Below, piece after piece: positions 1-57,549 of a stretch of DNA of 57,549 bases (within the stretch, counting starts at the first letter, position 1; the number at the start of each line of letters is the position of its first letter). The stretch comes from an uncultured virus (IMG/VR IMGVR_UViG_3300044294_000547) (lineage: Duplodnaviria; Heunggongvirae; Uroviricota; Caudoviricetes). Location: the IMG/VR virus record IMGVR_UViG_3300044294_000547. One strand, 5' to 3'. The notes under the pieces are model-generated. The model was not told where the DNA came from, did no database searches, and saw only the letters and a list, made by a program, of their open reading frames with translations. The translations under genes were made by a program, and so were the position numbers.

Positions 1-2144
1 CCACCCCTGATGTTGGCAATAAGTGTTCCAACCGTGTATCCGGTTGCGCTAGTGTTGACGGTGGTGCTAGGTTCCGATTGAGAATCCACAAAAAGCCTGA
101 ACTTGCCGTCCGAAGCGTCTCGGAAAAGACCGCAATATAGGTCTAGCGAGCCACTTGTGTCATAGAGACCGTAGAAACCGATATCAACACTGTCAGCGGT
201 ACTGTTGCCATTAGCGAGTTTTATGAGTGGGTCCTCAACCGACAAGATCGAGGTATTAACTGTGACGGCGGTTCCGTTGACAGTTAGATCACCAGTCACG
301 GTCAAGTTGTTTCCAACTGTAGCATTGTAGCCAAATGCAACAGTGCCGCCTGCAGCAGATCCTATGTTCACATTTGTGGTTGACCCAGATGCTCCGTTTG
401 CACCCATATTTATTGTATTGGTGAATCCATTTCCGGTAGCACCGTTGGAAATTCCAGTGGTCGCGCTAGATGCCCCATTATACCCAAAACCAAGTGTGGT
501 GGCTGCACCGAAGGCATTCACCGTTGTTGCAGTAGTATTAAAGACATTCTGGGTCGTTGCGTTCCCAACAAGTGTACCACCGCGAAGGTTGATTGTTGCT
601 GTTGTGGAATCACCCATGGTGATGGCGGTGGCTGCGCCACCGATGTTCAGAGTTGTTGCTGTACCGTTAAGCAGATTGAATGTTGCGGCTGATGTTGTGA
701 GGCCTCCGCCATTGACGGCGAGGTCACCAGTGATCGTGAGGGTGTCCGTCGTCTTGTTATAGGTTAGACCAGAGTCTCCACCTAGGGCGGAACCTCCGTC
801 ATTGAACATCACTTGGGTGTCGGAACCAGCTACAAGAGCAACTGTGCCAGTGGCATCGGGCAGGGTGATCGTGCGGTCGGCGGTTGGGTCGGCAACAGTG
901 AGGGTGGTCTCAAAACCATTAGATGTTACGCCCTCCCATATGATGTTCACGGGGGTTACAACAGGAGTTAGATCATCTGTTTGTTTTGTACCCAAATATA
1001 TGTCACCACCCAAAAAATCTGTAGTTGATCCATTTCCAGAATTTACTTTTATAAGTGGAACGCTTCCTTCAAAAAAAACGGAACTAGTAGTGCTCAACGC
1101 GAGTGTACCCGTGGGCGCAATCGTAATATAATTAGAACCACTGTTTGTCGTTACATACGCGTTTGTATTGCCAAGCTTGAGGGTTGAATTTCTTATATGT
1201 GCTACTCCTGTGCTAGTGGAACCAATTGTAACGGCTGTGGCTGCGCCAAAGGCATTTACAGTTGTTGCAGTGTTATTAAAGACATGCTGTGTCGTTAAAT
1301 TGCCAACAAGGGTGCCGCCACGGATGACGGTGGTGGCTATTGTTGAATCACCCATGGTGATGGCGGTGGCTGCGCCACCGAGATTCAGGGTGGCAACCGT
1401 ACTGTCCAGCAGATTGAATGTTGCGGCTGATGTTGTGAGGCCTCCGCCGTTGACGGCGAGGTCGCCTGCAATGGTGAGGGTGTCTCCGTTGACGGCGAGG
1501 TCGCCTGCAATGGTGAGGGTGTCTGTCAACGAGTTGTAGGTCAGGCCATTACTGTCCACCCTCACTGCGGTGGCGCCAGAGGTGGCATTGGTGAATGCTA
1601 TGTATGCAGTTGTGGTGGCATCATCATTTGTGACGCTCACGTTCGTGGCGGTGCCTGTGCTTGACCAGCTGAGGACACCGTTGCCGTCCGTGGTCAGAAC
1701 CTCTGCCGCATCACCATCATTTACCGGCAGGGTGAATGTGTATGCTGCATTCGAAGTGGTGGCAGTAGGCGCCTGGAGGATCACCGTTCCACCACCGTTG
1801 CCACGAGCTGTGAATACTATTTCACTCGTTGTCCCGAGGGTCAAGTCCCCGGTAAGCGATCCGCCGGAAAGCGGCAGATAATTTCCAGCAAGGCTTTTTA
1901 CGGCATACTGGGTTGCCAACTTATTGTTTTCACTGCTGACACTCGACCAGTTGATGGCTGCTTGGTCTTCGATGATCGCACCAACCCAGTTGGAAGTGTT
2001 GTTGCCGCCGGAACCTACGAAAAGCTTCTTGTTACTACCTGACCCGTTGGCAAAAGCCAACTCGCCATCATACAGATCAGAAGGGGCTGTCGTTGCAGAA
2101 GACCCGTACAGGACGGTTATCAGTGATTCTCTTGACGTTGGCAT
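1..2144 (-). CDS. Long tail-fibre / receptor-binding-like virion protein (partial, runs off the left edge)
   Basis: Absent from the ORF track, probably because it has no stop inside the window. My translation from ATG at 2144 (AAGGA upstream) begins MPTSRESLITVLYGSSATTAPSDLYDGELAFANG...YLPLSGGSLTGDLTLG. It is Gly/Thr/Ala-rich with repeated GDLAVNGGGLTTSAATFNLL modules. The + strand ORFs here are its antisense shadows. Confidence 0.8.
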   Translation of the reverse strand, partial: MPTSRESLITVLYGSSATTAPSDLYDGELAFANGSGSNKKLFVGSGGNNTSNWVGAIIEDQAAINWSSVSSENNKLATQYAVKSLAGNYLPLSGGSLTGDLTLGTTSEIVFTARGNGGGTVILQAPTATTSNAAYTFTLPVNDGDAAEVLTTDGNGVLSWSSTGTATNVSVTNDDATTTAYIAFTNATSGATAVRVDSNGLTYNSLTDTLTIAGDLAVNGDTLTIAGDLAVNGGGLTTSAATFNLLDSTVATLNLGGAATAITMGDSTIATTVIRGGTLVGNLTTQHVFNNTATTVNAFGAATAVTIGSTSTGVAHIRNSTLKLGNTNAYVTTNSGSNYITIAPTGTLALSTTSSVFFEGSVPLIKVNSGNGSTTDFLGGDIYLGTKQTDDLTPVVTPVNIIWEGVTSNGFETTLTVADPTADRTITLPDATGTVALVAGSDTQVMFNDGGSALGGDSGLTYNKTTDTLTITGDLAVNGGGLTTSAATFNLLNGTATTLNIGGAATAITMGDSTTATINLRGGTLVGNATTQNVFNTTATTVNAFGAATTLGFGYNGASSATTGISNGATGNGFTNTINMGANGASGSTTNVNIGSAAGGTVAFGYNATVGNNLTVTGDLTVNGTAVTVNTSILSVEDPLIKLANGNSTADSVDIGFYGLYDTSGSLDLYCGLFRDASDGKFRLFVDSQSEPSTTVNTSATGYTVGTLIANIRG
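499..1484. repeat. Diverged ~250 bp direct repeat inside the tail-fibre gene (copies ~499-746 and ~1237-1484)
   Basis: Shared blocks such as gaatcacccatggtgatggcggtggctgcgccaccga and gcagattgaatgttgcggctgatgttgtgaggcctccgcc. The offset of 738 bp (246 codons) is in frame. Confidence 0.9.
1447..1524. repeat. Perfect 39-bp tandem duplication (13 codons, DTLTIAGDLAVNG)
   Basis: ccgttgacggcgaggtcgcctgcaatggtgagggtgtct at 1447-1485 and again at 1486-1524. Confidence 0.95.
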
Positions 2145-2287
2145 GGTTTTTTATCCTTAAAGTTTAAATTATGCGTTAATCTCTATACATTTTTTTCGAC
2201 AAAATACTTCCATGTAGATTTTTTTTACCAAACATGCCTGAAAATCGCTATAATAAATTGTTTTTTAATGCTACATTCTCACCGTAC

Positions 2288-4084
2288 TCATTCAACAGTT
2301 ATGTTGCCCTGCGAACTGATCACATTCCATTCTGTGTTTGCGACGCTGCATACTAGTTCGACGCAATCTTTTGGATCGTTGCTCGCTAGATATCCCGAAA
2401 CACCAACGGTTGTATCCATGTTTCCAAAATGGATGATCTGACCGTGGTTCTGTGCAATACGCCATGTGTTTTGGAGACCACTCACCCTCACTATTTTGCC
2501 CACCGCAGAAGAAGAAGGTAGTGTGAGAACGAGCGTTCCTTCATTCTTGTTGGCAAAAACTCCGGTGTCAACCGAAAGACCCTGATCGTCTGTGACGACG
2601 CTCCAGATAATCATGCCACCGCCTGTAACGGTCGACCAAGACAACTCGGCGACTGAGTCATCCACCGAAGCAATGGTGAGAACTTGGTTTGTCGAACCAA
2701 TCGATGGGGGCATGACATATGTGGAATCAGATGGCAAGGAAGACGGAGCCCTAACCGCCACGCAGCTTGAAGAATCTGCATCTGCAAGACGAACAGACCC
2801 GACCGCGTCGAGCTGAAGATTACCATCGGACAAAATCGCAAAAGTTCCAGATTTGTCTGGAAGTGTCAGAGTTCTGTCAACTGTTGGTTCTTCTGTCTGG
2901 ATCGTTGTTTGGTACGAGTTGATCGTGCCGCTGTCAAAAACAAGATTGCTACCGATGATGCGTATGTCACCATCGCCCACGACACGTCCCTGATCGTCAA
3001 CCTCAAATACCGTATGACCGTCAATGTCTCTCACCTGAAATGCTGTCGAGCCATCGAAGGTTGTCGCACGGATTGCGAGTGAGCCACAGAAGCTGACATG
3101 CTGACAATTGTTTGAATAGGGGTCATAATAAGGGTCTTCTGCAGGCCAAGACCAGTTATGAAACCAACCTGCCCTAGTAATCTTCTGTCTTGTATATCCG
3201 TCGAGATAAGCGGCATCAACCCCATATATCAGTGATCCATCTGCAGATTGGTACTTGAGAAAACTTTCGAAGGTAGGAACATCTCCTGCTCCGTTGCCAA
3301 CATCTCTAGTTGCAGCCGTACCAAGCCCGAGCGTGGTTCTCTGGGTGTAGGCATCGGGATCATCAAGCAGAGCCTTGCCTGCTACCGTGATATCTCCGCC
3401 GAGTTTGGATGTTGAAACCACTCCGAAATCAATCGTCCATGTGGATCCAAAGTTACTGACGGTAATGTCGCCCTTGTCTCCGTCTGTGATGCCTAAGCCA
3501 CCAGACGGAGAAGATGCCACCCATGCAGAACCAGTCCATGTGGGAACCTGCCCAGATGTTGCACCACTCTGTGCTATTTTTGATAGCGGCACGGAAGACA
3601 CGGAAACTGTTACTGCACCATCATTGGATGATGACACGGATATGGTTCCGTCTTGGTTTGACAGACCATCAAGTCTTGGGGGAGACAAAAGCCGCCAAAC
3701 TGTGCCGTCCCACTGCCATTTACGTCGGCCGTGAATGATGATCTGACTGACTACCTGAGACTGGGCCAATACGAGCGGCGTGGTGGCTGCAGAAAGTTGT
3801 AAGAAGTCTCCCTCAGAACCGAACTCGACCCACGCAGACCTTCCCTGTGAATCTGTGTACCACACTGCCTCCCTGCCGGTTACTGGATTTATCCAGCGTT
3901 CTCCTGAATACGGCGATGGAGGGGGAGTGGGCGATATTTCAGTATGCTGACTACTAGCGGCGCCGGGAACCCACTTTTCTTGAGCTTGGTTCCACACCAG
4001 AGTGTTTCCATCCTGCGGCTGCTGTCTTGCTATATCAGCGAGATCTCTCAGTCTCGAAATCTGTACATTTGGAGGTATAGCCAC
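2288..4084 (-). CDS. Tail-fibre-like mosaic virion protein (598 aa)
   Basis: Typical fibre modules: GATSGQVPTWTGSAW, DGDKGDITVS, ALLDDPDAYTQRTTLGLGTAAT, DRTLTLPDKSGT, and a C-terminal LTLPSS...WRIAQN...VELVC...WNVISSQGN domain. GTG start; adjacent to another fibre gene. Confidence 0.75.
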   Translation of the reverse strand: MAIPPNVQISRLRDLADIARQQPQDGNTLVWNQAQEKWVPGAASSQHTEISPTPPPSPYSGERWINPVTGREAVWYTDSQGRSAWVEFGSEGDFLQLSAATTPLVLAQSQVVSQIIIHGRRKWQWDGTVWRLLSPPRLDGLSNQDGTISVSSSNDGAVTVSVSSVPLSKIAQSGATSGQVPTWTGSAWVASSPSGGLGITDGDKGDITVSNFGSTWTIDFGVVSTSKLGGDITVAGKALLDDPDAYTQRTTLGLGTAATRDVGNGAGDVPTFESFLKYQSADGSLIYGVDAAYLDGYTRQKITRAGWFHNWSWPAEDPYYDPYSNNCQHVSFCGSLAIRATTFDGSTAFQVRDIDGHTVFEVDDQGRVVGDGDIRIIGSNLVFDSGTINSYQTTIQTEEPTVDRTLTLPDKSGTFAILSDGNLQLDAVGSVRLADADSSSCVAVRAPSSLPSDSTYVMPPSIGSTNQVLTIASVDDSVAELSWSTVTGGGMIIWSVVTDDQGLSVDTGVFANKNEGTLVLTLPSSSAVGKIVRVSGLQNTWRIAQNHGQIIHFGNMDTTVGVSGYLASNDPKDCVELVCSVANTEWNVISSQGNITVE

Positions 4085-4199
4085 AAAGGATGTTTCATAA
4101 AAAATGAGTCTTTTCCCCCGTCAACAAACTTCTTCATATGGATAAGTTGATGAATTTTAAAGATTTTTCCGTTTTCGAACACCCAAAGGACGAAATAAT

Positions 4200-4680
4200 T
4201 GGATAGGTCTCTCGCCTGTATCGGAGACCAAAATCTTGGTTTGGCGATTAGGGGGGTCGCCTGATGGGTTTTGAGCAAACGCCCCCGACGGACGAAAGTC
4301 TGGTCCAATAGCTCAAGTATGCTCAGGAGTCGGGAGCTGTGAAGCATGATGCGTACACAAGACGCATGTGCACCGATGGGGTTTCTACAGACTGCAGGAA
4401 GTCTGCCCGCACACCATCCCAGGTGTGCTGATGAGACATGTCGACCAACCATGGTCGGATGGGATGATGCATTGTGATGGAGGATGACCTCTTGCCAGTT
4501 TTTACATGCATTAAAATATTTTTGGCAAGAGTGGCAAATACAAGGGGATATTCTATCAACCCCCAAGGGTTATGTAATAATCTTAAACCCACATATAAAT
4601 ATAATTTAACTCTACACCGTTGGACCTTCGGTCCAACGGCTGTGGTGCACATCCGGCGTAGCCAGGATGGTGCACCACTA
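4200..4680 (+). ncRNA. Candidate large structured non-coding RNA
   Basis: Intergenic, with at least 11 consecutive stem-loops, GAAA and CUUCG loops, G-U pairs that work only on the + strand, and a loop ATCCCA (4416-4421) complementary to TGGGAT (4460-4465). No convincing ORF. Confidence 0.55.
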
Positions 4681-4739
4681 CTTGTTTGGATTTGTATTTT
4701 ATTGAGTTATTCTCTGTGTAAAGAAGAAATGGACCATTA

Positions 4740-4764
4740 TTTTCTGAACTATGAGTTCAGAAAA
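4740..4764. terminator. 11-bp inverted repeat, probable terminator downstream of the ATPase gene
   Basis: ttttctgaact-atg-agttcagaaaa, 3 nt past the stop of 4768..5640(-). Confidence 0.55.
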
Positions 4765-4767
4765 CAT

Positions 4768-5640
4768 TTATTCAGAAGATGCATCAGACCAATCTGGATG
4801 CATTTTCTGCATGTCGATCAGAGATGATTCACCCCACATACTGCGGACAGTTCTCAGTATGCTATCACTATGTGTTGTGCACAGAAACTGTGTTTGGGGG
4901 AATTGGATGTTGAGAGCCCTGACTAGACGAGGATGTCTTCGAAAATAGACATGCATCTCAAGATTGTCAATAAGAGCCATTCCCCTGTCATCGCTCAATT
5001 TGGTACAGATGTTACGCAACAGTGTTGCTATCTTTTTCTCTCCATCGCTCATCCTCTTGTGGTGAACCCTGGTAGATCCCTTTCTGATGCAGAAATCTTG
5101 GTAGAAATCAATCCTTTCACCCGATTCGTTTGTTGTCACAAGTTTCCCCAGTTCACAAGGCAATCCATAGACTTCATCAGCCAAATGAAGAAACTTTTCC
5201 CCCAAATTCGATGGGAGTTGAAACTTGTACATATTCATGGGGTGGTCTGCATCACAATATGCAGCCCAACCATCTGATCCCGAAGGAGCTTCTTCAAGTC
5301 CGTTTTCAACTATTTCTCCTCCCATGATGGAGACATTGAACACTCCATGTTTATGAACAAATTCTGCATGCATACTACATGGCTCTGAAGGGGGGATGTA
5401 GGCAGCCATTGTCGGGTCATAATCAGGGTTGTATGTTAATTTTCTGAACAACATAGAATTATCACGACCCCGCAGCATCCTTGGGGTGGAAACAATCCTG
5501 ATGGCGTGCATGAGAGTTGATTTACCCGTACCGTTTGGTCCGAAAAAAACAGAGAACGGTCTGTTTTCTGGATTGAAGTCAAAACTCACATCCCTCAATC
5601 CACAAAAATTCTTCAGTTTCAAACTTTTGAGCCAATACAT
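4768..5640 (-). CDS. ABC/SMC-like (AAA_21/AAA_15-type) ATPase
   Basis: N-terminal LKSLKLKNF, Walker A GPNGTGKST, signature MSDGEKK, Walker B/D-loop ALIDNLEMH, H-loop TTHS. Confidence 0.85.
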   Translation of the reverse strand: MYWLKSLKLKNFCGLRDVSFDFNPENRPFSVFFGPNGTGKSTLMHAIRIVSTPRMLRGRDNSMLFRKLTYNPDYDPTMAAYIPPSEPCSMHAEFVHKHGVFNVSIMGGEIVENGLEEAPSGSDGWAAYCDADHPMNMYKFQLPSNLGEKFLHLADEVYGLPCELGKLVTTNESGERIDFYQDFCIRKGSTRVHHKRMSDGEKKIATLLRNICTKLSDDRGMALIDNLEMHVYFRRHPRLVRALNIQFPQTQFLCTTHSDSILRTVRSMWGESSLIDMQKMHPDWSDASSE

Positions 5641-6304
5641 GCAGATGAAAACCTTTCAACAACTTTTATCGGAAATCGATCCACACAAAGCAGCAGAAGA
5701 AATAGTCACCTATGCTTTTGACAGAGCTATACAGCCTGATAGTATCATCGCCGAATTCGATGTGAGTGGAGGGACAATGAGTGCAAAAGGCAAGGCAAAC
5801 ACATGGATAAGATTTGACTGCAATCCAGGTATTATAAAAAACCTGATCCAAATCATGTCTGAAGTTGACGAGGTTTGCGACGATGATGTGGAAGCCATGG
5901 ACAAATGGAGAGGCGAGGTGTCTAAAATCCTAGAAACTGACATGCTGCACAGTATTCGCGAAGCAATAAGAGGAAGGATATTGGGTGGAGCCCCGTCAGA
6001 AGTGATACCGCTTCACGATATAAATATAAAGGACGTCGACATAACTGACCTTCCTGAAGACGATTGTGTACTAGTGATCAAGAAGTCAGCACCCCAAGGG
6101 GAGGAAACAAGCCCTGTGGCTGATGACATATTTAGAGAGAAGGGTCGTACTGGAGAGACAGTACAGCAGGTGTTTGACCGCAGGAAACGGGAGTGTGATC
6201 CGAGGTACAGATGGGTTGTGGGCGTGGATCAGAGAAAGCACTTTTTTGAGGTGACTGTGTCAATTTCGGCTGACTACTCATTCCGCAAAAAAGAGGATAA
6301 TTAA
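5639..6304 (+). CDS. Hypothetical protein (acidic), N-terminus (MQ)MKTFQQLLSE
   Basis: The upstream part of the called ORF (from 5429) is antisense to the ATPase. ATG at 5639 or 5645 gives a plausible ~220 aa globular protein. Confidence 0.7.
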   Translation: MQMKTFQQLLSEIDPHKAAEEIVTYAFDRAIQPDSIIAEFDVSGGTMSAKGKANTWIRFDCNPGIIKNLIQIMSEVDEVCDDDVEAMDKWRGEVSKILETDMLHSIREAIRGRILGGAPSEVIPLHDINIKDVDITDLPEDDCVLVIKKSAPQGEETSPVADDIFREKGRTGETVQQVFDRRKRECDPRYRWVVGVDQRKHFFEVTVSISADYSFRKKEDN

Positions 6305-6320
6305 AACATATCTATAAATT
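6293..6320 (+). promoter_or_regulatory. Putative phage promoter GAGG-N17-ATAAATT
   Basis: Same spacing as copies upstream of 19958, 32044, 31990, 53416 and others; lies 23 nt before the ATG at 6344. Confidence 0.55.
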
Positions 6321-6343
6321 TATAATATAGAAGGCTTTTTTCC

Positions 6344-6679
6344 ATGATGAAATTGATTTCTGACCATGTTGACATAAAAAAAAATGCAGCAAAGTACCAT
6401 GGCAAAGAGGTGCCGCTGAGGAAGATTCTTCCCGGAGATGTGAAGAAATTCAAGGTGTATGTCAAAGATCCATCCTCTGGAAATATCAAGAAGGTAAATT
6501 TCGGTCATGGCGGATCATCTGCGAAGGCTAGGGGTGAAAAGACCCTGTCAATAAAGAGGAACGAGGATGAAAGACAGAAGAGCTTTCTAGCACGTCACAA
6601 GTGCGATACCGCAAAAGATCCCACAACGCCAAGGCATTGGTCATGCAAGGCATGGCATCGTAAAACAAAACTACCCTGA
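6344..6679 (+). CDS. Small basic conserved phage protein (KKFKVYVK...VNFG...SFLARHKC...WSCKAW family)
   Basis: I recognise the motif pattern from widespread uncharacterised phage proteins. Preceded by a KKNA-A junction. Confidence 0.75.
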   Translation: MMKLISDHVDIKKNAAKYHGKEVPLRKILPGDVKKFKVYVKDPSSGNIKKVNFGHGGSSAKARGEKTLSIKRNEDERQKSFLARHKCDTAKDPTTPRHWSCKAWHRKTKLP

Positions 6680-6689
6680 AAGGAAAAAT

Positions 6690-7658
6690 ATGGCTCATAT
6701 TAAAACAGCAAGTGACGGAACACAGAAGATTTCAATGTCCACTGTAGAGTGGATTGATATTGGCCTGAAGCGTGGTCTGCTCTCTATTGATCCTCGGGCT
6801 CCGAGATTCGCTGCAAATCTTGCAAAAAGTGCTGGTCTCCAACCTGGTAAGGCTAGCTATACAACCATCAAGAAAGCCATGCAGAATGAAGAGATCATGG
6901 CAAAGATAGCAAAAAACCTTGAAAGAAGTGCGCTAATTAAGACTGCTCAACAGGTAGGTGAGAACACAGGAGGCCCAGGTTGGGGCACCGCTGCCCTTGG
7001 AGCCGCAGGTCTCGCTGCTGCTGCGCCACTCGCCTTCCAGGGCGGAAGAGATATGTATAGAAATATTGGTGCAGGTCTTTCGAGTGCAGGAAATAGTTCA
7101 GCACAAACCATGTCTGGTCTTGGTTCTGCATTTGGCCAAGGATTTGGCGGTAACCCTGTCGGTGGCGCTGCCACATCATTTGGAAATATTGCAAAAGGGG
7201 TGGGCAACTTTGCAGCCCGAGCTGCCATGCCAGCTCTCGGTCTTGCTGGCGGTTTTTTGGGCAGCAAGTACCTGATTAATCACTTTAAGGACAAATTAGC
7301 AGGCGATTCGGCCCCAAGTCCACAACTTATGGCAGACCCCCAAAAACAGAAGTCAGTTATGAGGTCGATATATCATTTCAACCAGTTGGCTCCAACAATG
7401 AAGGGCATGTCTAGCAGCATTGACAAGCAACTTGACACCATAGCGGCAGCAGTAACCGACACTATTCAGAAAATGCAGGAGGCGCAGAACACTGTCATGA
7501 CTCCCACCATTGTAACCCCTGAAGAGCAGAGGGCAAAAGAGATAGCAGATGCTCAAGCAGCTCAGAATGCTGCTCAGGCAGCATATATGAAATCTATGGC
7601 AGGTCCACAGGTTCAGGCCCCCGCTGGTTTGCCATCCGTTACTGCTCCAGCAAGTTAA
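6690..7658 (+). CDS. Gly/Ala-rich putative virion internal/ejection protein with conserved Trp leader
   Basis: AAGGA SD; IKTASDG..KISMSTVEWIDIGLKRG leader, IKTAQ, two hydrophobic Gly/Ala segments. Confidence 0.7.
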   Translation: MAHIKTASDGTQKISMSTVEWIDIGLKRGLLSIDPRAPRFAANLAKSAGLQPGKASYTTIKKAMQNEEIMAKIAKNLERSALIKTAQQVGENTGGPGWGTAALGAAGLAAAAPLAFQGGRDMYRNIGAGLSSAGNSSAQTMSGLGSAFGQGFGGNPVGGAATSFGNIAKGVGNFAARAAMPALGLAGGFLGSKYLINHFKDKLAGDSAPSPQLMADPQKQKSVMRSIYHFNQLAPTMKGMSSSIDKQLDTIAAAVTDTIQKMQEAQNTVMTPTIVTPEEQRAKEIADAQAAQNAAQAAYMKSMAGPQVQAPAGLPSVTAPAS

Positions 7659-7680
7659 TCACATTCAGAAAGAACGAAAA

Positions 7681-8316
7681 ATGAGCGACAATAAAATGAT
7701 CAAAATATCAGATCGTCAGTGGATGGAGGCAGGTATCAAGAAGGGGTATCTTACAAAAGGCCCAGAAGGTATAATGCTGCGCAAAGAAGCACTAGGATTC
7801 TTGCCTGCCCTTGGTATAGGCGCTGCTATACCTGCTGCTTGGGAAGGGGGCAAGTGGCTGTGGAACAAAGCCACAGGCAATCGCAGCTTGGGAGAACTTT
7901 TTTCCGGATATAGCGTTGATCCCCAGAAATTTCAACAGATCCAAAAAAACTACAAGTTGCTCATGAGGCACCTTGACGAGTTGTCTACGATGTCTCCGCG
8001 TGTGGCGCAAGCGGTCGCGGCAGCAAAAACCGAAATCGCTGCCAAGATGAACGACATGGCACGACAGATTGGGGTTGCAGGAGGTTCTGCCTCTTTCGGC
8101 GGTCAACAACTTGAGGACGAAACCACTGAAGCACATAAGAAACAGCTAGAGGACATAAAGAAGAAGACTCAGATGTATGGCGCTCTTGGCAAAGGCCCTG
8201 GAGGAGAACTTCCAAAAGACTTCAATCCGCAGGCCCCTAGCAAGCCCGCTAGCGGGGCACCCCTTCAATCTGCCACGGCAGCCGCACCTACTCCACCAAG
8301 CACTCCTGGAGCCTAA
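7681..8316 (+). CDS. Putative virion internal/ejection protein with conserved Trp leader
   Basis: KISDRQWMEAGIKKGYL leader, then RKEA followed by hydrophobic LGFLPALGIGAAIPAAW and a coiled coil. Confidence 0.7.
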   Translation: MSDNKMIKISDRQWMEAGIKKGYLTKGPEGIMLRKEALGFLPALGIGAAIPAAWEGGKWLWNKATGNRSLGELFSGYSVDPQKFQQIQKNYKLLMRHLDELSTMSPRVAQAVAAAKTEIAAKMNDMARQIGVAGGSASFGGQQLEDETTEAHKKQLEDIKKKTQMYGALGKGPGGELPKDFNPQAPSKPASGAPLQSATAAAPTPPSTPGA

Positions 8317-8321
8317 TCACT

Positions 8322-8801
8322 ATGGATAGGATTGCTCAGTCACCTGCAGCATCCGGCGCCCAGAGGATGAGGGCTCGTGACGTTAGCTCTTCCGGCAGCG
8401 CCGCCAAGCCTGTGGTTCCCTCGGCAAGAGACATCGCAGCCCAAAATACAAACAGACCTATGGGAGGGGTATCTGTCGCAGCAGCATCCACAAAACCATC
8501 TGTCAGCACCCCGCTTGGCAACAGGGGAACCATCCCCAGCATGACTCAGCGCCAGCAGGAGCAGGTGGCTGCTGCACAAACACCCCAGCAGCAGCAGCAG
8601 CAGTCATTATGGCAATACAATCCAAAAGCAACTCAGGTCTCCCCTCCGACTAAGGTTGGAGAGGATTTATATGAAACTTGGACTGGCCCACACCAATATT
8701 CAGGTCAGCCAGTTGATATGAAATGGGTACTTTCGCCAGACACAGGTGGACAGTGGCAGCCGACTCAGCAACTCAGATATAGCCAATCAGATAGGAGTTA
8801 A
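8322..8801 (+). CDS. Hypothetical low-complexity protein (MDRIAQ...)
   Basis: Co-oriented, 5 nt after the previous stop; Gln/Ser/Ala-rich. Confidence 0.65.
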   Translation: MDRIAQSPAASGAQRMRARDVSSSGSAAKPVVPSARDIAAQNTNRPMGGVSVAAASTKPSVSTPLGNRGTIPSMTQRQQEQVAAAQTPQQQQQQSLWQYNPKATQVSPPTKVGEDLYETWTGPHQYSGQPVDMKWVLSPDTGGQWQPTQQLRYSQSDRS

Positions 8802-8802
8802 A

Positions 8803-9744
8803 ATGGATAAAATTTACACAGGTTTTGGCCCGCTTACCACTTTAACAAATCCCAAAGAGGCAAGCATGACCCTCAACATGTTTAAGGATATTGCACGCTC
8901 AAAGCAGGCACAGTCTATCAATCAGATTGCCACTGAACAACAGAATGAGATCACGGCCGAAGAAGCAAGGAAACGGGTTGATAACAAAGAAATATATATG
9001 ATAAATATCGCTGGATTGCACTACCGACTTCTTGATCCTGAAAGAAAGAAAAAGGTACTCAATCATTTCATAAATGAAATATCAACTGGTCGCTCGGCTG
9101 AGAAAAATATTGAATATGCGTTCAGAAATAGTAATATTATCCTTCCTTTGTCGATGGCAGAAAAGAAAGCGATGGCTCTCGCAATACTCAAAGGTGAGTT
9201 GGTCAATATCCAGTCTACCCCCAAACAGCCTGCAGAACAGCCTAGAGATCAGCAGCAGCCCAAGGCTCAGGAAGCTCCATCAGCAGGTTCGGCTAACGCA
9301 GACAGTTCAAGACAATCACCAGTCGCTGTAGATAACAATGCAGGCAGTAAGGTAGACACTAAGCAGACTCAGCAGACTGCTGCAGGTGGAGAGTCAAAAA
9401 ATAAAACCCCTAGTCAGGGAAGCGGTTTTGGTGCTGGACTTCTGTCTCTCGTCGGGCAGGGTCTAGTAGCCGTTATTGATGCAATCAAAAAGTTGCCGTC
9501 TGCGCCCAAAGTTTCCGATCAGGTTCTTGCTCAAATGATTGTAGCAGATCAGCCGCAATATTGGTTCCCGAACAACGCGGTGTCAGAAACTGGTTTTTAT
9601 GGACCGTTTATCCGTGGACAGAACATTTTCTGGGCAGAAATAGAGTATAACGGTGAAGCCGAACAATTCATGTACAGTGGTAGATATGCATCGGTTCCTG
9701 TTGTGGCATCTCAGGCAGTTAAGGAATCTGCTCGGGGCACCTAA
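8803..9744 (+). CDS. Hypothetical protein (RSKQAQ motif, amphipathic GLLSLVGQGLVAVIDAIKK segment)
   Basis: AGGAG SD at 8793-8797 before ATG 8803, so the start is moved from 8746. Confidence 0.7.
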   Translation: MDKIYTGFGPLTTLTNPKEASMTLNMFKDIARSKQAQSINQIATEQQNEITAEEARKRVDNKEIYMINIAGLHYRLLDPERKKKVLNHFINEISTGRSAEKNIEYAFRNSNIILPLSMAEKKAMALAILKGELVNIQSTPKQPAEQPRDQQQPKAQEAPSAGSANADSSRQSPVAVDNNAGSKVDTKQTQQTAAGGESKNKTPSQGSGFGAGLLSLVGQGLVAVIDAIKKLPSAPKVSDQVLAQMIVADQPQYWFPNNAVSETGFYGPFIRGQNIFWAEIEYNGEAEQFMYSGRYASVPVVASQAVKESARGT

Positions 9745-9953
9745 AAATATTCTACTCTAAAAAAGGGGGCTGTCCACTAGGCTGCCACTTTTTTCTTATG
9801 ATTTCGCTTATTTGCTCTGTTTCTTCACATAATTAACACAACGTTCGTATTTCTTTTTGTCATCTCTGCCGACAGATACTGTGCAAATAGCCCACGGATT
9901 GGGGTCATATTCTTTTTTATTCTTTTTGGCCAGCTTATGCCAATTGCCGTCAT

Positions 9954-10586
9954 TCATCGCCTTGTCCTTGGTCTCGACCGGTTTTTTCTAGCCATTGCTA
10001 TTGCTGCTTCTGATTGTGCTGCTATTGCTGCTTTTGCTTCTGCTGCTTTTTGCTTCCGTGCTGCTGCTTCTTCTTGCTTCTGTCTGTCAGCGTTGTTTTT
10101 GATATTGATATTATTTATGACCATTTTTGTGTACGGTTCAACAAGATCACCATTTGTGTTATACTGATAGATGTACTCCCTTACCCTATCTGAATACATT
10201 TCAATTGTTTCACCACGCTGCATTTTTGGTACGCTTTTTAAAAAAGCATCTCTTGTAGCAACATAGTCCTCGGCACTCATTTGTGAAAGGACGGCCTCAT
10301 CTCCCTCAAGTATTGCCATGATCTGTTCTTGGACACCGATCCTGCCACTCTCTCTAGAAATTGTGTAAGCTTCGCCTTGCTTTTTCCACAAATGTTTCCA
10401 CTCTGCTTTCAGTTGCTCTATCTGTTGCTGTCTCTGTTGTTCAAGTTGTGGATCTTTATTTTGGGGCTGATTATTAAGATTATTCAACTGTCTAGAAATC
10501 TCATTCATTCTATAAGATATGTCAACGATTGTAGCATTCCCCTGATGTCCATGTTGTGCTGTCTTTGAAATGTTATATATACCCAT
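9954..10586 (-). CDS. Coiled-coil hypothetical protein with MGIYNISKTAQ leader
   Basis: Start moved to ATG 10586, which avoids overlap with 10631(+) and follows a GAGG-N17 motif. Confidence 0.7.
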   Translation of the reverse strand: MGIYNISKTAQHGHQGNATIVDISYRMNEISRQLNNLNNQPQNKDPQLEQQRQQQIEQLKAEWKHLWKKQGEAYTISRESGRIGVQEQIMAILEGDEAVLSQMSAEDYVATRDAFLKSVPKMQRGETIEMYSDRVREYIYQYNTNGDLVEPYTKMVINNINIKNNADRQKQEEAAARKQKAAEAKAAIAAQSEAAIAMARKNRSRPRTRR

Positions 10587-10630
10587 ACAAGGTATTTTGC
10601 ATGCAATGGTCGAAAAACCTCTAGGATAAC

Positions 10631-11131
10631 ATGTCAAAAGACAAAGATGATACATTGACAGAAACGGGTATGCAGATTGCCGAAGACGCCATTATTCATA
10701 TTTCAGCGGGACTTGATGAATTCAACCACAACCCTCTCCCCTCAAAAATTACAAATGATATAAGTGTTAATCTTGCTCTACATGGTCCCGACGGTACAGA
10801 CTATGACAGAAGTTGGTTGTCATCACTGATAAAAAATATTATTGAAGAAATTGAACAATCAATAACAATGACGTATATCAGGCTTGAAAAACCCGCAAGG
10901 TTCTTTGGAAAAATGCATTTCAGAAAATCTTGTCCTGAAGTCAAAGACATGAATGTAAAGAATGATTACCAATCCCAAAGGCGGGCAACTCCTAGTGAGA
11001 TAGCATCATTGGTTCAGATCTTAAATATAATTAAAATAAAAGATTTTGTCTATAATGTTAGAAATTGTTGTATGTCCGTTGATAGGGCATGCAGGCAACT
11101 AGAATTGGCTGTTGAAAGATTTTCTCGATGA
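10631..11131 (+). CDS. Hypothetical protein
   Basis: AGGA SD; ATGA overlap with the next gene. Confidence 0.7.
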   Translation: MSKDKDDTLTETGMQIAEDAIIHISAGLDEFNHNPLPSKITNDISVNLALHGPDGTDYDRSWLSSLIKNIIEEIEQSITMTYIRLEKPARFFGKMHFRKSCPEVKDMNVKNDYQSQRRATPSEIASLVQILNIIKIKDFVYNVRNCCMSVDRACRQLELAVERFSR

Positions 11132-11715
11132 AAGAAATCATATCGAAATCATATTCAGAAAAGAAAGCATCTCTCGGCGAATCAATGTCTCGTGGTTTTG
11201 ACATGTTCTCAAGGATGACAAACCATCCTTTGTGGAGGAGTTTTTGGAGAGGAACCCACTTGGACGCAAAGTCTGGTATGCTTGGGCAGGGGCTGAAAGC
11301 CCTTGAAATATATGGGGTGACAGACAGGGAGGGTCGAGAGTTAGCCTCGGCCACTAGAGACATGGTTTCTCTTATCGATGCCACTGAACCAGAATGCTTC
11401 AAGATACCAGATTCTCTGAAAGATGTGCTTGAGAAAATGAACTCCAATACGTCATCTATAATTAAAGATTATAAAAATAAATCTAAACGGTGGAGAAATT
11501 GGTGTAATGAGAATTTTGATTTTGGTCCATTCTCCTCTGCGTACAATAGATACATAAAAAAACACACCAATGAAATCGGCAAGATTGAAAATAAAGCAAT
11601 TGAATTCTCAGATTTACAAATGTCTTTGCTATTTGAATCAGTCTACAAACTCCTAAAAAGAATACAAAACACCAGAAATTCAAATCCACAACTAGGAGAA
11701 GGACTGTGTATATGA
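11128..11715 (+). CDS. Hypothetical protein
   Basis: Translationally coupled (ATGA overlaps) on both sides. Confidence 0.7.
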   Translation: MKEIISKSYSEKKASLGESMSRGFDMFSRMTNHPLWRSFWRGTHLDAKSGMLGQGLKALEIYGVTDREGRELASATRDMVSLIDATEPECFKIPDSLKDVLEKMNSNTSSIIKDYKNKSKRWRNWCNENFDFGPFSSAYNRYIKKHTNEIGKIENKAIEFSDLQMSLLFESVYKLLKRIQNTRNSNPQLGEGLCI

Positions 11716-12158
11716 ATGATGTCACTAAACTTGTCAGGGCCCAACATGATATCCCAATTTCTGCAGAATCTCAGATTATAGCAGACAGCATCAGCAACAC
11801 AAAAAACGCCATCTCATTGGCTGCTGCTATGGTCATAAAAAATGAACATATGCAGTCAACCATAGTCGGTCTTGTTTTAGAAATAGAAAAAATAAAGAAT
11901 CAGGCCAAACAACTTGCCAAATATATGGAAGAATATGTTCCTGAGGACAGGGCTGCCATAGAAATGGCAAATAAGCTCGGCAGGGGGTCTGAAGCGCCTA
12001 ATGGGGAATACCTTGCTCAAGCCATGCGGAAGGCTGTCTCTGCTACAAAGAAGGCTTCTATTGAGGCTGTCAAGTCATGCAGCTCAGACACAATGAGAGA
12101 GTTGTCAGAAAGCATATCTCTACTTGATAGGGCGTTCACCAGCTCAGGTATTGGATGA
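11712..12158 (+). CDS. Hypothetical alpha-helical protein
   Basis: ATG 11712 overlaps the previous TGA. Confidence 0.65.
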   Translation: MNDVTKLVRAQHDIPISAESQIIADSISNTKNAISLAAAMVIKNEHMQSTIVGLVLEIEKIKNQAKQLAKYMEEYVPEDRAAIEMANKLGRGSEAPNGEYLAQAMRKAVSATKKASIEAVKSCSSDTMRELSESISLLDRAFTSSGIG

Positions 12159-12632
12159 TCCTATCCACGACCATGACAGTATTTTTGATGAAAACTCTCC
12201 TGTTGATATTTCAGAAACACTGCAGTTAAGATCTTTCCATTCTGCGGATGAATCTCCAATTGGAAAATCATTTTCACCAGAAGCTTCTGCAAGTTCATTA
12301 GCAACCAACGCGGGACATGCAACAAAGTTTTCACGCATAAACTCAGCAACAGATATTCTGTGACTAGATCTAACTGATTTAGAAAAATCCTTGAACAACT
12401 TAACTGATCTAGGTACAGAGATGTCTATCATTCTCTGAAGATCACTACCTAAGGTTGCTATGCCTGTCAAGAAAGACCTAGATCTAAAATTAAGATAATT
12501 GGTTTCTGTCTTATAGACTGTAGATATCAATCTTGGAAGTTCGTCTACAATGTCTGACATTTGTTCTTTTATTAAAGCAACCGTGCTCAAAGATTCCCAA
12601 AATGTTCTTGGTTTTATTATTGGATTGATCAT
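12144..12632 (-). CDS. Hypothetical protein
   Basis: Coupled to 12629..14428 by an ATGA overlap. Confidence 0.65.
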   Translation of the reverse strand: MINPIIKPRTFWESLSTVALIKEQMSDIVDELPRLISTVYKTETNYLNFRSRSFLTGIATLGSDLQRMIDISVPRSVKLFKDFSKSVRSSHRISVAEFMRENFVACPALVANELAEASGENDFPIGDSSAEWKDLNCSVSEISTGEFSSKILSWSWIGSSNT

Positions 12633-14428
12633 GTGGTTGCTATGGTGGTCGTTTCAAACCACTCCCCCACCTTTGTCCTGTCAAGAATTTGTCTAACCAT
12701 CACCCTGCCTCTTTCAGACATTTTCAAACTAGATCCAGAAGTTGAGTTCATTCTTATTTTTGCGCCAACTCTACCAGAGAATACTCCCAATTGAGGTATT
12801 TCTTTCATCTTACCTGAATATATTTCATACTTCCATCTGCTATGGGTGTTGTAACTTTTCAATTCGTCGACCAGGTCTCCGTCTTCGTTGTACACCCTCG
12901 CTTGAAAGTGTATAAATCCAAGAGCCCCATCCATGTCCTTCAGGGGAAACTCTGCAGTCCAAGTTCCTGGCTTCTCCACATTTATTGTTTCCTTTATCAA
13001 TTGTGGACCTCCAGGAGTATATGATATAAAAGATGCAGAAAGTTTTTGATTTGCATTTAAAATGAACTCAATAAATGAGGGTTCAATATTTAAATCTGAT
13101 TGACCATACGATATTTGAGATATAAAATGATTGTAACCCATCATCAAAAAAGAAAGTTTGCCCTTCGTGCTTACAACCCCGTTGTATTTTGAAAAAGATG
13201 TTACAGTTTCTTTCATTTTTAATTTAAAAATAGAATCTACAATGTCGGTTGATGGTCTTAAAAAATTATTAAGAAATGAGTCTATCTTCTTTCCGCTCCT
13301 GTCCATCTTGGCTGCTATCTGTGATACCATGAACATGGTTTCTTCCAACATTTCCACGCTGTTCAATTTAAAATTTGCCACAGAATTTTTGACATTGAAT
13401 TTTCCAAACGGACATCCTATGCATCCAAACGATGTGTCTAATATAGGGCTTGAAAGACACCAGGCCTCTCCACATGTTTCCTTTTTTGATACTGATATGA
13501 ACATGGCTGTTGGGTGTGGAGCCCCTCCAAACTCATCGTACTGCCCATATGGATCCTGCTGCACATATGGGTCAATCATATCCGCAGGTGGTGGACCAAC
13601 TGAGCCAATTATAAAACTATATCCAGCAGATGCGGCAGACACACACGGTGAAAAACCGCCATCTGACGGTCTCACCTTAGACAGGGATCCTCCATCGGCA
13701 TTCACAAATATTGCCCTCTTGTCAAATCCACTTACGAAATAAGATTCATTAGCCTCTTGCAAACCCCATCCATAAAAGAAACTGTCTCCTGAAATATAAG
13801 GGAATGAAGAGTCATAAGGTATTGGCTGTTCGACCGATCTTCTGTATGAAGGAAACATTTCAGGTGCTAGTCCATTTTCAAACTCCTGTAAAGATTCAGA
13901 TAAATAATTACTTTTCTTTCCTCGAGGTGCGTGTGGGTCAAGTAGTAGACTTCCATACACATCAACCCCAGCAAGGTTTGAAACGGCCTGGTCAATCAAC
14001 TTTTTTGATTGAGAAAAGGTGGGCATGTCTAATGAAGATGCTGGTATTATATTCAACTCATAAAGTTTAGATGCTCTGTAATTCCCAGAAGCGTGGAAGG
14101 CTTCGTTTATTTTACCTGGCTTAAATGGGTATGGACTTGACAGCCGCGAGCAGGATGAAATGTACCCACCATTGTGGATGAACGCCACTGGCACCCGAAA
14201 TCCGAGTACAAATGCACTTACGCCTTCTCTTCCTGCGTTTCTTAGGGGAACTTCTACGGTGTTCCTGAATTCTTCATAAGAACCCAGAATTGAATCTGTT
14301 GAACAGTCTAACTGAACGGCTCTAGATGAAGGGACGCCAAGGGCAGCAAGATATAAATGCGCTAGTTCTCTACTTTCAGAAACGTTCGCGTTGTACCCAA
14401 CAATAACCTTAAAATATTCAGGCATCAA
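12629..14428 (-). CDS. Large hypothetical protein with TIGR03790-like N-terminal region
   Basis: N-terminal VIVGYNANVSESRELAHLYLAALGVP and later ETCGEAWCLSSP...IGCP resemble the TIGR03790 pattern; no signal peptide. Confidence 0.5.
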   Translation of the reverse strand: MMPEYFKVIVGYNANVSESRELAHLYLAALGVPSSRAVQLDCSTDSILGSYEEFRNTVEVPLRNAGREGVSAFVLGFRVPVAFIHNGGYISSCSRLSSPYPFKPGKINEAFHASGNYRASKLYELNIIPASSLDMPTFSQSKKLIDQAVSNLAGVDVYGSLLLDPHAPRGKKSNYLSESLQEFENGLAPEMFPSYRRSVEQPIPYDSSFPYISGDSFFYGWGLQEANESYFVSGFDKRAIFVNADGGSLSKVRPSDGGFSPCVSAASAGYSFIIGSVGPPPADMIDPYVQQDPYGQYDEFGGAPHPTAMFISVSKKETCGEAWCLSSPILDTSFGCIGCPFGKFNVKNSVANFKLNSVEMLEETMFMVSQIAAKMDRSGKKIDSFLNNFLRPSTDIVDSIFKLKMKETVTSFSKYNGVVSTKGKLSFLMMGYNHFISQISYGQSDLNIEPSFIEFILNANQKLSASFISYTPGGPQLIKETINVEKPGTWTAEFPLKDMDGALGFIHFQARVYNEDGDLVDELKSYNTHSRWKYEIYSGKMKEIPQLGVFSGRVGAKIRMNSTSGSSLKMSERGRVMVRQILDRTKVGEWFETTTIATT

Positions 14429-14916
14429 CTACCTGTTGATCCAAAACCTCCAGATCCCCTCCCTGACTGAGAAATGGAATCGCATACGAATTCCGCCGCC
14501 ATGGGCATCATGGGCACAAGTTGAGCAATTCGGTCACCTTTCTTGTATTTCTTCATAATTTCAGGGTTATTTTGATTTCTGATTGGTCTAAATGCGGCAA
14601 TTATGTTTCCCCTGTAACCAGGATCAATAAGACCAACAGAGTTGCCCATCACCAAGTCTGTTTTGCAAACGCTACTGCGCGGGAACAGCAGCAAACATGC
14701 ACCAAGAGGATCGCATTTTACGCCAGTGTTATACTTTATTAGATCTACCGATCCGTCATGACCAAATATCACATCCCCATCATCAAGAGCCACTAGATCC
14801 CATCCAGCGTCATCTGGGTGAGATTTTTGAGGAGGGGTTGCACCCTCTTCAAGTTGAACTTTGATAAAGTGCTTCAGGTTCAAAGATGTGAAAGATACAT
14901 TCATATAATGATACAT
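14425..14916 (-). CDS. dut: dUTP diphosphatase (trimeric dUTPase)
   Basis: Motifs DAGWDL, PRSS, GLIDPGYRG, GDRIAQL, RGSGGFGSTG. Confidence 0.97.
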   Translation of the reverse strand: MYHYMNVSFTSLNLKHFIKVQLEEGATPPQKSHPDDAGWDLVALDDGDVIFGHDGSVDLIKYNTGVKCDPLGACLLLFPRSSVCKTDLVMGNSVGLIDPGYRGNIIAAFRPIRNQNNPEIMKKYKKGDRIAQLVPMMPMAAEFVCDSISQSGRGSGGFGSTGS

Positions 14917-14925
14917 TTTATATCC

Positions 14926-17466
14926 TCAGTTGCACTTGGTCCAACCACAAGACCTGCAGGTTACGCAGCCTTCCTGTCTGATCAGGCTGCACTTATCTTT
15001 ATTTTCACAAGTTGCGCAAGTCTCTCCCGTAACTTCTGTTCCATCTGGGATGTATTTCTTCAAGGCTCGTGCAACAGACCTGCTGAAATTGTTCATGTCT
15101 CCCTGAACCTTTTCAAGTTGCTGAACAATAAATTGTATATCTGCACCATGACGCAGGGCAGTCGAAATTATCCTTGTGAGGGCTGCTTCATCATCAGTTT
15201 CCTTTTCATTCAATTTGCTTATTGAAAGTCTGTTGTCAAGTTTGTCTACAAGGTCGATTCTGTATTTGCCCCTAGCTTCCTTCGTTGTCAGTCCTGAAAT
15301 GAAAGACTTGGGAACCATCAACTCCTTGCCTCCTCCATCTGATTGGTTTGGGAGAGCAAAAACCTCATATGGCTTACCCTTAAGGAGCCCAACAAACACC
15401 ACGAATGGCGACCCTTTAACCTGAATGTGATGAATATCGCAAGCGAGAGTCTCTGGTCTCTTGGGAGCTTTGGTGTTGATGATTTCTTCGTTCTTTGCGG
15501 CAGACGCCTTCTTCTCATCCACAAGAACGCCAGTTCTGCATCCATCGCGATAGATGGTGATGCCCTTGCACCCAGCCTTCCAGGCAGTTCTATATATCTC
15601 ATCAACCGCATCAACCGTGACATCATTTGGCAGGTTTATGGTGGAACTGATGGCGTGATCTATATGCTTCTGAACAGAAGCCTGCAACTTAACTCTCTTT
15701 TTCCAATCAAGTTCAGATGCAGTACTTCCTGCCCATGGGCTCTTGGCTATATCATCTTCTCCTGTGACATCCACCCACATCTTGACCTTTGGAGGATACA
15801 CTTTAAACTCCATCCAATGGTCACCATTTTGGTCAACGAAATCGGATCGGAATCCAATGTCTCCTGGATTCCCCTTCTTTCTGCGGATGTATGGTATTAC
15901 CATAAACTGGGGCTCAATGCCAGAACTTGTCTGCGTCAAGATAGAAACCGATCCACATGGGGCGGTAGTTAGAAGAGCGATATTGCGTCTTCCATATTTC
16001 TGCATGTCGGCATAAAGTTCTGTATCTTCAGATTTTATTCGGTTTAAGAACGGATTGTCGGACTCCTTATCTGCATCCCAAACTGGGAAGGCTCCAATCT
16101 CCCTCGCCATGTCAACGCTGCTCCTGTAGGCAGACAATTTCATGGTCTTGTATATCTTTGTGATTGTAGATATTCCATCATCTGAAGTGTATGGCATTCC
16201 CAAAGCTGCAAGGGTGTCTCCAACAGCAGTCAATCCTGTTCCCGTTCGTCTCCCGTTTGATGCAGCACTCCTGATGTTTTTCCACAACTCAATTTCCCGC
16301 TGACGAAATTTGATTTCTTCAGGATCTTTACTGACCTTATCAATTATTCTGTCGATACATTCGATCTCAAGATCCACCAAGTCGTCCATCAACCTTTGGC
16401 ACACGGCAACATGCTCAGAGAATAACTTGAAGTTGAATTTGGCTTTGCTAGTGAAAGGATTTTCAACATAACTGAAAGCATTCAAAAGCATCAGACGGCA
16501 AGAGTCAAATGCAGACAACGGAATTTCTGAACATGGATTCGTACTGATTGTCTCAAATCCATCAGACGAATAGCAATCAGCAGGGCTTTCCTTGATGATG
16601 TTGTCCCAGAACAGAAGACCAGGCTCAGCCATGTGGTGTGCATTTTCAACAATCAAGCGCCATATCTTCTTGGCATCGACACTCTTTCTGATCTTTGGCT
16701 CTTCCGAATTACACGGCCACTTCTGCTCGTATTCTTCTCCTCTGTCGACTGCCTCTAGGAAATCATCATAAAGCATGACTGAAATGTTAGCCCCTGTGAC
16801 CTTTGTCGGGTCTCTCTTCATGACCGTAAATTCTTCGATATCAGGATGGTGGACATCAAGCGTCAACATGAGTGCACCACGTCGACCTGCCTGTCCAACC
16901 TCTCTGATAGAATTCGAAAATCGCTCTGCGAAAGATATCACACCGGTGCTTGTACGGGCGGCGTTTCTTGTGGAACTGCCGTTCGGTCTGAGGTTTGAAA
17001 GATTTAAACCAACTCCTCCACGACGCTTGCTGATCTGAACTAAGCACTCGTCTGCGGACATTATTGACCCATAAGAATCGTGCGGAGATGCAACAACATA
17101 GCAGTTACTCAGGCTAATGTACTGCTGGTTATTGCCAATCCCGTACATCGGAGATCCCTGTGGCACTATGTATTTAAAGTGATCCATCAGACTAAAAAGA
17201 AATTCAGCAGAATATGGATTCTTGAACTTTTTAGCCTCTATGCGTGCGAACTCTTTTGCGATCCTCCAGTGCATGTCCTCTGGGGACCTTTCAAACAGGT
17301 TATTATTTCTATCTCGGAGGGCATATTTGTCCACGAATACTTTTGCAGACAAGTCATCTCCACCGAAGTAGACTGTGCTTGCAGTAAGAGCCTCCTGATA
17401 AGAATATGCAGCCGTTTCGCACGAGCCACATGAACCCCCGCCACAACATTTGTTTTCGTTTTTCAT
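14926..17466 (-). CDS. nrdJ: Class II adenosylcobalamin-dependent ribonucleotide reductase
   Basis: SLSNCYV, QAGRRGALM, TNPCSEIPL, RRTGTG, TTAPCGSVS, KGITIYRDG, C-terminal EGCVTCRSCGWTKC; no nrdB seen in the window. Confidence 0.93.
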   Translation of the reverse strand: MKNENKCCGGGSCGSCETAAYSYQEALTASTVYFGGDDLSAKVFVDKYALRDRNNNLFERSPEDMHWRIAKEFARIEAKKFKNPYSAEFLFSLMDHFKYIVPQGSPMYGIGNNQQYISLSNCYVVASPHDSYGSIMSADECLVQISKRRGGVGLNLSNLRPNGSSTRNAARTSTGVISFAERFSNSIREVGQAGRRGALMLTLDVHHPDIEEFTVMKRDPTKVTGANISVMLYDDFLEAVDRGEEYEQKWPCNSEEPKIRKSVDAKKIWRLIVENAHHMAEPGLLFWDNIIKESPADCYSSDGFETISTNPCSEIPLSAFDSCRLMLLNAFSYVENPFTSKAKFNFKLFSEHVAVCQRLMDDLVDLEIECIDRIIDKVSKDPEEIKFRQREIELWKNIRSAASNGRRTGTGLTAVGDTLAALGMPYTSDDGISTITKIYKTMKLSAYRSSVDMAREIGAFPVWDADKESDNPFLNRIKSEDTELYADMQKYGRRNIALLTTAPCGSVSILTQTSSGIEPQFMVIPYIRRKKGNPGDIGFRSDFVDQNGDHWMEFKVYPPKVKMWVDVTGEDDIAKSPWAGSTASELDWKKRVKLQASVQKHIDHAISSTINLPNDVTVDAVDEIYRTAWKAGCKGITIYRDGCRTGVLVDEKKASAAKNEEIINTKAPKRPETLACDIHHIQVKGSPFVVFVGLLKGKPYEVFALPNQSDGGGKELMVPKSFISGLTTKEARGKYRIDLVDKLDNRLSISKLNEKETDDEAALTRIISTALRHGADIQFIVQQLEKVQGDMNNFSRSVARALKKYIPDGTEVTGETCATCENKDKCSLIRQEGCVTCRSCGWTKCN

Positions 17467-17511
17467 TTTTTCTCCATATTTCTTCTGACAAATTAAGGTC
17501 TGATTACAAGA

Positions 17512-18177
17512 TTACGCTCTTACAGACGAAGATCTTTTTCTAATCATAGAAAGATATTTTTCTCTCCCTATTGCATATTTATAAAATTTCCTTGTTGAAT
17601 CGTAAACCGCTTCTGGATGGGGTGATAAGTTTTGCACTTCTTCCTGTGTGAAGTTTGTGAATATCCATTTTAGTCCGTTAACGCACAACCTTGGTGTGTG
17701 CGGCTTCCAATCCCTGTTATTTCCGTAAAAGTCTGTCATGCGACCTTTTAAAATGCAATCCATGCCTAGCAAAAAGATAGGTTTGCATCCAAGAGCCGCT
17801 GCAAACTGCACCGCCAATGGCCCCGTTGATCCTCGTCCATGAAGCACAGAAGGGTTAGAACTTTTGTGAAATTTTTGTCCACGAATAACAAAGTGAGAAA
17901 ATTTATTTCCTGGATCTGCTTTTGGCGTACATACGCACACTCCATCAAATCTTTCAAGATCCACTCTACAATCTTTCATCAACTCAGGATCTTGCCACAT
18001 CAAAAAAGAAGTCTTTATAGCCCTATAAGACCTGTTGATCCCTATAGTAAGGAACGGCTCCACCATGGTGAGGTTGATATTAAGAAGAGAAGGAGCATTG
18101 CCTATGATAAAACATGGTGTTTCATAAAAAATTCCAGTCAATTTTGACAGTATAAATTTTTTCTCTTTTGCTGACAT
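17512..18177 (-). CDS. MptE-like/Maf (DUF115) family putative glycosyltransferase
   Basis: CFIIGNAPSL, IGINR, STGPLAVQFAAALGCKPIFLLGMD. Confidence 0.7.
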   Translation of the reverse strand: MSAKEKKFILSKLTGIFYETPCFIIGNAPSLLNINLTMVEPFLTIGINRSYRAIKTSFLMWQDPELMKDCRVDLERFDGVCVCTPKADPGNKFSHFVIRGQKFHKSSNPSVLHGRGSTGPLAVQFAAALGCKPIFLLGMDCILKGRMTDFYGNNRDWKPHTPRLCVNGLKWIFTNFTQEEVQNLSPHPEAVYDSTRKFYKYAIGREKYLSMIRKRSSSVRA

Positions 18178-18180
18178 GTA

Positions 18181-19062
18181 CTATGCTCTGTTGACTAAAA
18201 CCCTCACATATTCAGATGTCTTAAGTTTTTTAAGAGCTTTTTTATGTATTTTAACAACATAAGAAAGATCAATTCCTAACTTTTTAGATACCTCTTCTTT
18301 AGACATATTCTCTGCATATATCATGCTGCAAATCCTGCCTGCAAGAACCCCTATCTCCTTGCTGATCTCTAAAAACATTCGGTTTGATGCATCTGTCTGA
18401 GAACAGGCAGTATTATCATCTGTTTTAAGAAGTATATCTTTAGAATCATGATTGTTTTTATCTTGAATAAAGATAGATATCAATCCCCTCGGAGTTCCGT
18501 CTTTCACAACCTTATCTGGTTTCTCAACTCCTGCTTCAGTCAAAATGTAAATGAGTTCGTTATCGGTCGGCTGTCGTCCATTCATCGTGATAAACTTTTC
18601 TTTATATACATCTAATATTGCCTGTCTTTGTCTGACCAGCCTAGGGGACCAAGTCGATTTTCTCATCTCATCATACATGGACCCAAAAAGTCTATATGTG
18701 GCGAATGTTTCAAATTTATAACCCTTGCTTGGATCGTATTTTTTTATGGCGTCCATGAGTCCATTTGCGGCGTAACTTTTTAGATCTTCCTTGCTGTGCT
18801 CTGGATGTTTGTAGTGCATCAATTCTGACAATTTATCAACGATATCATAGTTCTCTTCTGCTATGCGATTTCTAAGAATTATGTATGCATGCTGAAATGC
18901 ACTGCCCGCACCCTGTAACTCTTTCAGTCTTACCCAACAATCAAGCGGAGTTTCTTTACGCTTGATTGTTCGATTTTCTCTTCTTTTTGGATGAGCTGTT
19001 TTCAAATTTAAGTCAATCTTTCCTTGGCAATAACTTCCATGCTGCAAATCCAACTGCGCCAA
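18181..19062 (-). CDS. Phage-encoded sigma-70 family sigma factor, FliA/WhiG (sigma-28)-like
   Basis: Region 2 GLMDAIKKYDPSKGYKFETFATYRLFGSMYDEMRKSTWSPRLVR, region 3 GRQPTDNEL, region 4 HTH MSKEEVSKKLGIDLSYVVKIHKKALKKL. The true start is probably just downstream of 19013. Confidence 0.9.
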   Translation of the reverse strand: MAQLDLQHGSYCQGKIDLNLKTAHPKRRENRTIKRKETPLDCWVRLKELQGAGSAFQHAYIILRNRIAEENYDIVDKLSELMHYKHPEHSKEDLKSYAANGLMDAIKKYDPSKGYKFETFATYRLFGSMYDEMRKSTWSPRLVRQRQAILDVYKEKFITMNGRQPTDNELIYILTEAGVEKPDKVVKDGTPRGLISIFIQDKNNHDSKDILLKTDDNTACSQTDASNRMFLEISKEIGVLAGRICSMIYAENMSKEEVSKKLGIDLSYVVKIHKKALKKLKTSEYVRVLVNRA

Positions 19063-19306
19063 GTATTGCAGTAAAAATGATTACATTAAAGCATGTCGAT
19101 TGCACAGTGGATTCATTTTTAAATTCTTTTGATGATGTCGCGAGTGCCCGCTCGTGCTCTCCTTCATTCTCAAAATGAGCTGACTGCATAACCTGCTTGA
19201 CATTTTCTTCTTGCTTCAATTTAGCTTTGGCTCCCAACACCTCGTTATCTGAAGCACAGCATGAACTCATAACTATAGCTATGATAATCATTATGACGAT
19301 TCTCAT
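19013..19306 (-). CDS. Lipoprotein-signal protein with C-terminal TM helix (u-spanin-like topology)
   Basis: MRIVIMIIIAIVMSS-C signal, charged helical middle, C-terminal VIIFTAILGAVGFAAWK. Confidence 0.55.
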   Translation of the reverse strand: MRIVIMIIIAIVMSSCCASDNEVLGAKAKLKQEENVKQVMQSAHFENEGEHERALATSSKEFKNESTVQSTCFNVIIFTAILGAVGFAAWKLLPRKD

Positions 19307-19308
19307 TG

Positions 19309-19653
19309 TCAGCTGTTCTTATCTATAGTGTTGAGAAAATCGATCATATAGAAACTTATGGCAGATGCGACTAGTCCGCTAAATGGCCAATATGACCACC
19401 CAGTCATAGACTTGCCAAACCACAATCCCCACATGAGTTCAAGCACGCCTGCCATCCAAAAGGAACAACAAACAGTGCACTCGAGCAATTTTGCTGCATA
19501 ACTTATGCGCAACTTTGTCATCATCCACCTGATGAAATTGCTTATGTGGCTCACTGGTGCTTCATCGCGCTTTTCAACAAGCACCGTTGCCCCAGCCACC
19601 CCAAGTAGGGCAAAACCCAATAACGACACGATATCTTCACCATTCATATGCAT
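19309..19653 (-). CDS. Small multi-pass membrane protein with CxxC (DUF1360-like pattern)
   Basis: Three hydrophobic segments, KLLECTVCCSFW. Confidence 0.6.
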   Translation of the reverse strand: MHMNGEDIVSLLGFALLGVAGATVLVEKRDEAPVSHISNFIRWMMTKLRISYAAKLLECTVCCSFWMAGVLELMWGLWFGKSMTGWSYWPFSGLVASAISFYMIDFLNTIDKNS

Positions 19654-19909
19654 CTATCATATACCTCATGCTTTGTATCCAATTTTCTATTGCTATTTCG
19701 CCACGCAACTCCATCCGCTTGGCAACAACCAAAATTGGAGAATTTTCCCAAACGCACACTTCAAAAACTAGTCCACTTTTTACGAGCATATATGAGCATC
19801 TGTCCGCAGGTGTCCCTATAGGTGTAAAAAAAAACATCTCTCTCTGTTTTGGCCAATTTTTCCGACCATGCATGACCACCGTATAAAATACATACAGATC
19901 CAAATACAT
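19637..19909 (-). CDS. Hypothetical protein
   Basis: Fills the gap at the head of the minus-strand operon; start uncertain. Confidence 0.45.
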   Translation of the reverse strand: MYLDLYVFYTVVMHGRKNWPKQREMFFFTPIGTPADRCSYMLVKSGLVFEVCVWENSPILVVAKRMELRGEIAIENWIQSMRYMIDAYEW

Positions 19910-19922
19910 CCTGTCTAATGGG

Positions 19923-19950
19923 TAGGTGATAATGCATCATTATAGAAATT
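19923..19950 (+). promoter_or_regulatory. Putative phage promoter TAGG-N17-AGAAATT
   Basis: Ends 7 nt before ATG 19958; matches the recurring motif. Confidence 0.55.
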
Positions 19951-19957
19951 ATATGAC

Positions 19958-20359
19958 ATGGAAGATGTAAAAAAATTAAAAATAATAGATTGTATTGGAA
20001 GAATTATTCCTGATTGGAGCGCAACTGACTTGTTCTCTCTTCCGCTGCCTTCAAATTACAATATTGGAAGAGAAATGCCACAAGGAATTGTTTGTCATCT
20101 AGGTTTACACCCTCCATCGAGCGGATCATTTTTCAAGGTGAAAATTTTGTATAAGCCAAGAATACTTCACGATAATGTTCGTGATGAATATGAAAAGTTG
20201 AGCAATATAATAGCTTCAGGCATGAAACTTGATCCTGGATCTAAAATTCCTAATTTTGTAAAACATGGAGATTTTGACGGCATTTGGCTCAGCGCACCTC
20301 GTACTCTTGTTGTGGTAAATCCCAGTAAATTCAGGATCTCTTCATACGGAGTAGGGTGA
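19958..20359 (+). CDS. Hypothetical protein
   Basis: First gene of a + strand operon. Confidence 0.65.
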   Translation: MEDVKKLKIIDCIGRIIPDWSATDLFSLPLPSNYNIGREMPQGIVCHLGLHPPSSGSFFKVKILYKPRILHDNVRDEYEKLSNIIASGMKLDPGSKIPNFVKHGDFDGIWLSAPRTLVVVNPSKFRISSYGVG

Positions 20360-20928
20360 TGTATAATTTAAAAAACAAAACACCATCAGAAAGTTACAAA
20401 GACCTTCTGCATGTCGACAATGGGGGCAACGGAGTCTCCGACCATGAACATATCCCTGTAAGGGATGGCGCAGGGAATGTCACTGGCATCAGTTTGGGCG
20501 CTAGTAAGGTTTCAATTGACTTCGGAGGTGGACTAGCATCAAATGCAGTTTTTGTATCTCAGATGCACATGTGTGAATCAAAAACTCATCAGTTATCAGA
20601 TGTTTTAAATATAGATCTTGCGACCGATTCTGCCAAGTTGATAAATTATGAGGGCGATGCCAATGAAACGACAATAAATGTTTCTTTCTCTTCTTTGGTG
20701 GACATTTCAGGATCAGACACTGGAATTTTTGCCGAAACAAGATTAGTCATATCTGCAGGCCAAGATATAAGCATAAGTTTTTTGAACGAAAATGGCGATA
20801 CATTTGCCACCGTACAGTACACTTGGCCAAATTATCTTTCTTTTAAGATCGCGGGCTTCTTAGAGTCTGCAACTTCAGATCCTGTTTTCTTCATAACTGA
20901 AACAGAATCGTTTAGCCGCCCAAATTAA
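20356..20928 (+). CDS. Hypothetical, possibly virion structural protein
   Basis: N-terminal LKNKTPSESYKDLLHVDNG...VRDGAG, beta-rich and acidic. Confidence 0.6.
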   Translation: MMYNLKNKTPSESYKDLLHVDNGGNGVSDHEHIPVRDGAGNVTGISLGASKVSIDFGGGLASNAVFVSQMHMCESKTHQLSDVLNIDLATDSAKLINYEGDANETTINVSFSSLVDISGSDTGIFAETRLVISAGQDISISFLNENGDTFATVQYTWPNYLSFKIAGFLESATSDPVFFITETESFSRPN

Positions 20929-20932
20929 ACTA

Positions 20933-22498
20933 GTGATGGCAGTTTCAGGTAAAACAAAAGAAATAGTTGAAGCTCTGCTTCTCCCTCATGAAACTAGGGG
21001 CGCAACAATTGGCTCTGCGGATGTTGTCCTAGCTTCGATTAATATGACATCTAATTTTAAATGCCTACTGATCTATGACTCTACCATAAGTGACGCAGAG
21101 GCTCTCAAGTGCAGAACCCTAGTTAGGTGGCTTATGCGACCCACTGGACATTCGCTAAAGCAACTTGCTACCCCCGATAAGCATATTTTCCTAGTCAACT
21201 GCAAGCCTGCAGACGAAGACACGATTTTGAATTTTTTAGAAAACGGAGGGTCTTCTCTTCATGTGTTTTCGGGATGGTCAGATATTATTTCTTCATCCAT
21301 ACTTCTGTGTGTTAGAGCCATACTTCACAGGATAGATGAAACCAATTCTAATTTCAGAACTTCTCTGAGCGCAGAGGTTGAAAGATTAGATAATATAGGG
21401 GTCTTTTCAACATCTGCTACTGGAGAGATGAAAGATACAATATTACTTGCTTCTTGGGTCGCTCGTCGACTTCTTCGCAAATTTGGAGAGATTGAGAATT
21501 TAGACACGCTTATCTTTGATGGAGATAACCCGTCATCGGTATCTCCATTGGTAGATGAATGGGTAGACAATCTCTTCGGAGAAGATTCAGAATTTCATGG
21601 GATAGACATGCTCCAATTGAGTGCTGTTTGTAATGACTTGATAATTCACGATATTAATGGACGCGTATTTGACGGGGGAGGAAATTCGCTCGCCTTAAAT
21701 TTGAACATGAACAACAGTGGAGGCAAGGCTTCTGAAATAAATTTGGGATCTTTTACTTCGGCCGTAAAAAGCAACGCCAACACTAAGTTGATATACACAT
21801 CACACAATGTGATACCACCTCCAAATTCTCAATCTCTCGTTCGTGAAGCAATTGTCAGTCTAAATCTTGACAAATTTGACGGCGCCCGAATTAAGGTGGC
21901 AGATGAGGCGTGCTGTATAGGGATAGAAATCTACAGTAAGACATTCAACACATCGCAAAGTGGCAAAGATTCAGTTCGCGGATCTTACAATCCAATAAGA
22001 AACGAATGGGTTTATACGGATGATTCTAACAATATAATCTCAACTCCGTCCCTAGAAGAACCATTCTATTCATATGTTAATTTTGATCCTACTGATCCCA
22101 TTAATACAATACTTCATATTCCTGTTTTTAGGCGCAACTCCCCCTCCCCTATTCCTCCGCCAACATGGAGAGAATTCATACTTATACTTGAGTATCAAGG
22201 TCAGGTCAGTAACAATTTTTTTGTTAATTTCTATCAGTTTGACATCCAGCCACCTTGGAGTCCTTCTCCAAAATGGCCATGCCTTGGAGCATTATCAGAG
22301 AATATAAACTTTTTCGATTGGCAACCAAAAAATTCTACTACTGCTGTTTATTCAATTCGCCTATTAAATCATACCCTGTGGGATCTTGATGCTGAAGCAC
22401 GTCTTGATCCGGCTCAATACGCAAGCATGACCGCATCATATGGGGCATTTAAGTCTTTTAGTCGTAAGATATTTAGCAAACTTCTGTATACCAAATGA
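20933..22498 (+). CDS. Hypothetical protein (521 aa)
   Basis: Long uninterrupted ORF in the operon. Confidence 0.75.
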   Translation: MMAVSGKTKEIVEALLLPHETRGATIGSADVVLASINMTSNFKCLLIYDSTISDAEALKCRTLVRWLMRPTGHSLKQLATPDKHIFLVNCKPADEDTILNFLENGGSSLHVFSGWSDIISSSILLCVRAILHRIDETNSNFRTSLSAEVERLDNIGVFSTSATGEMKDTILLASWVARRLLRKFGEIENLDTLIFDGDNPSSVSPLVDEWVDNLFGEDSEFHGIDMLQLSAVCNDLIIHDINGRVFDGGGNSLALNLNMNNSGGKASEINLGSFTSAVKSNANTKLIYTSHNVIPPPNSQSLVREAIVSLNLDKFDGARIKVADEACCIGIEIYSKTFNTSQSGKDSVRGSYNPIRNEWVYTDDSNNIISTPSLEEPFYSYVNFDPTDPINTILHIPVFRRNSPSPIPPPTWREFILILEYQGQVSNNFFVNFYQFDIQPPWSPSPKWPCLGALSENINFFDWQPKNSTTAVYSIRLLNHTLWDLDAEARLDPAQYASMTASYGAFKSFSRKIFSKLLYTK

Positions 22499-22762
22499 TC
22501 ATCGGATGGGCATCATGGAATGCGCCAAAGATTTTGCAGCAGCAATTGGTATTTTTCCGGTCTCTTTCAGCGCAGCACATATTTCATATTCATTATTTGC
22601 GTGCTCTACAACTGATGCAATCTTTATGGCGTCGTCATCGGATATGCTGACTCCGACACAACTTGCTATCAATTTCTTTATGTTTTTTGGAGACTTAGCC
22701 AACATGGATCCATGCATATCTGCTATCCTCTCCAACTGTCTCTGATACCAGTTATTTTTCAA
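22499..22762 (-). CDS. Hypothetical protein with MKNNWY leader
   Basis: Coupled to the sod gene; leader resembles the other W-leaders. Confidence 0.6.
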   Translation of the reverse strand: MKNNWYQRQLERIADMHGSMLAKSPKNIKKLIASCVGVSISDDDAIKIASVVEHANNEYEICAALKETGKIPIAAAKSLAHSMMPIR

Positions 22763-23385
22763 ACTACCCCCTCCGACATGAGTATTCTGTTTTCCACTTC
22801 TTTCCAGTTGACCACCTTCCAGAAATTTTCAACCCAATCGTTCTTGCGATTACGCCTGTCAAGATAATACGCATGCTCCCACAAATCGCATCCCAATACT
22901 GGGTAGCCAATCCCTAGACCAAGAGGATTGTCTTGCATTTTGGTCTGCACTATGTCAAGAGTTTTATTTCGCACCACCAACCAAACCCACGAGCTGCCGA
23001 AAGAATCAGAACAAGCATCAAAAAATTCAGACTGCATGCCATCAATATTACCAAATGATTCTTCAATCATTTTATTCAGCATATCTCTTGGCTTGTCTGG
23101 ATTGGGTGTCATCATTGGCCACCATATCTGATGGTTGAAGACACCGCCTGCGTTGTTTCTTATTTTTAGCCCCTTGCCGTTTTCGGCCGACCCAACTTCG
23201 ACGACAAGCTTTTCTATGTCCAGTTCAACTAGAGACGGTTCATCTGCAATAAGTTCGTTAAGTTTGTCGCAGTAGGCCTTGTGATGTTTTTGGTGATGAA
23301 GACGCATGGTTTCTGAACCTATGTGCGCATCCAAATCTCCGTATCCATATGGCAATTGTGGAATTGTGTGCTTTATGATTGGCAT
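22759..23385 (-). CDS. sodA: Superoxide dismutase [Mn/Fe], Mn-type signatures
   Basis: LPYGY, HHQKHHKAY, NNAGG..NH, FGSSWVWL, QDNP, DLWEHAYY. Confidence 0.93.
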   Translation of the reverse strand: MPIIKHTIPQLPYGYGDLDAHIGSETMRLHHQKHHKAYCDKLNELIADEPSLVELDIEKLVVEVGSAENGKGLKIRNNAGGVFNHQIWWPMMTPNPDKPRDMLNKMIEESFGNIDGMQSEFFDACSDSFGSSWVWLVVRNKTLDIVQTKMQDNPLGLGIGYPVLGCDLWEHAYYLDRRNRKNDWVENFWKVVNWKEVENRILMSEGVV

Positions 23386-23823
23386 TCATGTTCCTGTAGA
23401 TGGAGTTGCTCCACCTGGAGAACCGCTAGCGGGTGCAGGAGTCTTTGGCGTCTGCGGACCAAGCTCAAGACCATACCATCCACGTATCACAGGTGGATCC
23501 TTTGTCAGATCTACATCAAGTTGCGATGGAAATAGTCTAGAGCCGTCTGCCTGACATGCATCCATGAGTGCAGTTTCAACTGAATTATTTCTGCTCTGGA
23601 GCGCCCTCCTGAACAGAATATTGAGTTTCTTCAGGTGATTTTTGTCGTTATTTGTATCTTCGTCAATAAGGGACGCATCGATTCCTGAAACGGTGCCTGC
23701 GACTCCACCTGCTCCACCAGGAGCCCCACCGGGTGAAGCTCCCGTGTCTTGAGAAATTTTCTCCATGCCAAAAGAATAACCTATTCTTAGCCAGTCTCCA
23801 TAAGACAACTTTACATGCTTCAT
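23386..23823 (-). CDS. Hypothetical protein with conserved Trp leader
   Basis: MKHVKLSYGDWLRIGYSFGMEKISQ. Confidence 0.7.
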   Translation of the reverse strand: MKHVKLSYGDWLRIGYSFGMEKISQDTGASPGGAPGGAGGVAGTVSGIDASLIDEDTNNDKNHLKKLNILFRRALQSRNNSVETALMDACQADGSRLFPSQLDVDLTKDPPVIRGWYGLELGPQTPKTPAPASGSPGGATPSTGT

Positions 23824-25298
23824 ATATCCATCTTTTCAAGTTTGTCATACACCTTCACGAGGTAGATGCACAGTTGCAAATTGCCGAGGGCTGTAGAATC
23901 CCGTCCACCACCTATCCTTGTTTTGTTTATTCTCAAATCTTTATTTTCTTTGTCGATGACAAACATTTCAGAATTATACTTTTTAAAAAAATCAAGCAGT
24001 CGATCCTTGGCAGCTTTCAGGGTCTGCACGGCCAATGGCGTTTTGCTGATTTCTTTTAGTCTTGCTGGGAAACTTGGATTTTTGCACACGATGTCAATAA
24101 TGCTCTGCATGTGGGTTATGACATCATCAATGTCAGTCATTTGTTCTCTGTTTATCTCGGCAACCATAGCCTTGCCTTGGGATTCGTAATTCCTCATATG
24201 AGAATATCCCTGCAATCTAGAATGGACAAAAGCAGGCATGTCTTCGATGTTGAGCTCTTCTATCTTGGTAGGAACCTGCTTCCTGAGAGTTTCAACATCA
24301 ACAGGATCTTTAGGAGTTGGAGTTCTGTCTCTTTTTCTTTGTCGTTCCTGAACTATTTTGTCTGCAACATCAGCCAAGAATGACAGCATGCCATCAACCT
24401 TGTTTTGCGCGTCTAGTTCGTCGTCACCATTCTGTATCAGGTTGCTTACTAGGTTGCTCAGATTTATCTGACGCGCTCTCACCTGTGCTGCCAGTAGGTC
24501 TTCTTTCCCAGCAAATTTTGAAAGAAAGTGAACTATAATATTTTCAAAAGTGGAGAACATACTTTTATTTTTTAATGCATCAGCAAATGCAGCTTCGACA
24601 CCTTGGGAGAAGTCTTCCTGCAATTGAACCCTCAGCTCGGCTCCAGTGGAGCCCTTTCGGGCTTCTGCTGCTGCTAATTGAGCTTTTAATTGAGTCTTTC
24701 TGTCTTCAGCTAACTTCAGAGCAGCGAAAACCATTGGGCACCACGCCCGAATACCTCCACTACGACCCGCCTCTTCAAGGCCATCCATAAAATTATTGTG
24801 CTTACGTATTATTTTGTTCAGCGTCGCCATTTTGATTTTCTCGGCATCAACGTGTATATCTTTTGCTTTTGTAAACAGCGGATCATTTTGATCTATGATG
24901 CGTATTTCTTGATTTGTGATATCGAATATTGTGAACTTGTCGCCTTGTTTTTTGTCACTTTCTCGCTTCAATATGAAATAATACACATCTATTCCATTTG
25001 GTCCCGGGGCCACCTTGAACTGGTGATGTTCCAAATAGTACCATGTAGGAAGCAAGAGATTCTCTATATCATGAGGCAGCCAAGGCATGTGCTGCCTGAT
25101 CAATTCGGCAAGCGTTTTTTTTCCACCCAAAATCATTTCATGCAGATTCTTTGTGAACAGGGGAATCACCACGCCCGATCCTCCTCCTGAGGCAATCTGC
25201 CCACCTATATCGGTTGCCACCCCTGGAATTTTCGAACGCGCATAATCAGGACTGACTTGAGCAACCACAACTTCTATATTGTTGTTTAATCTTTTCAT
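23820..25298 (-). CDS. Hypothetical alpha-helical protein (492 aa)
   Basis: ATGA-coupled on both sides; N-terminal ...VVAQ. Confidence 0.75.
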   Translation of the reverse strand: MKRLNNNIEVVVAQVSPDYARSKIPGVATDIGGQIASGGGSGVVIPLFTKNLHEMILGGKKTLAELIRQHMPWLPHDIENLLLPTWYYLEHHQFKVAPGPNGIDVYYFILKRESDKKQGDKFTIFDITNQEIRIIDQNDPLFTKAKDIHVDAEKIKMATLNKIIRKHNNFMDGLEEAGRSGGIRAWCPMVFAALKLAEDRKTQLKAQLAAAEARKGSTGAELRVQLQEDFSQGVEAAFADALKNKSMFSTFENIIVHFLSKFAGKEDLLAAQVRARQINLSNLVSNLIQNGDDELDAQNKVDGMLSFLADVADKIVQERQRKRDRTPTPKDPVDVETLRKQVPTKIEELNIEDMPAFVHSRLQGYSHMRNYESQGKAMVAEINREQMTDIDDVITHMQSIIDIVCKNPSFPARLKEISKTPLAVQTLKAAKDRLLDFFKKYNSEMFVIDKENKDLRINKTRIGGGRDSTALGNLQLCIYLVKVYDKLEKMDI

Positions 25299-26131
25299 GC
25301 TAAACTGAAGCCTCCGATAAGGTTGTTTTTGGACAACTGATCCAAATCTGACTTATTTTCGTCGATTTTTTGATCAATATTTGTTATCTGTTCCCGAATT
25401 TGATTGATTGTATCCTCAATCTCCACGCAGTCAGAACTTTTAGACTCATCGCCCTGCCTGCATGCGACATTGTATGCCTGCTGTTTGGCGTCTAGTTGTC
25501 TTTGCAGATCAGCTAGTTGATCCGCCATCTTCTTACTGCCTCCTTTTAGCGCCTCTTGAATTCTTTTGGTTTGCTCTGTATTCGTATCCATGGTCTGCAT
25601 GGCAACCCCCTTGGCCTGCGGAGAATTCATTCGTCCAGTTGGTATCATCGGTTGCTGTTGTTGCGCTGATTTGATCCACCCCGCATTTTTGCCGATGCGG
25701 ATCCAATCCTGTTTGGTCATGGCAAGCTTCAGTTCGGGTGGAGCATTCCACCTACTGTTGTCTTCTATCGGCTCGATTTGTTCCTGCGTTTGTTCCCGCC
25801 AACTACTAGAATTAGAATAAGTCGAACGCAACCCTCTTTTTAATTTATTAAAATCTTCTTTGTCATAATTTTTATAGATTTCAAGGCATTTATTTTCAAG
25901 CGCTTCTTTGACTTCTTTAGTTTTCAAGAATTTAGTATTAGAACTGTCAAAGTACAGTTCTGGTTCTACTTGATAGTCTCTCGAATTTTTTTTGTTTACG
26001 ACATACAGCGTTATGGGGAAAGTTAAAGAAACCCCAGAATCAAGCAGGTCTTGTACTGCTTGTATAATCATGCTTTTATCCACTGCAGCGTCAGTACGTT
26101 TTAATTCATCACTTGCTTTTTTGTTGAACAT
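25295..26131 (-). CDS. Hypothetical protein with internal Trp-leader motif and C-terminal coiled coil
   Basis: MFNKKAS N-terminus; internal LKLAMTKQDWIRIGKNAGWIKSAQ. Confidence 0.75.
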   Translation of the reverse strand: MFNKKASDELKRTDAAVDKSMIIQAVQDLLDSGVSLTFPITLYVVNKKNSRDYQVEPELYFDSSNTKFLKTKEVKEALENKCLEIYKNYDKEDFNKLKRGLRSTYSNSSSWREQTQEQIEPIEDNSRWNAPPELKLAMTKQDWIRIGKNAGWIKSAQQQQPMIPTGRMNSPQAKGVAMQTMDTNTEQTKRIQEALKGGSKKMADQLADLQRQLDAKQQAYNVACRQGDESKSSDCVEIEDTINQIREQITNIDQKIDENKSDLDQLSKNNLIGGFSLA

Positions 26132-26133
26132 GT

Positions 26134-26523
26134 TTATCCTATTGCGTCTTCTATGTTGAGTTCAAGGTCTTCCACAAGAACTTTCATAATTGCATAAAAG
26201 GTTTCTTCTTTATTTCCACGAGACTTCACCTTGACCTCTACAACATTCATCTCATCTGATGGATGATTCACACTTATGATTTTTACATTTTCATATGTAT
26301 TGAGAAGCTGCGGCAAATGCATTTTTAGGCTTTTAGGCGGAGAGTAAACAAATGTGAACTCAAACACATCGTCATCGTTTTCCTGAGATGAATCTAGGAA
26401 AAGATTTCTTTTAGCTGGTTCTCCAGACATGATTAATTTCCAAAGTGGGTCGTTATGATCTCCTGCCTTGATTGCAGTGCGGACAATAGAAGACGGATCT
26501 TTTATGGAGAATATTCTGCGCAT
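26134..26523 (-). CDS. Hypothetical protein
   Basis: First gene of the minus-strand operon, behind GAGG-N17-CGTAAAAA. Confidence 0.7.
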   Translation of the reverse strand: MRRIFSIKDPSSIVRTAIKAGDHNDPLWKLIMSGEPAKRNLFLDSSQENDDDVFEFTFVYSPPKSLKMHLPQLLNTYENVKIISVNHPSDEMNVVEVKVKSRGNKEETFYAIMKVLVEDLELNIEDAIG

Positions 26524-26572
26524 AATTCTTTTTACGAATCATATGTATCATTTCCTCTGCCGATGAAACCGT

Positions 26573-27349
26573 ATGCAAAATTGGTTACTTTACAGAACCC
26601 ATCAAAATGATGAAAAAACACAGGGTAGGTTTGACGAATTGAGCCATCTTCTCAGAGGGATGGCTAATGTTGTGTGGATGTGCGACGGAGATTCAGTCGG
26701 AGGGTGCCAGTATGGGGGTGTGTTGGGTAAAAATTCATCGACATTTACGAATACGGATTATAAAATTAGGCAAACCTGGCCCAAAATATTTGAAACATAC
26801 GATTCTTGCCCGCAAAACACGCCAAGAGTTTTTCCCAAGGGTGGCGGACCAAAAAGACCAATCAAGTGGGTGTTGGGGCATCTTCCAGCCCTACAGTGGT
26901 GGAGAGAAAGTGGGAGACCAGAGGGTAGGTTTATGGTGTGGGAGCATGATTTGTGGTGGGACGCGCCCTTCAGGGCTGCTCAGGCCCTGGCTCCAGCTTT
27001 TTCTCACCACAAGTTTCTTGCCCAACCGGTAAAAACATACAGACCTGGCCCTGATGCCATACAGCCACCCAATGTGCGTCCTCCGAAATGGCTGAAGGAC
27101 ACCACCATATGTCACTATACTGCCACCGTGATGTCGGCAAGACTCATGGCGTCGCTTGATGAAATCAGTGAAGAGGGTTGCTGGGGGCACTGCGAACTTT
27201 TAGTTCCGTCCGTTGCTCACCATCATAAAAATGGTGGAGGTGCAGCTTCCTGGATGGCCGTGGCAGAGCATCCTGCCCTGCGACCAATCATACACCGATT
27301 CCCTGGTCAGTCTCCTGATAAAAAACCCCAAAGATTATTCATTCGCTGA
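26573..27349 (+). CDS. Hypothetical, possibly GT-A-like glycan-modifying protein
   Basis: FMVWEHDLWW (ExD) and GHCELLVPSV resemble the N-terminal domain of 35362..36981 (IINEYDTWW...NNEMRIGS). Confidence 0.45.
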   Translation: MQNWLLYRTHQNDEKTQGRFDELSHLLRGMANVVWMCDGDSVGGCQYGGVLGKNSSTFTNTDYKIRQTWPKIFETYDSCPQNTPRVFPKGGGPKRPIKWVLGHLPALQWWRESGRPEGRFMVWEHDLWWDAPFRAAQALAPAFSHHKFLAQPVKTYRPGPDAIQPPNVRPPKWLKDTTICHYTATVMSARLMASLDEISEEGCWGHCELLVPSVAHHHKNGGGAASWMAVAEHPALRPIIHRFPGQSPDKKPQRLFIR

Positions 27350-29396
27350 GTCCCTCAAGGTTCAGTATCCCTGCAGCTATCCACTGTGAGCAGTTGGAAA
27401 CAACCCCGTTGCCGCACTGCTTGTAGCGCTGCGCGTTGCTGATGGCAACGATGCGACCATCCTCTTCTGCTCCGAATTCATTCCAGTCATGAGGCCAACC
27501 CATCAGGACGCAGCACTCAACGGGTGTCAAACGACGCACGACCATGCGCCCCTTGTTGCTGACTGCCTCAGTCTCTGCCCTAACCACCGCATGAGTATCT
27601 CGCTCTCCAGTATCAAATGCGTTGAGAGTGTTGCTGTGATCTGCAGGAACCCATGACTCGTCGTCTGTGCTTGTCTGTGCCCTAGCAGACTTACGGAACA
27701 CATCCGACTGGCTGATCACGCAGTCACTCGAGTCTTTTCCCGTCCTGAGTGAGTGGTGCATTTCTTCAGAAAGTTTCTGATTCATGCCGTCATATGCCAA
27801 GACAGGGTTGTCCTCATTTTGCACTATGCATTTTCCTTCATTAACATACTGACTCCCAACGCCTTTGTAGTCTCTTGACGCCAAGGTTCCTACAACCTCT
27901 TGATGGTAGTGCTCATTTTGAGCAATATAGGTTTGGGCATGGTGACTGGTTGGGGCAGGCTGCATGGCCTGGAGGGCATTAGCAACCTCCAATGGTGTCG
28001 CACTGAAATTGTTATTTTTGGCATCTTCGCGTATGCTGTATGCTTGAGCAATTTCTTGACCAGATATGGCGACGTGATTTGCGGAATCTCCAAGACCACC
28101 TGCAGTCAACGGTGAAACAACATCTGAGCTGCAAGATTCTGCGCTGCCAGTGCGCTGATCCCTCGTGAAAAATCTTGGCTGAAATGCAAGGGCTTCAACA
28201 GCATCTGGCTGCATCACTCCTTGTGGAGAAGAGCCATCAAGAGCATATGCATCGTTTGACACACCTATGCCGTTGGCTCCCGTCTGCCCAAGTCTGAAGG
28301 CCATGGTATCTTCAGGCTGCTGTGCTATGACTGGGTGGTTGAACTCGTGCACACCTGCACGACCCATGCATGATCGCAGAGCACCAACCTCATCTGTGGG
28401 GACGATGCCCGTCTGCTGGTTTACATACCTAAATCCCTGACACGGCACATGTTCTATGACTGCAGCAAAATTACCCTTGTCTGGCATAAATTGGTCATGA
28501 CATCTGGTTGTCAGGCTTGAGGATTCATCTCCTGCGTCCCACCATTTCCCCTTGCCTTCTTCGGCAAAGAACTTTGCCTTGCCGACCTCTTGGGCTTGGC
28601 CGCCTTCGCTGAAGGCTTCTGTGATTGCTTTGACTTTTTGCTCGCTGAAGATGCTTTCTGCCCTTCCGAGATTGACTGTGGAGATGTCTCCGTCCTGCTC
28701 ACCTGCTGGTTGAGGGCTTCTTTCAGCAACTGGGGCAGGAGCTTGCCCCTGCGCTCTGCACGCCTCAATATGCCTACGCAAGCTTTTTTGCTGAGCCTGT
28801 ATTGGCTCAAGTAGCCCGAGCACCCTGGCTGAGCGGGACTCTGTAGGATCTCCGACAACTTCACGCGAGGCAACGACAAAGATTCGCCTTCGTCTTTGCG
28901 CAACTCCGAAGTAACGGGCATCAAGCACTCGGTAGGCGATGTCAGGATACCCGCTGTCTGCCATTTCACCGAGGACCACTCCAAAGTCTTTTCCTTTGTT
29001 GGAGCTGAGGGCTCCCGAAACATTTTCCCATACCACCCAGCGAGGACTTTTGGCCCGAACAAGTCGAATGAATTCATGAAATAATCCTGACCTTTCTCCT
29101 TCTAGACCTTTTCTTTTTCCAGCCACCGACAGATCCTGACACGGACTGCCGCCAACTATGATGTCAACATCGTCAAGGTCTTCAGCAGCCACCTTGGTGA
29201 TGTCTCCGAATATCTTCGTGTGTGGGTGCTGTTTGCGCAAGACCTTTTGGCAGGTATTGTCCCATTCCACAGCCCAGCACAGCTCACAGCCCTCTCGCAT
29301 GAAGCCAAGGCTGAATCCGCCCACCCCCGCAAACAGGTCTCCCACCTTCAATTTCTTCTTTCTAGCATTGTCAAACATAAGACGATTCTCCAGCAT
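27339..29396 (-). CDS. C5-cytosine DNA methyltransferase with greatly expanded variable region
   Basis: Motif I DLFAGVGG, IV GSPCQDLS, VI WENV, VIII AQRRRRIF, C-terminal VRRLTPVEC and motif X YKQCGNGV. Confidence 0.95.
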   Translation of the reverse strand: MLENRLMFDNARKKKLKVGDLFAGVGGFSLGFMREGCELCWAVEWDNTCQKVLRKQHPHTKIFGDITKVAAEDLDDVDIIVGGSPCQDLSVAGKRKGLEGERSGLFHEFIRLVRAKSPRWVVWENVSGALSSNKGKDFGVVLGEMADSGYPDIAYRVLDARYFGVAQRRRRIFVVASREVVGDPTESRSARVLGLLEPIQAQQKSLRRHIEACRAQGQAPAPVAERSPQPAGEQDGDISTVNLGRAESIFSEQKVKAITEAFSEGGQAQEVGKAKFFAEEGKGKWWDAGDESSSLTTRCHDQFMPDKGNFAAVIEHVPCQGFRYVNQQTGIVPTDEVGALRSCMGRAGVHEFNHPVIAQQPEDTMAFRLGQTGANGIGVSNDAYALDGSSPQGVMQPDAVEALAFQPRFFTRDQRTGSAESCSSDVVSPLTAGGLGDSANHVAISGQEIAQAYSIREDAKNNNFSATPLEVANALQAMQPAPTSHHAQTYIAQNEHYHQEVVGTLASRDYKGVGSQYVNEGKCIVQNEDNPVLAYDGMNQKLSEEMHHSLRTGKDSSDCVISQSDVFRKSARAQTSTDDESWVPADHSNTLNAFDTGERDTHAVVRAETEAVSNKGRMVVRRLTPVECCVLMGWPHDWNEFGAEEDGRIVAISNAQRYKQCGNGVVSNCSQWIAAGILNLEGLSE
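28511..29077 (-). CDS. Nested alternative-frame methyltransferase subunit (EcoHK31I-beta-like)
   Basis: Entirely inside the MTase gene, same strand, different frame; contains KLSEILQ...YRLSKKACVGILRRAERRGKLLPQLLKEAL. Confidence 0.7.
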   Translation of the reverse strand: MNSFDLFGPKVLAGWYGKMFREPSAPTKEKTLEWSSVKWQTAGILTSPTECLMPVTSELRKDEGESLSLPRVKLSEILQSPAQPGCSGYLSQYRLSKKACVGILRRAERRGKLLPQLLKEALNQQVSRTETSPQSISEGQKASSASKKSKQSQKPSAKAAKPKRSARQSSLPKKARGNGGTQEMNPQA

Positions 29397-29452
29397 AAAC
29401 TTTCCTAAGTACCTGAACGGGTCCTCCTCAGAAAGTTGCTACAAGATAAATC

Positions 29453-31204
29453 TTACGATGAGACCTTCTGCCCGGCAACCCGTTCTAGTTTTTGCACCAT
29501 TATTTTGGCTTCTTTAGGTTCAGGCGTTTTATTTTTGATTGTCTGAGCCATTAAATTGAGGCGCTCTTGGGGATTTTCCACTGCGCTGAGATATGGTACG
29601 AGAACTCTACTTACATCTGCCAGTTTTGATCCATACATCAGCATATCTAGTATGTGTGCCTCCATTTGAGTCCACCGATTGCCTCCACCTGGTTTTTGTC
29701 TATAGGAATTCCTCCCCCTCATTTGTCTTTCGTATGTAGCCTGTATTGTATGTAGATTGCCTGTTTCAAAGACATGTTTCAGAACGTCAGGGGCCTGCAT
29801 GTTCTCTTCGTTAGCAAGGACGTAGGGTTTCGCTTTCTCTAGGTCCTCAACCATGGTCTGAAGAGATGTGTCTATATTGTAGTTATGCATCATATAACCA
29901 TCACGCTTAATGGCCGTTTCAAGAAGAGACGAGAAATCTTTAAATGGAGCTTGTGACGCAGCGGTTAATATCTCTTTCCTCCAGTGGGTATCTGCGAGCG
30001 TTTGCTTTAATTTATTCCACACAGAAAATGTTGTGTCTAGAAAATGCTTCTGCTGTAATTCTTTTTTTAAATGATCGGCTCTTTTGACAACTTGTATTGC
30101 CCTAGTACGGATATCATTAATTGCGTACTGGAGAGCTTGTACTGCCACTGCTGCCCCATTTTTAGTCAACACTCCATGTACAAGAGGCTTCAGGGCTCCT
30201 TCCCAGTCAAAATTGCCATCTTTTATTTGCTCTTTTGCTTTTTCTTGAAGTTCATAAAGCGCATCTGTTTCTGCTATTGGAGTTTGATTAGACTGTAGTT
30301 CAACTAGCAGCGTCAAGGCTAAAGATCCATCCCCATTTTTCATGAGATCAGCGATGATTGTTTCTTTCTCTTTTGGAGGCAAAACCTTCAGATAAGCCAC
30401 GGCTTCCAAAAAGCCATCTGATCTGCACTGACGCATATAAGATGACAATTTGTCCTTCCACTTGTCAGCCTCATGGTAGACGGCAAGTATACATATTGCT
30501 CTTTCGCATTCACTCAAAGGGGTATTTGTCATGTTGGTGAAGCCAGACGCCGAGTTACTGTGTGGAGCCATAAATGCCCACTGTTTTCCATCCCGAACAA
30601 ATAGGAACACCTCGCCGCCATAATTTTTTAACTGCTGTTCCGGGTTATGTCCTCTCATACCTACTATACAAAAGCGCTCAGGATGGTCTATAAGTTGATG
30701 CTGTTTTTTAACATCGTCATATACATAAACTCTCATTGCCGGGAATTGATTTAGGGAAAAACTGCGAATCATTTTCATCTTTCCTCCAGGGTCAAAAACA
30801 TCGTGCTCTTGACTTTTTAGTCTCTCTCTGGTTTTGTTTTCCTGTACATCCACAGCTTGAAGGATTTCCGTAAGGCTTTGGTATGCGTCAACCGGTTTAG
30901 GAAGGCCGAGTTCCACCGTTTTTATTTTATCCTCATGGGCTTGTGCCTCTAGTTCAAATTGATGTAAATCTGGTATCTCATTATTCATCATCACCCTACA
31001 AAAAAACAATTTGTACTTGAGTTTGAAAGTTTTAATTTTTTTAATAACATCATCTGGTATGTTCTCGTCTTTTGCTTTCTGAATCCATTCTTCTGATGTC
31101 GATGCCAACTTTGCTGCCCGAAACCAAGATGGAATGTTTTTCGATGCTTGCTTTGCTGCCTGAATACAAGATGCGCTGCTTTTAGACATTAGCTTGCTCC
31201 TCAT
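29453..31204 (-). CDS. Hypothetical protein (583 aa) with AKQAS/SWFRAAKLAS leader
   Basis: Long ORF; K-x-A-S sites near the N-terminus. Confidence 0.75.
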   Translation of the reverse strand: MRSKLMSKSSASCIQAAKQASKNIPSWFRAAKLASTSEEWIQKAKDENIPDDVIKKIKTFKLKYKLFFCRVMMNNEIPDLHQFELEAQAHEDKIKTVELGLPKPVDAYQSLTEILQAVDVQENKTRERLKSQEHDVFDPGGKMKMIRSFSLNQFPAMRVYVYDDVKKQHQLIDHPERFCIVGMRGHNPEQQLKNYGGEVFLFVRDGKQWAFMAPHSNSASGFTNMTNTPLSECERAICILAVYHEADKWKDKLSSYMRQCRSDGFLEAVAYLKVLPPKEKETIIADLMKNGDGSLALTLLVELQSNQTPIAETDALYELQEKAKEQIKDGNFDWEGALKPLVHGVLTKNGAAVAVQALQYAINDIRTRAIQVVKRADHLKKELQQKHFLDTTFSVWNKLKQTLADTHWRKEILTAASQAPFKDFSSLLETAIKRDGYMMHNYNIDTSLQTMVEDLEKAKPYVLANEENMQAPDVLKHVFETGNLHTIQATYERQMRGRNSYRQKPGGGNRWTQMEAHILDMLMYGSKLADVSRVLVPYLSAVENPQERLNLMAQTIKNKTPEPKEAKIMVQKLERVAGQKVSS

Positions 31205-31519
31205 GACTTTTTCATCTTTCTGTCAAGGGTGATGCTGCGATGTATATTTACATCCGATTTTATTATAGTACATATAATTGAAGGAACCGTTAGGCGCATG
31301 GGTACACAATCATTTATTTCAGATAACAATTATGACCTCCAAACTTAAAAAAAACTTCCTAAAGTTAAAATTTTCGTGGTTTCATGATGTGAGGATTTAG
31401 ATGGTATGTTTCGGCCGGCATTTGGTAATACCTCTTTAAGATGAACATCAAAGGAGCGGAGGGGGTGTCGCTGCAACTTTTGATTTTCATCAGATACTTC
31501 AGTTCAGTAAAGAAAAAAG

Positions 31520-31990
31520 TCAGTTCTTTGCGGAAGCAAGCTTGAGTTCGGACGAAGGATTCCATCGCGCGGCAGATCCTGAAGATCTCTCTTCTAAGCC
31601 CCCCCCCAAAGCCTTGCTTATTGAAGACCACAAAGATTTTTTGGGACCAGCTTCACCGAACTCCCGAGTAGACCCTCCTGCAGCCCCAAGAGCCGCTATG
31701 AGTTTATTTATTTCTGGTGTTTTTTCGCCACCTGTAGATACATATTTTCTGAGCAATTTGTAAGCATCTTGGTTATCGGTAGTGGATCGCAACATGGTTT
31801 TAGCAACTGCATCTGCGCCCTTCTTCTTCACCAAATCTGTTGCTAATCCGACTAGTTTTTCAACGGCGTATATTTTTGCCCATTGATTTGCTCCCCTAGC
31901 TAGGTACGGCAGGGCAGCCCTGAGGAGCGGACCAATCGCTGCAAAAGCTTCTTTCTGCATCATGGTATTTTTACTGTTAATTTTTATCAT
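31520..31990 (-). CDS. Putative virion/ejection protein
   Basis: QKEA followed by amphipathic FAAIGPLLRAALPYLARGA, the same layout as 7681..8316. Confidence 0.65.
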   Translation of the reverse strand: MIKINSKNTMMQKEAFAAIGPLLRAALPYLARGANQWAKIYAVEKLVGLATDLVKKKGADAVAKTMLRSTTDNQDAYKLLRKYVSTGGEKTPEINKLIAALGAAGGSTREFGEAGPKKSLWSSISKALGGGLEERSSGSAARWNPSSELKLASAKN

Positions 31991-31997
31991 GATGTGT

Positions 31998-32037
31998 TAT
32001 TTATTTTAAAAGGTTCTATTTCCTGCCCCGAGAAATT
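31998..32037. promoter_or_regulatory. Overlapping divergent pair of putative promoters
   Basis: + strand AAGG(32010)-N17-AGAAATT(32031-32037); - strand CAGG(32025-32022)-N17-ATAAATA(32004-31998); both within a 53-bp divergent gap. Confidence 0.6.
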
Positions 32038-32043
32038 CATGAT

Positions 32044-32580
32044 ATGCTTCATATAAGAGCAAATTATTCAAAAGCTGTTCGATATTTTTCAGTTGATATT
32101 GAGGCTGACGGTCCATCTCCAGCGGTTGGATCGATGATTGAACTGGGGTGCGTTGCCGTAGACGATCCGTCTAGAAGATTTTCTGTAAAAATGCGTCCAG
32201 ACAAGGACGCCTTCAACCCGCGCTCACTTGCCATTTCAGGTTTCACGAGGGAGCAGACCATGAGATTTGAAGATCCCAAATCCGCCATGGAGTCCTTCAA
32301 CAGGTGGATATCTGAAAACTCTCATGGTAGCTCCCCTATTTTTGTCAGCGACAATGGATTCGACTGGTCTTTTGTTGACTTTTATTTCCACAAATATGTG
32401 GGTCAAAATCCTTTTGGACATTCCCCAAGAAATCTGCATGACCTCCATAAGGGTTTCAGGAGGTCTCTGTCCAAACGAATTTCCGAAGAGCGTGGCAAGC
32501 CTCCGCATTCTGCCGTTAAAGACGCCGAAATGAATGCAATGCACATGAGGAGGCTGATGGAAGAGGGGCTTGAGGGCTGA
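32044..32580 (+). CDS. DEDDh 3'-5' exonuclease (Rv2179c-like)
   Basis: SVDIEADGP, SDNGFDW, HSAVKDA. Confidence 0.85.
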   Translation: MLHIRANYSKAVRYFSVDIEADGPSPAVGSMIELGCVAVDDPSRRFSVKMRPDKDAFNPRSLAISGFTREQTMRFEDPKSAMESFNRWISENSHGSSPIFVSDNGFDWSFVDFYFHKYVGQNPFGHSPRNLHDLHKGFRRSLSKRISEERGKPPHSAVKDAEMNAMHMRRLMEEGLEG

Positions 32581-32595
32581 GCGTAGAATTATCTC

Positions 32596-33480
32596 ATGCA
32601 CACGCATGAAGATGAAAAACTTGTTGACATTATGGGGGGCAGATCAAGAATCGAGGAACAGGTTTTTGACCATGGGTTTGTAGCACTTGTCGACCTGATG
32701 CCAAGGCTAGTTCCTGAAGGCAAGACTGCAGATTACGCCATAGCCCAAGCTGCAAGAACAAGTTATGGACACGGCACCAAGAAACTAAACGAGGACGAGG
32801 GTCTGATCCGCTACCTTATGCGGCATCGGCACACCACCCCGTTTGAATTCTGCGAGGTCAAGTTTCATATCAGAATGCCAATCTTTGTGGCCCGCCAGTG
32901 GATCCGTCACCGCACCGCAAATGTGAACGAGTACTCGGCACGCTACTCGGTGGTCCCCGACCAGTTCTACACTCCAAGTGGCGATGCGGTAAAGCAGCAG
33001 AGTGCCACCAACAAGCAGGGCAGGGGGGATAGTCTTCCTCCTGAGGCAGTTGAATCATTCATAGAGTCCTGTGACTTCATATCATCTGAATCATATTCAA
33101 AGTACATGGAGGCAATAAATGGCGGCGTGGCCAGGGAACTCGCCAGGATAATCCTGCCTGTGAACGCCTACACAGAATGGTATTGGAAGTGTGATCTTCA
33201 CAATATTTTTCATTTTTTACACCTCCGGATGGATCCCCATGCGCAGATGGAGATCAGGGTGTACGCAGATTCCATGTACAGATTAATAAGGCCGTTCTTC
33301 CCAATTGCATGTAAAGCCTTTGAGGACTATAGGTTACATTCAATTCACCTGACTGCTCTTGAGGTGGAATCTATCAAAAATGGTCAGCCCATACAGACCT
33401 CAAATCGGCGGGAGGCTTCAGAGTGGGAAGCCAAGATGTCGGTGCTTGGCCTGGTTGGCAAAGGTTCTCTAGGCGTATAA
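32596..33480 (+). CDS. thyX: Flavin-dependent thymidylate synthase
   Basis: AARTSY, HTTPFE, ARQWIRHRTANVNEYSARY, RELARIILP, LRMDPHAQMEIR. Confidence 0.97.
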   Translation: MHTHEDEKLVDIMGGRSRIEEQVFDHGFVALVDLMPRLVPEGKTADYAIAQAARTSYGHGTKKLNEDEGLIRYLMRHRHTTPFEFCEVKFHIRMPIFVARQWIRHRTANVNEYSARYSVVPDQFYTPSGDAVKQQSATNKQGRGDSLPPEAVESFIESCDFISSESYSKYMEAINGGVARELARIILPVNAYTEWYWKCDLHNIFHFLHLRMDPHAQMEIRVYADSMYRLIRPFFPIACKAFEDYRLHSIHLTALEVESIKNGQPIQTSNRREASEWEAKMSVLGLVGKGSLGV

Positions 33481-33554
33481 TGGTAATAATTCACTTCAAC
33501 CCCTTTTTTGTCTAGACGACAAACAAGGTTACAAATCTCAACAAAGGAGAAAAC

Positions 33555-34310
33555 ATGAAGAGATCTATTTTTGGTTCGGCAGTAGTATTAGCAGCAACTT
33601 CGGTTGCTCTTGGATCCCAGCAGCCACAGGCGCCAGCAGGAGGTGGGGTAGATGCCCTCTCGCTTAGCAATTTCAGCTTCAGCGAAAACATCAATTTCTA
33701 CAACCTGAACACGGGGAATGTCACCGAGTTTCTGCAGAAGGTTGACTATCGGTTTAGCGACAAGCTTGACCTACACCTTGTCCTGCCAGTGTACACAGAT
33801 GGGAGCACTGGCGCAGGCATGTTCACCCTAGGAGCTCAGTATCAGTTGTTGACGGCTCCTGTGTCGTTTGTTGACTCCGTCGATTTCGGTCTAGACCTGA
33901 AACTGCCGACCGACTCTGCAGGCTTCGGTGGCAGCGGTGTCAACCCCGTCCTCAATGCGGGCGTTGATGGCAAAACCCCGATTGATAAGTTGATCTACTC
34001 CACCAGCGCAAGCTGGGAGTGGAACACAAACGGCGACTACCTCCCCATCTTCGGTGGATTTATCACCAATAATGTGCTGGATGTCGATGCCTCGCTCAAC
34101 TATGAGGTCATCAAGGATCTCAGCGTGGTCGCCAACTACAACTTCTGGTACCTAGACAGCGGTTCTAGCCTGAACACAATCGGGCCGGGTCTAAACTGGT
34201 CCATGTGCGACAATGCTTCTTTTGACTTCGCGTGTGACATCCCATTCGCAAAGTATCATACAAACAATCTCGACCTCGTGGTCAGGTTCGGTTTGAGTGT
34301 CAAGTTCTAA
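33555..34310 (+). CDS. Outer-membrane beta-barrel protein (porin/transporter-like)
   Basis: AAGGAG SD, Sec signal peptide, alternating aromatic beta strands, C-terminal BAM signal VRFGLSVKF. Confidence 0.8.
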   Translation: MKRSIFGSAVVLAATSVALGSQQPQAPAGGGVDALSLSNFSFSENINFYNLNTGNVTEFLQKVDYRFSDKLDLHLVLPVYTDGSTGAGMFTLGAQYQLLTAPVSFVDSVDFGLDLKLPTDSAGFGGSGVNPVLNAGVDGKTPIDKLIYSTSASWEWNTNGDYLPIFGGFITNNVLDVDASLNYEVIKDLSVVANYNFWYLDSGSSLNTIGPGLNWSMCDNASFDFACDIPFAKYHTNNLDLVVRFGLSVKF

Positions 34311-34334
34311 AAAATTCAAGAAAGAGAGAGAAAA

Positions 34335-34487
34335 ATGGAAAACAAGAACTCATGCTCCGTCAAGTGCCCAATGGGTGGCTTCTGCTGGAAGAATCCGGTT
34401 CACTGGTTCTTCGGTCTCGCAGTCCTGCCTTTTACGATTGATGGCGTCAAGGTTATTTGGGCTGCGCTGAATAACATTGCTAGCTGA
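34335..34487 (+). CDS. Small Cys-containing membrane peptide (50 aa)
   Basis: Below the ORF-track cutoff: MENKNSCSVKCPMGGFCWKNPVHWFFGLAVLPFTIDGVKVIWAALNNIAS; purine-rich SD; followed by a terminator. Confidence 0.65.
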   Translation: MENKNSCSVKCPMGGFCWKNPVHWFFGLAVLPFTIDGVKVIWAALNNIAS

Positions 34488-34513
34488 TTAGCAGTCTATT
34501 TTGAAGCAACCAT

Positions 34514-34548
34514 GCGGGGGCGTCGCAAGACGCCCCCGCTTTGTCTTT
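34514..34548 (+). terminator. Intrinsic terminator
   Basis: 11-bp stem gcgggggcgtc-GCAA-gacgcccccgc followed by tttgtcttt. Confidence 0.85.
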
Positions 34549-34611
34549 GAGGAGGACACATGTGGTTTCAGTTGAAGCATATTTAGTTAAATAGGGCAAT
34601 TAGTCAGCATC

Positions 34612-35163
34612 ATGAATCGAAGACCTTTTGCATTGAGAGATTCTATTAGTCAGGAAATGGGCCTGAGAAGTATGTGTCAATTTGTAAAACAAGTTAAAGG
34701 GGACATTCCTACCATCGTAGAGGTTGGTGTCTTCTGCGGAGAAAGCACCAGAATTTTTGTGGAAGAGTTTTCAAACTCTAAGATCATGTGCATTGATCCA
34801 TGGACAGAGGGATATGATCCGAATGATCCAGCCAGTAATGTGGATATGCATGCGGTTGAAAAGAGGTTTGACATGTTCGCAAAAAAACATAAAGCAGTAT
34901 GCAAATACAAGGGAATATCTTCCGATTTTTCTGCCCTGCCAGAATTCAACAAAGTTTCAATGTGCTATATTGATGGTTGTCATACATATGATGCTGTAAA
35001 AAACGACATCAAGTTTTGGCTTCACAGATGCGAACATGCTATATGCGGCCACGACTACGGATTTAAAAATCACTGGCTTTCACCGGTCACTGACGCCGTT
35101 GATGAAATGGTTGGCAAGCCCGACCGTGTATTCAGCGACGATTCATGGATCAAAATTCTATAG
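34612..35163 (+). CDS. Class I SAM-dependent methyltransferase (Methyltransf_24-like)
   Basis: VEVGVFCGEST, CIDPW, YIDGCHTY, ICGHDY. Confidence 0.85.
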   Translation: MNRRPFALRDSISQEMGLRSMCQFVKQVKGDIPTIVEVGVFCGESTRIFVEEFSNSKIMCIDPWTEGYDPNDPASNVDMHAVEKRFDMFAKKHKAVCKYKGISSDFSALPEFNKVSMCYIDGCHTYDAVKNDIKFWLHRCEHAICGHDYGFKNHWLSPVTDAVDEMVGKPDRVFSDDSWIKIL

Positions 35164-35361
35164 TTGACAAGAAAATCAATATTGCTATTTCTGTTTTTAG
35201 GTTTTTTCACATGCGAAATGGTTGAGCCACCCGTTAGGTGGTCTAAAATCACCTCATCCTCCCTAACGGTGATTAAATTGCGTACTAGCGAGGTTGTGAC
35301 ACAGTACCTTTCCGTCTTAGCCAGATTCTTTGACGATAAATAATGAAGCAGGAACACTAGC

Positions 35362-36981
35362 ATGGGCACCAAGGGTTGGAAGCCTCTCCATCTTTTTCTC
35401 TATCACAAGAATGATCAGGCTACAGTTGCCAATTATGAAAAACTGTGCATTGAGGAGGGCGAGGATAACATTCAGCCCATCTCTGACTGCCAGTCATTCC
35501 TTCCCCGCACATTCAGGGCAGATCAGCTCAAATGGATGTTCCCACATTGGGACAGCTACTGGATGTGTGACGGTCTAATTTACAAGTATATACTCAATAA
35601 CAAGGACAGGGTGGAATCTTCTTCTGTCGTCATCATAAACGAATATGACACATGGTGGCAGTGCAAGTCGTCTGAGTGGATGCCTCAACTGATGAAGGGC
35701 TGCGATATAGCGGCATCTAATGTCCTCACATTCGGTAAAGATGGCTGGGTGTTCTTTGACAAGCACAAGCATTTGGACTTCGCCAAGCAGCTGAGAGGAT
35801 TGGTTCCATTCTCCGTGGTTTGCGTTCGACCGGAAACTGCGGTTGGAATCGCAGAGTTGGTTAGGGATGATGCTAGATTCCATCCGCTCTACAACAATGA
35901 GATGAGGATAGGGTCTGCCGCCAACATGCTTGGGGCACGCATAGCCTTGCTGCCTAAACATATAGGGCAGAATGTTCAGTGGCATGGCTGTCAGTACAAA
36001 AGTGATCCTGGAATATATCATCCAATAAAGGTGCTCGTGAATTCAGGCAAAAAGCCCGTACTGCAAAATGAAGTAGGCGGATTCAAGCGCTCAATAGTCA
36101 AGAAAGCGTGCCAAACTAGGAGTAGTAAATTGTCCAAAAATCCATCTGCACAAGAGTTCGGAATCTTCACTGCCGCCTTTTATGGATCAAGCGAAAAATG
36201 TGAAGCCGCCGCATCGAGATTGCGATCTTCAGTGGAAAGATTTGACTGCGAACTAATAGTTCTTAAGGGTGATAGCTCTCACTCTTTGCAAGACATGAAG
36301 ATAACAAGACTACTGCGCATGATCAAGGCCATGGACCAAAAATGGCTGATGTGGGTAGACTGTGGAGACACATTCTGTCTACAAAACCCAAAAATATCAC
36401 TCAAATATCACGAGGCATGTGGTAAACAAATACTAATGGGTGCAGAAAAAAATTGCTGGCCCGAGGGGAAATTTTGGACTCAATATCCAAAGCCGTTGCA
36501 TAACAACACGTCTATGGAGTATTACAGATTTCTAAATTCTGGGGTTTTTGTTGGATTGCGGACTGACATCATAAGACATTTACAGCTTTTGGAGGACATT
36601 ATGTCTGAGAACGCTGATTTGATGGATCCATGGAGAACCGACCAGGCAATATGGACCAGATTGTTTCTTGAACAGGAGAAACGGAGCGCTTCGATTGCTC
36701 TAGATACAAGATGTGATTTGAGTATCAGTACAGCCGACTTGACCATCGATATTTTTGAGCCAAGTGCAAGAACGGGAACTCCGTGTTTGAAAATACCAGC
36801 CACCGGAGGAAAGCCGATTATGCTTCATTTCAATGGAAACGATAAACACAATGTCGATAAAATAGAGAAGTTAGTTTCTCTCGCAGGGGCGGGCGCTTAT
36901 CTCTCCCGATTTAGGCCGCAGCCGTTGGCTGGCACAGTTAGTTCTGATTTCAAAAGGCAAATCAAAAAGGTTAGCACATGA
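35362..36981 (+). CDS. Two-domain glycosyltransferase, C-terminal PLOD-type GT domain
   Basis: WVDCGDT, ILMGAEKNCWP, YRFLNSGVFVG, TDQAIW, LHFNG. Confidence 0.75.
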   Translation: MGTKGWKPLHLFLYHKNDQATVANYEKLCIEEGEDNIQPISDCQSFLPRTFRADQLKWMFPHWDSYWMCDGLIYKYILNNKDRVESSSVVIINEYDTWWQCKSSEWMPQLMKGCDIAASNVLTFGKDGWVFFDKHKHLDFAKQLRGLVPFSVVCVRPETAVGIAELVRDDARFHPLYNNEMRIGSAANMLGARIALLPKHIGQNVQWHGCQYKSDPGIYHPIKVLVNSGKKPVLQNEVGGFKRSIVKKACQTRSSKLSKNPSAQEFGIFTAAFYGSSEKCEAAASRLRSSVERFDCELIVLKGDSSHSLQDMKITRLLRMIKAMDQKWLMWVDCGDTFCLQNPKISLKYHEACGKQILMGAEKNCWPEGKFWTQYPKPLHNNTSMEYYRFLNSGVFVGLRTDIIRHLQLLEDIMSENADLMDPWRTDQAIWTRLFLEQEKRSASIALDTRCDLSISTADLTIDIFEPSARTGTPCLKIPATGGKPIMLHFNGNDKHNVDKIEKLVSLAGAGAYLSRFRPQPLAGTVSSDFKRQIKKVST

Positions 36982-38039
36982 CTAAGAAGCTTCACATACT
37001 CAGCACTGGCGTCCTAGCAAATGATCCTCTGATTGAATGGGGAGCAGAGAATCTCAGGGCAAGTACGGTGCACCAGTCCTTTTTGGCAGACTGGACAATC
37101 GTCACTCACAACGAAGAGCGTGCAGACAAATGCGTACACCAGGCCAGGTCCGCGCCGCTCGACGTGACCGTGATGATAGACGAGGAGAGCAGGACGGACA
37201 GGACAAGCGCTACACGTAGAGCCCTCCTTGAGTTTCCTAAGGGAGAGTTGGTATGGATGTTTCCAGAAGGACTGATACCCTGTCCTCAGGCAGGTCTTAA
37301 GATGAGGGAGGCGGTTGAGTCGTCATTTATGATCGCATATGAGGGAGAAAAATGTGGAGGCCTTGACCATATTGTGTTTGATCGGCCTTCTGATGATATT
37401 CTTGCAACAAACAAGTCGATGCTCGCATTCTTTGACAAAATCAGGAAGAAGGGTAAATCAAGACCTGCTGATGATGTTGTTATTACAAGAGGAGCCACAA
37501 CAGATCTCGAGCGTCTTTCAGTCATATATTGGACTTTAAAATACCATCAACATCACTATACTGATGTTTATGAAAAGTTGCTACAAGGAATGCGATTCGA
37601 TGAAATATCTTTGCTAGAAATCGGCGTTGCCCAAGGGGCAGCCCTGCGCACCTTTAGAGACTTTTTACCCAAGGCAAATGTGTTTGGACTAGATATTTAC
37701 CCCGAGTCAGTGCTGAAAGAACCTAGAATCAAGGCCATCGTAGGCGATTCTACCGAGCAGCAAACTGCAGAAGAATTACTTGCACTCAACAAAGGCAAAA
37801 ATTTCGATGTAATCATAGATGACGCTAGTCATTATGCAGAACATCAGGTTCAGACATTTGAAAAAATGTGGAGTACGCTTTCTTCGGGTGGTATGTACAT
37901 GATAGAGGATATATGGGGAGTCGACATACTTGAGAAAGGCATTACGGAATCAGTGCCTGGAGTCACAATTGAGAAGTTCGACTTGCGGAATAAATCTGGA
38001 TACGGAGACTCTATGATATTCCTTATGCGTAAACCCTGA
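36978..38039 (+). CDS. Protein with C-terminal class I SAM-dependent (sugar O-) methyltransferase domain
   Basis: HHYTDVYE, LLEIGV, GLDI, FDVIIDDASH, GGMYMIEDI. Confidence 0.8.
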   Translation: MTKKLHILSTGVLANDPLIEWGAENLRASTVHQSFLADWTIVTHNEERADKCVHQARSAPLDVTVMIDEESRTDRTSATRRALLEFPKGELVWMFPEGLIPCPQAGLKMREAVESSFMIAYEGEKCGGLDHIVFDRPSDDILATNKSMLAFFDKIRKKGKSRPADDVVITRGATTDLERLSVIYWTLKYHQHHYTDVYEKLLQGMRFDEISLLEIGVAQGAALRTFRDFLPKANVFGLDIYPESVLKEPRIKAIVGDSTEQQTAEELLALNKGKNFDVIIDDASHYAEHQVQTFEKMWSTLSSGGMYMIEDIWGVDILEKGITESVPGVTIEKFDLRNKSGYGDSMIFLMRKP

Positions 38040-38046
38040 CTGATAG

Positions 38047-39180
38047 TCATTGGATCAGGGCATCAATAAATCCGTAGGGCTCTCCCAATTTTGGTATTTC
38101 GTATCCAACTATGACATCACCTAATTTCCATCGGTATCGGTTTTTATACCCGTTACCCCAGTCGATTTCCATTCCATCTGGTATCGATTTCCAAAATGCA
38201 GGTGCAACCGTGCCTGCAGGTGGGTTAGAGATTATCCGCACAGAATTATCGGAAACGATTGAAAACTTAGGACGCTCTAGAAGCTTGAACGGGTGATGCC
38301 TTCCAGCATGCCAATAGGCCAAGAACACACCCTGCTGCATGGGCTTTTCGATATAATCTCTTGCCTTGAACCCCTTGAATAACTTAGAGAACAGGCAGTC
38401 AATCATGTCGTCATGCGTGTTGAAAGGGGCCTTTTTAACCGTTCTGAGCACGTCCTGAAGCGAAACATTCCATGCGGTGTCGGTCCAATGAATGTGCCAC
38501 AGTCTTCCCTGATCATGAAATCCGTGGTAGTCTAAAAAATTAGGCCATTGCTGACAGTTGCATTGAGACCCATTTATGTGGTTTGCCCCTACTAGCCATG
38601 CCAGCATAGACGCCTGAAGGTCACATGGGGTTGGTATTCCCACCGTATCTTGATTTAAAAATGGAGAAAATCTATATATGGCTTTGGATTCATCCGATCC
38701 ATTTATTCTCTTTACTAACGATTTGTTCATCACAGAAATCTCATACCCAAGCCACATCTCACATAGGTCGCGTCCTCCTACGAAGGATCCAGCATGTTTT
38801 TTAAATTCTGATACCCACGACTCGGGAAAATGTCTTCCTGGCCAGGCAGTCCACAGGTGCGGCTTTGGATTATCTATGCCATGACGAAGACAAGATACCA
38901 TGTGGTCTACATCCGTAAGCGAATCATCGTCACAGAACACAACCAAATCGGAATCCTCGTCTAACATTCCCTCGGCTATCAACTTGATATGCCTATCGGC
39001 AACTCTCGTATGGCTCCAATCTATCCATTCCCACGCAGGAGGGAGGGTGTCTGGCCTTTTTCCCTCGCCAATAAAACGTATGTAAACATCGTGACCTGTG
39101 TTTTTGATGCCGCCATGCTGCAGCACCTGATGGCGCATATGAAATTTACTAGATGATATGATGTTAAATGAAACTTTCAT
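38047..39180 (-). CDS. Putative GT-A glycosyltransferase (paralog of 39183..40304)
   Basis: FCDDDS DxD motif; shares WxDWSHxRVADRHI, LWxGYE and TPCDxQxSxLAWL with its neighbour. Confidence 0.6.
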   Translation of the reverse strand: MKVSFNIISSSKFHMRHQVLQHGGIKNTGHDVYIRFIGEGKRPDTLPPAWEWIDWSHTRVADRHIKLIAEGMLDEDSDLVVFCDDDSLTDVDHMVSCLRHGIDNPKPHLWTAWPGRHFPESWVSEFKKHAGSFVGGRDLCEMWLGYEISVMNKSLVKRINGSDESKAIYRFSPFLNQDTVGIPTPCDLQASMLAWLVGANHINGSQCNCQQWPNFLDYHGFHDQGRLWHIHWTDTAWNVSLQDVLRTVKKAPFNTHDDMIDCLFSKLFKGFKARDYIEKPMQQGVFLAYWHAGRHHPFKLLERPKFSIVSDNSVRIISNPPAGTVAPAFWKSIPDGMEIDWGNGYKNRYRWKLGDVIVGYEIPKLGEPYGFIDALIQ

Positions 39181-39182
39181 GA

Positions 39183-40304
39183 TTACTTAAAAAACAGACA
39201 CATCATTGTTGACACTTTTGTGGTATTATAATTGCATGTTTTATATAAATATCCAACATATCCACCTGACATTTGCCAGCAAAACTTGTACACATCACCG
39301 TCGGTTTCTACCAAAAAGCCATCATCACAACTTTGCCATTTTGAAAGCACATTATTCCAAAAAACATCTCCATGGTTTTTTTCACTACAAGAGAACTTGA
39401 CAGGAAGTTTTGCATTTATCATGCTTCCTCCTGTCCAAGGAGCGAAGAACATACCCAAGTCGTATTCCTTATCTATGATAGATTTAGCTTTGATACCAAA
39501 ATGCAACTTTGGAAAAAGATGACCAACCAATTCTTCTTTATTAGCAAATGGACCCGAGACCAAAGCTCGACCGATGTTTTTTTTATTATGTGTTTCGCTT
39601 CTTCCCACTCCATGTATGTGCCATAGTGATCCACTGTTGATTAACCCAGAATAGTCTAAATAGTGAGGATGCTGATGGGCCATCGATTTGGACTGTCCTA
39701 CATGTTTGGCGTCCAACAGCCATGCCAATACAGATATTTGTATGTCACATGGAGTATTAGATGCGGTTGTTGATCCATCCAGGTAGGAAGAAAAATCAAA
39801 AACTCTTTTAGCCAATTCGGATTTGTTCATAAGTGATGCAAGTTTATTGTTCACAAGAGCAGCTTCATATCCAATCCAAAGACTGTTTCTCTCCTTTCGT
39901 GGCATGAGATTTTGCACAGACCGTTGCAAAGCATCGAACCAGTGTTGATGGCATATTTCTCCCAGCGCAGGGGTCCATATGCAAGAAGTGTCTTGAGAGC
40001 AGGTGCTCAGAGCATAATTCACCATGTGATCGATATTTGTGGCTGAATCGTCATCGCAGAACAAATGAAAATCGTAACCATCATCTAGCCCATGATTGGC
40101 AATCATGTGGATGTGGCGGTCAGCCACCCTGATGTGGGACCAGTCTAGCCAGTTCCAATCGCTTGGTACGCAATTAGGTTTTAGACCCTCACCCAAGACA
40201 TTAACACAAACATCATGTTTCTTAAAACGCAATCCGCCACATGAAAGCAAATTAATTCTGTCTGCGTACTTGCTCGATCCAATGACATTAACAGCTATCT
40301 TCAT
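39183..40304 (-). CDS. Putative GT-A glycosyltransferase (paralog of 38047..39180)
   Basis: LFCDDDS; colinear similarity with the neighbouring ORF. Confidence 0.6.
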   Translation of the reverse strand: MKIAVNVIGSSKYADRINLLSCGGLRFKKHDVCVNVLGEGLKPNCVPSDWNWLDWSHIRVADRHIHMIANHGLDDGYDFHLFCDDDSATNIDHMVNYALSTCSQDTSCIWTPALGEICHQHWFDALQRSVQNLMPRKERNSLWIGYEAALVNNKLASLMNKSELAKRVFDFSSYLDGSTTASNTPCDIQISVLAWLLDAKHVGQSKSMAHQHPHYLDYSGLINSGSLWHIHGVGRSETHNKKNIGRALVSGPFANKEELVGHLFPKLHFGIKAKSIIDKEYDLGMFFAPWTGGSMINAKLPVKFSCSEKNHGDVFWNNVLSKWQSCDDGFLVETDGDVYKFCWQMSGGYVGYLYKTCNYNTTKVSTMMCLFFK

Positions 40305-40310
40305 AAGTCT

Positions 40311-41153
40311 TCACCTCAAGTAGTCTTTCACAAAACCATCTTCGCATATATCCATCTTGACCACTCTGTCAAGATTGTCAGCTATTGCATGCATTCTTTC
40401 TCTGTAAATGTCATAATTTAGTATAGACAAGTCAGTTTCTTTGTTGAGCAATATGATTCCATCCATATTGAAATGTCTTCCAATTGACGGGTTTCCAATA
40501 TATATTGGAATTGTGCCCGTGGCAAAACAGTCAGTTATTTTTTCAGTGAAGTAGTCAGAGTAACAGGAATTCTCTATCACAACACTGAACATATAGTCTT
40601 TGAGCCCATCTAGCTTTGAAGCATGGTGATAAAACTCCCCAGACTTTACGCCTATCTGTCTACTCCCACAGGCACCGCCAAAAAGTTCAAGTTTGTCTTT
40701 TAGTTTTTCAGCCCATTTTAGCCTTCTCACATGGCCGGGTGTCATGTTTACGGTAGAGCAAATCATCGACATTCTTTTGCTTTTTGGATATATCTTACAT
40801 TCAGACTCAATCGTCCATGGCGTGTTGCTCGCAGGAAGACTTTTTAGAAAAAAACATGGGTCTAATGCCACAAGTTGGTCATCGCAAGTGAACATGGCTT
40901 TGTAGGAATTTTTATAGCAAGGTAGATTGTCAACAACATGTTGATGGAGTTCAGAGAGCACTCCCCTAGATTTTAAAAACCACCCATATTTGTTGTTGTG
41001 CTTTTTGCTAAGCAAGCCATCATATATGCCACGGTCTATGTAAATCTGTATGTCTCGCTGCTCGCGTGTCCATCGGAATAGTTTTGGCTTTCTTTTTCCG
41101 CATGAAGAAAATTCCGGAAAGAAAGGGAAGCCAATTCCTTGTATTTCTAGCAT
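40311..41153 (-). CDS. GT10 (alpha-1,3-fucosyltransferase-like) glycosyltransferase
   Basis: KDYMFSVVIENS..SDYFTEKITDCFATGTIPIYIG. Confidence 0.85.
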   Translation of the reverse strand: MLEIQGIGFPFFPEFSSCGKRKPKLFRWTREQRDIQIYIDRGIYDGLLSKKHNNKYGWFLKSRGVLSELHQHVVDNLPCYKNSYKAMFTCDDQLVALDPCFFLKSLPASNTPWTIESECKIYPKSKRMSMICSTVNMTPGHVRRLKWAEKLKDKLELFGGACGSRQIGVKSGEFYHHASKLDGLKDYMFSVVIENSCYSDYFTEKITDCFATGTIPIYIGNPSIGRHFNMDGIILLNKETDLSILNYDIYRERMHAIADNLDRVVKMDICEDGFVKDYLR

Positions 41154-41159
41154 TACGTT

Positions 41160-41699
41160 TTACACCATTCTATCTTTTCGGAATAGCCAGCTAGAGTCTC
41201 CGAATGTAGCGTGGGGCTGTCCTATTGCTTTTATCACTGCTGCCGAAACAGTAGGCATCCACGTGAAGTCGTGCCCAGAAATGATGTACTTGGCACGAGG
41301 TTTCCAAAAAGCAATATCAGATGCAACGCAATCCGGAAGGTGACATCCGTCTATGTATACAAAATCCACGCTCTGCAGATTCTGATGACTTGCAAAGTCA
41401 GAGGATGTGCCTTTTAGTTTTATGATGCGAGAATAGTCACTGACAAGAACATCAAAAGTCTCTTCTGCGACATCAAGTGCATATTGGGAGCGAGATGAAG
41501 GATCAGTGTCGTCATATCCAGCTTTCCATGGGTCAATTCCATAGACGGTCGCGTTTGGGAACTCCTCGCTGAATATGAATGTTGACTCTCCGGCGTGGGC
41601 GCCAACATCAACCACGGAACTGATGTTGAATCCATTATCCTTCACCCACCTACACAAATCTCTCAAACCCGAATCTAGAAAACCAAATCTCATCGGCAT
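41160..41699 (-). CDS. Class I SAM-dependent methyltransferase (Methyltransf_24-like), paralog of 34612..35163
   Basis: VDVGAHAGEST, GIDPW, YIDGCH, ISGHDF. Confidence 0.85.
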   Translation of the reverse strand: MPMRFGFLDSGLRDLCRWVKDNGFNISSVVDVGAHAGESTFIFSEEFPNATVYGIDPWKAGYDDTDPSSRSQYALDVAEETFDVLVSDYSRIIKLKGTSSDFASHQNLQSVDFVYIDGCHLPDCVASDIAFWKPRAKYIISGHDFTWMPTVSAAVIKAIGQPHATFGDSSWLFRKDRMV

Positions 41700-41723
41700 G
41701 TCAGATCTCTTTCTGTATAGTTG

Positions 41724-41731
41724 TTATCGGC
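41724..41731 (-). promoter_or_regulatory. Sigma-28-type -10 element GCCGATAA
   Basis: Exact FliA consensus -10, 24 nt upstream of ATG 41699; the -35 position reads CCAA rather than TAAA. Confidence 0.45.
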
Positions 41732-41825
41732 AAATCGACTTTGTATTTGGATAAATGCAAAAATCAACAATGATTAGGTCATAGATGAAGATCGTTTTGC
41801 ATTTATTTGCTAGCATGATGGCAGA

Positions 41826-41861
41826 TTCTATTTCCCCTGCCATTTCTATTTCCCCTGCCAT
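41826..41861. repeat. Perfect 18-bp tandem repeat
   Basis: ttctatttcccctgccat twice, intergenic. Confidence 0.9.
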
Positions 41862-41889
41862 CCTAATCTCACCCTAGCGAATTTTTACC

Positions 41890-41922
41890 AATAAAAATGG
41901 CTCCAGGAGAATTCCTGGAGCC
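41890..41922 (-). terminator. Intrinsic terminator
   Basis: 10-bp stem ggctccagga/tcctggagcc; the minus strand continues ATTTTTATT, downstream of 41943..42245. Confidence 0.75.
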
Positions 41923-41942
41923 CTAGCAGCCGAAGCTTTGTG

Positions 41943-42245
41943 TCAGCGCATGGTGTTCTGCGTGGCTGCTGCAGCCTCAGCCTCGCTGACAATCTGATAC
42001 ACCTTGCGCAGCACAGCCACCCACTGGCCCTGCATTGCCACATACATCTCGCGCTGAACCCAGATCTCAGCCTGCGAGTTCTTCAGCGCAAGGCGCAACG
42101 CCTCTGCTTCCTTCGCCCTCATCTCCGCCCTTGATCTTGCCTGCTCTAACTCGTTCATGATCGCCTTGATGCACTCCTGCTCATCCTGGTCAACCTGCTG
42201 GAACCCTGCTGCACGTATGCGGTTTTTTAGTTGTCCGTCAATCAT
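41943..42245 (-). CDS. Coiled-coil hypothetical protein
   Basis: Heptad-rich 100 aa ORF followed by a terminator. Confidence 0.7.
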   Translation of the reverse strand: MIDGQLKNRIRAAGFQQVDQDEQECIKAIMNELEQARSRAEMRAKEAEALRLALKNSQAEIWVQREMYVAMQGQWVAVLRKVYQIVSEAEAAAATQNTMR

Positions 42246-42270
42246 GATTAAATTATACGCTCATCGACAA

Positions 42271-42344
42271 CGGGACTGGCGGGACTCGAACCCCCAACCT
42301 GCCGCTTAGAAGGCGGCTGCTCTTTCCAATTGAGCTACAGCCCC
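42271..42344 (-). tRNA. tRNA-Arg(UCU)
   Basis: GGGGCTG TA GCTC AATTGGAAA GAGC A GCCGC CT-TCT-AA GCGGC AGGTT GGGGG TTCGAGT CCCGC CAGTCCC G; one T-stem mismatch; CCA not encoded. Confidence 0.93.
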
Positions 42345-42351
42345 GAATTCA

Positions 42352-42726
42352 TCAGCAGCAAGATTTGCAGAGTGTCATGTACCACGAACCATCTTTGATC
42401 ATGGAACTAGGCACTCCGCATACCTCACAGATCACTCAAGACATTGACTCTGCCATTTTTATCATGCCATCGATCTCCTGCGGTTGCCGACCTGGCGTGT
42501 ACACCCTCAGGGTTCCAAACTTCTCCTCCACCTGCACCACAGAAAAAAGTTCCTCTTCTGGCTCCTCCATGTGACCCTCAAGAAGAGGATCTAGCAACTT
42601 GAAAAGCCGATCAAGGAGCACATCCCATCTAGTGCCGCAACTGATGTCAGCATCTAGCAACGGAGACCTGTCGTGCCACCTCGACCTTAGATCTTCTTTG
42701 GACTTGATCTCTTCACTGTCGTGCAT
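42352..42726 (-). pseudogene. Conserved phage protein (QVxEKFGTLRxY...CExCG...WxxTLC family) interrupted by an in-frame TGA
   Basis: The ORF stops at TGA 42438-42436, but the same frame continues VICEVCGVPSSMIKDGSWYMTLCKSCC to a stop at 42354-42352. Confidence 0.7.
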
Positions 42727-42742
42727 GCAGTCATGTCTCCAA

Positions 42743-42815
42743 TGACACCTCTGGGGATCGAACCCAGGACTTAACGGTTAAAAGCCGCTTGCTCTACCAG
42801 CTGAGCTAAGGTGTC
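42743..42815 (-). tRNA. tRNA-Lys(UUU)
   Basis: GACACCT TA GCTC AGCTGGTA GAGC A AGCGG CT-TTT-AA CCGTT AAGTC CTGGG TTCGATC CCCAG AGGTGTC A; CCA not encoded. Confidence 0.95.
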
Positions 42816-42821
42816 TTGTGA

Positions 42822-43253
42822 TTAGCGGGTGCTCCATTTTGAATTTTGATCTCCACCCTGGTCGGATGGCGGCGAACAATAAAGACCTCTGTGCAAAAAG
42901 TGCTCCTCATGTCGTGTAAAGCCAAATGTTTCTTGGGCGAATTTCATGACCTCATCAGAATCAAAATGCCTGCATGAGTACACATCTAGGGTGATAAATC
43001 GTGTGGGCTCCATAGAATGTATCTGAATTCCGCTCTCCACAAGTGGAACCCATACGCTCACCCCGCTTTTGTCGGGAAACATCTCCACACCCCTACTTCT
43101 TGGTCCGTGGATAACGAATGGAGCAGACATCTTGGTCATCCCAAGCCTGTCCACTAGAGTTTCTAGGAACCTGTAGTGCAGTTCAAGGTCGTTTGCCGCG
43201 CCCTTTTTGTTGTTGTACATGTCTAGAAGATACGAGTATCCAAAGGGTATCAT
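42822..43253 (-). CDS. speD: S-adenosylmethionine decarboxylase proenzyme (pyruvoyl-dependent)
   Basis: SGVSVWVPLVES-GIQIHS autocleavage region, ITLDVYSC. Confidence 0.8.
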   Translation of the reverse strand: MIPFGYSYLLDMYNNKKGAANDLELHYRFLETLVDRLGMTKMSAPFVIHGPRSRGVEMFPDKSGVSVWVPLVESGIQIHSMEPTRFITLDVYSCRHFDSDEVMKFAQETFGFTRHEEHFLHRGLYCSPPSDQGGDQNSKWSTR

Positions 43254-43400
43254 ACCTTCTACATCTCCTGTATATTTTTCGACTTGAGTCTTTCCACCTC
43301 AATTACCAACTGCTAGACAAGTATGTGGGCATCCTTCACCAGTCTTGAAAGCCGTGATGACTCCACCTCTGAGCGGAGCAACTTCCTGATGGTGGATATT

Positions 43401-43898
43401 TCACTTGGATTGAGGTGACTCAGCGGCATCTTCGGTCTTTGCACGGACAAACTCCTGTCGGGGCATGTATGGGAAAGACACCTCTCTTGCCTCGACGCCC
43501 TGAGGAGTGTTCTGATCTGAAATGAGCACCACAGCATGGGCATCGAACGAGGTTCCATCCGCCCGACGGAATACATGAACGCAGCGGGTGTTCTGCTGTT
43601 TTCCCTCGACATCAGCAGGATGCCATTCATCTTCTGCCCCCGTGAGCGGGGTGATGACCTGCATTTGGGAGAGACGACCGAATAGAGAAGACGCAAGCCA
43701 CCTGCTTCGGTCGTCTCCAGGAAGTCCATCAAGGATCTCAAGCATCCTCAGCACTGACCTCTCGATGCGTATGATCCAGGGGTCTGTTGCGGAGCCCTGT
43801 CCAGCAGACTCTCTTGCCGTGGTGGCAGTTTTAAACTCCGAACGGGCAAAATCCGTAAGCATCGATGCGTTCAATTCCTTTACAACTTCAGTTGTCAT
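43401..43898 (-). CDS. Conserved phage hypothetical protein
   Basis: ITPLTGAEDEW...QNTRCVHVFR motif; GAGGAG SD. Confidence 0.7.
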   Translation of the reverse strand: MTTEVVKELNASMLTDFARSEFKTATTARESAGQGSATDPWIIRIERSVLRMLEILDGLPGDDRSRWLASSLFGRLSQMQVITPLTGAEDEWHPADVEGKQQNTRCVHVFRRADGTSFDAHAVVLISDQNTPQGVEAREVSFPYMPRQEFVRAKTEDAAESPQSK

Positions 43899-44251
43899 GA
43901 CTGTTTCTCCTCATTTTTGTTGATGATTTCTTCAATAATATTACGATATTCTTTGACCCCACTGAGACCCGTGATCCGCCGTCTCTCCTGTCCGCCGTAC
44001 CACAAGGTGACAGTGGGCAAAGCCTGTATGGAGTTTTTCCTAGCAAAGTCAACATTTGAATCACAGTCTAGCTTGACCACGCGGGCACGCCCCGCGTATT
44101 CGGTAGCGAGTTGGTCCATGGTGGTGGCGAGCATTCGGCACGGACCGCACCAGTGCGCCCACCAGTCAACCAATACAGGTACATCAGACTTTATGACAAG
44201 TGCCTCAAAGTCGGCAGCGTCTATCTTATGGGCTTTGTGCTGCGTGATCAT
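43895..44251 (-). CDS. trxA: Thioredoxin
   Basis: VLVDWWAHWCGPCRML, IQALPTV; start moved to ATG 44251. Confidence 0.92.
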   Translation of the reverse strand: MITQHKAHKIDAADFEALVIKSDVPVLVDWWAHWCGPCRMLATTMDQLATEYAGRARVVKLDCDSNVDFARKNSIQALPTVTLWYGGQERRRITGLSGVKEYRNIIEEIINKNEEKQS

Positions 44252-44624
44252 GTCACCAATCTTACGACCGTGGCGTGTCAGTTCTGGACGGCAAGCAAAT
44301 TTTTCCACTCTTTGGAACCGCTAGGTCAAAGGCCCTTTTGATGCCCTCTTTGCTAGACTCTGGAGCCACCCTGATAATCCCCCTGAGTCTGTCGAGCCAG
44401 TTTGCAACCGCATCTAGATACATCTAGAGGATGGTGTGTAGGATACTGACGGGTTGCTCATGCACATGTCCACGGCAAGTTTCTCTAGCGCCGGCCATGG
44501 CTTGCTAGAGTTTGGCATCTAGTTTGATATAGTCGTGCCCCCGTGCGCCCCATGTGGGTAATTGTTAAGAATGAGTGGTATGTTTTCGGAGGTCAAAAGT
44601 TGAATGAACTTGGTCTGCTGGTAG

Positions 44625-45635
44625 TCATCGATGCAAATCCATTATGATGTCTATCTCATCTTGCAGTTCTGATATCTTCTTTTCGCAACATTTGGCATCC
44701 CCACAGTTACGAAAGTCGGGGATCTCCAATTTGTCCAATTCATGATGAAGGTCGTCAGAGCGCATGTAACCTTTTGCATCTGATATCATCATTGCTGCCA
44801 AGTTCTCGCTGTCTCTGCATATGTCTTCCATGGGCATATTGTAGTTAGACTTTGCTCTCTTCCACCAACTTGCGGCATCGGCGCCCTTGAGTTGGTGGTG
44901 TGATGTCATGTGCGGCTTCTTTCCAACTCTATTCTTCTTCTCTGCAGTTCTCTTCTGTCTTGTTGCTCTTTTCTTTTCATCATCGGTCATGCCGTGCGAT
45001 GTTGATGGGGTCTGGCGAGACACTTTTTTAGATGGACGACATTTTGGGTACGCCCCCTTTGAGGCATCACTTCTTCCACAGGGCGGGTGCTTGCCATCCT
45101 CGTCTCTGCGCGATATGTCAACCCACTTCTCCTTGAACCATCTATCAAGGCTAGCAACCTTACCCATGCTGTCTTTTACCTCTTCGTATGTCTCAGAGAA
45201 TACTGCGCTATCGATTCTGTAGAAACCCCTATCTCCGTCCCGCATCAGTTGGTCCCCTGGTTTGAGCACCATGTCTTCCCCCCATGATGCCTTGAAGCTT
45301 ATCTCTTCTGGCCCCCTATACAGGGCCGCATATCTGATGTCCCCTTTGGGTCTGATATCTCCACCAATTTCCCCATCGTACTTGTTACTGAAATTATCCT
45401 TATCAATGACATATACTTCGCTCTTGGGACCAGATATGAGTATGTCCCCCGGCATCCCCTCCTTCGAGGTCTTGTCGAGGTCGGTCACTATCCTCTCCTT
45501 GCTCATCAGCACCGTGTAGGTGAGCGGCTGCATATTATCGTAATCGGCATCAGGCATATATCTGTAATTGATAGTTAATTTCTTCCTGACAGGTCTGAAT
45601 TTAAGTTTTGACGCTATTTCTTCAATGTTTGCCAT
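44625..45635 (-). CDS. Multi-module phage protein (PGDYG-like repeats, RWFKEKWV...YPKCRP domain, acidic tail)
   Basis: GMPGDILISGPKSEVY and KPGDQLMR repeats; modules separated by KVAS and SWWKRAKS. Confidence 0.7.
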   Translation of the reverse strand: MANIEEIASKLKFRPVRKKLTINYRYMPDADYDNMQPLTYTVLMSKERIVTDLDKTSKEGMPGDILISGPKSEVYVIDKDNFSNKYDGEIGGDIRPKGDIRYAALYRGPEEISFKASWGEDMVLKPGDQLMRDGDRGFYRIDSAVFSETYEEVKDSMGKVASLDRWFKEKWVDISRRDEDGKHPPCGRSDASKGAYPKCRPSKKVSRQTPSTSHGMTDDEKKRATRQKRTAEKKNRVGKKPHMTSHHQLKGADAASWWKRAKSNYNMPMEDICRDSENLAAMMISDAKGYMRSDDLHHELDKLEIPDFRNCGDAKCCEKKISELQDEIDIIMDLHR

Positions 45636-45796
45636 GCGACCCTCTGTGTATTAGTATTTATATAAATTAATTATACACACCTTTAAGACGCGTTAAGATC
45701 CTTTTATCAATATGTATTCATAGAGTGACATTACTATTTTTTATTTGTTGCCGTTTGAAGAATGTGCTGATGCACCCCTTCAAGAAAAAAATAAAA

Positions 45797-46819
45797 TTAC
45801 AGATTTATTATTTTGCTGTCGAATATCCCTGCCGACCTCAAGCCAGAAATAAATGATTCACCCATTGCCCCTGGGCCCCATGTGCTGAGGGCAAACATTG
45901 AGCATTTTTCCCTGTCAAGTTGCATAGCAAGCATAGCAGACTTACGAAGATTGCTGTCACAAAATCCTGTTATGCCGTCAGCGATGCTCTCGTCAGTTGC
46001 TTTGTTTTTAAAACCAACAGAAGGCAGTCCACAGCATGCAGCTTCCAAGCAGACAAGACCAAGCGTGTCAGACATGCTTGGAAATACAAGACACCTGTGC
46101 CTACGCATCTGATCTGCTAGAGAAAATTTGTCAAGCCTTCCGAGCATTCTTATGTTTTTGTGTTTTAGCATCTCATGATGCTCCATAGGACCTGATCCTG
46201 CAATTGAAACAAGAAGCCCGACATTAGCTAGTTCTCTTAGATGTTCTAATCCTTTTTCGGGAGATATTCTGCCTGCAAAAAGCAATTGTCCATCCAATTC
46301 AGAATATTCATATTTAAAGCATCTGTCCACGCCTCCGCGTAATACTGCAGATTTTTTCCCCCCAAGTGAACACGCAAATGAGTCTTTTGAGTTTCTGAAG
46401 AATCTGACATCAACTTTTGCTGTCCTTTTCGTGAGCCATCTTCCGAAAAGACCCCCTAATATTGGGATCATATTATTGAAAATAGAATCCCAATCTGTGT
46501 GACTGCATGAACTGGTTGTTATACCCCTCTTTTTTGCAATTGTTAGACCGCATAGTCCCACTATCCCCTCTGTAGCAATATGGACATGTTCAGGTTCAAA
46601 TAAGTCTATCTTATTTTTCACAATCGACCATGCCGATAGCGGCGTGGCAATCGATAAGCCCGGACTGAATCGACCAGCAGGTATGCATTTTATCCCTTCA
46701 AGATCAACCACCTGAACTTCATGTCCCATAGAAGACAACTCCGATGAGAGCCTGCTGACACCGACTGCAACTCCGTTCATCTGTCCCGAGTCAGTGTCTG
46801 TGACTATAGAGATCTTCAT
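45797..46819 (-). CDS. GT4 glycosyltransferase (Agt-like glycolipid synthase)
   Basis: MKISIVTD..QMNGV, HIATEG, FAGRISPEKGL, VFPSMSDTLGLVCLEAACCGLP; start 46819 overlaps the upstream TGA. Confidence 0.85.
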   Translation of the reverse strand: MKISIVTDTDSGQMNGVAVGVSRLSSELSSMGHEVQVVDLEGIKCIPAGRFSPGLSIATPLSAWSIVKNKIDLFEPEHVHIATEGIVGLCGLTIAKKRGITTSSCSHTDWDSIFNNMIPILGGLFGRWLTKRTAKVDVRFFRNSKDSFACSLGGKKSAVLRGGVDRCFKYEYSELDGQLLFAGRISPEKGLEHLRELANVGLLVSIAGSGPMEHHEMLKHKNIRMLGRLDKFSLADQMRRHRCLVFPSMSDTLGLVCLEAACCGLPSVGFKNKATDESIADGITGFCDSNLRKSAMLAMQLDREKCSMFALSTWGPGAMGESFISGLRSAGIFDSKIINL

Positions 46820-47559
46820 TTCGGTTTCCAGTGGTGTATTTCTAGGCTGCCATCGTGCGTCTCCCCGACCCACGAAGCATGTTCCACCCAGTCGCCGCAA
46901 TTGATGTAGGTGATTCCATCGATAATTCTCACCTCTGGATTGTGGATGTGCCCGCATATGACCCCGTCATAACCACGTCTTTTTGTGATCGAAGCCATGG
47001 CGTTTTCCCAGCCAGTCATCCAATTAACTGCTCTTTTCACCTTGCGCTTGACGAACTTACTTGCCGACCATGGCTTCATTCCGCAGAGCCTCCGAGCCCT
47101 GTTGAGAAACTTTGACACCACCACTAGCATGTCATAGGCATGGCTTCCGAACACCGCAAGCCATGGTGCTAGCCTCACGGACGCATCTATCATGTCACCG
47201 TGGGTGACAAGAAACCTCCTCCCATCTGCGCACAGGTGGACGGTTTCAAGGGGTATCAGGCTGATGCCCGCGAACTCATCCGCAAACTTCGCCCATTCGC
47301 GCATGAATTCGTCATGGTTTCCTGCCACCCAAAATGTCTTGCGCCCTTTACGTGCTGCCTTGAGAACCTTGATAATCGGTCGTGAATCTTCCACCCTCCA
47401 CCTCCACCTCCTGCGCAGGCGCCACCAATCAACGATGTCCCCCACGAGATAAATGGTTTCGGCATCAAGCGAATCGAGCCAGTCTGCTATTTGATCAACT
47501 TCAGCCCCGTCACTACCCAAATGCCAATCGCTTACGAAAACGGTTCTGAATTTGGGCAT
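46816..47559 (-). CDS. Metallophosphoesterase, PlcP/LpxH2 (UDP-2,3-diacylglucosamine hydrolase-like) family
   Basis: SDWHLG, LVGDIVD, GNHDE, VTHGD, CGHIH, NCGDWVE. Confidence 0.88.
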   Translation of the reverse strand: MPKFRTVFVSDWHLGSDGAEVDQIADWLDSLDAETIYLVGDIVDWWRLRRRWRWRVEDSRPIIKVLKAARKGRKTFWVAGNHDEFMREWAKFADEFAGISLIPLETVHLCADGRRFLVTHGDMIDASVRLAPWLAVFGSHAYDMLVVVSKFLNRARRLCGMKPWSASKFVKRKVKRAVNWMTGWENAMASITKRRGYDGVICGHIHNPEVRIIDGITYINCGDWVEHASWVGETHDGSLEIHHWKPK

Positions 47560-47563
47560 GTTA

Positions 47564-48367
47564 TCACATTGGGGTAATTTTCCAACCAGATGCAGTCTTC
47601 ACCCATTCGTGTGATTCCGCTGTTCTTCCGCCAAAAAGTCCTTTTAATCTACTGAAGAAACCTGGTTGACGGGCTCTATCTGTTTTGAGTTTAATACTAT
47701 CTGAATTATTGGTTTGTGCTTGGGGACAAGGCTCTCCGTGAATACTAACATACACGGACCCATCGTTGATGACATCATTTGCCAATCTTATCAAGTCTTT
47801 GTAGTTATTATTAAATTGACTTTTTATACGATTGAAATCGTATTCCTTCTCTGCTTTAACGGAGATAGACGGACCTATTCCATTGAATTCGTTATCAGTA
47901 CTGATAGGCCCTGTTTCTATGACAACGGTGCAATCATTCGTTTCTTCCCTGCGACTCCCTGCGGGGGTAGTGTTTTCTGCATAATCATAACCCTCTGTAG
48001 AGAAGCCGGAATCTGTTCTTTCTGACCAACTTGTTATACGAACGTTTCTACTAATCTCAATGTTTCCAGAGGAATAGTCATCGATTTTCATACCGTTTGT
48101 GCCGGGGCATGAGACAAGTGTTTGTTGTATGACCTTTTCATTTATTTTTTCTTTGGCAGCGGAGCCAAGATCTTTGATTTTGAATGTTTTAGAACCTTCT
48201 GTTTCTTGCCTGGTTCTTGTACTTTCTTCACCACCTGTTGAGGTAACGTTCTGATTGGGAGTGTGTTGTGCTGTTTTGGGTAGCCATCCTGCTACGTGTC
48301 CTATGCGAATCCATTGATCTTGGGTGATTTTGTTTTTCATGGCGTTTAAATCCATTTTCTTTTTCAT
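47564..48367 (-). CDS. Hypothetical protein with conserved Trp leader
   Basis: MKNKITQDQWIRIGHVAGWLPKTAQ; true start probably 48355 or 48340. Confidence 0.75.
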   Translation of the reverse strand: MKKKMDLNAMKNKITQDQWIRIGHVAGWLPKTAQHTPNQNVTSTGGEESTRTRQETEGSKTFKIKDLGSAAKEKINEKVIQQTLVSCPGTNGMKIDDYSSGNIEISRNVRITSWSERTDSGFSTEGYDYAENTTPAGSRREETNDCTVVIETGPISTDNEFNGIGPSISVKAEKEYDFNRIKSQFNNNYKDLIRLANDVINDGSVYVSIHGEPCPQAQTNNSDSIKLKTDRARQPGFFSRLKGLFGGRTAESHEWVKTASGWKITPM

Positions 48368-48545
48368 TTCTAAATTTATAAAACCTCTTATTTTACGAAC
48401 TACCTAGCATTGAGAACACTACACTGAAGACAAGAAAAAATGCCCTAGAAGCGAAATTAGGCAAAAAAGGTCAAGGATCTATTATATAACTTTGATAAAA
48501 ATAATAGTAGCATGTAGAAAAAACAATATGCCAAAAGAGTATCGA

Positions 48546-49889
48546 ATGCAATACAAATTATCTAAGAGCGAATGGCTAAGTATAGGCAGAAAGGCAAACT
48601 GGCTGAACAAGTTTTCATCCCGTAATCGTTCTGACGGTCTTGTCATTTTTGGTATTTCGGGTGATCTTGCTAAGAAGCAGATATTTTCTGCTCTTCACGG
48701 CTTATCTCGTGACGGAAAGTTAGACATGCCTGTGATTGGATTTGCCAAAGAGAGTCTATCTAAGAAACAGCTGATTGAAAGAATGCGTTCAAATATTGAG
48801 GGTGCAAAAGAGGAAATAATTAATTCTATTTCCGAGCGTTTTCAATACATAAGTGGGGACATAGAGAACCCGAAATCATTTGAGAGTCTGAAAAAATCCA
48901 TTCGTGGGTGCAAAAATCCGCTTATATATTTAGCAATACCTCCACAGGCATTTAAGCAGACGATAATTGGTCTCAGGAATTCAGGATGCAACCAGGGTGC
49001 AAGACTGATGATAGAAAAACCATTTGGAGAGGACAGGAAATCTGCTCGTGAGCTTAACGCGGTTGTTCATTCCGCATTTAACGAAGAGGATGTTTTCAGG
49101 GTGGATCATTTTCTAGGCAAGGACGGGGTGTGCAGTATTTTGGACATCCGTTTTGACGAACCTGATCTTGATCGTTTTTGGAACAGTAAAAACATACATT
49201 CTATTGAGATATCAATGATTGAGGATTTTGATATTCGCGGAAGAGGCGAGTTCTATGACAACACAGGTTGCATCAAAGATGTTGTTCAGAATCACCTGAT
49301 GCAGGTACTATGTTTTTTATGCATAGAGCCATACGAGGCAGGTGATTCTTTACGCGACAAGAAGGCAGAACTTCTTTCGGCTACGGAAGAGGTTAAACCT
49401 AATAATTTGGTTACTGGTCAGTTTACTGGGTATCTGAAAGAGCCTGGTGTTCGTTCGTCTTCGCAAACAGAAACATACGCGGCAATGAAATTGGCGATTA
49501 ACAATCCAAGATGGAGGGAAACTACATTCCACATCAGGTCTGGCAAGAGTATGCCGATGACGAGCACGGAAGTAGCTATAAGGATGCGCAGGATTCCAGA
49601 CATTAAATGGCCAAGCAATTGCAAAGTAGAGGATGGTTTATTGCGGATTCAACTTGAAACAGAGCAGAAGATTCCCACCTACGAGAAGCTTTTCAGCATG
49701 GCTATGGACGGTGATGCAACATTCTTCTCCCGAAAGGACGAAGTTGACCACCAGTGGAGAATATTTGATAAAGTTATAAAAGCAAAAAAAGAAACACCAA
49801 AATATCCATCAGGAACATGGGGTCCTGAATCTTCTAAGGTTGGACCGAAAGAAGGCTGGACTGAACCACTGAAATCCAAAAAAGACTGA
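48546..49889 (+). CDS. zwf: Glucose-6-phosphate 1-dehydrogenase with N-terminal phage leader
   Basis: GISGDLAKK, YLAIPP, IEKPFG, FRVDHFLGK, GRGEFYD, DVVQNHLMQ, RSGK; start 48546 (or 48528). Confidence 0.93.
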   Translation: MQYKLSKSEWLSIGRKANWLNKFSSRNRSDGLVIFGISGDLAKKQIFSALHGLSRDGKLDMPVIGFAKESLSKKQLIERMRSNIEGAKEEIINSISERFQYISGDIENPKSFESLKKSIRGCKNPLIYLAIPPQAFKQTIIGLRNSGCNQGARLMIEKPFGEDRKSARELNAVVHSAFNEEDVFRVDHFLGKDGVCSILDIRFDEPDLDRFWNSKNIHSIEISMIEDFDIRGRGEFYDNTGCIKDVVQNHLMQVLCFLCIEPYEAGDSLRDKKAELLSATEEVKPNNLVTGQFTGYLKEPGVRSSSQTETYAAMKLAINNPRWRETTFHIRSGKSMPMTSTEVAIRMRRIPDIKWPSNCKVEDGLLRIQLETEQKIPTYEKLFSMAMDGDATFFSRKDEVDHQWRIFDKVIKAKKETPKYPSGTWGPESSKVGPKEGWTEPLKSKKD

Positions 49890-49893
49890 ACAC

Positions 49894-50961
49894 ATGAAGA
49901 ACATATTTAACCTATCTAGGTCAAAAAATTTAAGATTTGCATCCCGAAAGCAAAAGGTACTGATCGTATCCATTCCAGGGATGATTGAGAAGAAAGACCT
50001 CAAGCCGATCAGCGACTTTGCGGACATGAAATTGGTGATATCTGATCCAGTATCTGAGGAGAAGTTAGCTCAGATGTGCCGTGGCTTCGACCACCTAATG
50101 CTCAACATGGATGTGGTGGAAAAGAAGGGTGACTTCAAACTCACCAAGTCATTCTATTCAAGCAGCGGAGCATCTGGCCTGAAGTCGATATGCGTTGACA
50201 TGACTGGGCTTGACTATTTCAGTCCCAATGAAGCATCTGCTGCTGGCGTGCAACTGTGTCATGTGGAGGACTATTCAACCAGAAGCGTTGCGGAAACCAT
50301 CCTGTGCGAGGTTCTCCTCCACTCTAGGAACAGGCATCTTGCCTACATGGATATGGTTGAAGGCGAAGATGCCGAGAACCGCAAGGGAACCAATCTGCTC
50401 AACAAGAGGGCGGGGATCGTGGGTTTTGGCAACATCGGCTCGGAGGTTGCACATCTCCTGCGTGGCGTGGGGATGGATATCGTCGGCTGGGACCATGTAC
50501 CCAAGCCCGGTCTAGAGATTACGCCACTCAAAACCCTGTTCTCTGAGTGCGATGTGATCTGCATCAGCATGAAGACAGTCAGCGAGGGTGAGGATAGAAA
50601 CCTGGGGATGATCAATGGAGAATTGCTAGGACGCTGCAGGGGTGCAATCATCGTCAATCTGGCCAATGGCAGGCTCGTAGATAACTCAGCCATGTCATCC
50701 GCAATCAGGAGCGGCAATGTGATCGGATATTCTGTCCAGAACGCAGACCTCAAGGACAACCCCTCTGACCTGAAGAAACTATCTGACCACAGATGCGTGC
50801 ACATCTGTGCAAATGATGCATGGGACTCCGACGAATCGCGCACCATCCTGAAGGAGCGATGGGTCGGCAACATGCTTGAAATGATTTCCTCGCCACGTGG
50901 ATCTGCAGAAAAACTGGTGAAGGCCAGCACGCGCCACCCCGTGCGTTTTAGGCATCCGTAG
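49894..50961 (+). CDS. D-isomer-specific 2-hydroxyacid dehydrogenase-like protein
   Basis: TGLDY, YSTRSVAE, GIVGFGNIG Rossmann motif; catalytic Arg and His appear substituted. Confidence 0.8.
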   Translation: MKNIFNLSRSKNLRFASRKQKVLIVSIPGMIEKKDLKPISDFADMKLVISDPVSEEKLAQMCRGFDHLMLNMDVVEKKGDFKLTKSFYSSSGASGLKSICVDMTGLDYFSPNEASAAGVQLCHVEDYSTRSVAETILCEVLLHSRNRHLAYMDMVEGEDAENRKGTNLLNKRAGIVGFGNIGSEVAHLLRGVGMDIVGWDHVPKPGLEITPLKTLFSECDVICISMKTVSEGEDRNLGMINGELLGRCRGAIIVNLANGRLVDNSAMSSAIRSGNVIGYSVQNADLKDNPSDLKKLSDHRCVHICANDAWDSDESRTILKERWVGNMLEMISSPRGSAEKLVKASTRHPVRFRHP

Positions 50962-50970
50962 AAGATTCAC

Positions 50971-51069
50971 ATGGATGAGGAAGAATTCAATACTGTTGCA
51001 GTCAAGTTCATCGCTGCAACAGCAAGTTTCGTTTTGGGGATGATCATCGCGCAGATGTTCGGCTTCTAG
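50971..51069 (+). CDS. Small single-TM peptide (32 aa)
   Basis: MDEEEFNTVAVKFIAATASFVLGMIIAQMFGF, 9 nt after the previous stop. Confidence 0.45.
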   Translation: MDEEEFNTVAVKFIAATASFVLGMIIAQMFGF

Positions 51070-51495
51070 GACGACAGCCTCAAAACTGTGTCTAGACCGT
51101 TCCTGAAAACCTACGGAAATCTAGAAAGCGTAAAAACGTCCCAAATCCCCTGTTCCATTCCTGCTTCATCGAAGTTGGTTTCACTTCCGGCAACAAACCG
51201 AAAGCCAAAGCCTTCCTCTCCACAGGCGTTTCACATCTCCGACAAATTGGCGGCGACATTCTCTAAATTAACACTCGCATTATAATTATGATCACGGTCA
51301 TGGTGGATACCGCAAGGACAAGTCCAATCGCGATCTGCGAGTGTCAAGTCCTCCTTTGTCCGCACCCTCTCCATCGCCTCATTTCTGAGATTTTCATTTG
51401 GCGAAAGCCCGACTCGGGTCTAGCCGTTGCCCAAACAAGATTATTTGGTCATATTCATGAGCAATTGATCAGTGCCACTGGCCGTCTCCGCCGTA

Positions 51496-51540
51496 ATTTT
51501 TTTTTGCAGACCCCCCTCTGGGGGCTGCAGAAATTTTTTA
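51496..51540. terminator. Hairpin between convergent operons, probable terminator
   Basis: tgcag-a-ccccc-ctct-ggggg-ctgca flanked by T/A runs. Confidence 0.55.
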
Positions 51541-51603
51541 GAAAAACAAATTTTCGGGGCACACAAAACGATCTTTGGTTTTTTTTGGGGGGGCAGCTCC
51601 CGT

Positions 51604-52596
51604 CTAGTCGAGCTCAATACTATGCTTTTCTAGCACATCTTTACACATCTGTTCAAAGATTTTATGTTCACAAGGATTCTTCCCCAGACGGAGAATCTCG
51701 TCATTCACAACTTTCTTGAAGGGTGTAAATTTATCATCTCCGTTGGACACAACTTTTCTCTCAAATTCTGGGTGTTTTATGTCCATATCGATAGGTTTTA
51801 CACCTGTTACCACCAGCGACCTTTTTGTTGCTTTGTAAGTGATGAAGAATGTTCCTGATGCTGTCATCTCTTCCCACCCAGTGTCGATCCCCTCCAGCCT
51901 ACCTTCCCATTCCCCCTCGATCACATATCGCCACTCACCAGTTTTTTCGTCGTATAAATTGTCGCTCGCCTCCATCGTCTTCCACTCGAGTTCTAAATAG
52001 TGGTCTTCGTCCAGTATTGGATAATTTTCTAACTTATTGCCCACCTCCTCCGCCTCCGCCAGTGCCCCCCTGTCGGACTCGTGGATGGCAAGCCACTCGA
52101 CCCAGCCGGCCGCCCAGTGACTCTCCCTCACCACCTGCACCGTCTCTGATTCTGGAATCCTCTCCAACTGCACGATCCAGTTAGATTCCTCCAAGATGTT
52201 CGAGTCGCGGCTGCGTCCGACGGGAGCCGCCCACCAGCCCTCCCAGCTCTCTCCGTAATAATTTCTTGGGGTTTTCCAGCGTTTCAGGTGCCTGAATTGT
52301 TTCTCCTGCGCACCATTGGTCTTTTCAGGGAATGCTAGGTGAAAAATGAGTCCAACAGTTTGTTGTGCGGCTTGGTAGTCAGGAACAAATTCATTGTATG
52401 AAATGGAACCCTCATCGGCGGCTTTTTTGAAAAGATTCCAAAGTTTCTCAGCCCGTTCACCGCTGTTTGGGGCTTTCATGATCTCTCGCAACTGCTCAAT
52501 GATTGACTCTGGGAGTGACCGAATCCATTCAACGTAAGGATTCACACCTTTCGTCTCTGCATGTTTGATGTTTTGAGCCTGTTTTAACCAGTTCAT
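51604..52596 (-). CDS. Hypothetical phage protein with MNWLKQAQ leader
   Basis: Central RSRDSNILEESNW...HWAAGWVEW...LENYPILDED domain. Confidence 0.75.
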   Translation of the reverse strand: MNWLKQAQNIKHAETKGVNPYVEWIRSLPESIIEQLREIMKAPNSGERAEKLWNLFKKAADEGSISYNEFVPDYQAAQQTVGLIFHLAFPEKTNGAQEKQFRHLKRWKTPRNYYGESWEGWWAAPVGRSRDSNILEESNWIVQLERIPESETVQVVRESHWAAGWVEWLAIHESDRGALAEAEEVGNKLENYPILDEDHYLELEWKTMEASDNLYDEKTGEWRYVIEGEWEGRLEGIDTGWEEMTASGTFFITYKATKRSLVVTGVKPIDMDIKHPEFERKVVSNGDDKFTPFKKVVNDEILRLGKNPCEHKIFEQMCKDVLEKHSIELD

Positions 52597-52667
52597 GGTG
52601 TTTTTGTCTTACTACTTGTAAGATACCTAACAGAAGAAACATATTAACATTACACATGAAAGCAGGC

Positions 52668-52964
52668 TCATGTCTCTGGGTTGCCGTCGATCTTGTCCTG
52701 AATCTTTAAAGAGTTGGGTTCCTTCTCCACGCAATCTATTGGTTTCTTGACAAGATTTCTCCACCCCCACAGTATCAAGAGGATTGCCAGTGGCGCATAC
52801 CAGAAGAGCCATCCGTAGGATGTCGAACTCCCCTGTGGGTCGTTGATTCTGTTTTTTATCTCCAACACCACTACATTGTCCTTTGTGTTGTCGGGTATGA
52901 TGATTGGGTTGCTGGAGCAGCCTGCCGCAAACAGAACCCATATGATGTGCGTGATTGATTTCAT
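52668..52964 (-). CDS. Lipoprotein with C-terminal TM helix (u-spanin-like)
   Basis: Lipobox FAAG-C then SS; C-terminal WLFWYAPLAILLILWGWR; directly after the holin-like gene. Confidence 0.6.
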   Translation of the reverse strand: MKSITHIIWVLFAAGCSSNPIIIPDNTKDNVVVLEIKNRINDPQGSSTSYGWLFWYAPLAILLILWGWRNLVKKPIDCVEKEPNSLKIQDKIDGNPET

Positions 52965-52975
52965 GGTTGTGCTCC

Positions 52976-53416
52976 CTATGATTTATTTACATTTGCCGCA
53001 GCGGTTCCGAAGTAGAAGCCGACGATGCTGAGGAGCACTTCGCGATTCTCTGATGTCCAAAAGAACCCATTGATCTCAACGAATGCCTTCTTGGCTGTTG
53101 CCGGGATCAGGCCGAAGAGTCCCTCTGGATTCTTCACATCAACCTCGACGAAAGTGGGCAACCCGAAGAACGGCAGGATGAACGGCGCTGCAAACGCCCC
53201 GAAAAGCACCGTCAGGACGATGATTTGACGCACCACCCTCCCTGCATCGAGTGGAACCCTCGATGCTGCCTTCTCCTGGTTCTCGGTTGTTTGTTTGTTC
53301 GCCTGGATCAGCTGGTTGAACATCTCCTTCTGATCAGCACTCTTCTGCGCCATGTATCTGAAGAGGAATCCCGTCAATCCGCCTCCAACCAGGCTTATCA
53401 GTTCAGGTGAAAACAT
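52976..53416 (-). CDS. Holin-like membrane protein
   Basis: GGAGG SD; N-terminal amphipathic/TM segment, central TM, C-terminal LSIVGFYFG. Confidence 0.55.
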   Translation of the reverse strand: MFSPELISLVGGGLTGFLFRYMAQKSADQKEMFNQLIQANKQTTENQEKAASRVPLDAGRVVRQIIVLTVLFGAFAAPFILPFFGLPTFVEVDVKNPEGLFGLIPATAKKAFVEINGFFWTSENREVLLSIVGFYFGTAAANVNKS

Positions 53417-53465
53417 CGTTATATACCTCCTGCACCCACCAGATGGATGGCTGGTGGCATCACCT

Positions 53466-53493
53466 TATTTCTCACAATCGGGTTAGGCACCTC
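53466..53493 (-). promoter_or_regulatory. Putative phage promoter GAGG-N17-AGAAATA
   Basis: Upstream of the holin-like operon; matches the recurring motif. Confidence 0.55.
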
Positions 53494-53677
53494 CTGCAAT
53501 AGTGATATCTACCTCTAGGTGTGCCACAGAGGTTGGTCTGACCCTTCACCAGCCCTCCTCATTCTGAACCCCGGCTGCGGCTCTGGGGTTGCACCGCCCA
53601 CAACCCCCACCCGAACACAAATCGTCCATCCCCCGGAAATTTGTGGACGAACATCGTCGGGTGGCCGACGGGGCATG

Positions 53678-54210
53678 TCACCCGTCTAGCTTTTGGTTCT
53701 TTAAAATACCCCACTGTGACGCCACAGCCGCAGCGATGCCAGGAAACGTGCGGGAGCGTTCTTTGCACCTGTCCGCGCTCAGAGGCAACTTCCACATTCG
53801 CTGTTCCCGCCCCTCCACGATGTTTGAAGGGCGCAACTTCGGGAGTCCTTTCAGCCACAGACAGGTTGCCCTCGTCTCGCCGTGCCGTGTTGCCAGGGCT
53901 GAATGATCTGATCTGGCTTTCTGATTTTTGAGCTTATCACGCTGACCGGTTTTTGAGCACGATGCGCGGGATTGGCGCGGACAGCAGGAGCCTCACGAAA
54001 TCTAGGGCTTCCGACTGCTCGCTCAACTTGTCCTTGAACCACCGCGCCCAGCTGACGGCTAGATGCGTGCATGGCGGGTGGGCAATCATAAAATCCCATC
54101 CCGAATCCATCACTTCTCGCACATCGCCCCGGTAGTGCTTTCTTGGCTTCTCGGTCGGCAGGAAGTCGCAGGACATCGAATTGTGACCCAGCGCGGTGAA
54201 AGCGTTCGCA
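53678..54210 (-). pseudogene. Degraded small phage DNA-cytosine methyltransferase (AHPPCTHL family)
   Basis: Three frames join into GHNSMSCD...WDFMIAHPPCTHLAVS...IPRIVLKN / PVSVISSKIRKPDQIIQPWQ / HGETRATCLWLKGLP...KERSRTFPGIAAAVASQWG; frameshifts near 53947 and 53885; the usual N-terminal motif I is missing. Confidence 0.85.
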
Positions 54211-54305
54211 AAATTGCAGAACAAGGTGATAGAGCACAACGTCCGGAAGCGGGGCGGTCGTCTTGCGTGGTTGTCATGGCCTTCTCTCCGGCCTCTAGAT
54301 GTGGC

Positions 54306-54809
54306 TCATGTCCGGGTTCGCACCAACATCAGCAGCCCATTATCGTGCATCCGGTGGCAGTGCCTGCACATGTTTGCAAGGTTCTCCCGGCAGTTGATCT
54401 TTGACACTGGGGCTTCGTCAGGGAAGTCTTTGATTGCCTGCAGGTGGCACAGGTCTGTCTGCCCCACAGCCCCACAGGCCTCGCACCTATCCCTGGGCAA
54501 CCCCCAGCGCTTCATCTGCCGTTTTGCATGCTGGCGGATCGCCTCGCCACGCTTGCTGCCCCAGGAGAGCGAAACGGCATATGCCTCCCCCTTTTTCATG
54601 ATGTCCATGGTTGACTCCCTGCAACTCTTGCACCGCTGTTCCTTCCTGGAGCCAATCCGCCTGGACAGGCGCTTCCCGCACCCCAAGCACAGGTTCTGCG
54701 GCTCGACAGGCCTCTTGGGACTCGTCCGATTGTTGACCTTTGCAGCACAGCTGCGTGAGCAGAAGCGTGGGTTGGCGGTGGAGGTGCCGCAGCAGATGCA
54801 TGTGTTCAT
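54306..54809 (-). CDS. HNH endonuclease with zinc-finger motifs
   Basis: CICCG..FCSRSC, CLGCG..CKSC, CEACG..DLCHLQAI..NCRENLANMCRHCHRMHD. Confidence 0.85.
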   Translation of the reverse strand: MNTCICCGTSTANPRFCSRSCAAKVNNRTSPKRPVEPQNLCLGCGKRLSRRIGSRKEQRCKSCRESTMDIMKKGEAYAVSLSWGSKRGEAIRQHAKRQMKRWGLPRDRCEACGAVGQTDLCHLQAIKDFPDEAPVSKINCRENLANMCRHCHRMHDNGLLMLVRTRT

Positions 54810-54850
54810 GGTGTGGAGATCATACGCGTTGATCTACTCCCCCGCAATCA

Positions 54851-55201
54851 TCATCCGAGCGGAATGTCCCGAATGTCAGCCACCCTGATGCTCACCAGTC
54901 TCGTCGAGCCCCTCGCACGCTTGCGGAAGTATCCCGTGTCCGCGATGTGCGTCAGCATGTAGAAGAGGAAGTCGGGCAGCAGGACATCGGTGCGGACGAC
55001 CTTCACCCCGATCAGCTCGGGACCCCACGCCCTCACGGGAACCCCCACACTATCCTCCGTCCCACGGCGCACCACCCAAAAATCAGCGTCCTGCATACCC
55101 ACCTTCAGTTCGACGAAATCACCCAGCTTCCGCCCCTCGGCCGCCACCTTCTGAAGCAACCAGCCGCCGACATTTACATTTCTTTTCCATTTGTAGCTCA
55201 T
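54851..55201 (-). CDS. Conserved phage hypothetical protein
   Basis: DADFWVVRRG...IGVKV...LLPDFLFY...GSTRL; GGAG SD; GGWLLQKVAA leader. Confidence 0.7.
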   Translation of the reverse strand: MSYKWKRNVNVGGWLLQKVAAEGRKLGDFVELKVGMQDADFWVVRRGTEDSVGVPVRAWGPELIGVKVVRTDVLLPDFLFYMLTHIADTGYFRKRARGSTRLVSIRVADIRDIPLG

Positions 55202-55231
55202 ACTCCACCCCTCAATCTCCCCCCTCCACCT

Positions 55232-57211
55232 TCACCCGCCATGGTCCAAAATGCCCTGTACATCCTCCCTGCTGATCCGACTGATGGTTATGTCTCTCCC
55301 GTCAAATTTCACATTTTTCATCTTACGCCAGTTGTACCATCCACCATTCTCGTACAGGGAGCAGGGCACATCGACGATGCACCCCCCACCATCGTCATAT
55401 GCCACGCACGCCACATGGTTGGCATCGTCCCAATGGATGTTGACGGTGTCTATGCCCCTCTCTGAGAGCACCTCTCCAATCGCATCTGCCACCAGATGAC
55501 ATATGCCCCCGTATCCCAGACCTTCAGCATAGCCGTCATCATCCTGATCCCAACTGTCGTACACCTCCTGTGCTGCACCCGCAAAAAGCGGACGCAATGC
55601 CTCCAGGCGTCTACACAAATTCATCTCTCCCACACCCGCCGCCTTCCACCAGTTCATGAACAAACCTCTCCGCCCCGCCCAGATTGCCGTGCTGTTCTTC
55701 ACGAGATCTCCTCCATCCGTGCCCGAGAAGCGGCGCGAGAGCGGGATGACGTTGCCAGACTCGTCGCGGGTAACGGGGTCGGCGGACTTGATCTGCGAAC
55801 GCTGGAATGCAGCCCATGTTTTTGTATTCTTACCTTCAGTAGCAGCAATTCCGTCGTATCCGGCAGACGCGGCTGCATCACGAAATTGTGATGTATGCAC
55901 GATCCTCCACGCCTTATGACGCTGCTGAATTCCATCAACTTCAGCAGTAAAGTATGGCCCCATATCTATCCGCAGACCAGTAGCATTTTCTACTTCTTTG
56001 AGCGTTACCATGTCTTCTTGCTTAAACGACAACGTCAGCGGCCTGTTTAATCGGACAAACAGCGGCAATATAATTGGTTGTTCCCCTGATTCAATTGATC
56101 TTGTCCCCGCGTATTGTCCTGCGTGAACCGCGTTTTCTGACACCCACACCATTCGCTCCGCAGAAAACTCGGAAAATTTCCGTCCTGTTCCGTGGTATCC
56201 CTTGATCGTGTACCCCGCCGCCCGCGCCGCCTCGTCCACCATCCGCTGCGCCGCCTCCATGTCGCCGCGCTCAACGGCGGCCATGTACTCGGAGTCGGTG
56301 CGCGAGGCTTGCTTGTAAATCGTGTTTGGTGTCCCCATGACTTGCTCTATCTCTGTACGAATACGCTCTGCCGCTGTCTGAACAGATAATTCAAATTGCT
56401 TTACAGCAGCGTTAATTGCGGTGCTATCGCCACCACTTGCAGCAACAAAAGTGCGCACAGCGTCTGCAAGTTCCGCAGGTGCCTGATTGTTGCCAATCAG
56501 TTTTGCAACCGCATCTGCCAATTCTTGTGCTGAGCGGCGTTCGACTTGCTGCTCATCATTGCTTGGCTTTGTGATTGCAGGTTCACCATTCAAATACTGC
56601 GGATATCTCTGCAACCCATCTTCGTACTTGTCCCACGTGCGGAGCAAATTGCGAAACGGATGGAGCGCTACAACGTGTTCCATTATGCCCAGTCGTTTGC
56701 GCATCTTAGAAATTCGATTTTGATGCGCCCTCAAGGCAGCATATGCCTCCCGCCCCAACTCCTCGTCTGTCACCCCTTTAGCCACACTGAACCCCGTCAT
56801 TACCCGTAGATCGCCATCCCTGCGTATTGCTCGACCCAAGTCGGCATTGCTGTACCCCTCGGACAATCCACGAACCGCCCACTCTCGTATCAGGGATTCC
56901 ACCCCAACCCCTGTTGTGCTTCTCGTTGGTTCGTCATCTCCACCAGATGGGTCGTCTTCCTCCACCTCGCGCCTATCAAGTTCAGTTTCTAAAGCATCAA
57001 GAACCTCTTGTGGGGCGCCAACTTCATAGTAATGGTCCAGCAACCCACCCAACTCTTCGTCTGTGTATTTTTCAAACCGACCCTGATGGATCTCCCCCAT
57101 CTCCCACCCATCTCCAGCGGCGAGTCTCCAAATCCCGCGTCTGCCCCCCGGGAAAAAAACCGCATGCTCCCCACCTGTGACATCTGGTTGAGAATTCCTG
57201 AGCCAACTCAT
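55232..57211 (-). CDS. Polyvalent multi-module protein containing an ADP-ribosyltransferase-like domain
   Basis: EYMAAVERGDMEAAQRMVDEAARAAGY-TIKGYHGT...GYDGI...QIKSADPVTRDESGNVIPLSRRF; modules separated by W/KxA leader-like sites. Confidence 0.7.
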   Translation of the reverse strand: MSWLRNSQPDVTGGEHAVFFPGGRRGIWRLAAGDGWEMGEIHQGRFEKYTDEELGGLLDHYYEVGAPQEVLDALETELDRREVEEDDPSGGDDEPTRSTTGVGVESLIREWAVRGLSEGYSNADLGRAIRRDGDLRVMTGFSVAKGVTDEELGREAYAALRAHQNRISKMRKRLGIMEHVVALHPFRNLLRTWDKYEDGLQRYPQYLNGEPAITKPSNDEQQVERRSAQELADAVAKLIGNNQAPAELADAVRTFVAASGGDSTAINAAVKQFELSVQTAAERIRTEIEQVMGTPNTIYKQASRTDSEYMAAVERGDMEAAQRMVDEAARAAGYTIKGYHGTGRKFSEFSAERMVWVSENAVHAGQYAGTRSIESGEQPIILPLFVRLNRPLTLSFKQEDMVTLKEVENATGLRIDMGPYFTAEVDGIQQRHKAWRIVHTSQFRDAAASAGYDGIAATEGKNTKTWAAFQRSQIKSADPVTRDESGNVIPLSRRFSGTDGGDLVKNSTAIWAGRRGLFMNWWKAAGVGEMNLCRRLEALRPLFAGAAQEVYDSWDQDDDGYAEGLGYGGICHLVADAIGEVLSERGIDTVNIHWDDANHVACVAYDDGGGCIVDVPCSLYENGGWYNWRKMKNVKFDGRDITISRISREDVQGILDHGG

Positions 57212-57486
57212 CTTTTGCCCATCTTTTTTATGAGAGCATTTACCCGCATCTTCGGAATATCATTGTTCAGTATTTGCTGCGAATAGAATTGGTCCGTGGG
57301 CGTCTTGGGTGATTTTATATCCTCCATCCTGTCCTCAAGAACACCTAGAGCATCATCTCCTCTACCCCTATTCTCGGCTATCTGCGTGAGATAATATAAG
57401 GCCTTCATTCTCCTTGCTCCCTTCATGAGTTCTATCGGGTCTGCTGCTCCCATCTCAGCAAGAGCCCTCATGGCGCTTAGGGACAC
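57208..57486 (-). CDS. Hypothetical protein
   Basis: ATGA-coupled to the downstream gene; GGAG SD upstream. Confidence 0.6.
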   Translation of the reverse strand: MSLSAMRALAEMGAADPIELMKGARRMKALYYLTQIAENRGRGDDALGVLEDRMEDIKSPKTPTDQFYSQQILNNDIPKMRVNALIKKMGKR

Positions 57487-57549
57487 ATCACTGTCTCCGC
57501 TCTTTGCGAATGGAAGTATCAGGTCTCCTCTCCCTTTTCTCTTCGCCCA

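Follow-up and report, generated by a model that had tools for sequence, protein, structure and literature searches.

The sequence analysed here is a 57,549-nt stretch of DNA (hereafter the window) that is part of an uncultured jumbo phage and encodes a ribonucleotide reductase (RNR), a sigma factor, thymidylate synthase, DNA methyltransferases, and tail-fibre proteins. A gene-free gap of 683 nt (4085-4767) lies between ORF 2288-4084 and ORF 4768-5640, both on the minus strand. An earlier note, made from the letters alone, had remarked on a gap of about 680 bp in a genome of mostly short gaps, and measurement bears this out, the median gap between 70 greedily chosen ORFs being 13 nt. Outside the same greedy set there is a second long stretch of 642 nt (50962-51603), which is overlapped by shorter ORFs. 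On one side of the gap, ORF 2288-4084 encodes a 598-aa tail-fibre-like protein with a weak DUF2793 match, the N-terminus of which is conserved in sister loci, and the gene that follows it matches tail-fibre PHROGs. On the other side, ORF 4768-5640 encodes a 290-aa PtuA-like ABC-type ATPase of the AAA_21 kind, matching the AAA_21, SMC_N, and PtuA models. It is of the minimal PtuA-like type, with no HNH or other partner gene alongside, and it belongs to a family whose members, approximately 290 aa in size, are encoded on large contigs of up to 548 kb (71 matches with E no higher than 1e-10). The proposed + strand RNA discussed below would be divergent from the tail-fibre-like gene and convergent with the ATPase gene, its 3' hairpins facing the end of the ATPase gene from approximately 90 nt away. 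The nearest record, G001 (164 kb, estimated to be 39% complete), is identical across the gap. The runs that carry the window's own sequence are lake and freshwater-sediment metagenomes, and the run search returned no RNA runs carrying it.

Three lineages of the locus were compared, namely that of the window, that of L002 (IMG/VR records L002-L004 and L022), and that of L035, which comes from metagenome contigs, was found by a degenerate pattern scan, and includes a Logan contig of run X22. Contigs from four DNA runs yielded the window's sequence and the L035 lineage only. Conservation across the gap is strikingly uneven. A core of 346 nt on the + strand (4196-4541) has pairwise identities of 92.5, 87.9, and 89.9% among the three lineages, and the region of the 3' hairpins (4613-4680) has identities of 87-96%, while the rest of the gap falls to 74-85% (4085-4195), 55-58% (4542-4612), and 57-70% (4681-4767), and third codon positions of both flanking genes are 61-84% identical. 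The constraint on the core equals that of first codon positions, although it is noncoding, and by these sequence comparisons the core is noncoding DNA under purifying selection. A coding sequence is excluded because frameshifting 1-nt indels occur within the core, at about 4251, 4370, and 4498; its substitutions lack codon periodicity (9/14/17), and a test for a protein-coding gene across the three lineages returned neither a kept frame nor a third-position bias. The codon-position pattern of a decayed gene, which the earlier note had named among the signs that would speak against an RNA, is absent. The only shared frame on the minus strand switches after the indel near 4251, so that the C-terminal halves of its products are unrelated between lineages. 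An ORF of 172 codons with a TTG start (4048-4566, minus), which overlaps both the RNA core and the start of the tail-fibre-like gene, is likely a false gene call because its frame is not kept in relatives, and gene callers will tend to set this spurious ORF over the RNA.

The earlier note had described the gap as nearly tiled with hairpins. All twelve of its stems, and the complementarity between ATCCCA and TGGGAT, are present in the window; set against L035 and L002, most of the stems are kept and four are not conserved. At the 5' end, its ggtctc/gagacc stem is retained as part of hairpin H1 (4201-4236; GGAU/AUCU, GGUCUC/GAGACC, and CG/CG), which sits inside a block of 39 nt that is invariant in the three lineages. 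Its ggcgatt/ggtcgcc stem corresponds to hairpin H2 (4243-4261; GGCGA/UCGCC), which is kept with one double change, A-U to C-G in L002, and one change of C-G to U-G in L035; the G-rich loop of H2 (4253-4256) can pair with CCCC at 4282-4285, a putative and invariant pairing. The stem UUGAGC/GCUCAA (4271-4316) is likewise invariant and encloses a GNRA hairpin (4287-4305), the gac-GAAA-gtc of the earlier note, whose loop (4294-4297) is GAAA in two lineages and GUAA in L002, the GNRA form being retained. A competing partner for the UUGAGC stem, UGCUCAGGA at 4320-4328, pairs in all three lineages. Further downstream, hairpin H8 (4409-4428; GCACACC/GGUGUGC, loop AUCCCA) is kept with two changes in L002 that give U-G and G-U, paired on the + strand only, and hairpin H9 (4441-4458; UCGACCA/UGGUCGG) is kept with one change, C4445 to U, that gives U-G in both L035 and L002. 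The stem ctcttgcca/tggcaagag (4489-4531) is invariant in the three lineages and covaries in the sister clade described below, and the two 3' hairpins are also kept. The remaining stems fared less well. The atgcgt/acgcat stem is weak, since it acquires A.C and A.G in relatives, although L035 re-pairs it in another register; cagact/agtctg is broken by U.U in L002, and an alternative, UUUCU/AGGAA (4382-4386/4396-4400), places both variable bases in its loop; and gggg-ata/tatc-aa-cccc and gggtt/aaccc, which lie in the poorly conserved linker (55-58% identity), are absent from L035 and L002. The fold is provisional, because several stems have competing partners, and for the 5' two-thirds of the core it is read from three close lineages in which most pairs never vary. 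A hammerhead-like sequence, CUGAUGAG at 4427-4434, was considered and set aside, as it is not conserved in L002.

The earlier note had placed the RNA on the + strand, and the pattern of change in its window-defined stems agrees, with eight changes to G-U against one to A.C (binomial p 0.039), alongside two double changes and two breaks in the same three-lineage tally; a change to G-U leaves the bases paired on the + strand only, since the minus strand would read A.C. In a curated structure of 114 pairs, 99.1% of cells are paired across the three lineages, and pairing falls to 34-42% when partners are slid by 1-3 columns. Four of the 114 pairs change on both sides, compared with 1.6±0.9 in shuffles (9 of 500 reach four). 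The covariation that the earlier note had proposed to look for is thus present, in these four pairs and, more extensively, in 27 of 109 predicted pairs of the sister clade. Folding energy is less informative. The 481-nt element folds better than dinucleotide shuffles (z -4.21 on the + strand, -5.65 on the minus strand), yet this signal derives mainly from the 3' hairpins and the stem 4489-4531; the core by itself is marginal (z -1.72 on the + strand, with 6 of 100 shuffles as good, and -2.75 on the minus strand, with 1 of 100), and for its own G+C content has a z of -1.58, with 4.5% of 996 window-sized segments as low. The energy of the core being unremarkable, thermodynamics neither proves an RNA nor picks its strand.

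These same data bear on the possibility that the element functions on the minus strand, as a long structured 5' leader of the tail-fibre operon, downstream of the terminators that end the ATPase gene. That strand carries both flanking genes, has the lower z-scores, and contains a promoter-like site (4578-4550). That site, however, falls in the linker of 55-58% identity, the changes in stems run eight to one toward pairs that are G-U on the + strand and A.C on the minus strand, the + orientation is that of the GNRA loop and of the sister clade's UUCG loops, and the G-U pairs of the stem 4489-4531 and its extension become mismatches when read from the other strand. A minus-strand leader is consequently regarded as very unlikely.

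The feature that defines the family is an H-type pseudoknot on the + strand (4465-4535), in which a helix S1 (4465-4472/4506-4513) crosses a helix S2 (4489-4498/4522-4531). S1 is missing from the stems of the earlier note and was pointed to by RNAalifold; it shows two double changes and one single change among the three lineages. S2 is the earlier note's own stem 4489-4531, so that the best-supported pseudoknot of the locus is S1 crossing that stem and not the pairing that the note had proposed. Since U4532 is bulged, C4488, immediately before S2, pairs with G4533, the first G of GGC. Two unpaired motifs accompany the helices, GAUGGAGG at 4476-4483 and UGGC at 4532-4535, which take the form GAUGGRAG and UGGC in the family as a whole. 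A hairpin with one compensatory change (4511-4516/4520-4525) competes with S1 and S2. The pseudoknot of the earlier note joins the H8 loop, which provides its 5' half (4416-4421), to UGGGAU at 4460-4465, which provides its 3' half and abuts S1. All six bases are complementary, and the single informative change, A4416 to G, gives G-U, leaving this pairing plausible, not proven. It would stack on S1, and in the sister clade the six bases directly 5' of S1 likewise pair with an upstream segment, which offers an analogy, without amounting to proof.

The sister clade was reached through the ATPase. An alignment-based scan provided 35 loci with ATPase relatives, for 30 of which the ORFs beyond the ATPase were listed. 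At 13 of the 30, which comprise 8 distinct sequences and have an ATPase identity of 44-48%, a long stretch poor in ORFs comes after the ATPase, and approximately 600 nt of it are noncoding once the start of the tail-fibre gene is allowed for. It lies in the same syntenic slot as in the window, and the 13 stretches have a mutual identity of 66-89%. From five sister sequences a fold of 109 pairs was predicted, of which 27 are compensated; it lies on the strand opposite the ATPase and has two hairpins at its end, one of them capped by a conserved UUCG loop. This sister RNA is itself a candidate new RNA, better supported than that of the window, and eight of its loci gave no match to Rfam at E up to 0.1. 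It is approximately 490 nt long and is located at L142:3387-3876 (minus), in L143, L144, L146, L148, L150, and L151, and at about 3350-3860 (minus) in L141; it also carries a twice-repeated ACAGAAACGG motif. The two clades have the same gene order, with a 111-aa gene followed by the ATPase, the RNA, and the tail-fibre N-terminus. In each, the RNA occupies the space from the ATPase 3' end to the start of the tail-fibre gene, is encoded on the strand opposite to them, and finishes with a pair of hairpins. Because the gene order of the whole slot is conserved, the RNA is syntenic and not tied specifically to the ATPase. At 17 more distant loci the next gene follows close behind the ATPase, and the RNA was found at these neither by model R3, built from the second domain of the sister RNA, nor by the pseudoknot descriptor described below.

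The same pseudoknot topology and the same motifs are found at all 13 sister-clade loci. In the family the order is the 5' strand of S1, 2-3 nt, (R)AUGG(N)AG, the 5' strand of S2 starting with CUYU, a loop, the 3' strand of S1, a further loop, the 3' strand of S2 ending in RAG, and then UGGC. S1 occurs in eight distinct sequences (for example, UGAUGCAU/AUGCAUUA, UGAUACACCU/GGGUGUAUCA, GAUUCUGAGA/UCUCAGAAUU, and CUAGGA/UCCUAG) and S2 in five (for example, CUCUUGCCAG/UUGGCAAGAG, CUUUAUAU/AUAUAAAG, and CUCGCGUGAG/UUUACGCGAG), and both helices are fully covariant throughout the family. When the pseudoknot is taken with one adjacent hairpin, the sister alignment has 27 pairs, of which 8 are compensated, compared with 4.6±1.4 in shuffles (8 of 500 as many), and their covariation score of 0.298 was reached by none of 500 shuffles, which averaged 0.174. 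A descriptor that requires ATGG, an S2 of at least 7 bp ending before TGGC, and a crossing S1 of at least 6 bp matches 13 of 13 sister loci and all three lineages of the window's clade, every family match being on the strand opposite the ATPase. It gives one match in the 57.5-kb window, none in 191,257 nt of shuffled loci, and two further matches, probably spurious, among 34 loci scanned. As a test the descriptor is weakened because it was written after both sets of sequences had been viewed, a circumstance that leaves the covariation it exposed unaffected. Of the alignments that model R3 produces in the window, one is full-length, that at 4460-4587 on the + strand. It scores 12.2 bits, with E 0.17 when 2 kb are searched and E 4.8 as the third of six hits when the whole window is searched; as a link between the clades it is suggestive only and not significant alone. 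Beyond this domain the two RNAs have diverged widely: nhmmer with sister profiles finds nothing in the window's gap, model R1 finds nothing in the sister loci, and model R2 finds nothing in the + strand core. On the sequences compared, similarity between the clades is limited to the pseudoknot domain, the rest of the RNA being unalignable, and the 5' domain has been replaced almost wholly between them while the pseudoknot and the gene position were retained. Such replacement points to a modular RNA with its function within approximately 70 nucleotides.

Retention of the pseudoknot through turnover of its sequence also weighs on whether the hairpins act as DNA, for instance as part of an origin of replication, a packaging site, or clustered sites for protein binding. 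Strongly conserved noncoding DNA with many inverted repeats and an invariant block of 39 nt is what such an element might look like; yet strand-asymmetric G-U changes, compensatory changes, and a pseudoknot kept through complete turnover are unexpected for DNA sites, there are no iterons or tandem repeats, and five related records hold no paralogous copy. The preference of the earlier note for RNA over a DNA cruciform stands, and there is very little probability left for an element that works as DNA.

Searches against known families returned nothing that would name the RNA. Rfam 15 (4227 covariance models) run on the whole window identifies two tRNAs, at 42.3 and 42.7 kb; these are the minus-strand genes for tRNA-Arg (TCT, 42270-42345) and tRNA-Lys (TTT, 42743-42815), given by the Rfam scan and ARAGORN and lying 38 kb from the RNA. 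ARAGORN finds only these two, elsewhere in the window, in agreement with the earlier note, which had seen no tmRNA. Within 3950-4900, at E up to 10, the two best Rfam hits scored 18.8 and 17.3 bits, where the thresholds are 64.5 and 45, and neither GOLLD (RF01998) nor ROOL (RF03087) is among the four matches. Searches for further members were similarly bounded. No phage record in INPHARED carries the RNA by blastn, pattern scans of viral contigs returned the L002 lineage alone (one 17-mer also gave three chance loci), and pattern scans of bacterial genome contigs found no RNA. Among 79 loci of RNR-gene relatives, a BLAST with the RNA gave no credible match in 43 and R1 gave none in 76; the tail-fibre protein is barely conserved in 30 of these relatives. 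R3, run on 71 records, found only the 12 that bear its own training lineages, and 74 records screened with a sequence pattern of the pseudoknot gave no convincing new member, the pattern as written being unable to match the window's own clade. Paralogous copies of the RNA are absent from five related records. The article listings and abstracts searched contain nothing on this RNA. As far as the searched collections show, the family comprises 11 distinct sequences from a single jumbo-phage clade.

The earlier note had suggested that the RNA either forms a class of its own or has diverged from a known class, with GOLLD and ROOL as known large phage RNAs. The former appears to apply, in that the RNA represents a new family among the large structured RNAs of phages, is limited to a narrow clade, and has no match in Rfam 15. 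Like the RNA of the window, GOLLD and ROOL are phage-borne and several hundred nt long, with many helices and pseudoknots, and GOLLD is reported to have been first found in lake metagenomes. The window RNA is smaller (approximately 480 nt), has its tRNA genes 38 kb away, is found in one phage clade, and matches neither model. The likeness invites the reading that the RNA assembles by itself into a multimeric particle made solely of RNA, its copies held together by loop-loop or palindrome contacts, as is reported for ROOL and GOLLD. A large, phage-borne, pseudoknotted orphan that contains the self-complementary elements AUGCAU and GGUGCACC, and whose loop complementarities could act between molecules, would suit this; the missing match to either model does not, and S1 covaries like an intramolecular helix, with the proviso that covariation cannot separate contacts within a molecule from those between molecules. 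We hold such a particle to be improbable.

The limits of the transcript are suggested by conservation and by the 3' hairpins. Transcription of the + strand probably starts near 4200, where conservation begins, from a presumed promoter region (4130-4199) that would be arranged back-to-back and shared with the divergent tail-fibre operon. The most -10-like hexamer there is AATAAT (4194-4199), and GGACG(A)AATAATT is conserved among the lineages; the one + strand site given by a consensus scan, at 4492-4520, falls within the core, and ahead of the core the scan called none of the sigma-70 type on this strand. Downstream, an A+U-rich variable linker (4542-4612; 55-58% identity) separates the core from two hairpins. 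T1 (4617-4639) has 10 bp, one of which varies from A-U in the window to G-U in L002 and G-C in L035, and its loop reads UUCG on the + strand in the window and on the minus strand in relatives. T2 (4642-4678) has 16 bp and two bulges, and all of its paired bases are invariant, changes being confined to the loop (4659) and a bulge (4669). Both hairpins are strong and conserved, and the consensus scan calls no terminator at either, the + strand tail being only moderately U-rich; T2 goes uncalled because it has no clean T run. T2 is the probable end of the RNA, and T1 and T2 together are probably a two-way stop shared with the ATPase gene, transcription ending at this double hairpin (4617-4678), which would also close the convergent ATPase gene. 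A palindrome flagged as terminator-like further on (4740-4764) was rejected, its U run being on the wrong side and its sequence not conserved.

This arrangement, in which a complex conserved domain is followed by a variable linker and then by two hairpins approximately 90 nt from the convergent ATPase gene's 3' end, would also suit a regulated antisense element, in which the core would sense a ligand or protein and + strand transcription would either stop at 4617-4678 or run on to silence the convergent ATPase gene. Mutually exclusive partners are available for such switching, 4271-4276 pairing with either 4311-4316 or 4320-4328, and 4511-4516/4520-4525 competing with S1 and S2. Against this, the 3' hairpins lack a U tract and resemble a two-way stop, the T1 loop flips strand between lineages, no riboswitch family matches, and no expression platform is recognisable because the linker between core and hairpins is not conserved. 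Regulated antisense action is on balance unlikely. A comparable layout is known from the type I toxin-antitoxin antisense RNAs RatA and SR4, which are convergent with a protein gene and share a two-way terminator region with it, as the window RNA appears to do, so that the 3' ends could overlap. RatA and SR4 are approximately 200 nt long, act through 3' overlap, and target small toxic peptides, whereas the conserved part of the window RNA lies outside any overlap and its neighbour is an ATPase.

Taken together, the gap 4085-4767 most likely contains an independent + strand gene for a noncoding RNA of approximately 480 nt belonging to an uncatalogued family, a reading drawn from comparison of sequences. 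The large structured + strand RNA proposed in the earlier note thus finds support in purifying selection, the lack of a frame, strand-biased changes, covariation, and the absence of an Rfam match. The RNA would consist of four parts, namely 5' local hairpins that vary between clades (4200-4460), the pseudoknot (4465-4535), the A+U-rich linker, and the two 3' hairpins, with the pseudoknot presumably fixing the geometry of the invariant single-stranded GAUGGRAG and UGGC. This RNA would be kept by a clade of jumbo phages from lakes, in a single syntenic slot that separates the ATPase gene from the tail-fibre genes. Granted the RNA, we tentatively favour, at somewhat less than even confidence, that it acts in trans as a stable scaffold whose pseudoknot motifs are bound by a phage or host protein, because a 70-nt pseudoknot with two motifs survives turnover of the rest of the molecule. 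Phage phi29 provides a precedent for this kind of role in its pRNA, a phage-encoded, stand-alone structured RNA that works within a protein machine. The pRNA is 120-174 nt long and belongs to small phi29-like phages; its fold is different, and the window RNA has neither a match to it in Rfam nor a link to packaging.

One candidate for a protein partner is the adjacent PtuA-like ATPase, for which, by analogy with the retron msDNA and PtuAB, the RNA could be the nucleic-acid partner and the pseudoknot the docking site. Were this so, a phage-borne RNA-ATPase module would act in conflicts between phages or against host immunity. The ATPase is adjacent at 16 of 16 RNA-bearing loci, while more distant phages keep the ATPase without the RNA, and general synteny explains the adjacency equally well; a partnership with this ATPase is a doubtful prospect. 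Large intricate RNAs without a known job are rare, and those that have been characterised turned out to be ribozymes, cores of ribonucleoproteins, or self-assembling cages. The window adds one more large orphan RNA of jumbo phages, with a compact pseudoknot whose two invariant motifs offer a handle for pull-down, probing, and structure work.

Several minor observations accompany the locus. Short direct repeats are spaced by approximately 102 nt (4182-4195/4284-4297 and 4287-4302/4390-4405), and (C/U)GAUGGG(G)UUU occurs at 4261 and 4373; an old internal duplication in units of approximately 102 nt was considered and dropped as weak (z 2.6, with 3 of 300 shuffles as good). A look-alike of 19-20 nt to the 3' side of the first hairpin (4219-4237) occurs in three related records, at G001:64431-64450, G002:16942-16960, and G003:77813-77831, where it lies in coding DNA in the same sense and is probably due to chance. 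Among the RNR-gene relatives, the match to the RNR large subunit spans approximately 3.5-3.65 kb in L063, L084, L107, L113, and L115, compared with the usual length of approximately 2.5 kb, which suggests an intein or intron within the gene.

Follow-up and report, generated by a model that had tools for sequence, protein, structure and literature searches.

A basic module of 24–33 residues is fused to many unrelated phage proteins, mostly at their N termini, and sequence comparisons lead us to consider that it probably acts as a head-loading address resembling the CTS of phage T4, with removal by the phage protease being optional. The window, that is, the whole 57,549-nucleotide stretch of uncultured virus DNA analyzed here, is part of a ~400–450 kb lake phage related to Bacillus phage G and carries six copies of this tag (Table 1).

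A portable tag on unrelated proteins

The preliminary description of this DNA had reported six copies of a motif conserved at the protein level. When its consensus was used as a pattern in all six frames of the window, exactly six matches were obtained, starting at 6735, 7705 and 48558 on the plus strand and at 23808, 25720 and 48328 on the minus strand; all six lie within long ORFs, and no match arose when 60 window proteins (17,099 aa) were shuffled internally 2000 times. Because the pattern was derived from these same copies, the independent proof that they are real is that a profile built from the six found new, unrelated tagged proteins elsewhere. The third position agrees in only 24 of 83 same-residue codons (29%), so that the tag is not a DNA repeat in the window, as had been stated; a mobile DNA unit was rejected on the same grounds, and no common upstream motif was apparent by eye. 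The downstream proteins, said to share nothing, gave no cargo–cargo BLASTP match at E ≤ 1e-4, and the VKTASGWKI sequence noted at the C terminus of the 47564 gene is indeed present and corresponds to the hairpin on the N-terminal side of the complete family motif. Two points had to be qualified. First, the tag had been called a leader: five window copies are N-terminal, but one is internal (aa ~135–157 of a 278-aa ORF, 25295–26131), and the family also includes C-terminal copies. Second, K-x-[AS]-[QS], said usually to follow, does so directly in four of the six copies (23808, 25720, 48328 and 48558) but not in the 7681 and 6690 proteins, in which the first [KR]-x-[AS] past the tag begins at residues 35 and 39, respectively.

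Table 1. Tags and short leaders in the window
Feature	Position	Strand	Remarks
Full-length tag (IKTAS hairpin and W/G helix), N terminus of a 322-aa Gly/Ala-rich protein (6690–7658)	6690..6794	+	[KR]-x-A at residues 5, 39, 46 and 84, with a hydrophobic stretch starting at 98; tag retained in G003 ortholog
Tag, N terminus of a 211-aa protein (7681–8316)	7681..7791	+	Hydrophobic 19-mer immediately after K-E-A (residues 35–37); tagged genes in the same location in G003, G030 and G033
Tag with K-I-S-Q end, 145-aa protein (23386–23823)	23749..23823	-	Short leader replaces tag in syntenic G033 ortholog
Internal tag with K-S-A-Q end, 278-aa protein (25295–26131)	25661..25732	-	Own start of protein is a K-K-A-S leader; G003 and G033 also carry it internally
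C-terminal half-tag, K-T-A-S-G hairpin only, ORF 47564–48367	47564..47602	-	
Tag with K-T-A-Q end, N terminus of ORF 47564–48367	48269..48340	-	True start may be at the second ATG (48340); decayed tag without first Trp in G003 ortholog
Tag with K-F-S end, replacing the native start of glucose-6-phosphate dehydrogenase (48546–49889)	48546..48617	+	
Basic leader with R-F-A-S end, 2-hydroxyacid dehydrogenase-like protein	49894..49944	+	G033 homolog (40% identity) begins with a short M-N-W leader
Short leader M-N-W-L-K-Q-A-Q (same code, minimal form), ORF 51604–52596	52573..52596	-	
Short leader M-S-W-L-R-N-S-Q, 659-aa ART-PolyVal domain protein (55232–57211)	57188..57211	-	

The tag profile recovered 989 protein clusters at E ≤ 0.001. 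The family consensus is K-[ILM]-S-K-x-E-W-x-x-I-G-K-K-A-G-W, often with M-K-[IL]-[IV]-K-T-A-S-G just ahead of it; the net charge is +5.7, the Trp and Gly residues are invariant, and conservation ends after K-x-A. The tag is predicted to fold compactly as a β-hairpin plus a helix. In the top 150 proteins, 144 of 183 copies lie in the first 40 residues; a count of 178 copies in these proteins included 28 internal and 6 C-terminal ones, and some proteins carry multiple copies. No known family in Pfam, PHROG, NCBIfam or the PDB matched the tag; fold searches with the 33-residue model returned only noise-level matches, and three unnamed ESM Atlas clusters, below 0.9, serve as a lead only. The context of the matches is phage rather than mostly cellular, one of ten looked-up hits being filed under an archaeal MAG. 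Neither this tag nor a K-X-A rule was found described in the literature covered.

The tagged cargos are mostly small, acidic and unrelated: 137 of them (median 93 aa, 72% acidic) fell into 121 BLAST clusters, which, together with the 989 clusters of the family, supports portability over unrelated proteins. A Pfam curated cut-off for a cargo domain was reached by only 3 of the top 150 proteins (TMEM65, AAA and PGDYG), and nearly all of the 989 clusters are without a Pfam family. Among 120 homologs of glucose-6-phosphate dehydrogenase (G6PD), the tag occurs only on the three phage G6PD clusters and stops where the native enzyme begins; one tagged G6PD has no K-x-A/S past the tag. In G035, six tandem tagged genes lie between the portal and terminase genes, and the tags of such tandem genes are 63–76% identical as DNA.

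Candidate cut site and short leader

For 78 N-terminal copies picked without regard to cut site, [KR]-x-[AS] occurs one or two residues past the G-W in 45 (58%), against a background of 1.3% per position, and a second such site lies near the tag start in 57. No site is present within 12 residues in 28 of the 78 copies, or within 40 in 18. The C-terminal copies, which end just past G-W-x-x, have a downstream site in none of six cases and an upstream site in four of six. When the six tagged window proteins are considered in full, K-x-A is enriched just 1.57-fold (p 0.04).

A short leader, M-x-W-[YFL]-K-x-A, alternates with the long tag on orthologous cargo, and the tag end, G-W-hydrophobic-K-x-A, aligns both with this leader and with a hydrophobic bias two residues before the K of scaffold sites. 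The best explanation of these sequences appears to be that the tag is the long form of the short leader, which is found across the phage group. The short leaders apparently do the same job as the folded tag, and this counts against the head-loading reading.

Might the tag instead be a retained domain that binds phage DNA, a membrane or another virion surface, with the adjacent cut sites being secondary? Its strong basicity, invariant Trp and Gly residues and predicted compact fold are consistent with this, as are the copies without a nearby site (about one third), the C-terminal copies and the presence of several copies in one protein. We consider this explanation unlikely, however, because a site directly ends more than half of the unbiased copies, a second one commonly marks the tag start, and the tag swaps with an 8-residue leader that is unable to fold likewise. 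It is very unlikely that the tag merely improves recognition by the maturation protease, as an extended substrate site or activation propeptide, with cargo entry or activation achieved by other means. The alignment of the tag end with the short leader and the scaffold sites fits such a role, and a cut in the 7681 protein would expose a hydrophobic segment; nevertheless, the C-terminal copies have nothing downstream to release, and the site is missing from many N-terminal copies.

The head module and the distribution of the tag

The head module lies outside the window itself and was found in a near-identical record (G001), 3–23 kb upstream. It includes a gene for a ~1900-aa fusion of a protease with the assemblin fold and a scaffold; the protease domain takes up ~210 aa (residues 49–254 in G001). 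The protease model (pLDDT 94) aligned with the VZV protease (Z 11.4, rmsd 2.5, 114 residues aligned) and with T4 gp21 (Z 10.2, rmsd 2.7, 129 aligned). In 67 protease-scaffold homologs, K-x-A is the top X-x-Y pair, with 2191 observed against 934 expected (2.35-fold), compared with 0.87-fold in 72 capsid proteins and 1.06-fold in 21 window enzymes; the residue after the scaffold K-x-A is most often Ser (24%). The scaffold has a median charge of -6.3 per 100 aa. A complex prediction of the capsid protein with the tag scored 0.00 and carries no weight for or against binding.

The tag was found in none of five near-complete relatives and in only 8 of 68 capsid-selected records, which are mostly fragments; its spread over the capsid tree, a quick tree only, is patchy. 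A profile search found no tag in any of phage G, Tunturi 5 and Bxz1, a tblastn search of isolated phages with the 33-aa tag gave no match, and the two nearest huge phages by ribonucleotide reductase have no tag; no cultured carrier was found. The 6344 gene was not found in the five large relatives searched, and no relatives of ORF 25295–26131 were found among viral contigs.

We also considered that the tag might act in the infected cell, either by directing proteins to a partner or compartment of the host or as a gene-start cassette for expression that doubles as a recombination joint. G6PD is no obvious virion protein, and the DNA identity of the tandem tags and the patchy spread point the same way. 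Yet we regard this as quite improbable: the tag is conserved as protein with third positions saturated in the window, copies are also internal and C-terminal, the K-x-A code is common to tag and scaffold, and 20 of 21 other window enzymes are without this code, judged as a group (1.06-fold), none being tagged. Finally, it is hardly credible that the tag is what remains of an AbrB/MazE-like swapped-hairpin domain dimerizing its cargos, since the similar hairpin-helix-G-x-x-x-G spacing and a single SpoVT-AbrB row (E 8.8) in a viral fold search are set against the lack of family or above-noise fold matches and of the later strands of that fold.

A proposed role in head loading

In the head-loading model, which we favor, the tag would bind the acidic protease-scaffold core, or the protease itself, during head assembly and thus bring its cargo into the prohead. 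The assemblin-fold protease would then cut after Lys-x-Ala/Ser, digesting the scaffold and freeing the cargo where a cut site separates it from the tag, whereas other cargos would retain the tag. The cargo would remain in the head and then be ejected into the host. Tandem arrays of similar tag DNA may also act as recombination joints for cargo exchange. The earlier proposal of a portable address tag for packaging and co-injection thus has partial, indirect support, which comes from the range of cargos, the lack of a known domain, the phage context, the gp21/herpes fold of the head protease and the concentration of the K-x-A code in its scaffold. More tentatively, we speculate that the tag could be a packaging module that folds autonomously, acts independently of position and is separable from the cleavage signal. 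With it, phage-G-like megaphages would load a fast-shuffling arsenal of hundreds of small proteins, and whole metabolic enzymes such as G6PD, to be delivered as infection begins; in contrast to the T4 CTS, the module would function at either terminus or between fused cargos.

If the head-loading model is right, the tag would be a culture-free marker listing the proteins that these huge phages inject first, and the 989 clusters would form a pool of candidate anti-defense and host-takeover factors. Capsid targeting would reach beyond T4-like phages, a pentose-phosphate enzyme would be delivered by the virion, and cultured phages (G, Tunturi 5 or Bxz1) could be used to test the Lys-x-Ala protease rule. 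A compact tag functional at either end could also help to load proteins into large capsids.

Comparison with known systems

The closest parallel is the T4 CTS of the internal proteins IPI–III, which the prohead protease gp21 removes. The CTS comprises 10–19 aa and is cut after L/I-X-E; its targeting function can be separated from its processing, and proteins fused to it are packaged and delivered (PMC9026906). Both CTS and tag are short peptides common to divergent cargos, and gp21 and the protease found here share the same fold. The CTS ends in a protease motif that also occurs in the scaffold; for the tag, the motif enriched in the scaffold directly follows in 45 of 78 unbiased copies and is absent within 12 aa in 28. 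The tag differs in being longer, basic and predicted to fold, in its K-x-A/S end in place of cleavage after Glu, and in its internal and C-terminal copies, whereas the CTS is strictly N-terminal. Its carriers also differ from T4 in having a phage-G-like capsid protein and the protease-scaffold fusion, and the capsid protein has no K-x-A excess, whereas T4 gp23 is cleaved.

In phiKZ and SPN3US, a single protease (gp175 and gp245, respectively) processes many head and ejection proteins at repeated propeptide sites; the propeptides, of 20–254 aa, are cut after Glu, and the available portions of these reports mention no single shared sequence module (PMC10052503, PMC9026906). The K-x-A/S end of the tag sets it apart from these Glu sites.

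The best structural match for the protease domain is herpesvirus assemblin (UL26/UL80), and both are N-terminally fused to a scaffold. Assemblin cleaves between Ala and Ser, which fits the frequent Ser after the scaffold K-x-A, with Lys at P3 being the difference here. We know of no cargo tag in herpes capsids.

The capsid proteins of Bacillus (Lysinibacillus) phage G, Tunturi 5 and Bxz1 are 51%, 31% and 26% identical to that found here, and no pair is more enriched than K-x-A in the proteins of their head regions (2.19-, 2.12- and 1.9-fold, respectively), although these phages are without the long tag; in phage G, the protease and scaffold-like genes are separate rather than fused.

Encapsulin cargo-loading peptides are likewise short, occur at either terminus and load enzymes into an HK97-fold shell, which they bind directly and uncut. 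The likeness of the tag to these peptides lies in its length and terminal placement, direct shell binding being a feature of encapsulins. Although the tag had been regarded as a type not yet described, what is new here is its sequence, size and predicted fold; the principle of head targeting is already known from T4.

A portable tag on unrelated proteins

Do the six Trp/Gly peptides of the window represent one module? The consensus proposed in the preliminary description, run as a pattern in six frames, matched exactly six places, all within long ORFs, and never appeared when 60 window proteins were shuffled 2000 times. W and G are the only residues invariant among these copies, and third codon positions are saturated (24/83 identical), in agreement with the proposal that conservation lies at the protein level while the DNA has diverged. 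The tagged proteins ("cargos") are indeed unrelated beyond the motif: pairwise BLAST comparison gave no match between any two of them, and a family could be assigned only to glucose-6-phosphate dehydrogenase (G6PD). The term "leader" suits five N-terminal copies, but the sixth is internal and the family also includes internal and C-terminal copies.

A profile of the six copies, the check originally suggested, found the tag on orthologs, on new cargo in two related phage records (G003 and G004), and several times each in four others (G033, G024, G017 and G030). A second profile, built from 32 copies, gave 989 matches at E<=0.001 among 1.84 billion representatives. Our copy-level statistics rest on the best 150 of these, whose 183 copies yield the consensus M-K-[IL]-[IV]-K-T-A-S-G-K-[KQ]-T-I-K-[LIM]-S-K-S-E-W-x-x-I-G-K-K-A-G-W-[MIL]-K-x-A, with conservation ending right after the K-x-A. 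Because this consensus includes the IKTAS element, earlier noted as preceding the motif, that element is the module's own optional opening segment. The first 40 residues hold 144 of the 183 copies; a stricter regular expression on the same proteins classed 144 copies as N-terminal, 28 as internal and 6 as C-terminal, the last stopping 2-4 residues past G-W. The 137 cargos, with a median length of 93 aa and 72% of them acidic, fall into 121 clusters; the tag has a net charge of +5.7. In the related record G035, six tagged genes lie in tandem between portal and terminase. AlphaFold2 (116 alignment rows; pLDDT 81, pTM 0.37) predicts that the tag folds as strands (2-5, 11-14) plus a helix (17-27). 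A known domain of different function had been envisaged; Pfam, PHROG, NCBIfam and PDB gave no match.

Phage context and distribution

Could the tag be cellular, as the preliminary description also considered? A strict DNA pattern for W-x-x-I-G-K-K-A-G-W had three matches in 185,579 species genomes versus at least 131 stretches in metagenomes, and six in viral contigs. One of the three genomes (a 2.5-kb MAG contig) has a tagged gene in its ORF list, the other two none. A profile match was present in 73 of the 76 metagenome stretches analysed, the listed part of those at least 131, and 26 of 33 loci of >=4 kb, some overlapping, have BLAST matches to proteins of this phage group. One of ten looked-up proteins, the tagged P0034, comes from a 1.07-Mb record assigned to an archaeal (Thermoplasmatales) MAG; mis-binned phage, provirus and true exception are candidate explanations.

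The related record G001 (164 kb, 39% complete) shares 84% of words with the window (overlap offset 116,420), and the first four tagged window proteins are 100% identical in it. The part of G001 upstream of the window carries genes for a terminase, a portal and a 1904-aa protein that contains a head-maturation-protease domain, as well as a decoration-like gene and the gene of a capsid protein with 51% identity to gp27 of Bacillus phage G. Nucleotide and auxiliary genes of phage type are present in the window. Lake-water metagenomes account for all 24 sequencing runs listed as containing part of the window; 11 have at least half of its words, five of these possibly being its source.

The profile matched 15 of 75 records: six chosen for having the tag, G001, and 8 of the 68 chosen by capsid protein, many records being fragments that may hide carriers. 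None of five near-complete relatives and no cultured phage tested carries it. On a quick capsid tree, 11 carrier rows need six changes, at least three by well-supported branches; shuffled labels averaged 9.2, with 15/500 as low as six. The tag is real and widespread, portable over cargos, found in a phage context and associated with K-x-A.

Features of the window and of related records (positions in the window unless a record is named)
Position	Strand	Feature	Remarks
6344-11715		Unknown genes adjoining tagged pair	K/R-x-A/S near start in most (8322, 8803, 10586, 11128); same block in G003 and G033; likely further head cargo
18181-19062		Sigma-70-family factor	
22759-23385		Fe/Mn superoxide dismutase	
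23386-23823		Tagged cargo	Syntenic G033 short-leader protein, 42% identity over 92 aa
27339-29396	-	685-aa C5 DNA methyltransferase	Long middle region outside best family matches
29453-31204, 31520-31990	-	Two ORFs, each beginning with K-x-A-rich leader	One 697-aa ORF in G003
33555-34310	+	Signal peptide, aromatic end; by eye like outer-membrane beta-barrel	No family match; similar gene in G003 and G033
34612-41699		Methyltransferase and glycosyltransferase block (PLOD-type, GT10)	In G003, nucleotide-sugar enzymes (assigned by eye) take the place of part of it
42822-43253		AdoMet decarboxylase	
43401-43898	-	Tad3 Thoeris-inhibitor family protein	PF25185, E 1.5e-13
43895-44308		Thioredoxin	
55232-57211	-	659-aa ART-PolyVal protein, short W-x-R-x-S leader	In GC-rich (57%) right end; candidate injected protein
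G003, L051:8558-9955	+	Tagged G6PD	No in-frame ATG in tag; AGGAG 7 bases before ATT codon; K-x-S after tag lost
G001, L063:427-6141	-	Protease-scaffold	Long E-D-T acidic repeat, net -56 over residues 1351-1500; Cys-rich insert in protease domain
G034, C1, up to 18657	+	853-aa ORF, presumably GHKL-ATPase-like by its motifs	C-terminal tag, likewise ending 2-4 residues past G-W

Head protease and candidate cut site

K-x-A, the candidate cut site, was the most enriched X-x-Y pair in 67 protease-scaffold homologs (2191 observed versus 934 expected), which are related, so that the counts are not independent. The residue following it is most often Ser (24%); assemblins cut Ala-Ser bonds. Elsewhere the ratio of observed to expected K-x-A was 2.33x (ten G001 head-cluster proteins of unknown type), 1.57x (the six tagged proteins), 1.38x (43 portals), 1.17x (19 tail-region proteins), 1.06x (21 enzymes of the window) and 0.87x (72 capsid proteins). 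Head-region proteins of phage G (2.19x, genes chosen post hoc), Tunturi 5 (2.12x) and Bxz1 (1.9x) likewise have K-x-A as their top pair. In the alignment, His50 and Ser101 of the protease domain are invariant, and the model of this domain (pLDDT 94) matches herpes proteases and T4 gp21 in Foldseek (E 5e-3 to 1e-2) and in VIA structure comparison (Z 11.4 and 10.2; first unrelated row 6.7). Divergent SH-superfamily head peptidases of the phage G group appear in the available part of Iyer et al. (PMC7824862); the available parts of PMC12484599 and PMC8570332 report no cleavage motif, and further phage G literature may bear on it.

Among the best 150 matches, the site follows G-W-x immediately in 121 of 144 N-terminal copies, an arrangement that the profile itself favours. 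In 78 copies picked by pattern alone, free of this bias, [KR]-x-[AS] stood at offset 1-2 in 45 and within 12 residues in 50, and was missing within 40 residues in 18; 57 copies had one in the tag's first part. On these counts, targeting looks separable from removal. A short leader, M-x-W-[YFLHQ]-K-x-[AS], was found in 13 of 23 records (controls 0-1), including four of the five near-complete relatives, all without the long tag. The end of the long tag shows the same pattern, and the two forms alternate at a syntenic gene (table). The tag occurs in just three of 120 G6PD homologs, the closest ones (97, 78 and 71% identical), at a position where cleavage would leave roughly the native N-terminus; K-x-A/S is lacking in one of them.

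Comparison with known systems

How might such a tag work? It would bind the acidic scaffold or the protease, the phage protease would cleave at the adjacent K-x-A/S, and the cargo would be packaged in the head and then ejected. It is probably a head-loading tag that works like the capsid targeting sequence (CTS) of phage T4, optionally removed by the phage protease. We regard as rather doubtful a self-folding, position-independent packaging module, separable from the cleavage signal, that loads many small proteins and G6PD.

The literature searched contains no description of this tag, consistent with the initial impression that it was not of a recognised type. The available parts of the sources report that many head proteins of SPN3US and phiKZ are processed after Glu (PMC10052503, PMC13282480) and that ten residues of the T4 CTS suffice for packaging, with targeting and processing separable and fusions delivered (PMC9026906). 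The CTS is the closest known system, the likeness lying in the presumed way of working; however, because the tag has a different motif and is longer, predicted to be folded and position-flexible, we do not count it in the CTS family. The tag is probably a fresh version of an already known capsid-targeting principle.
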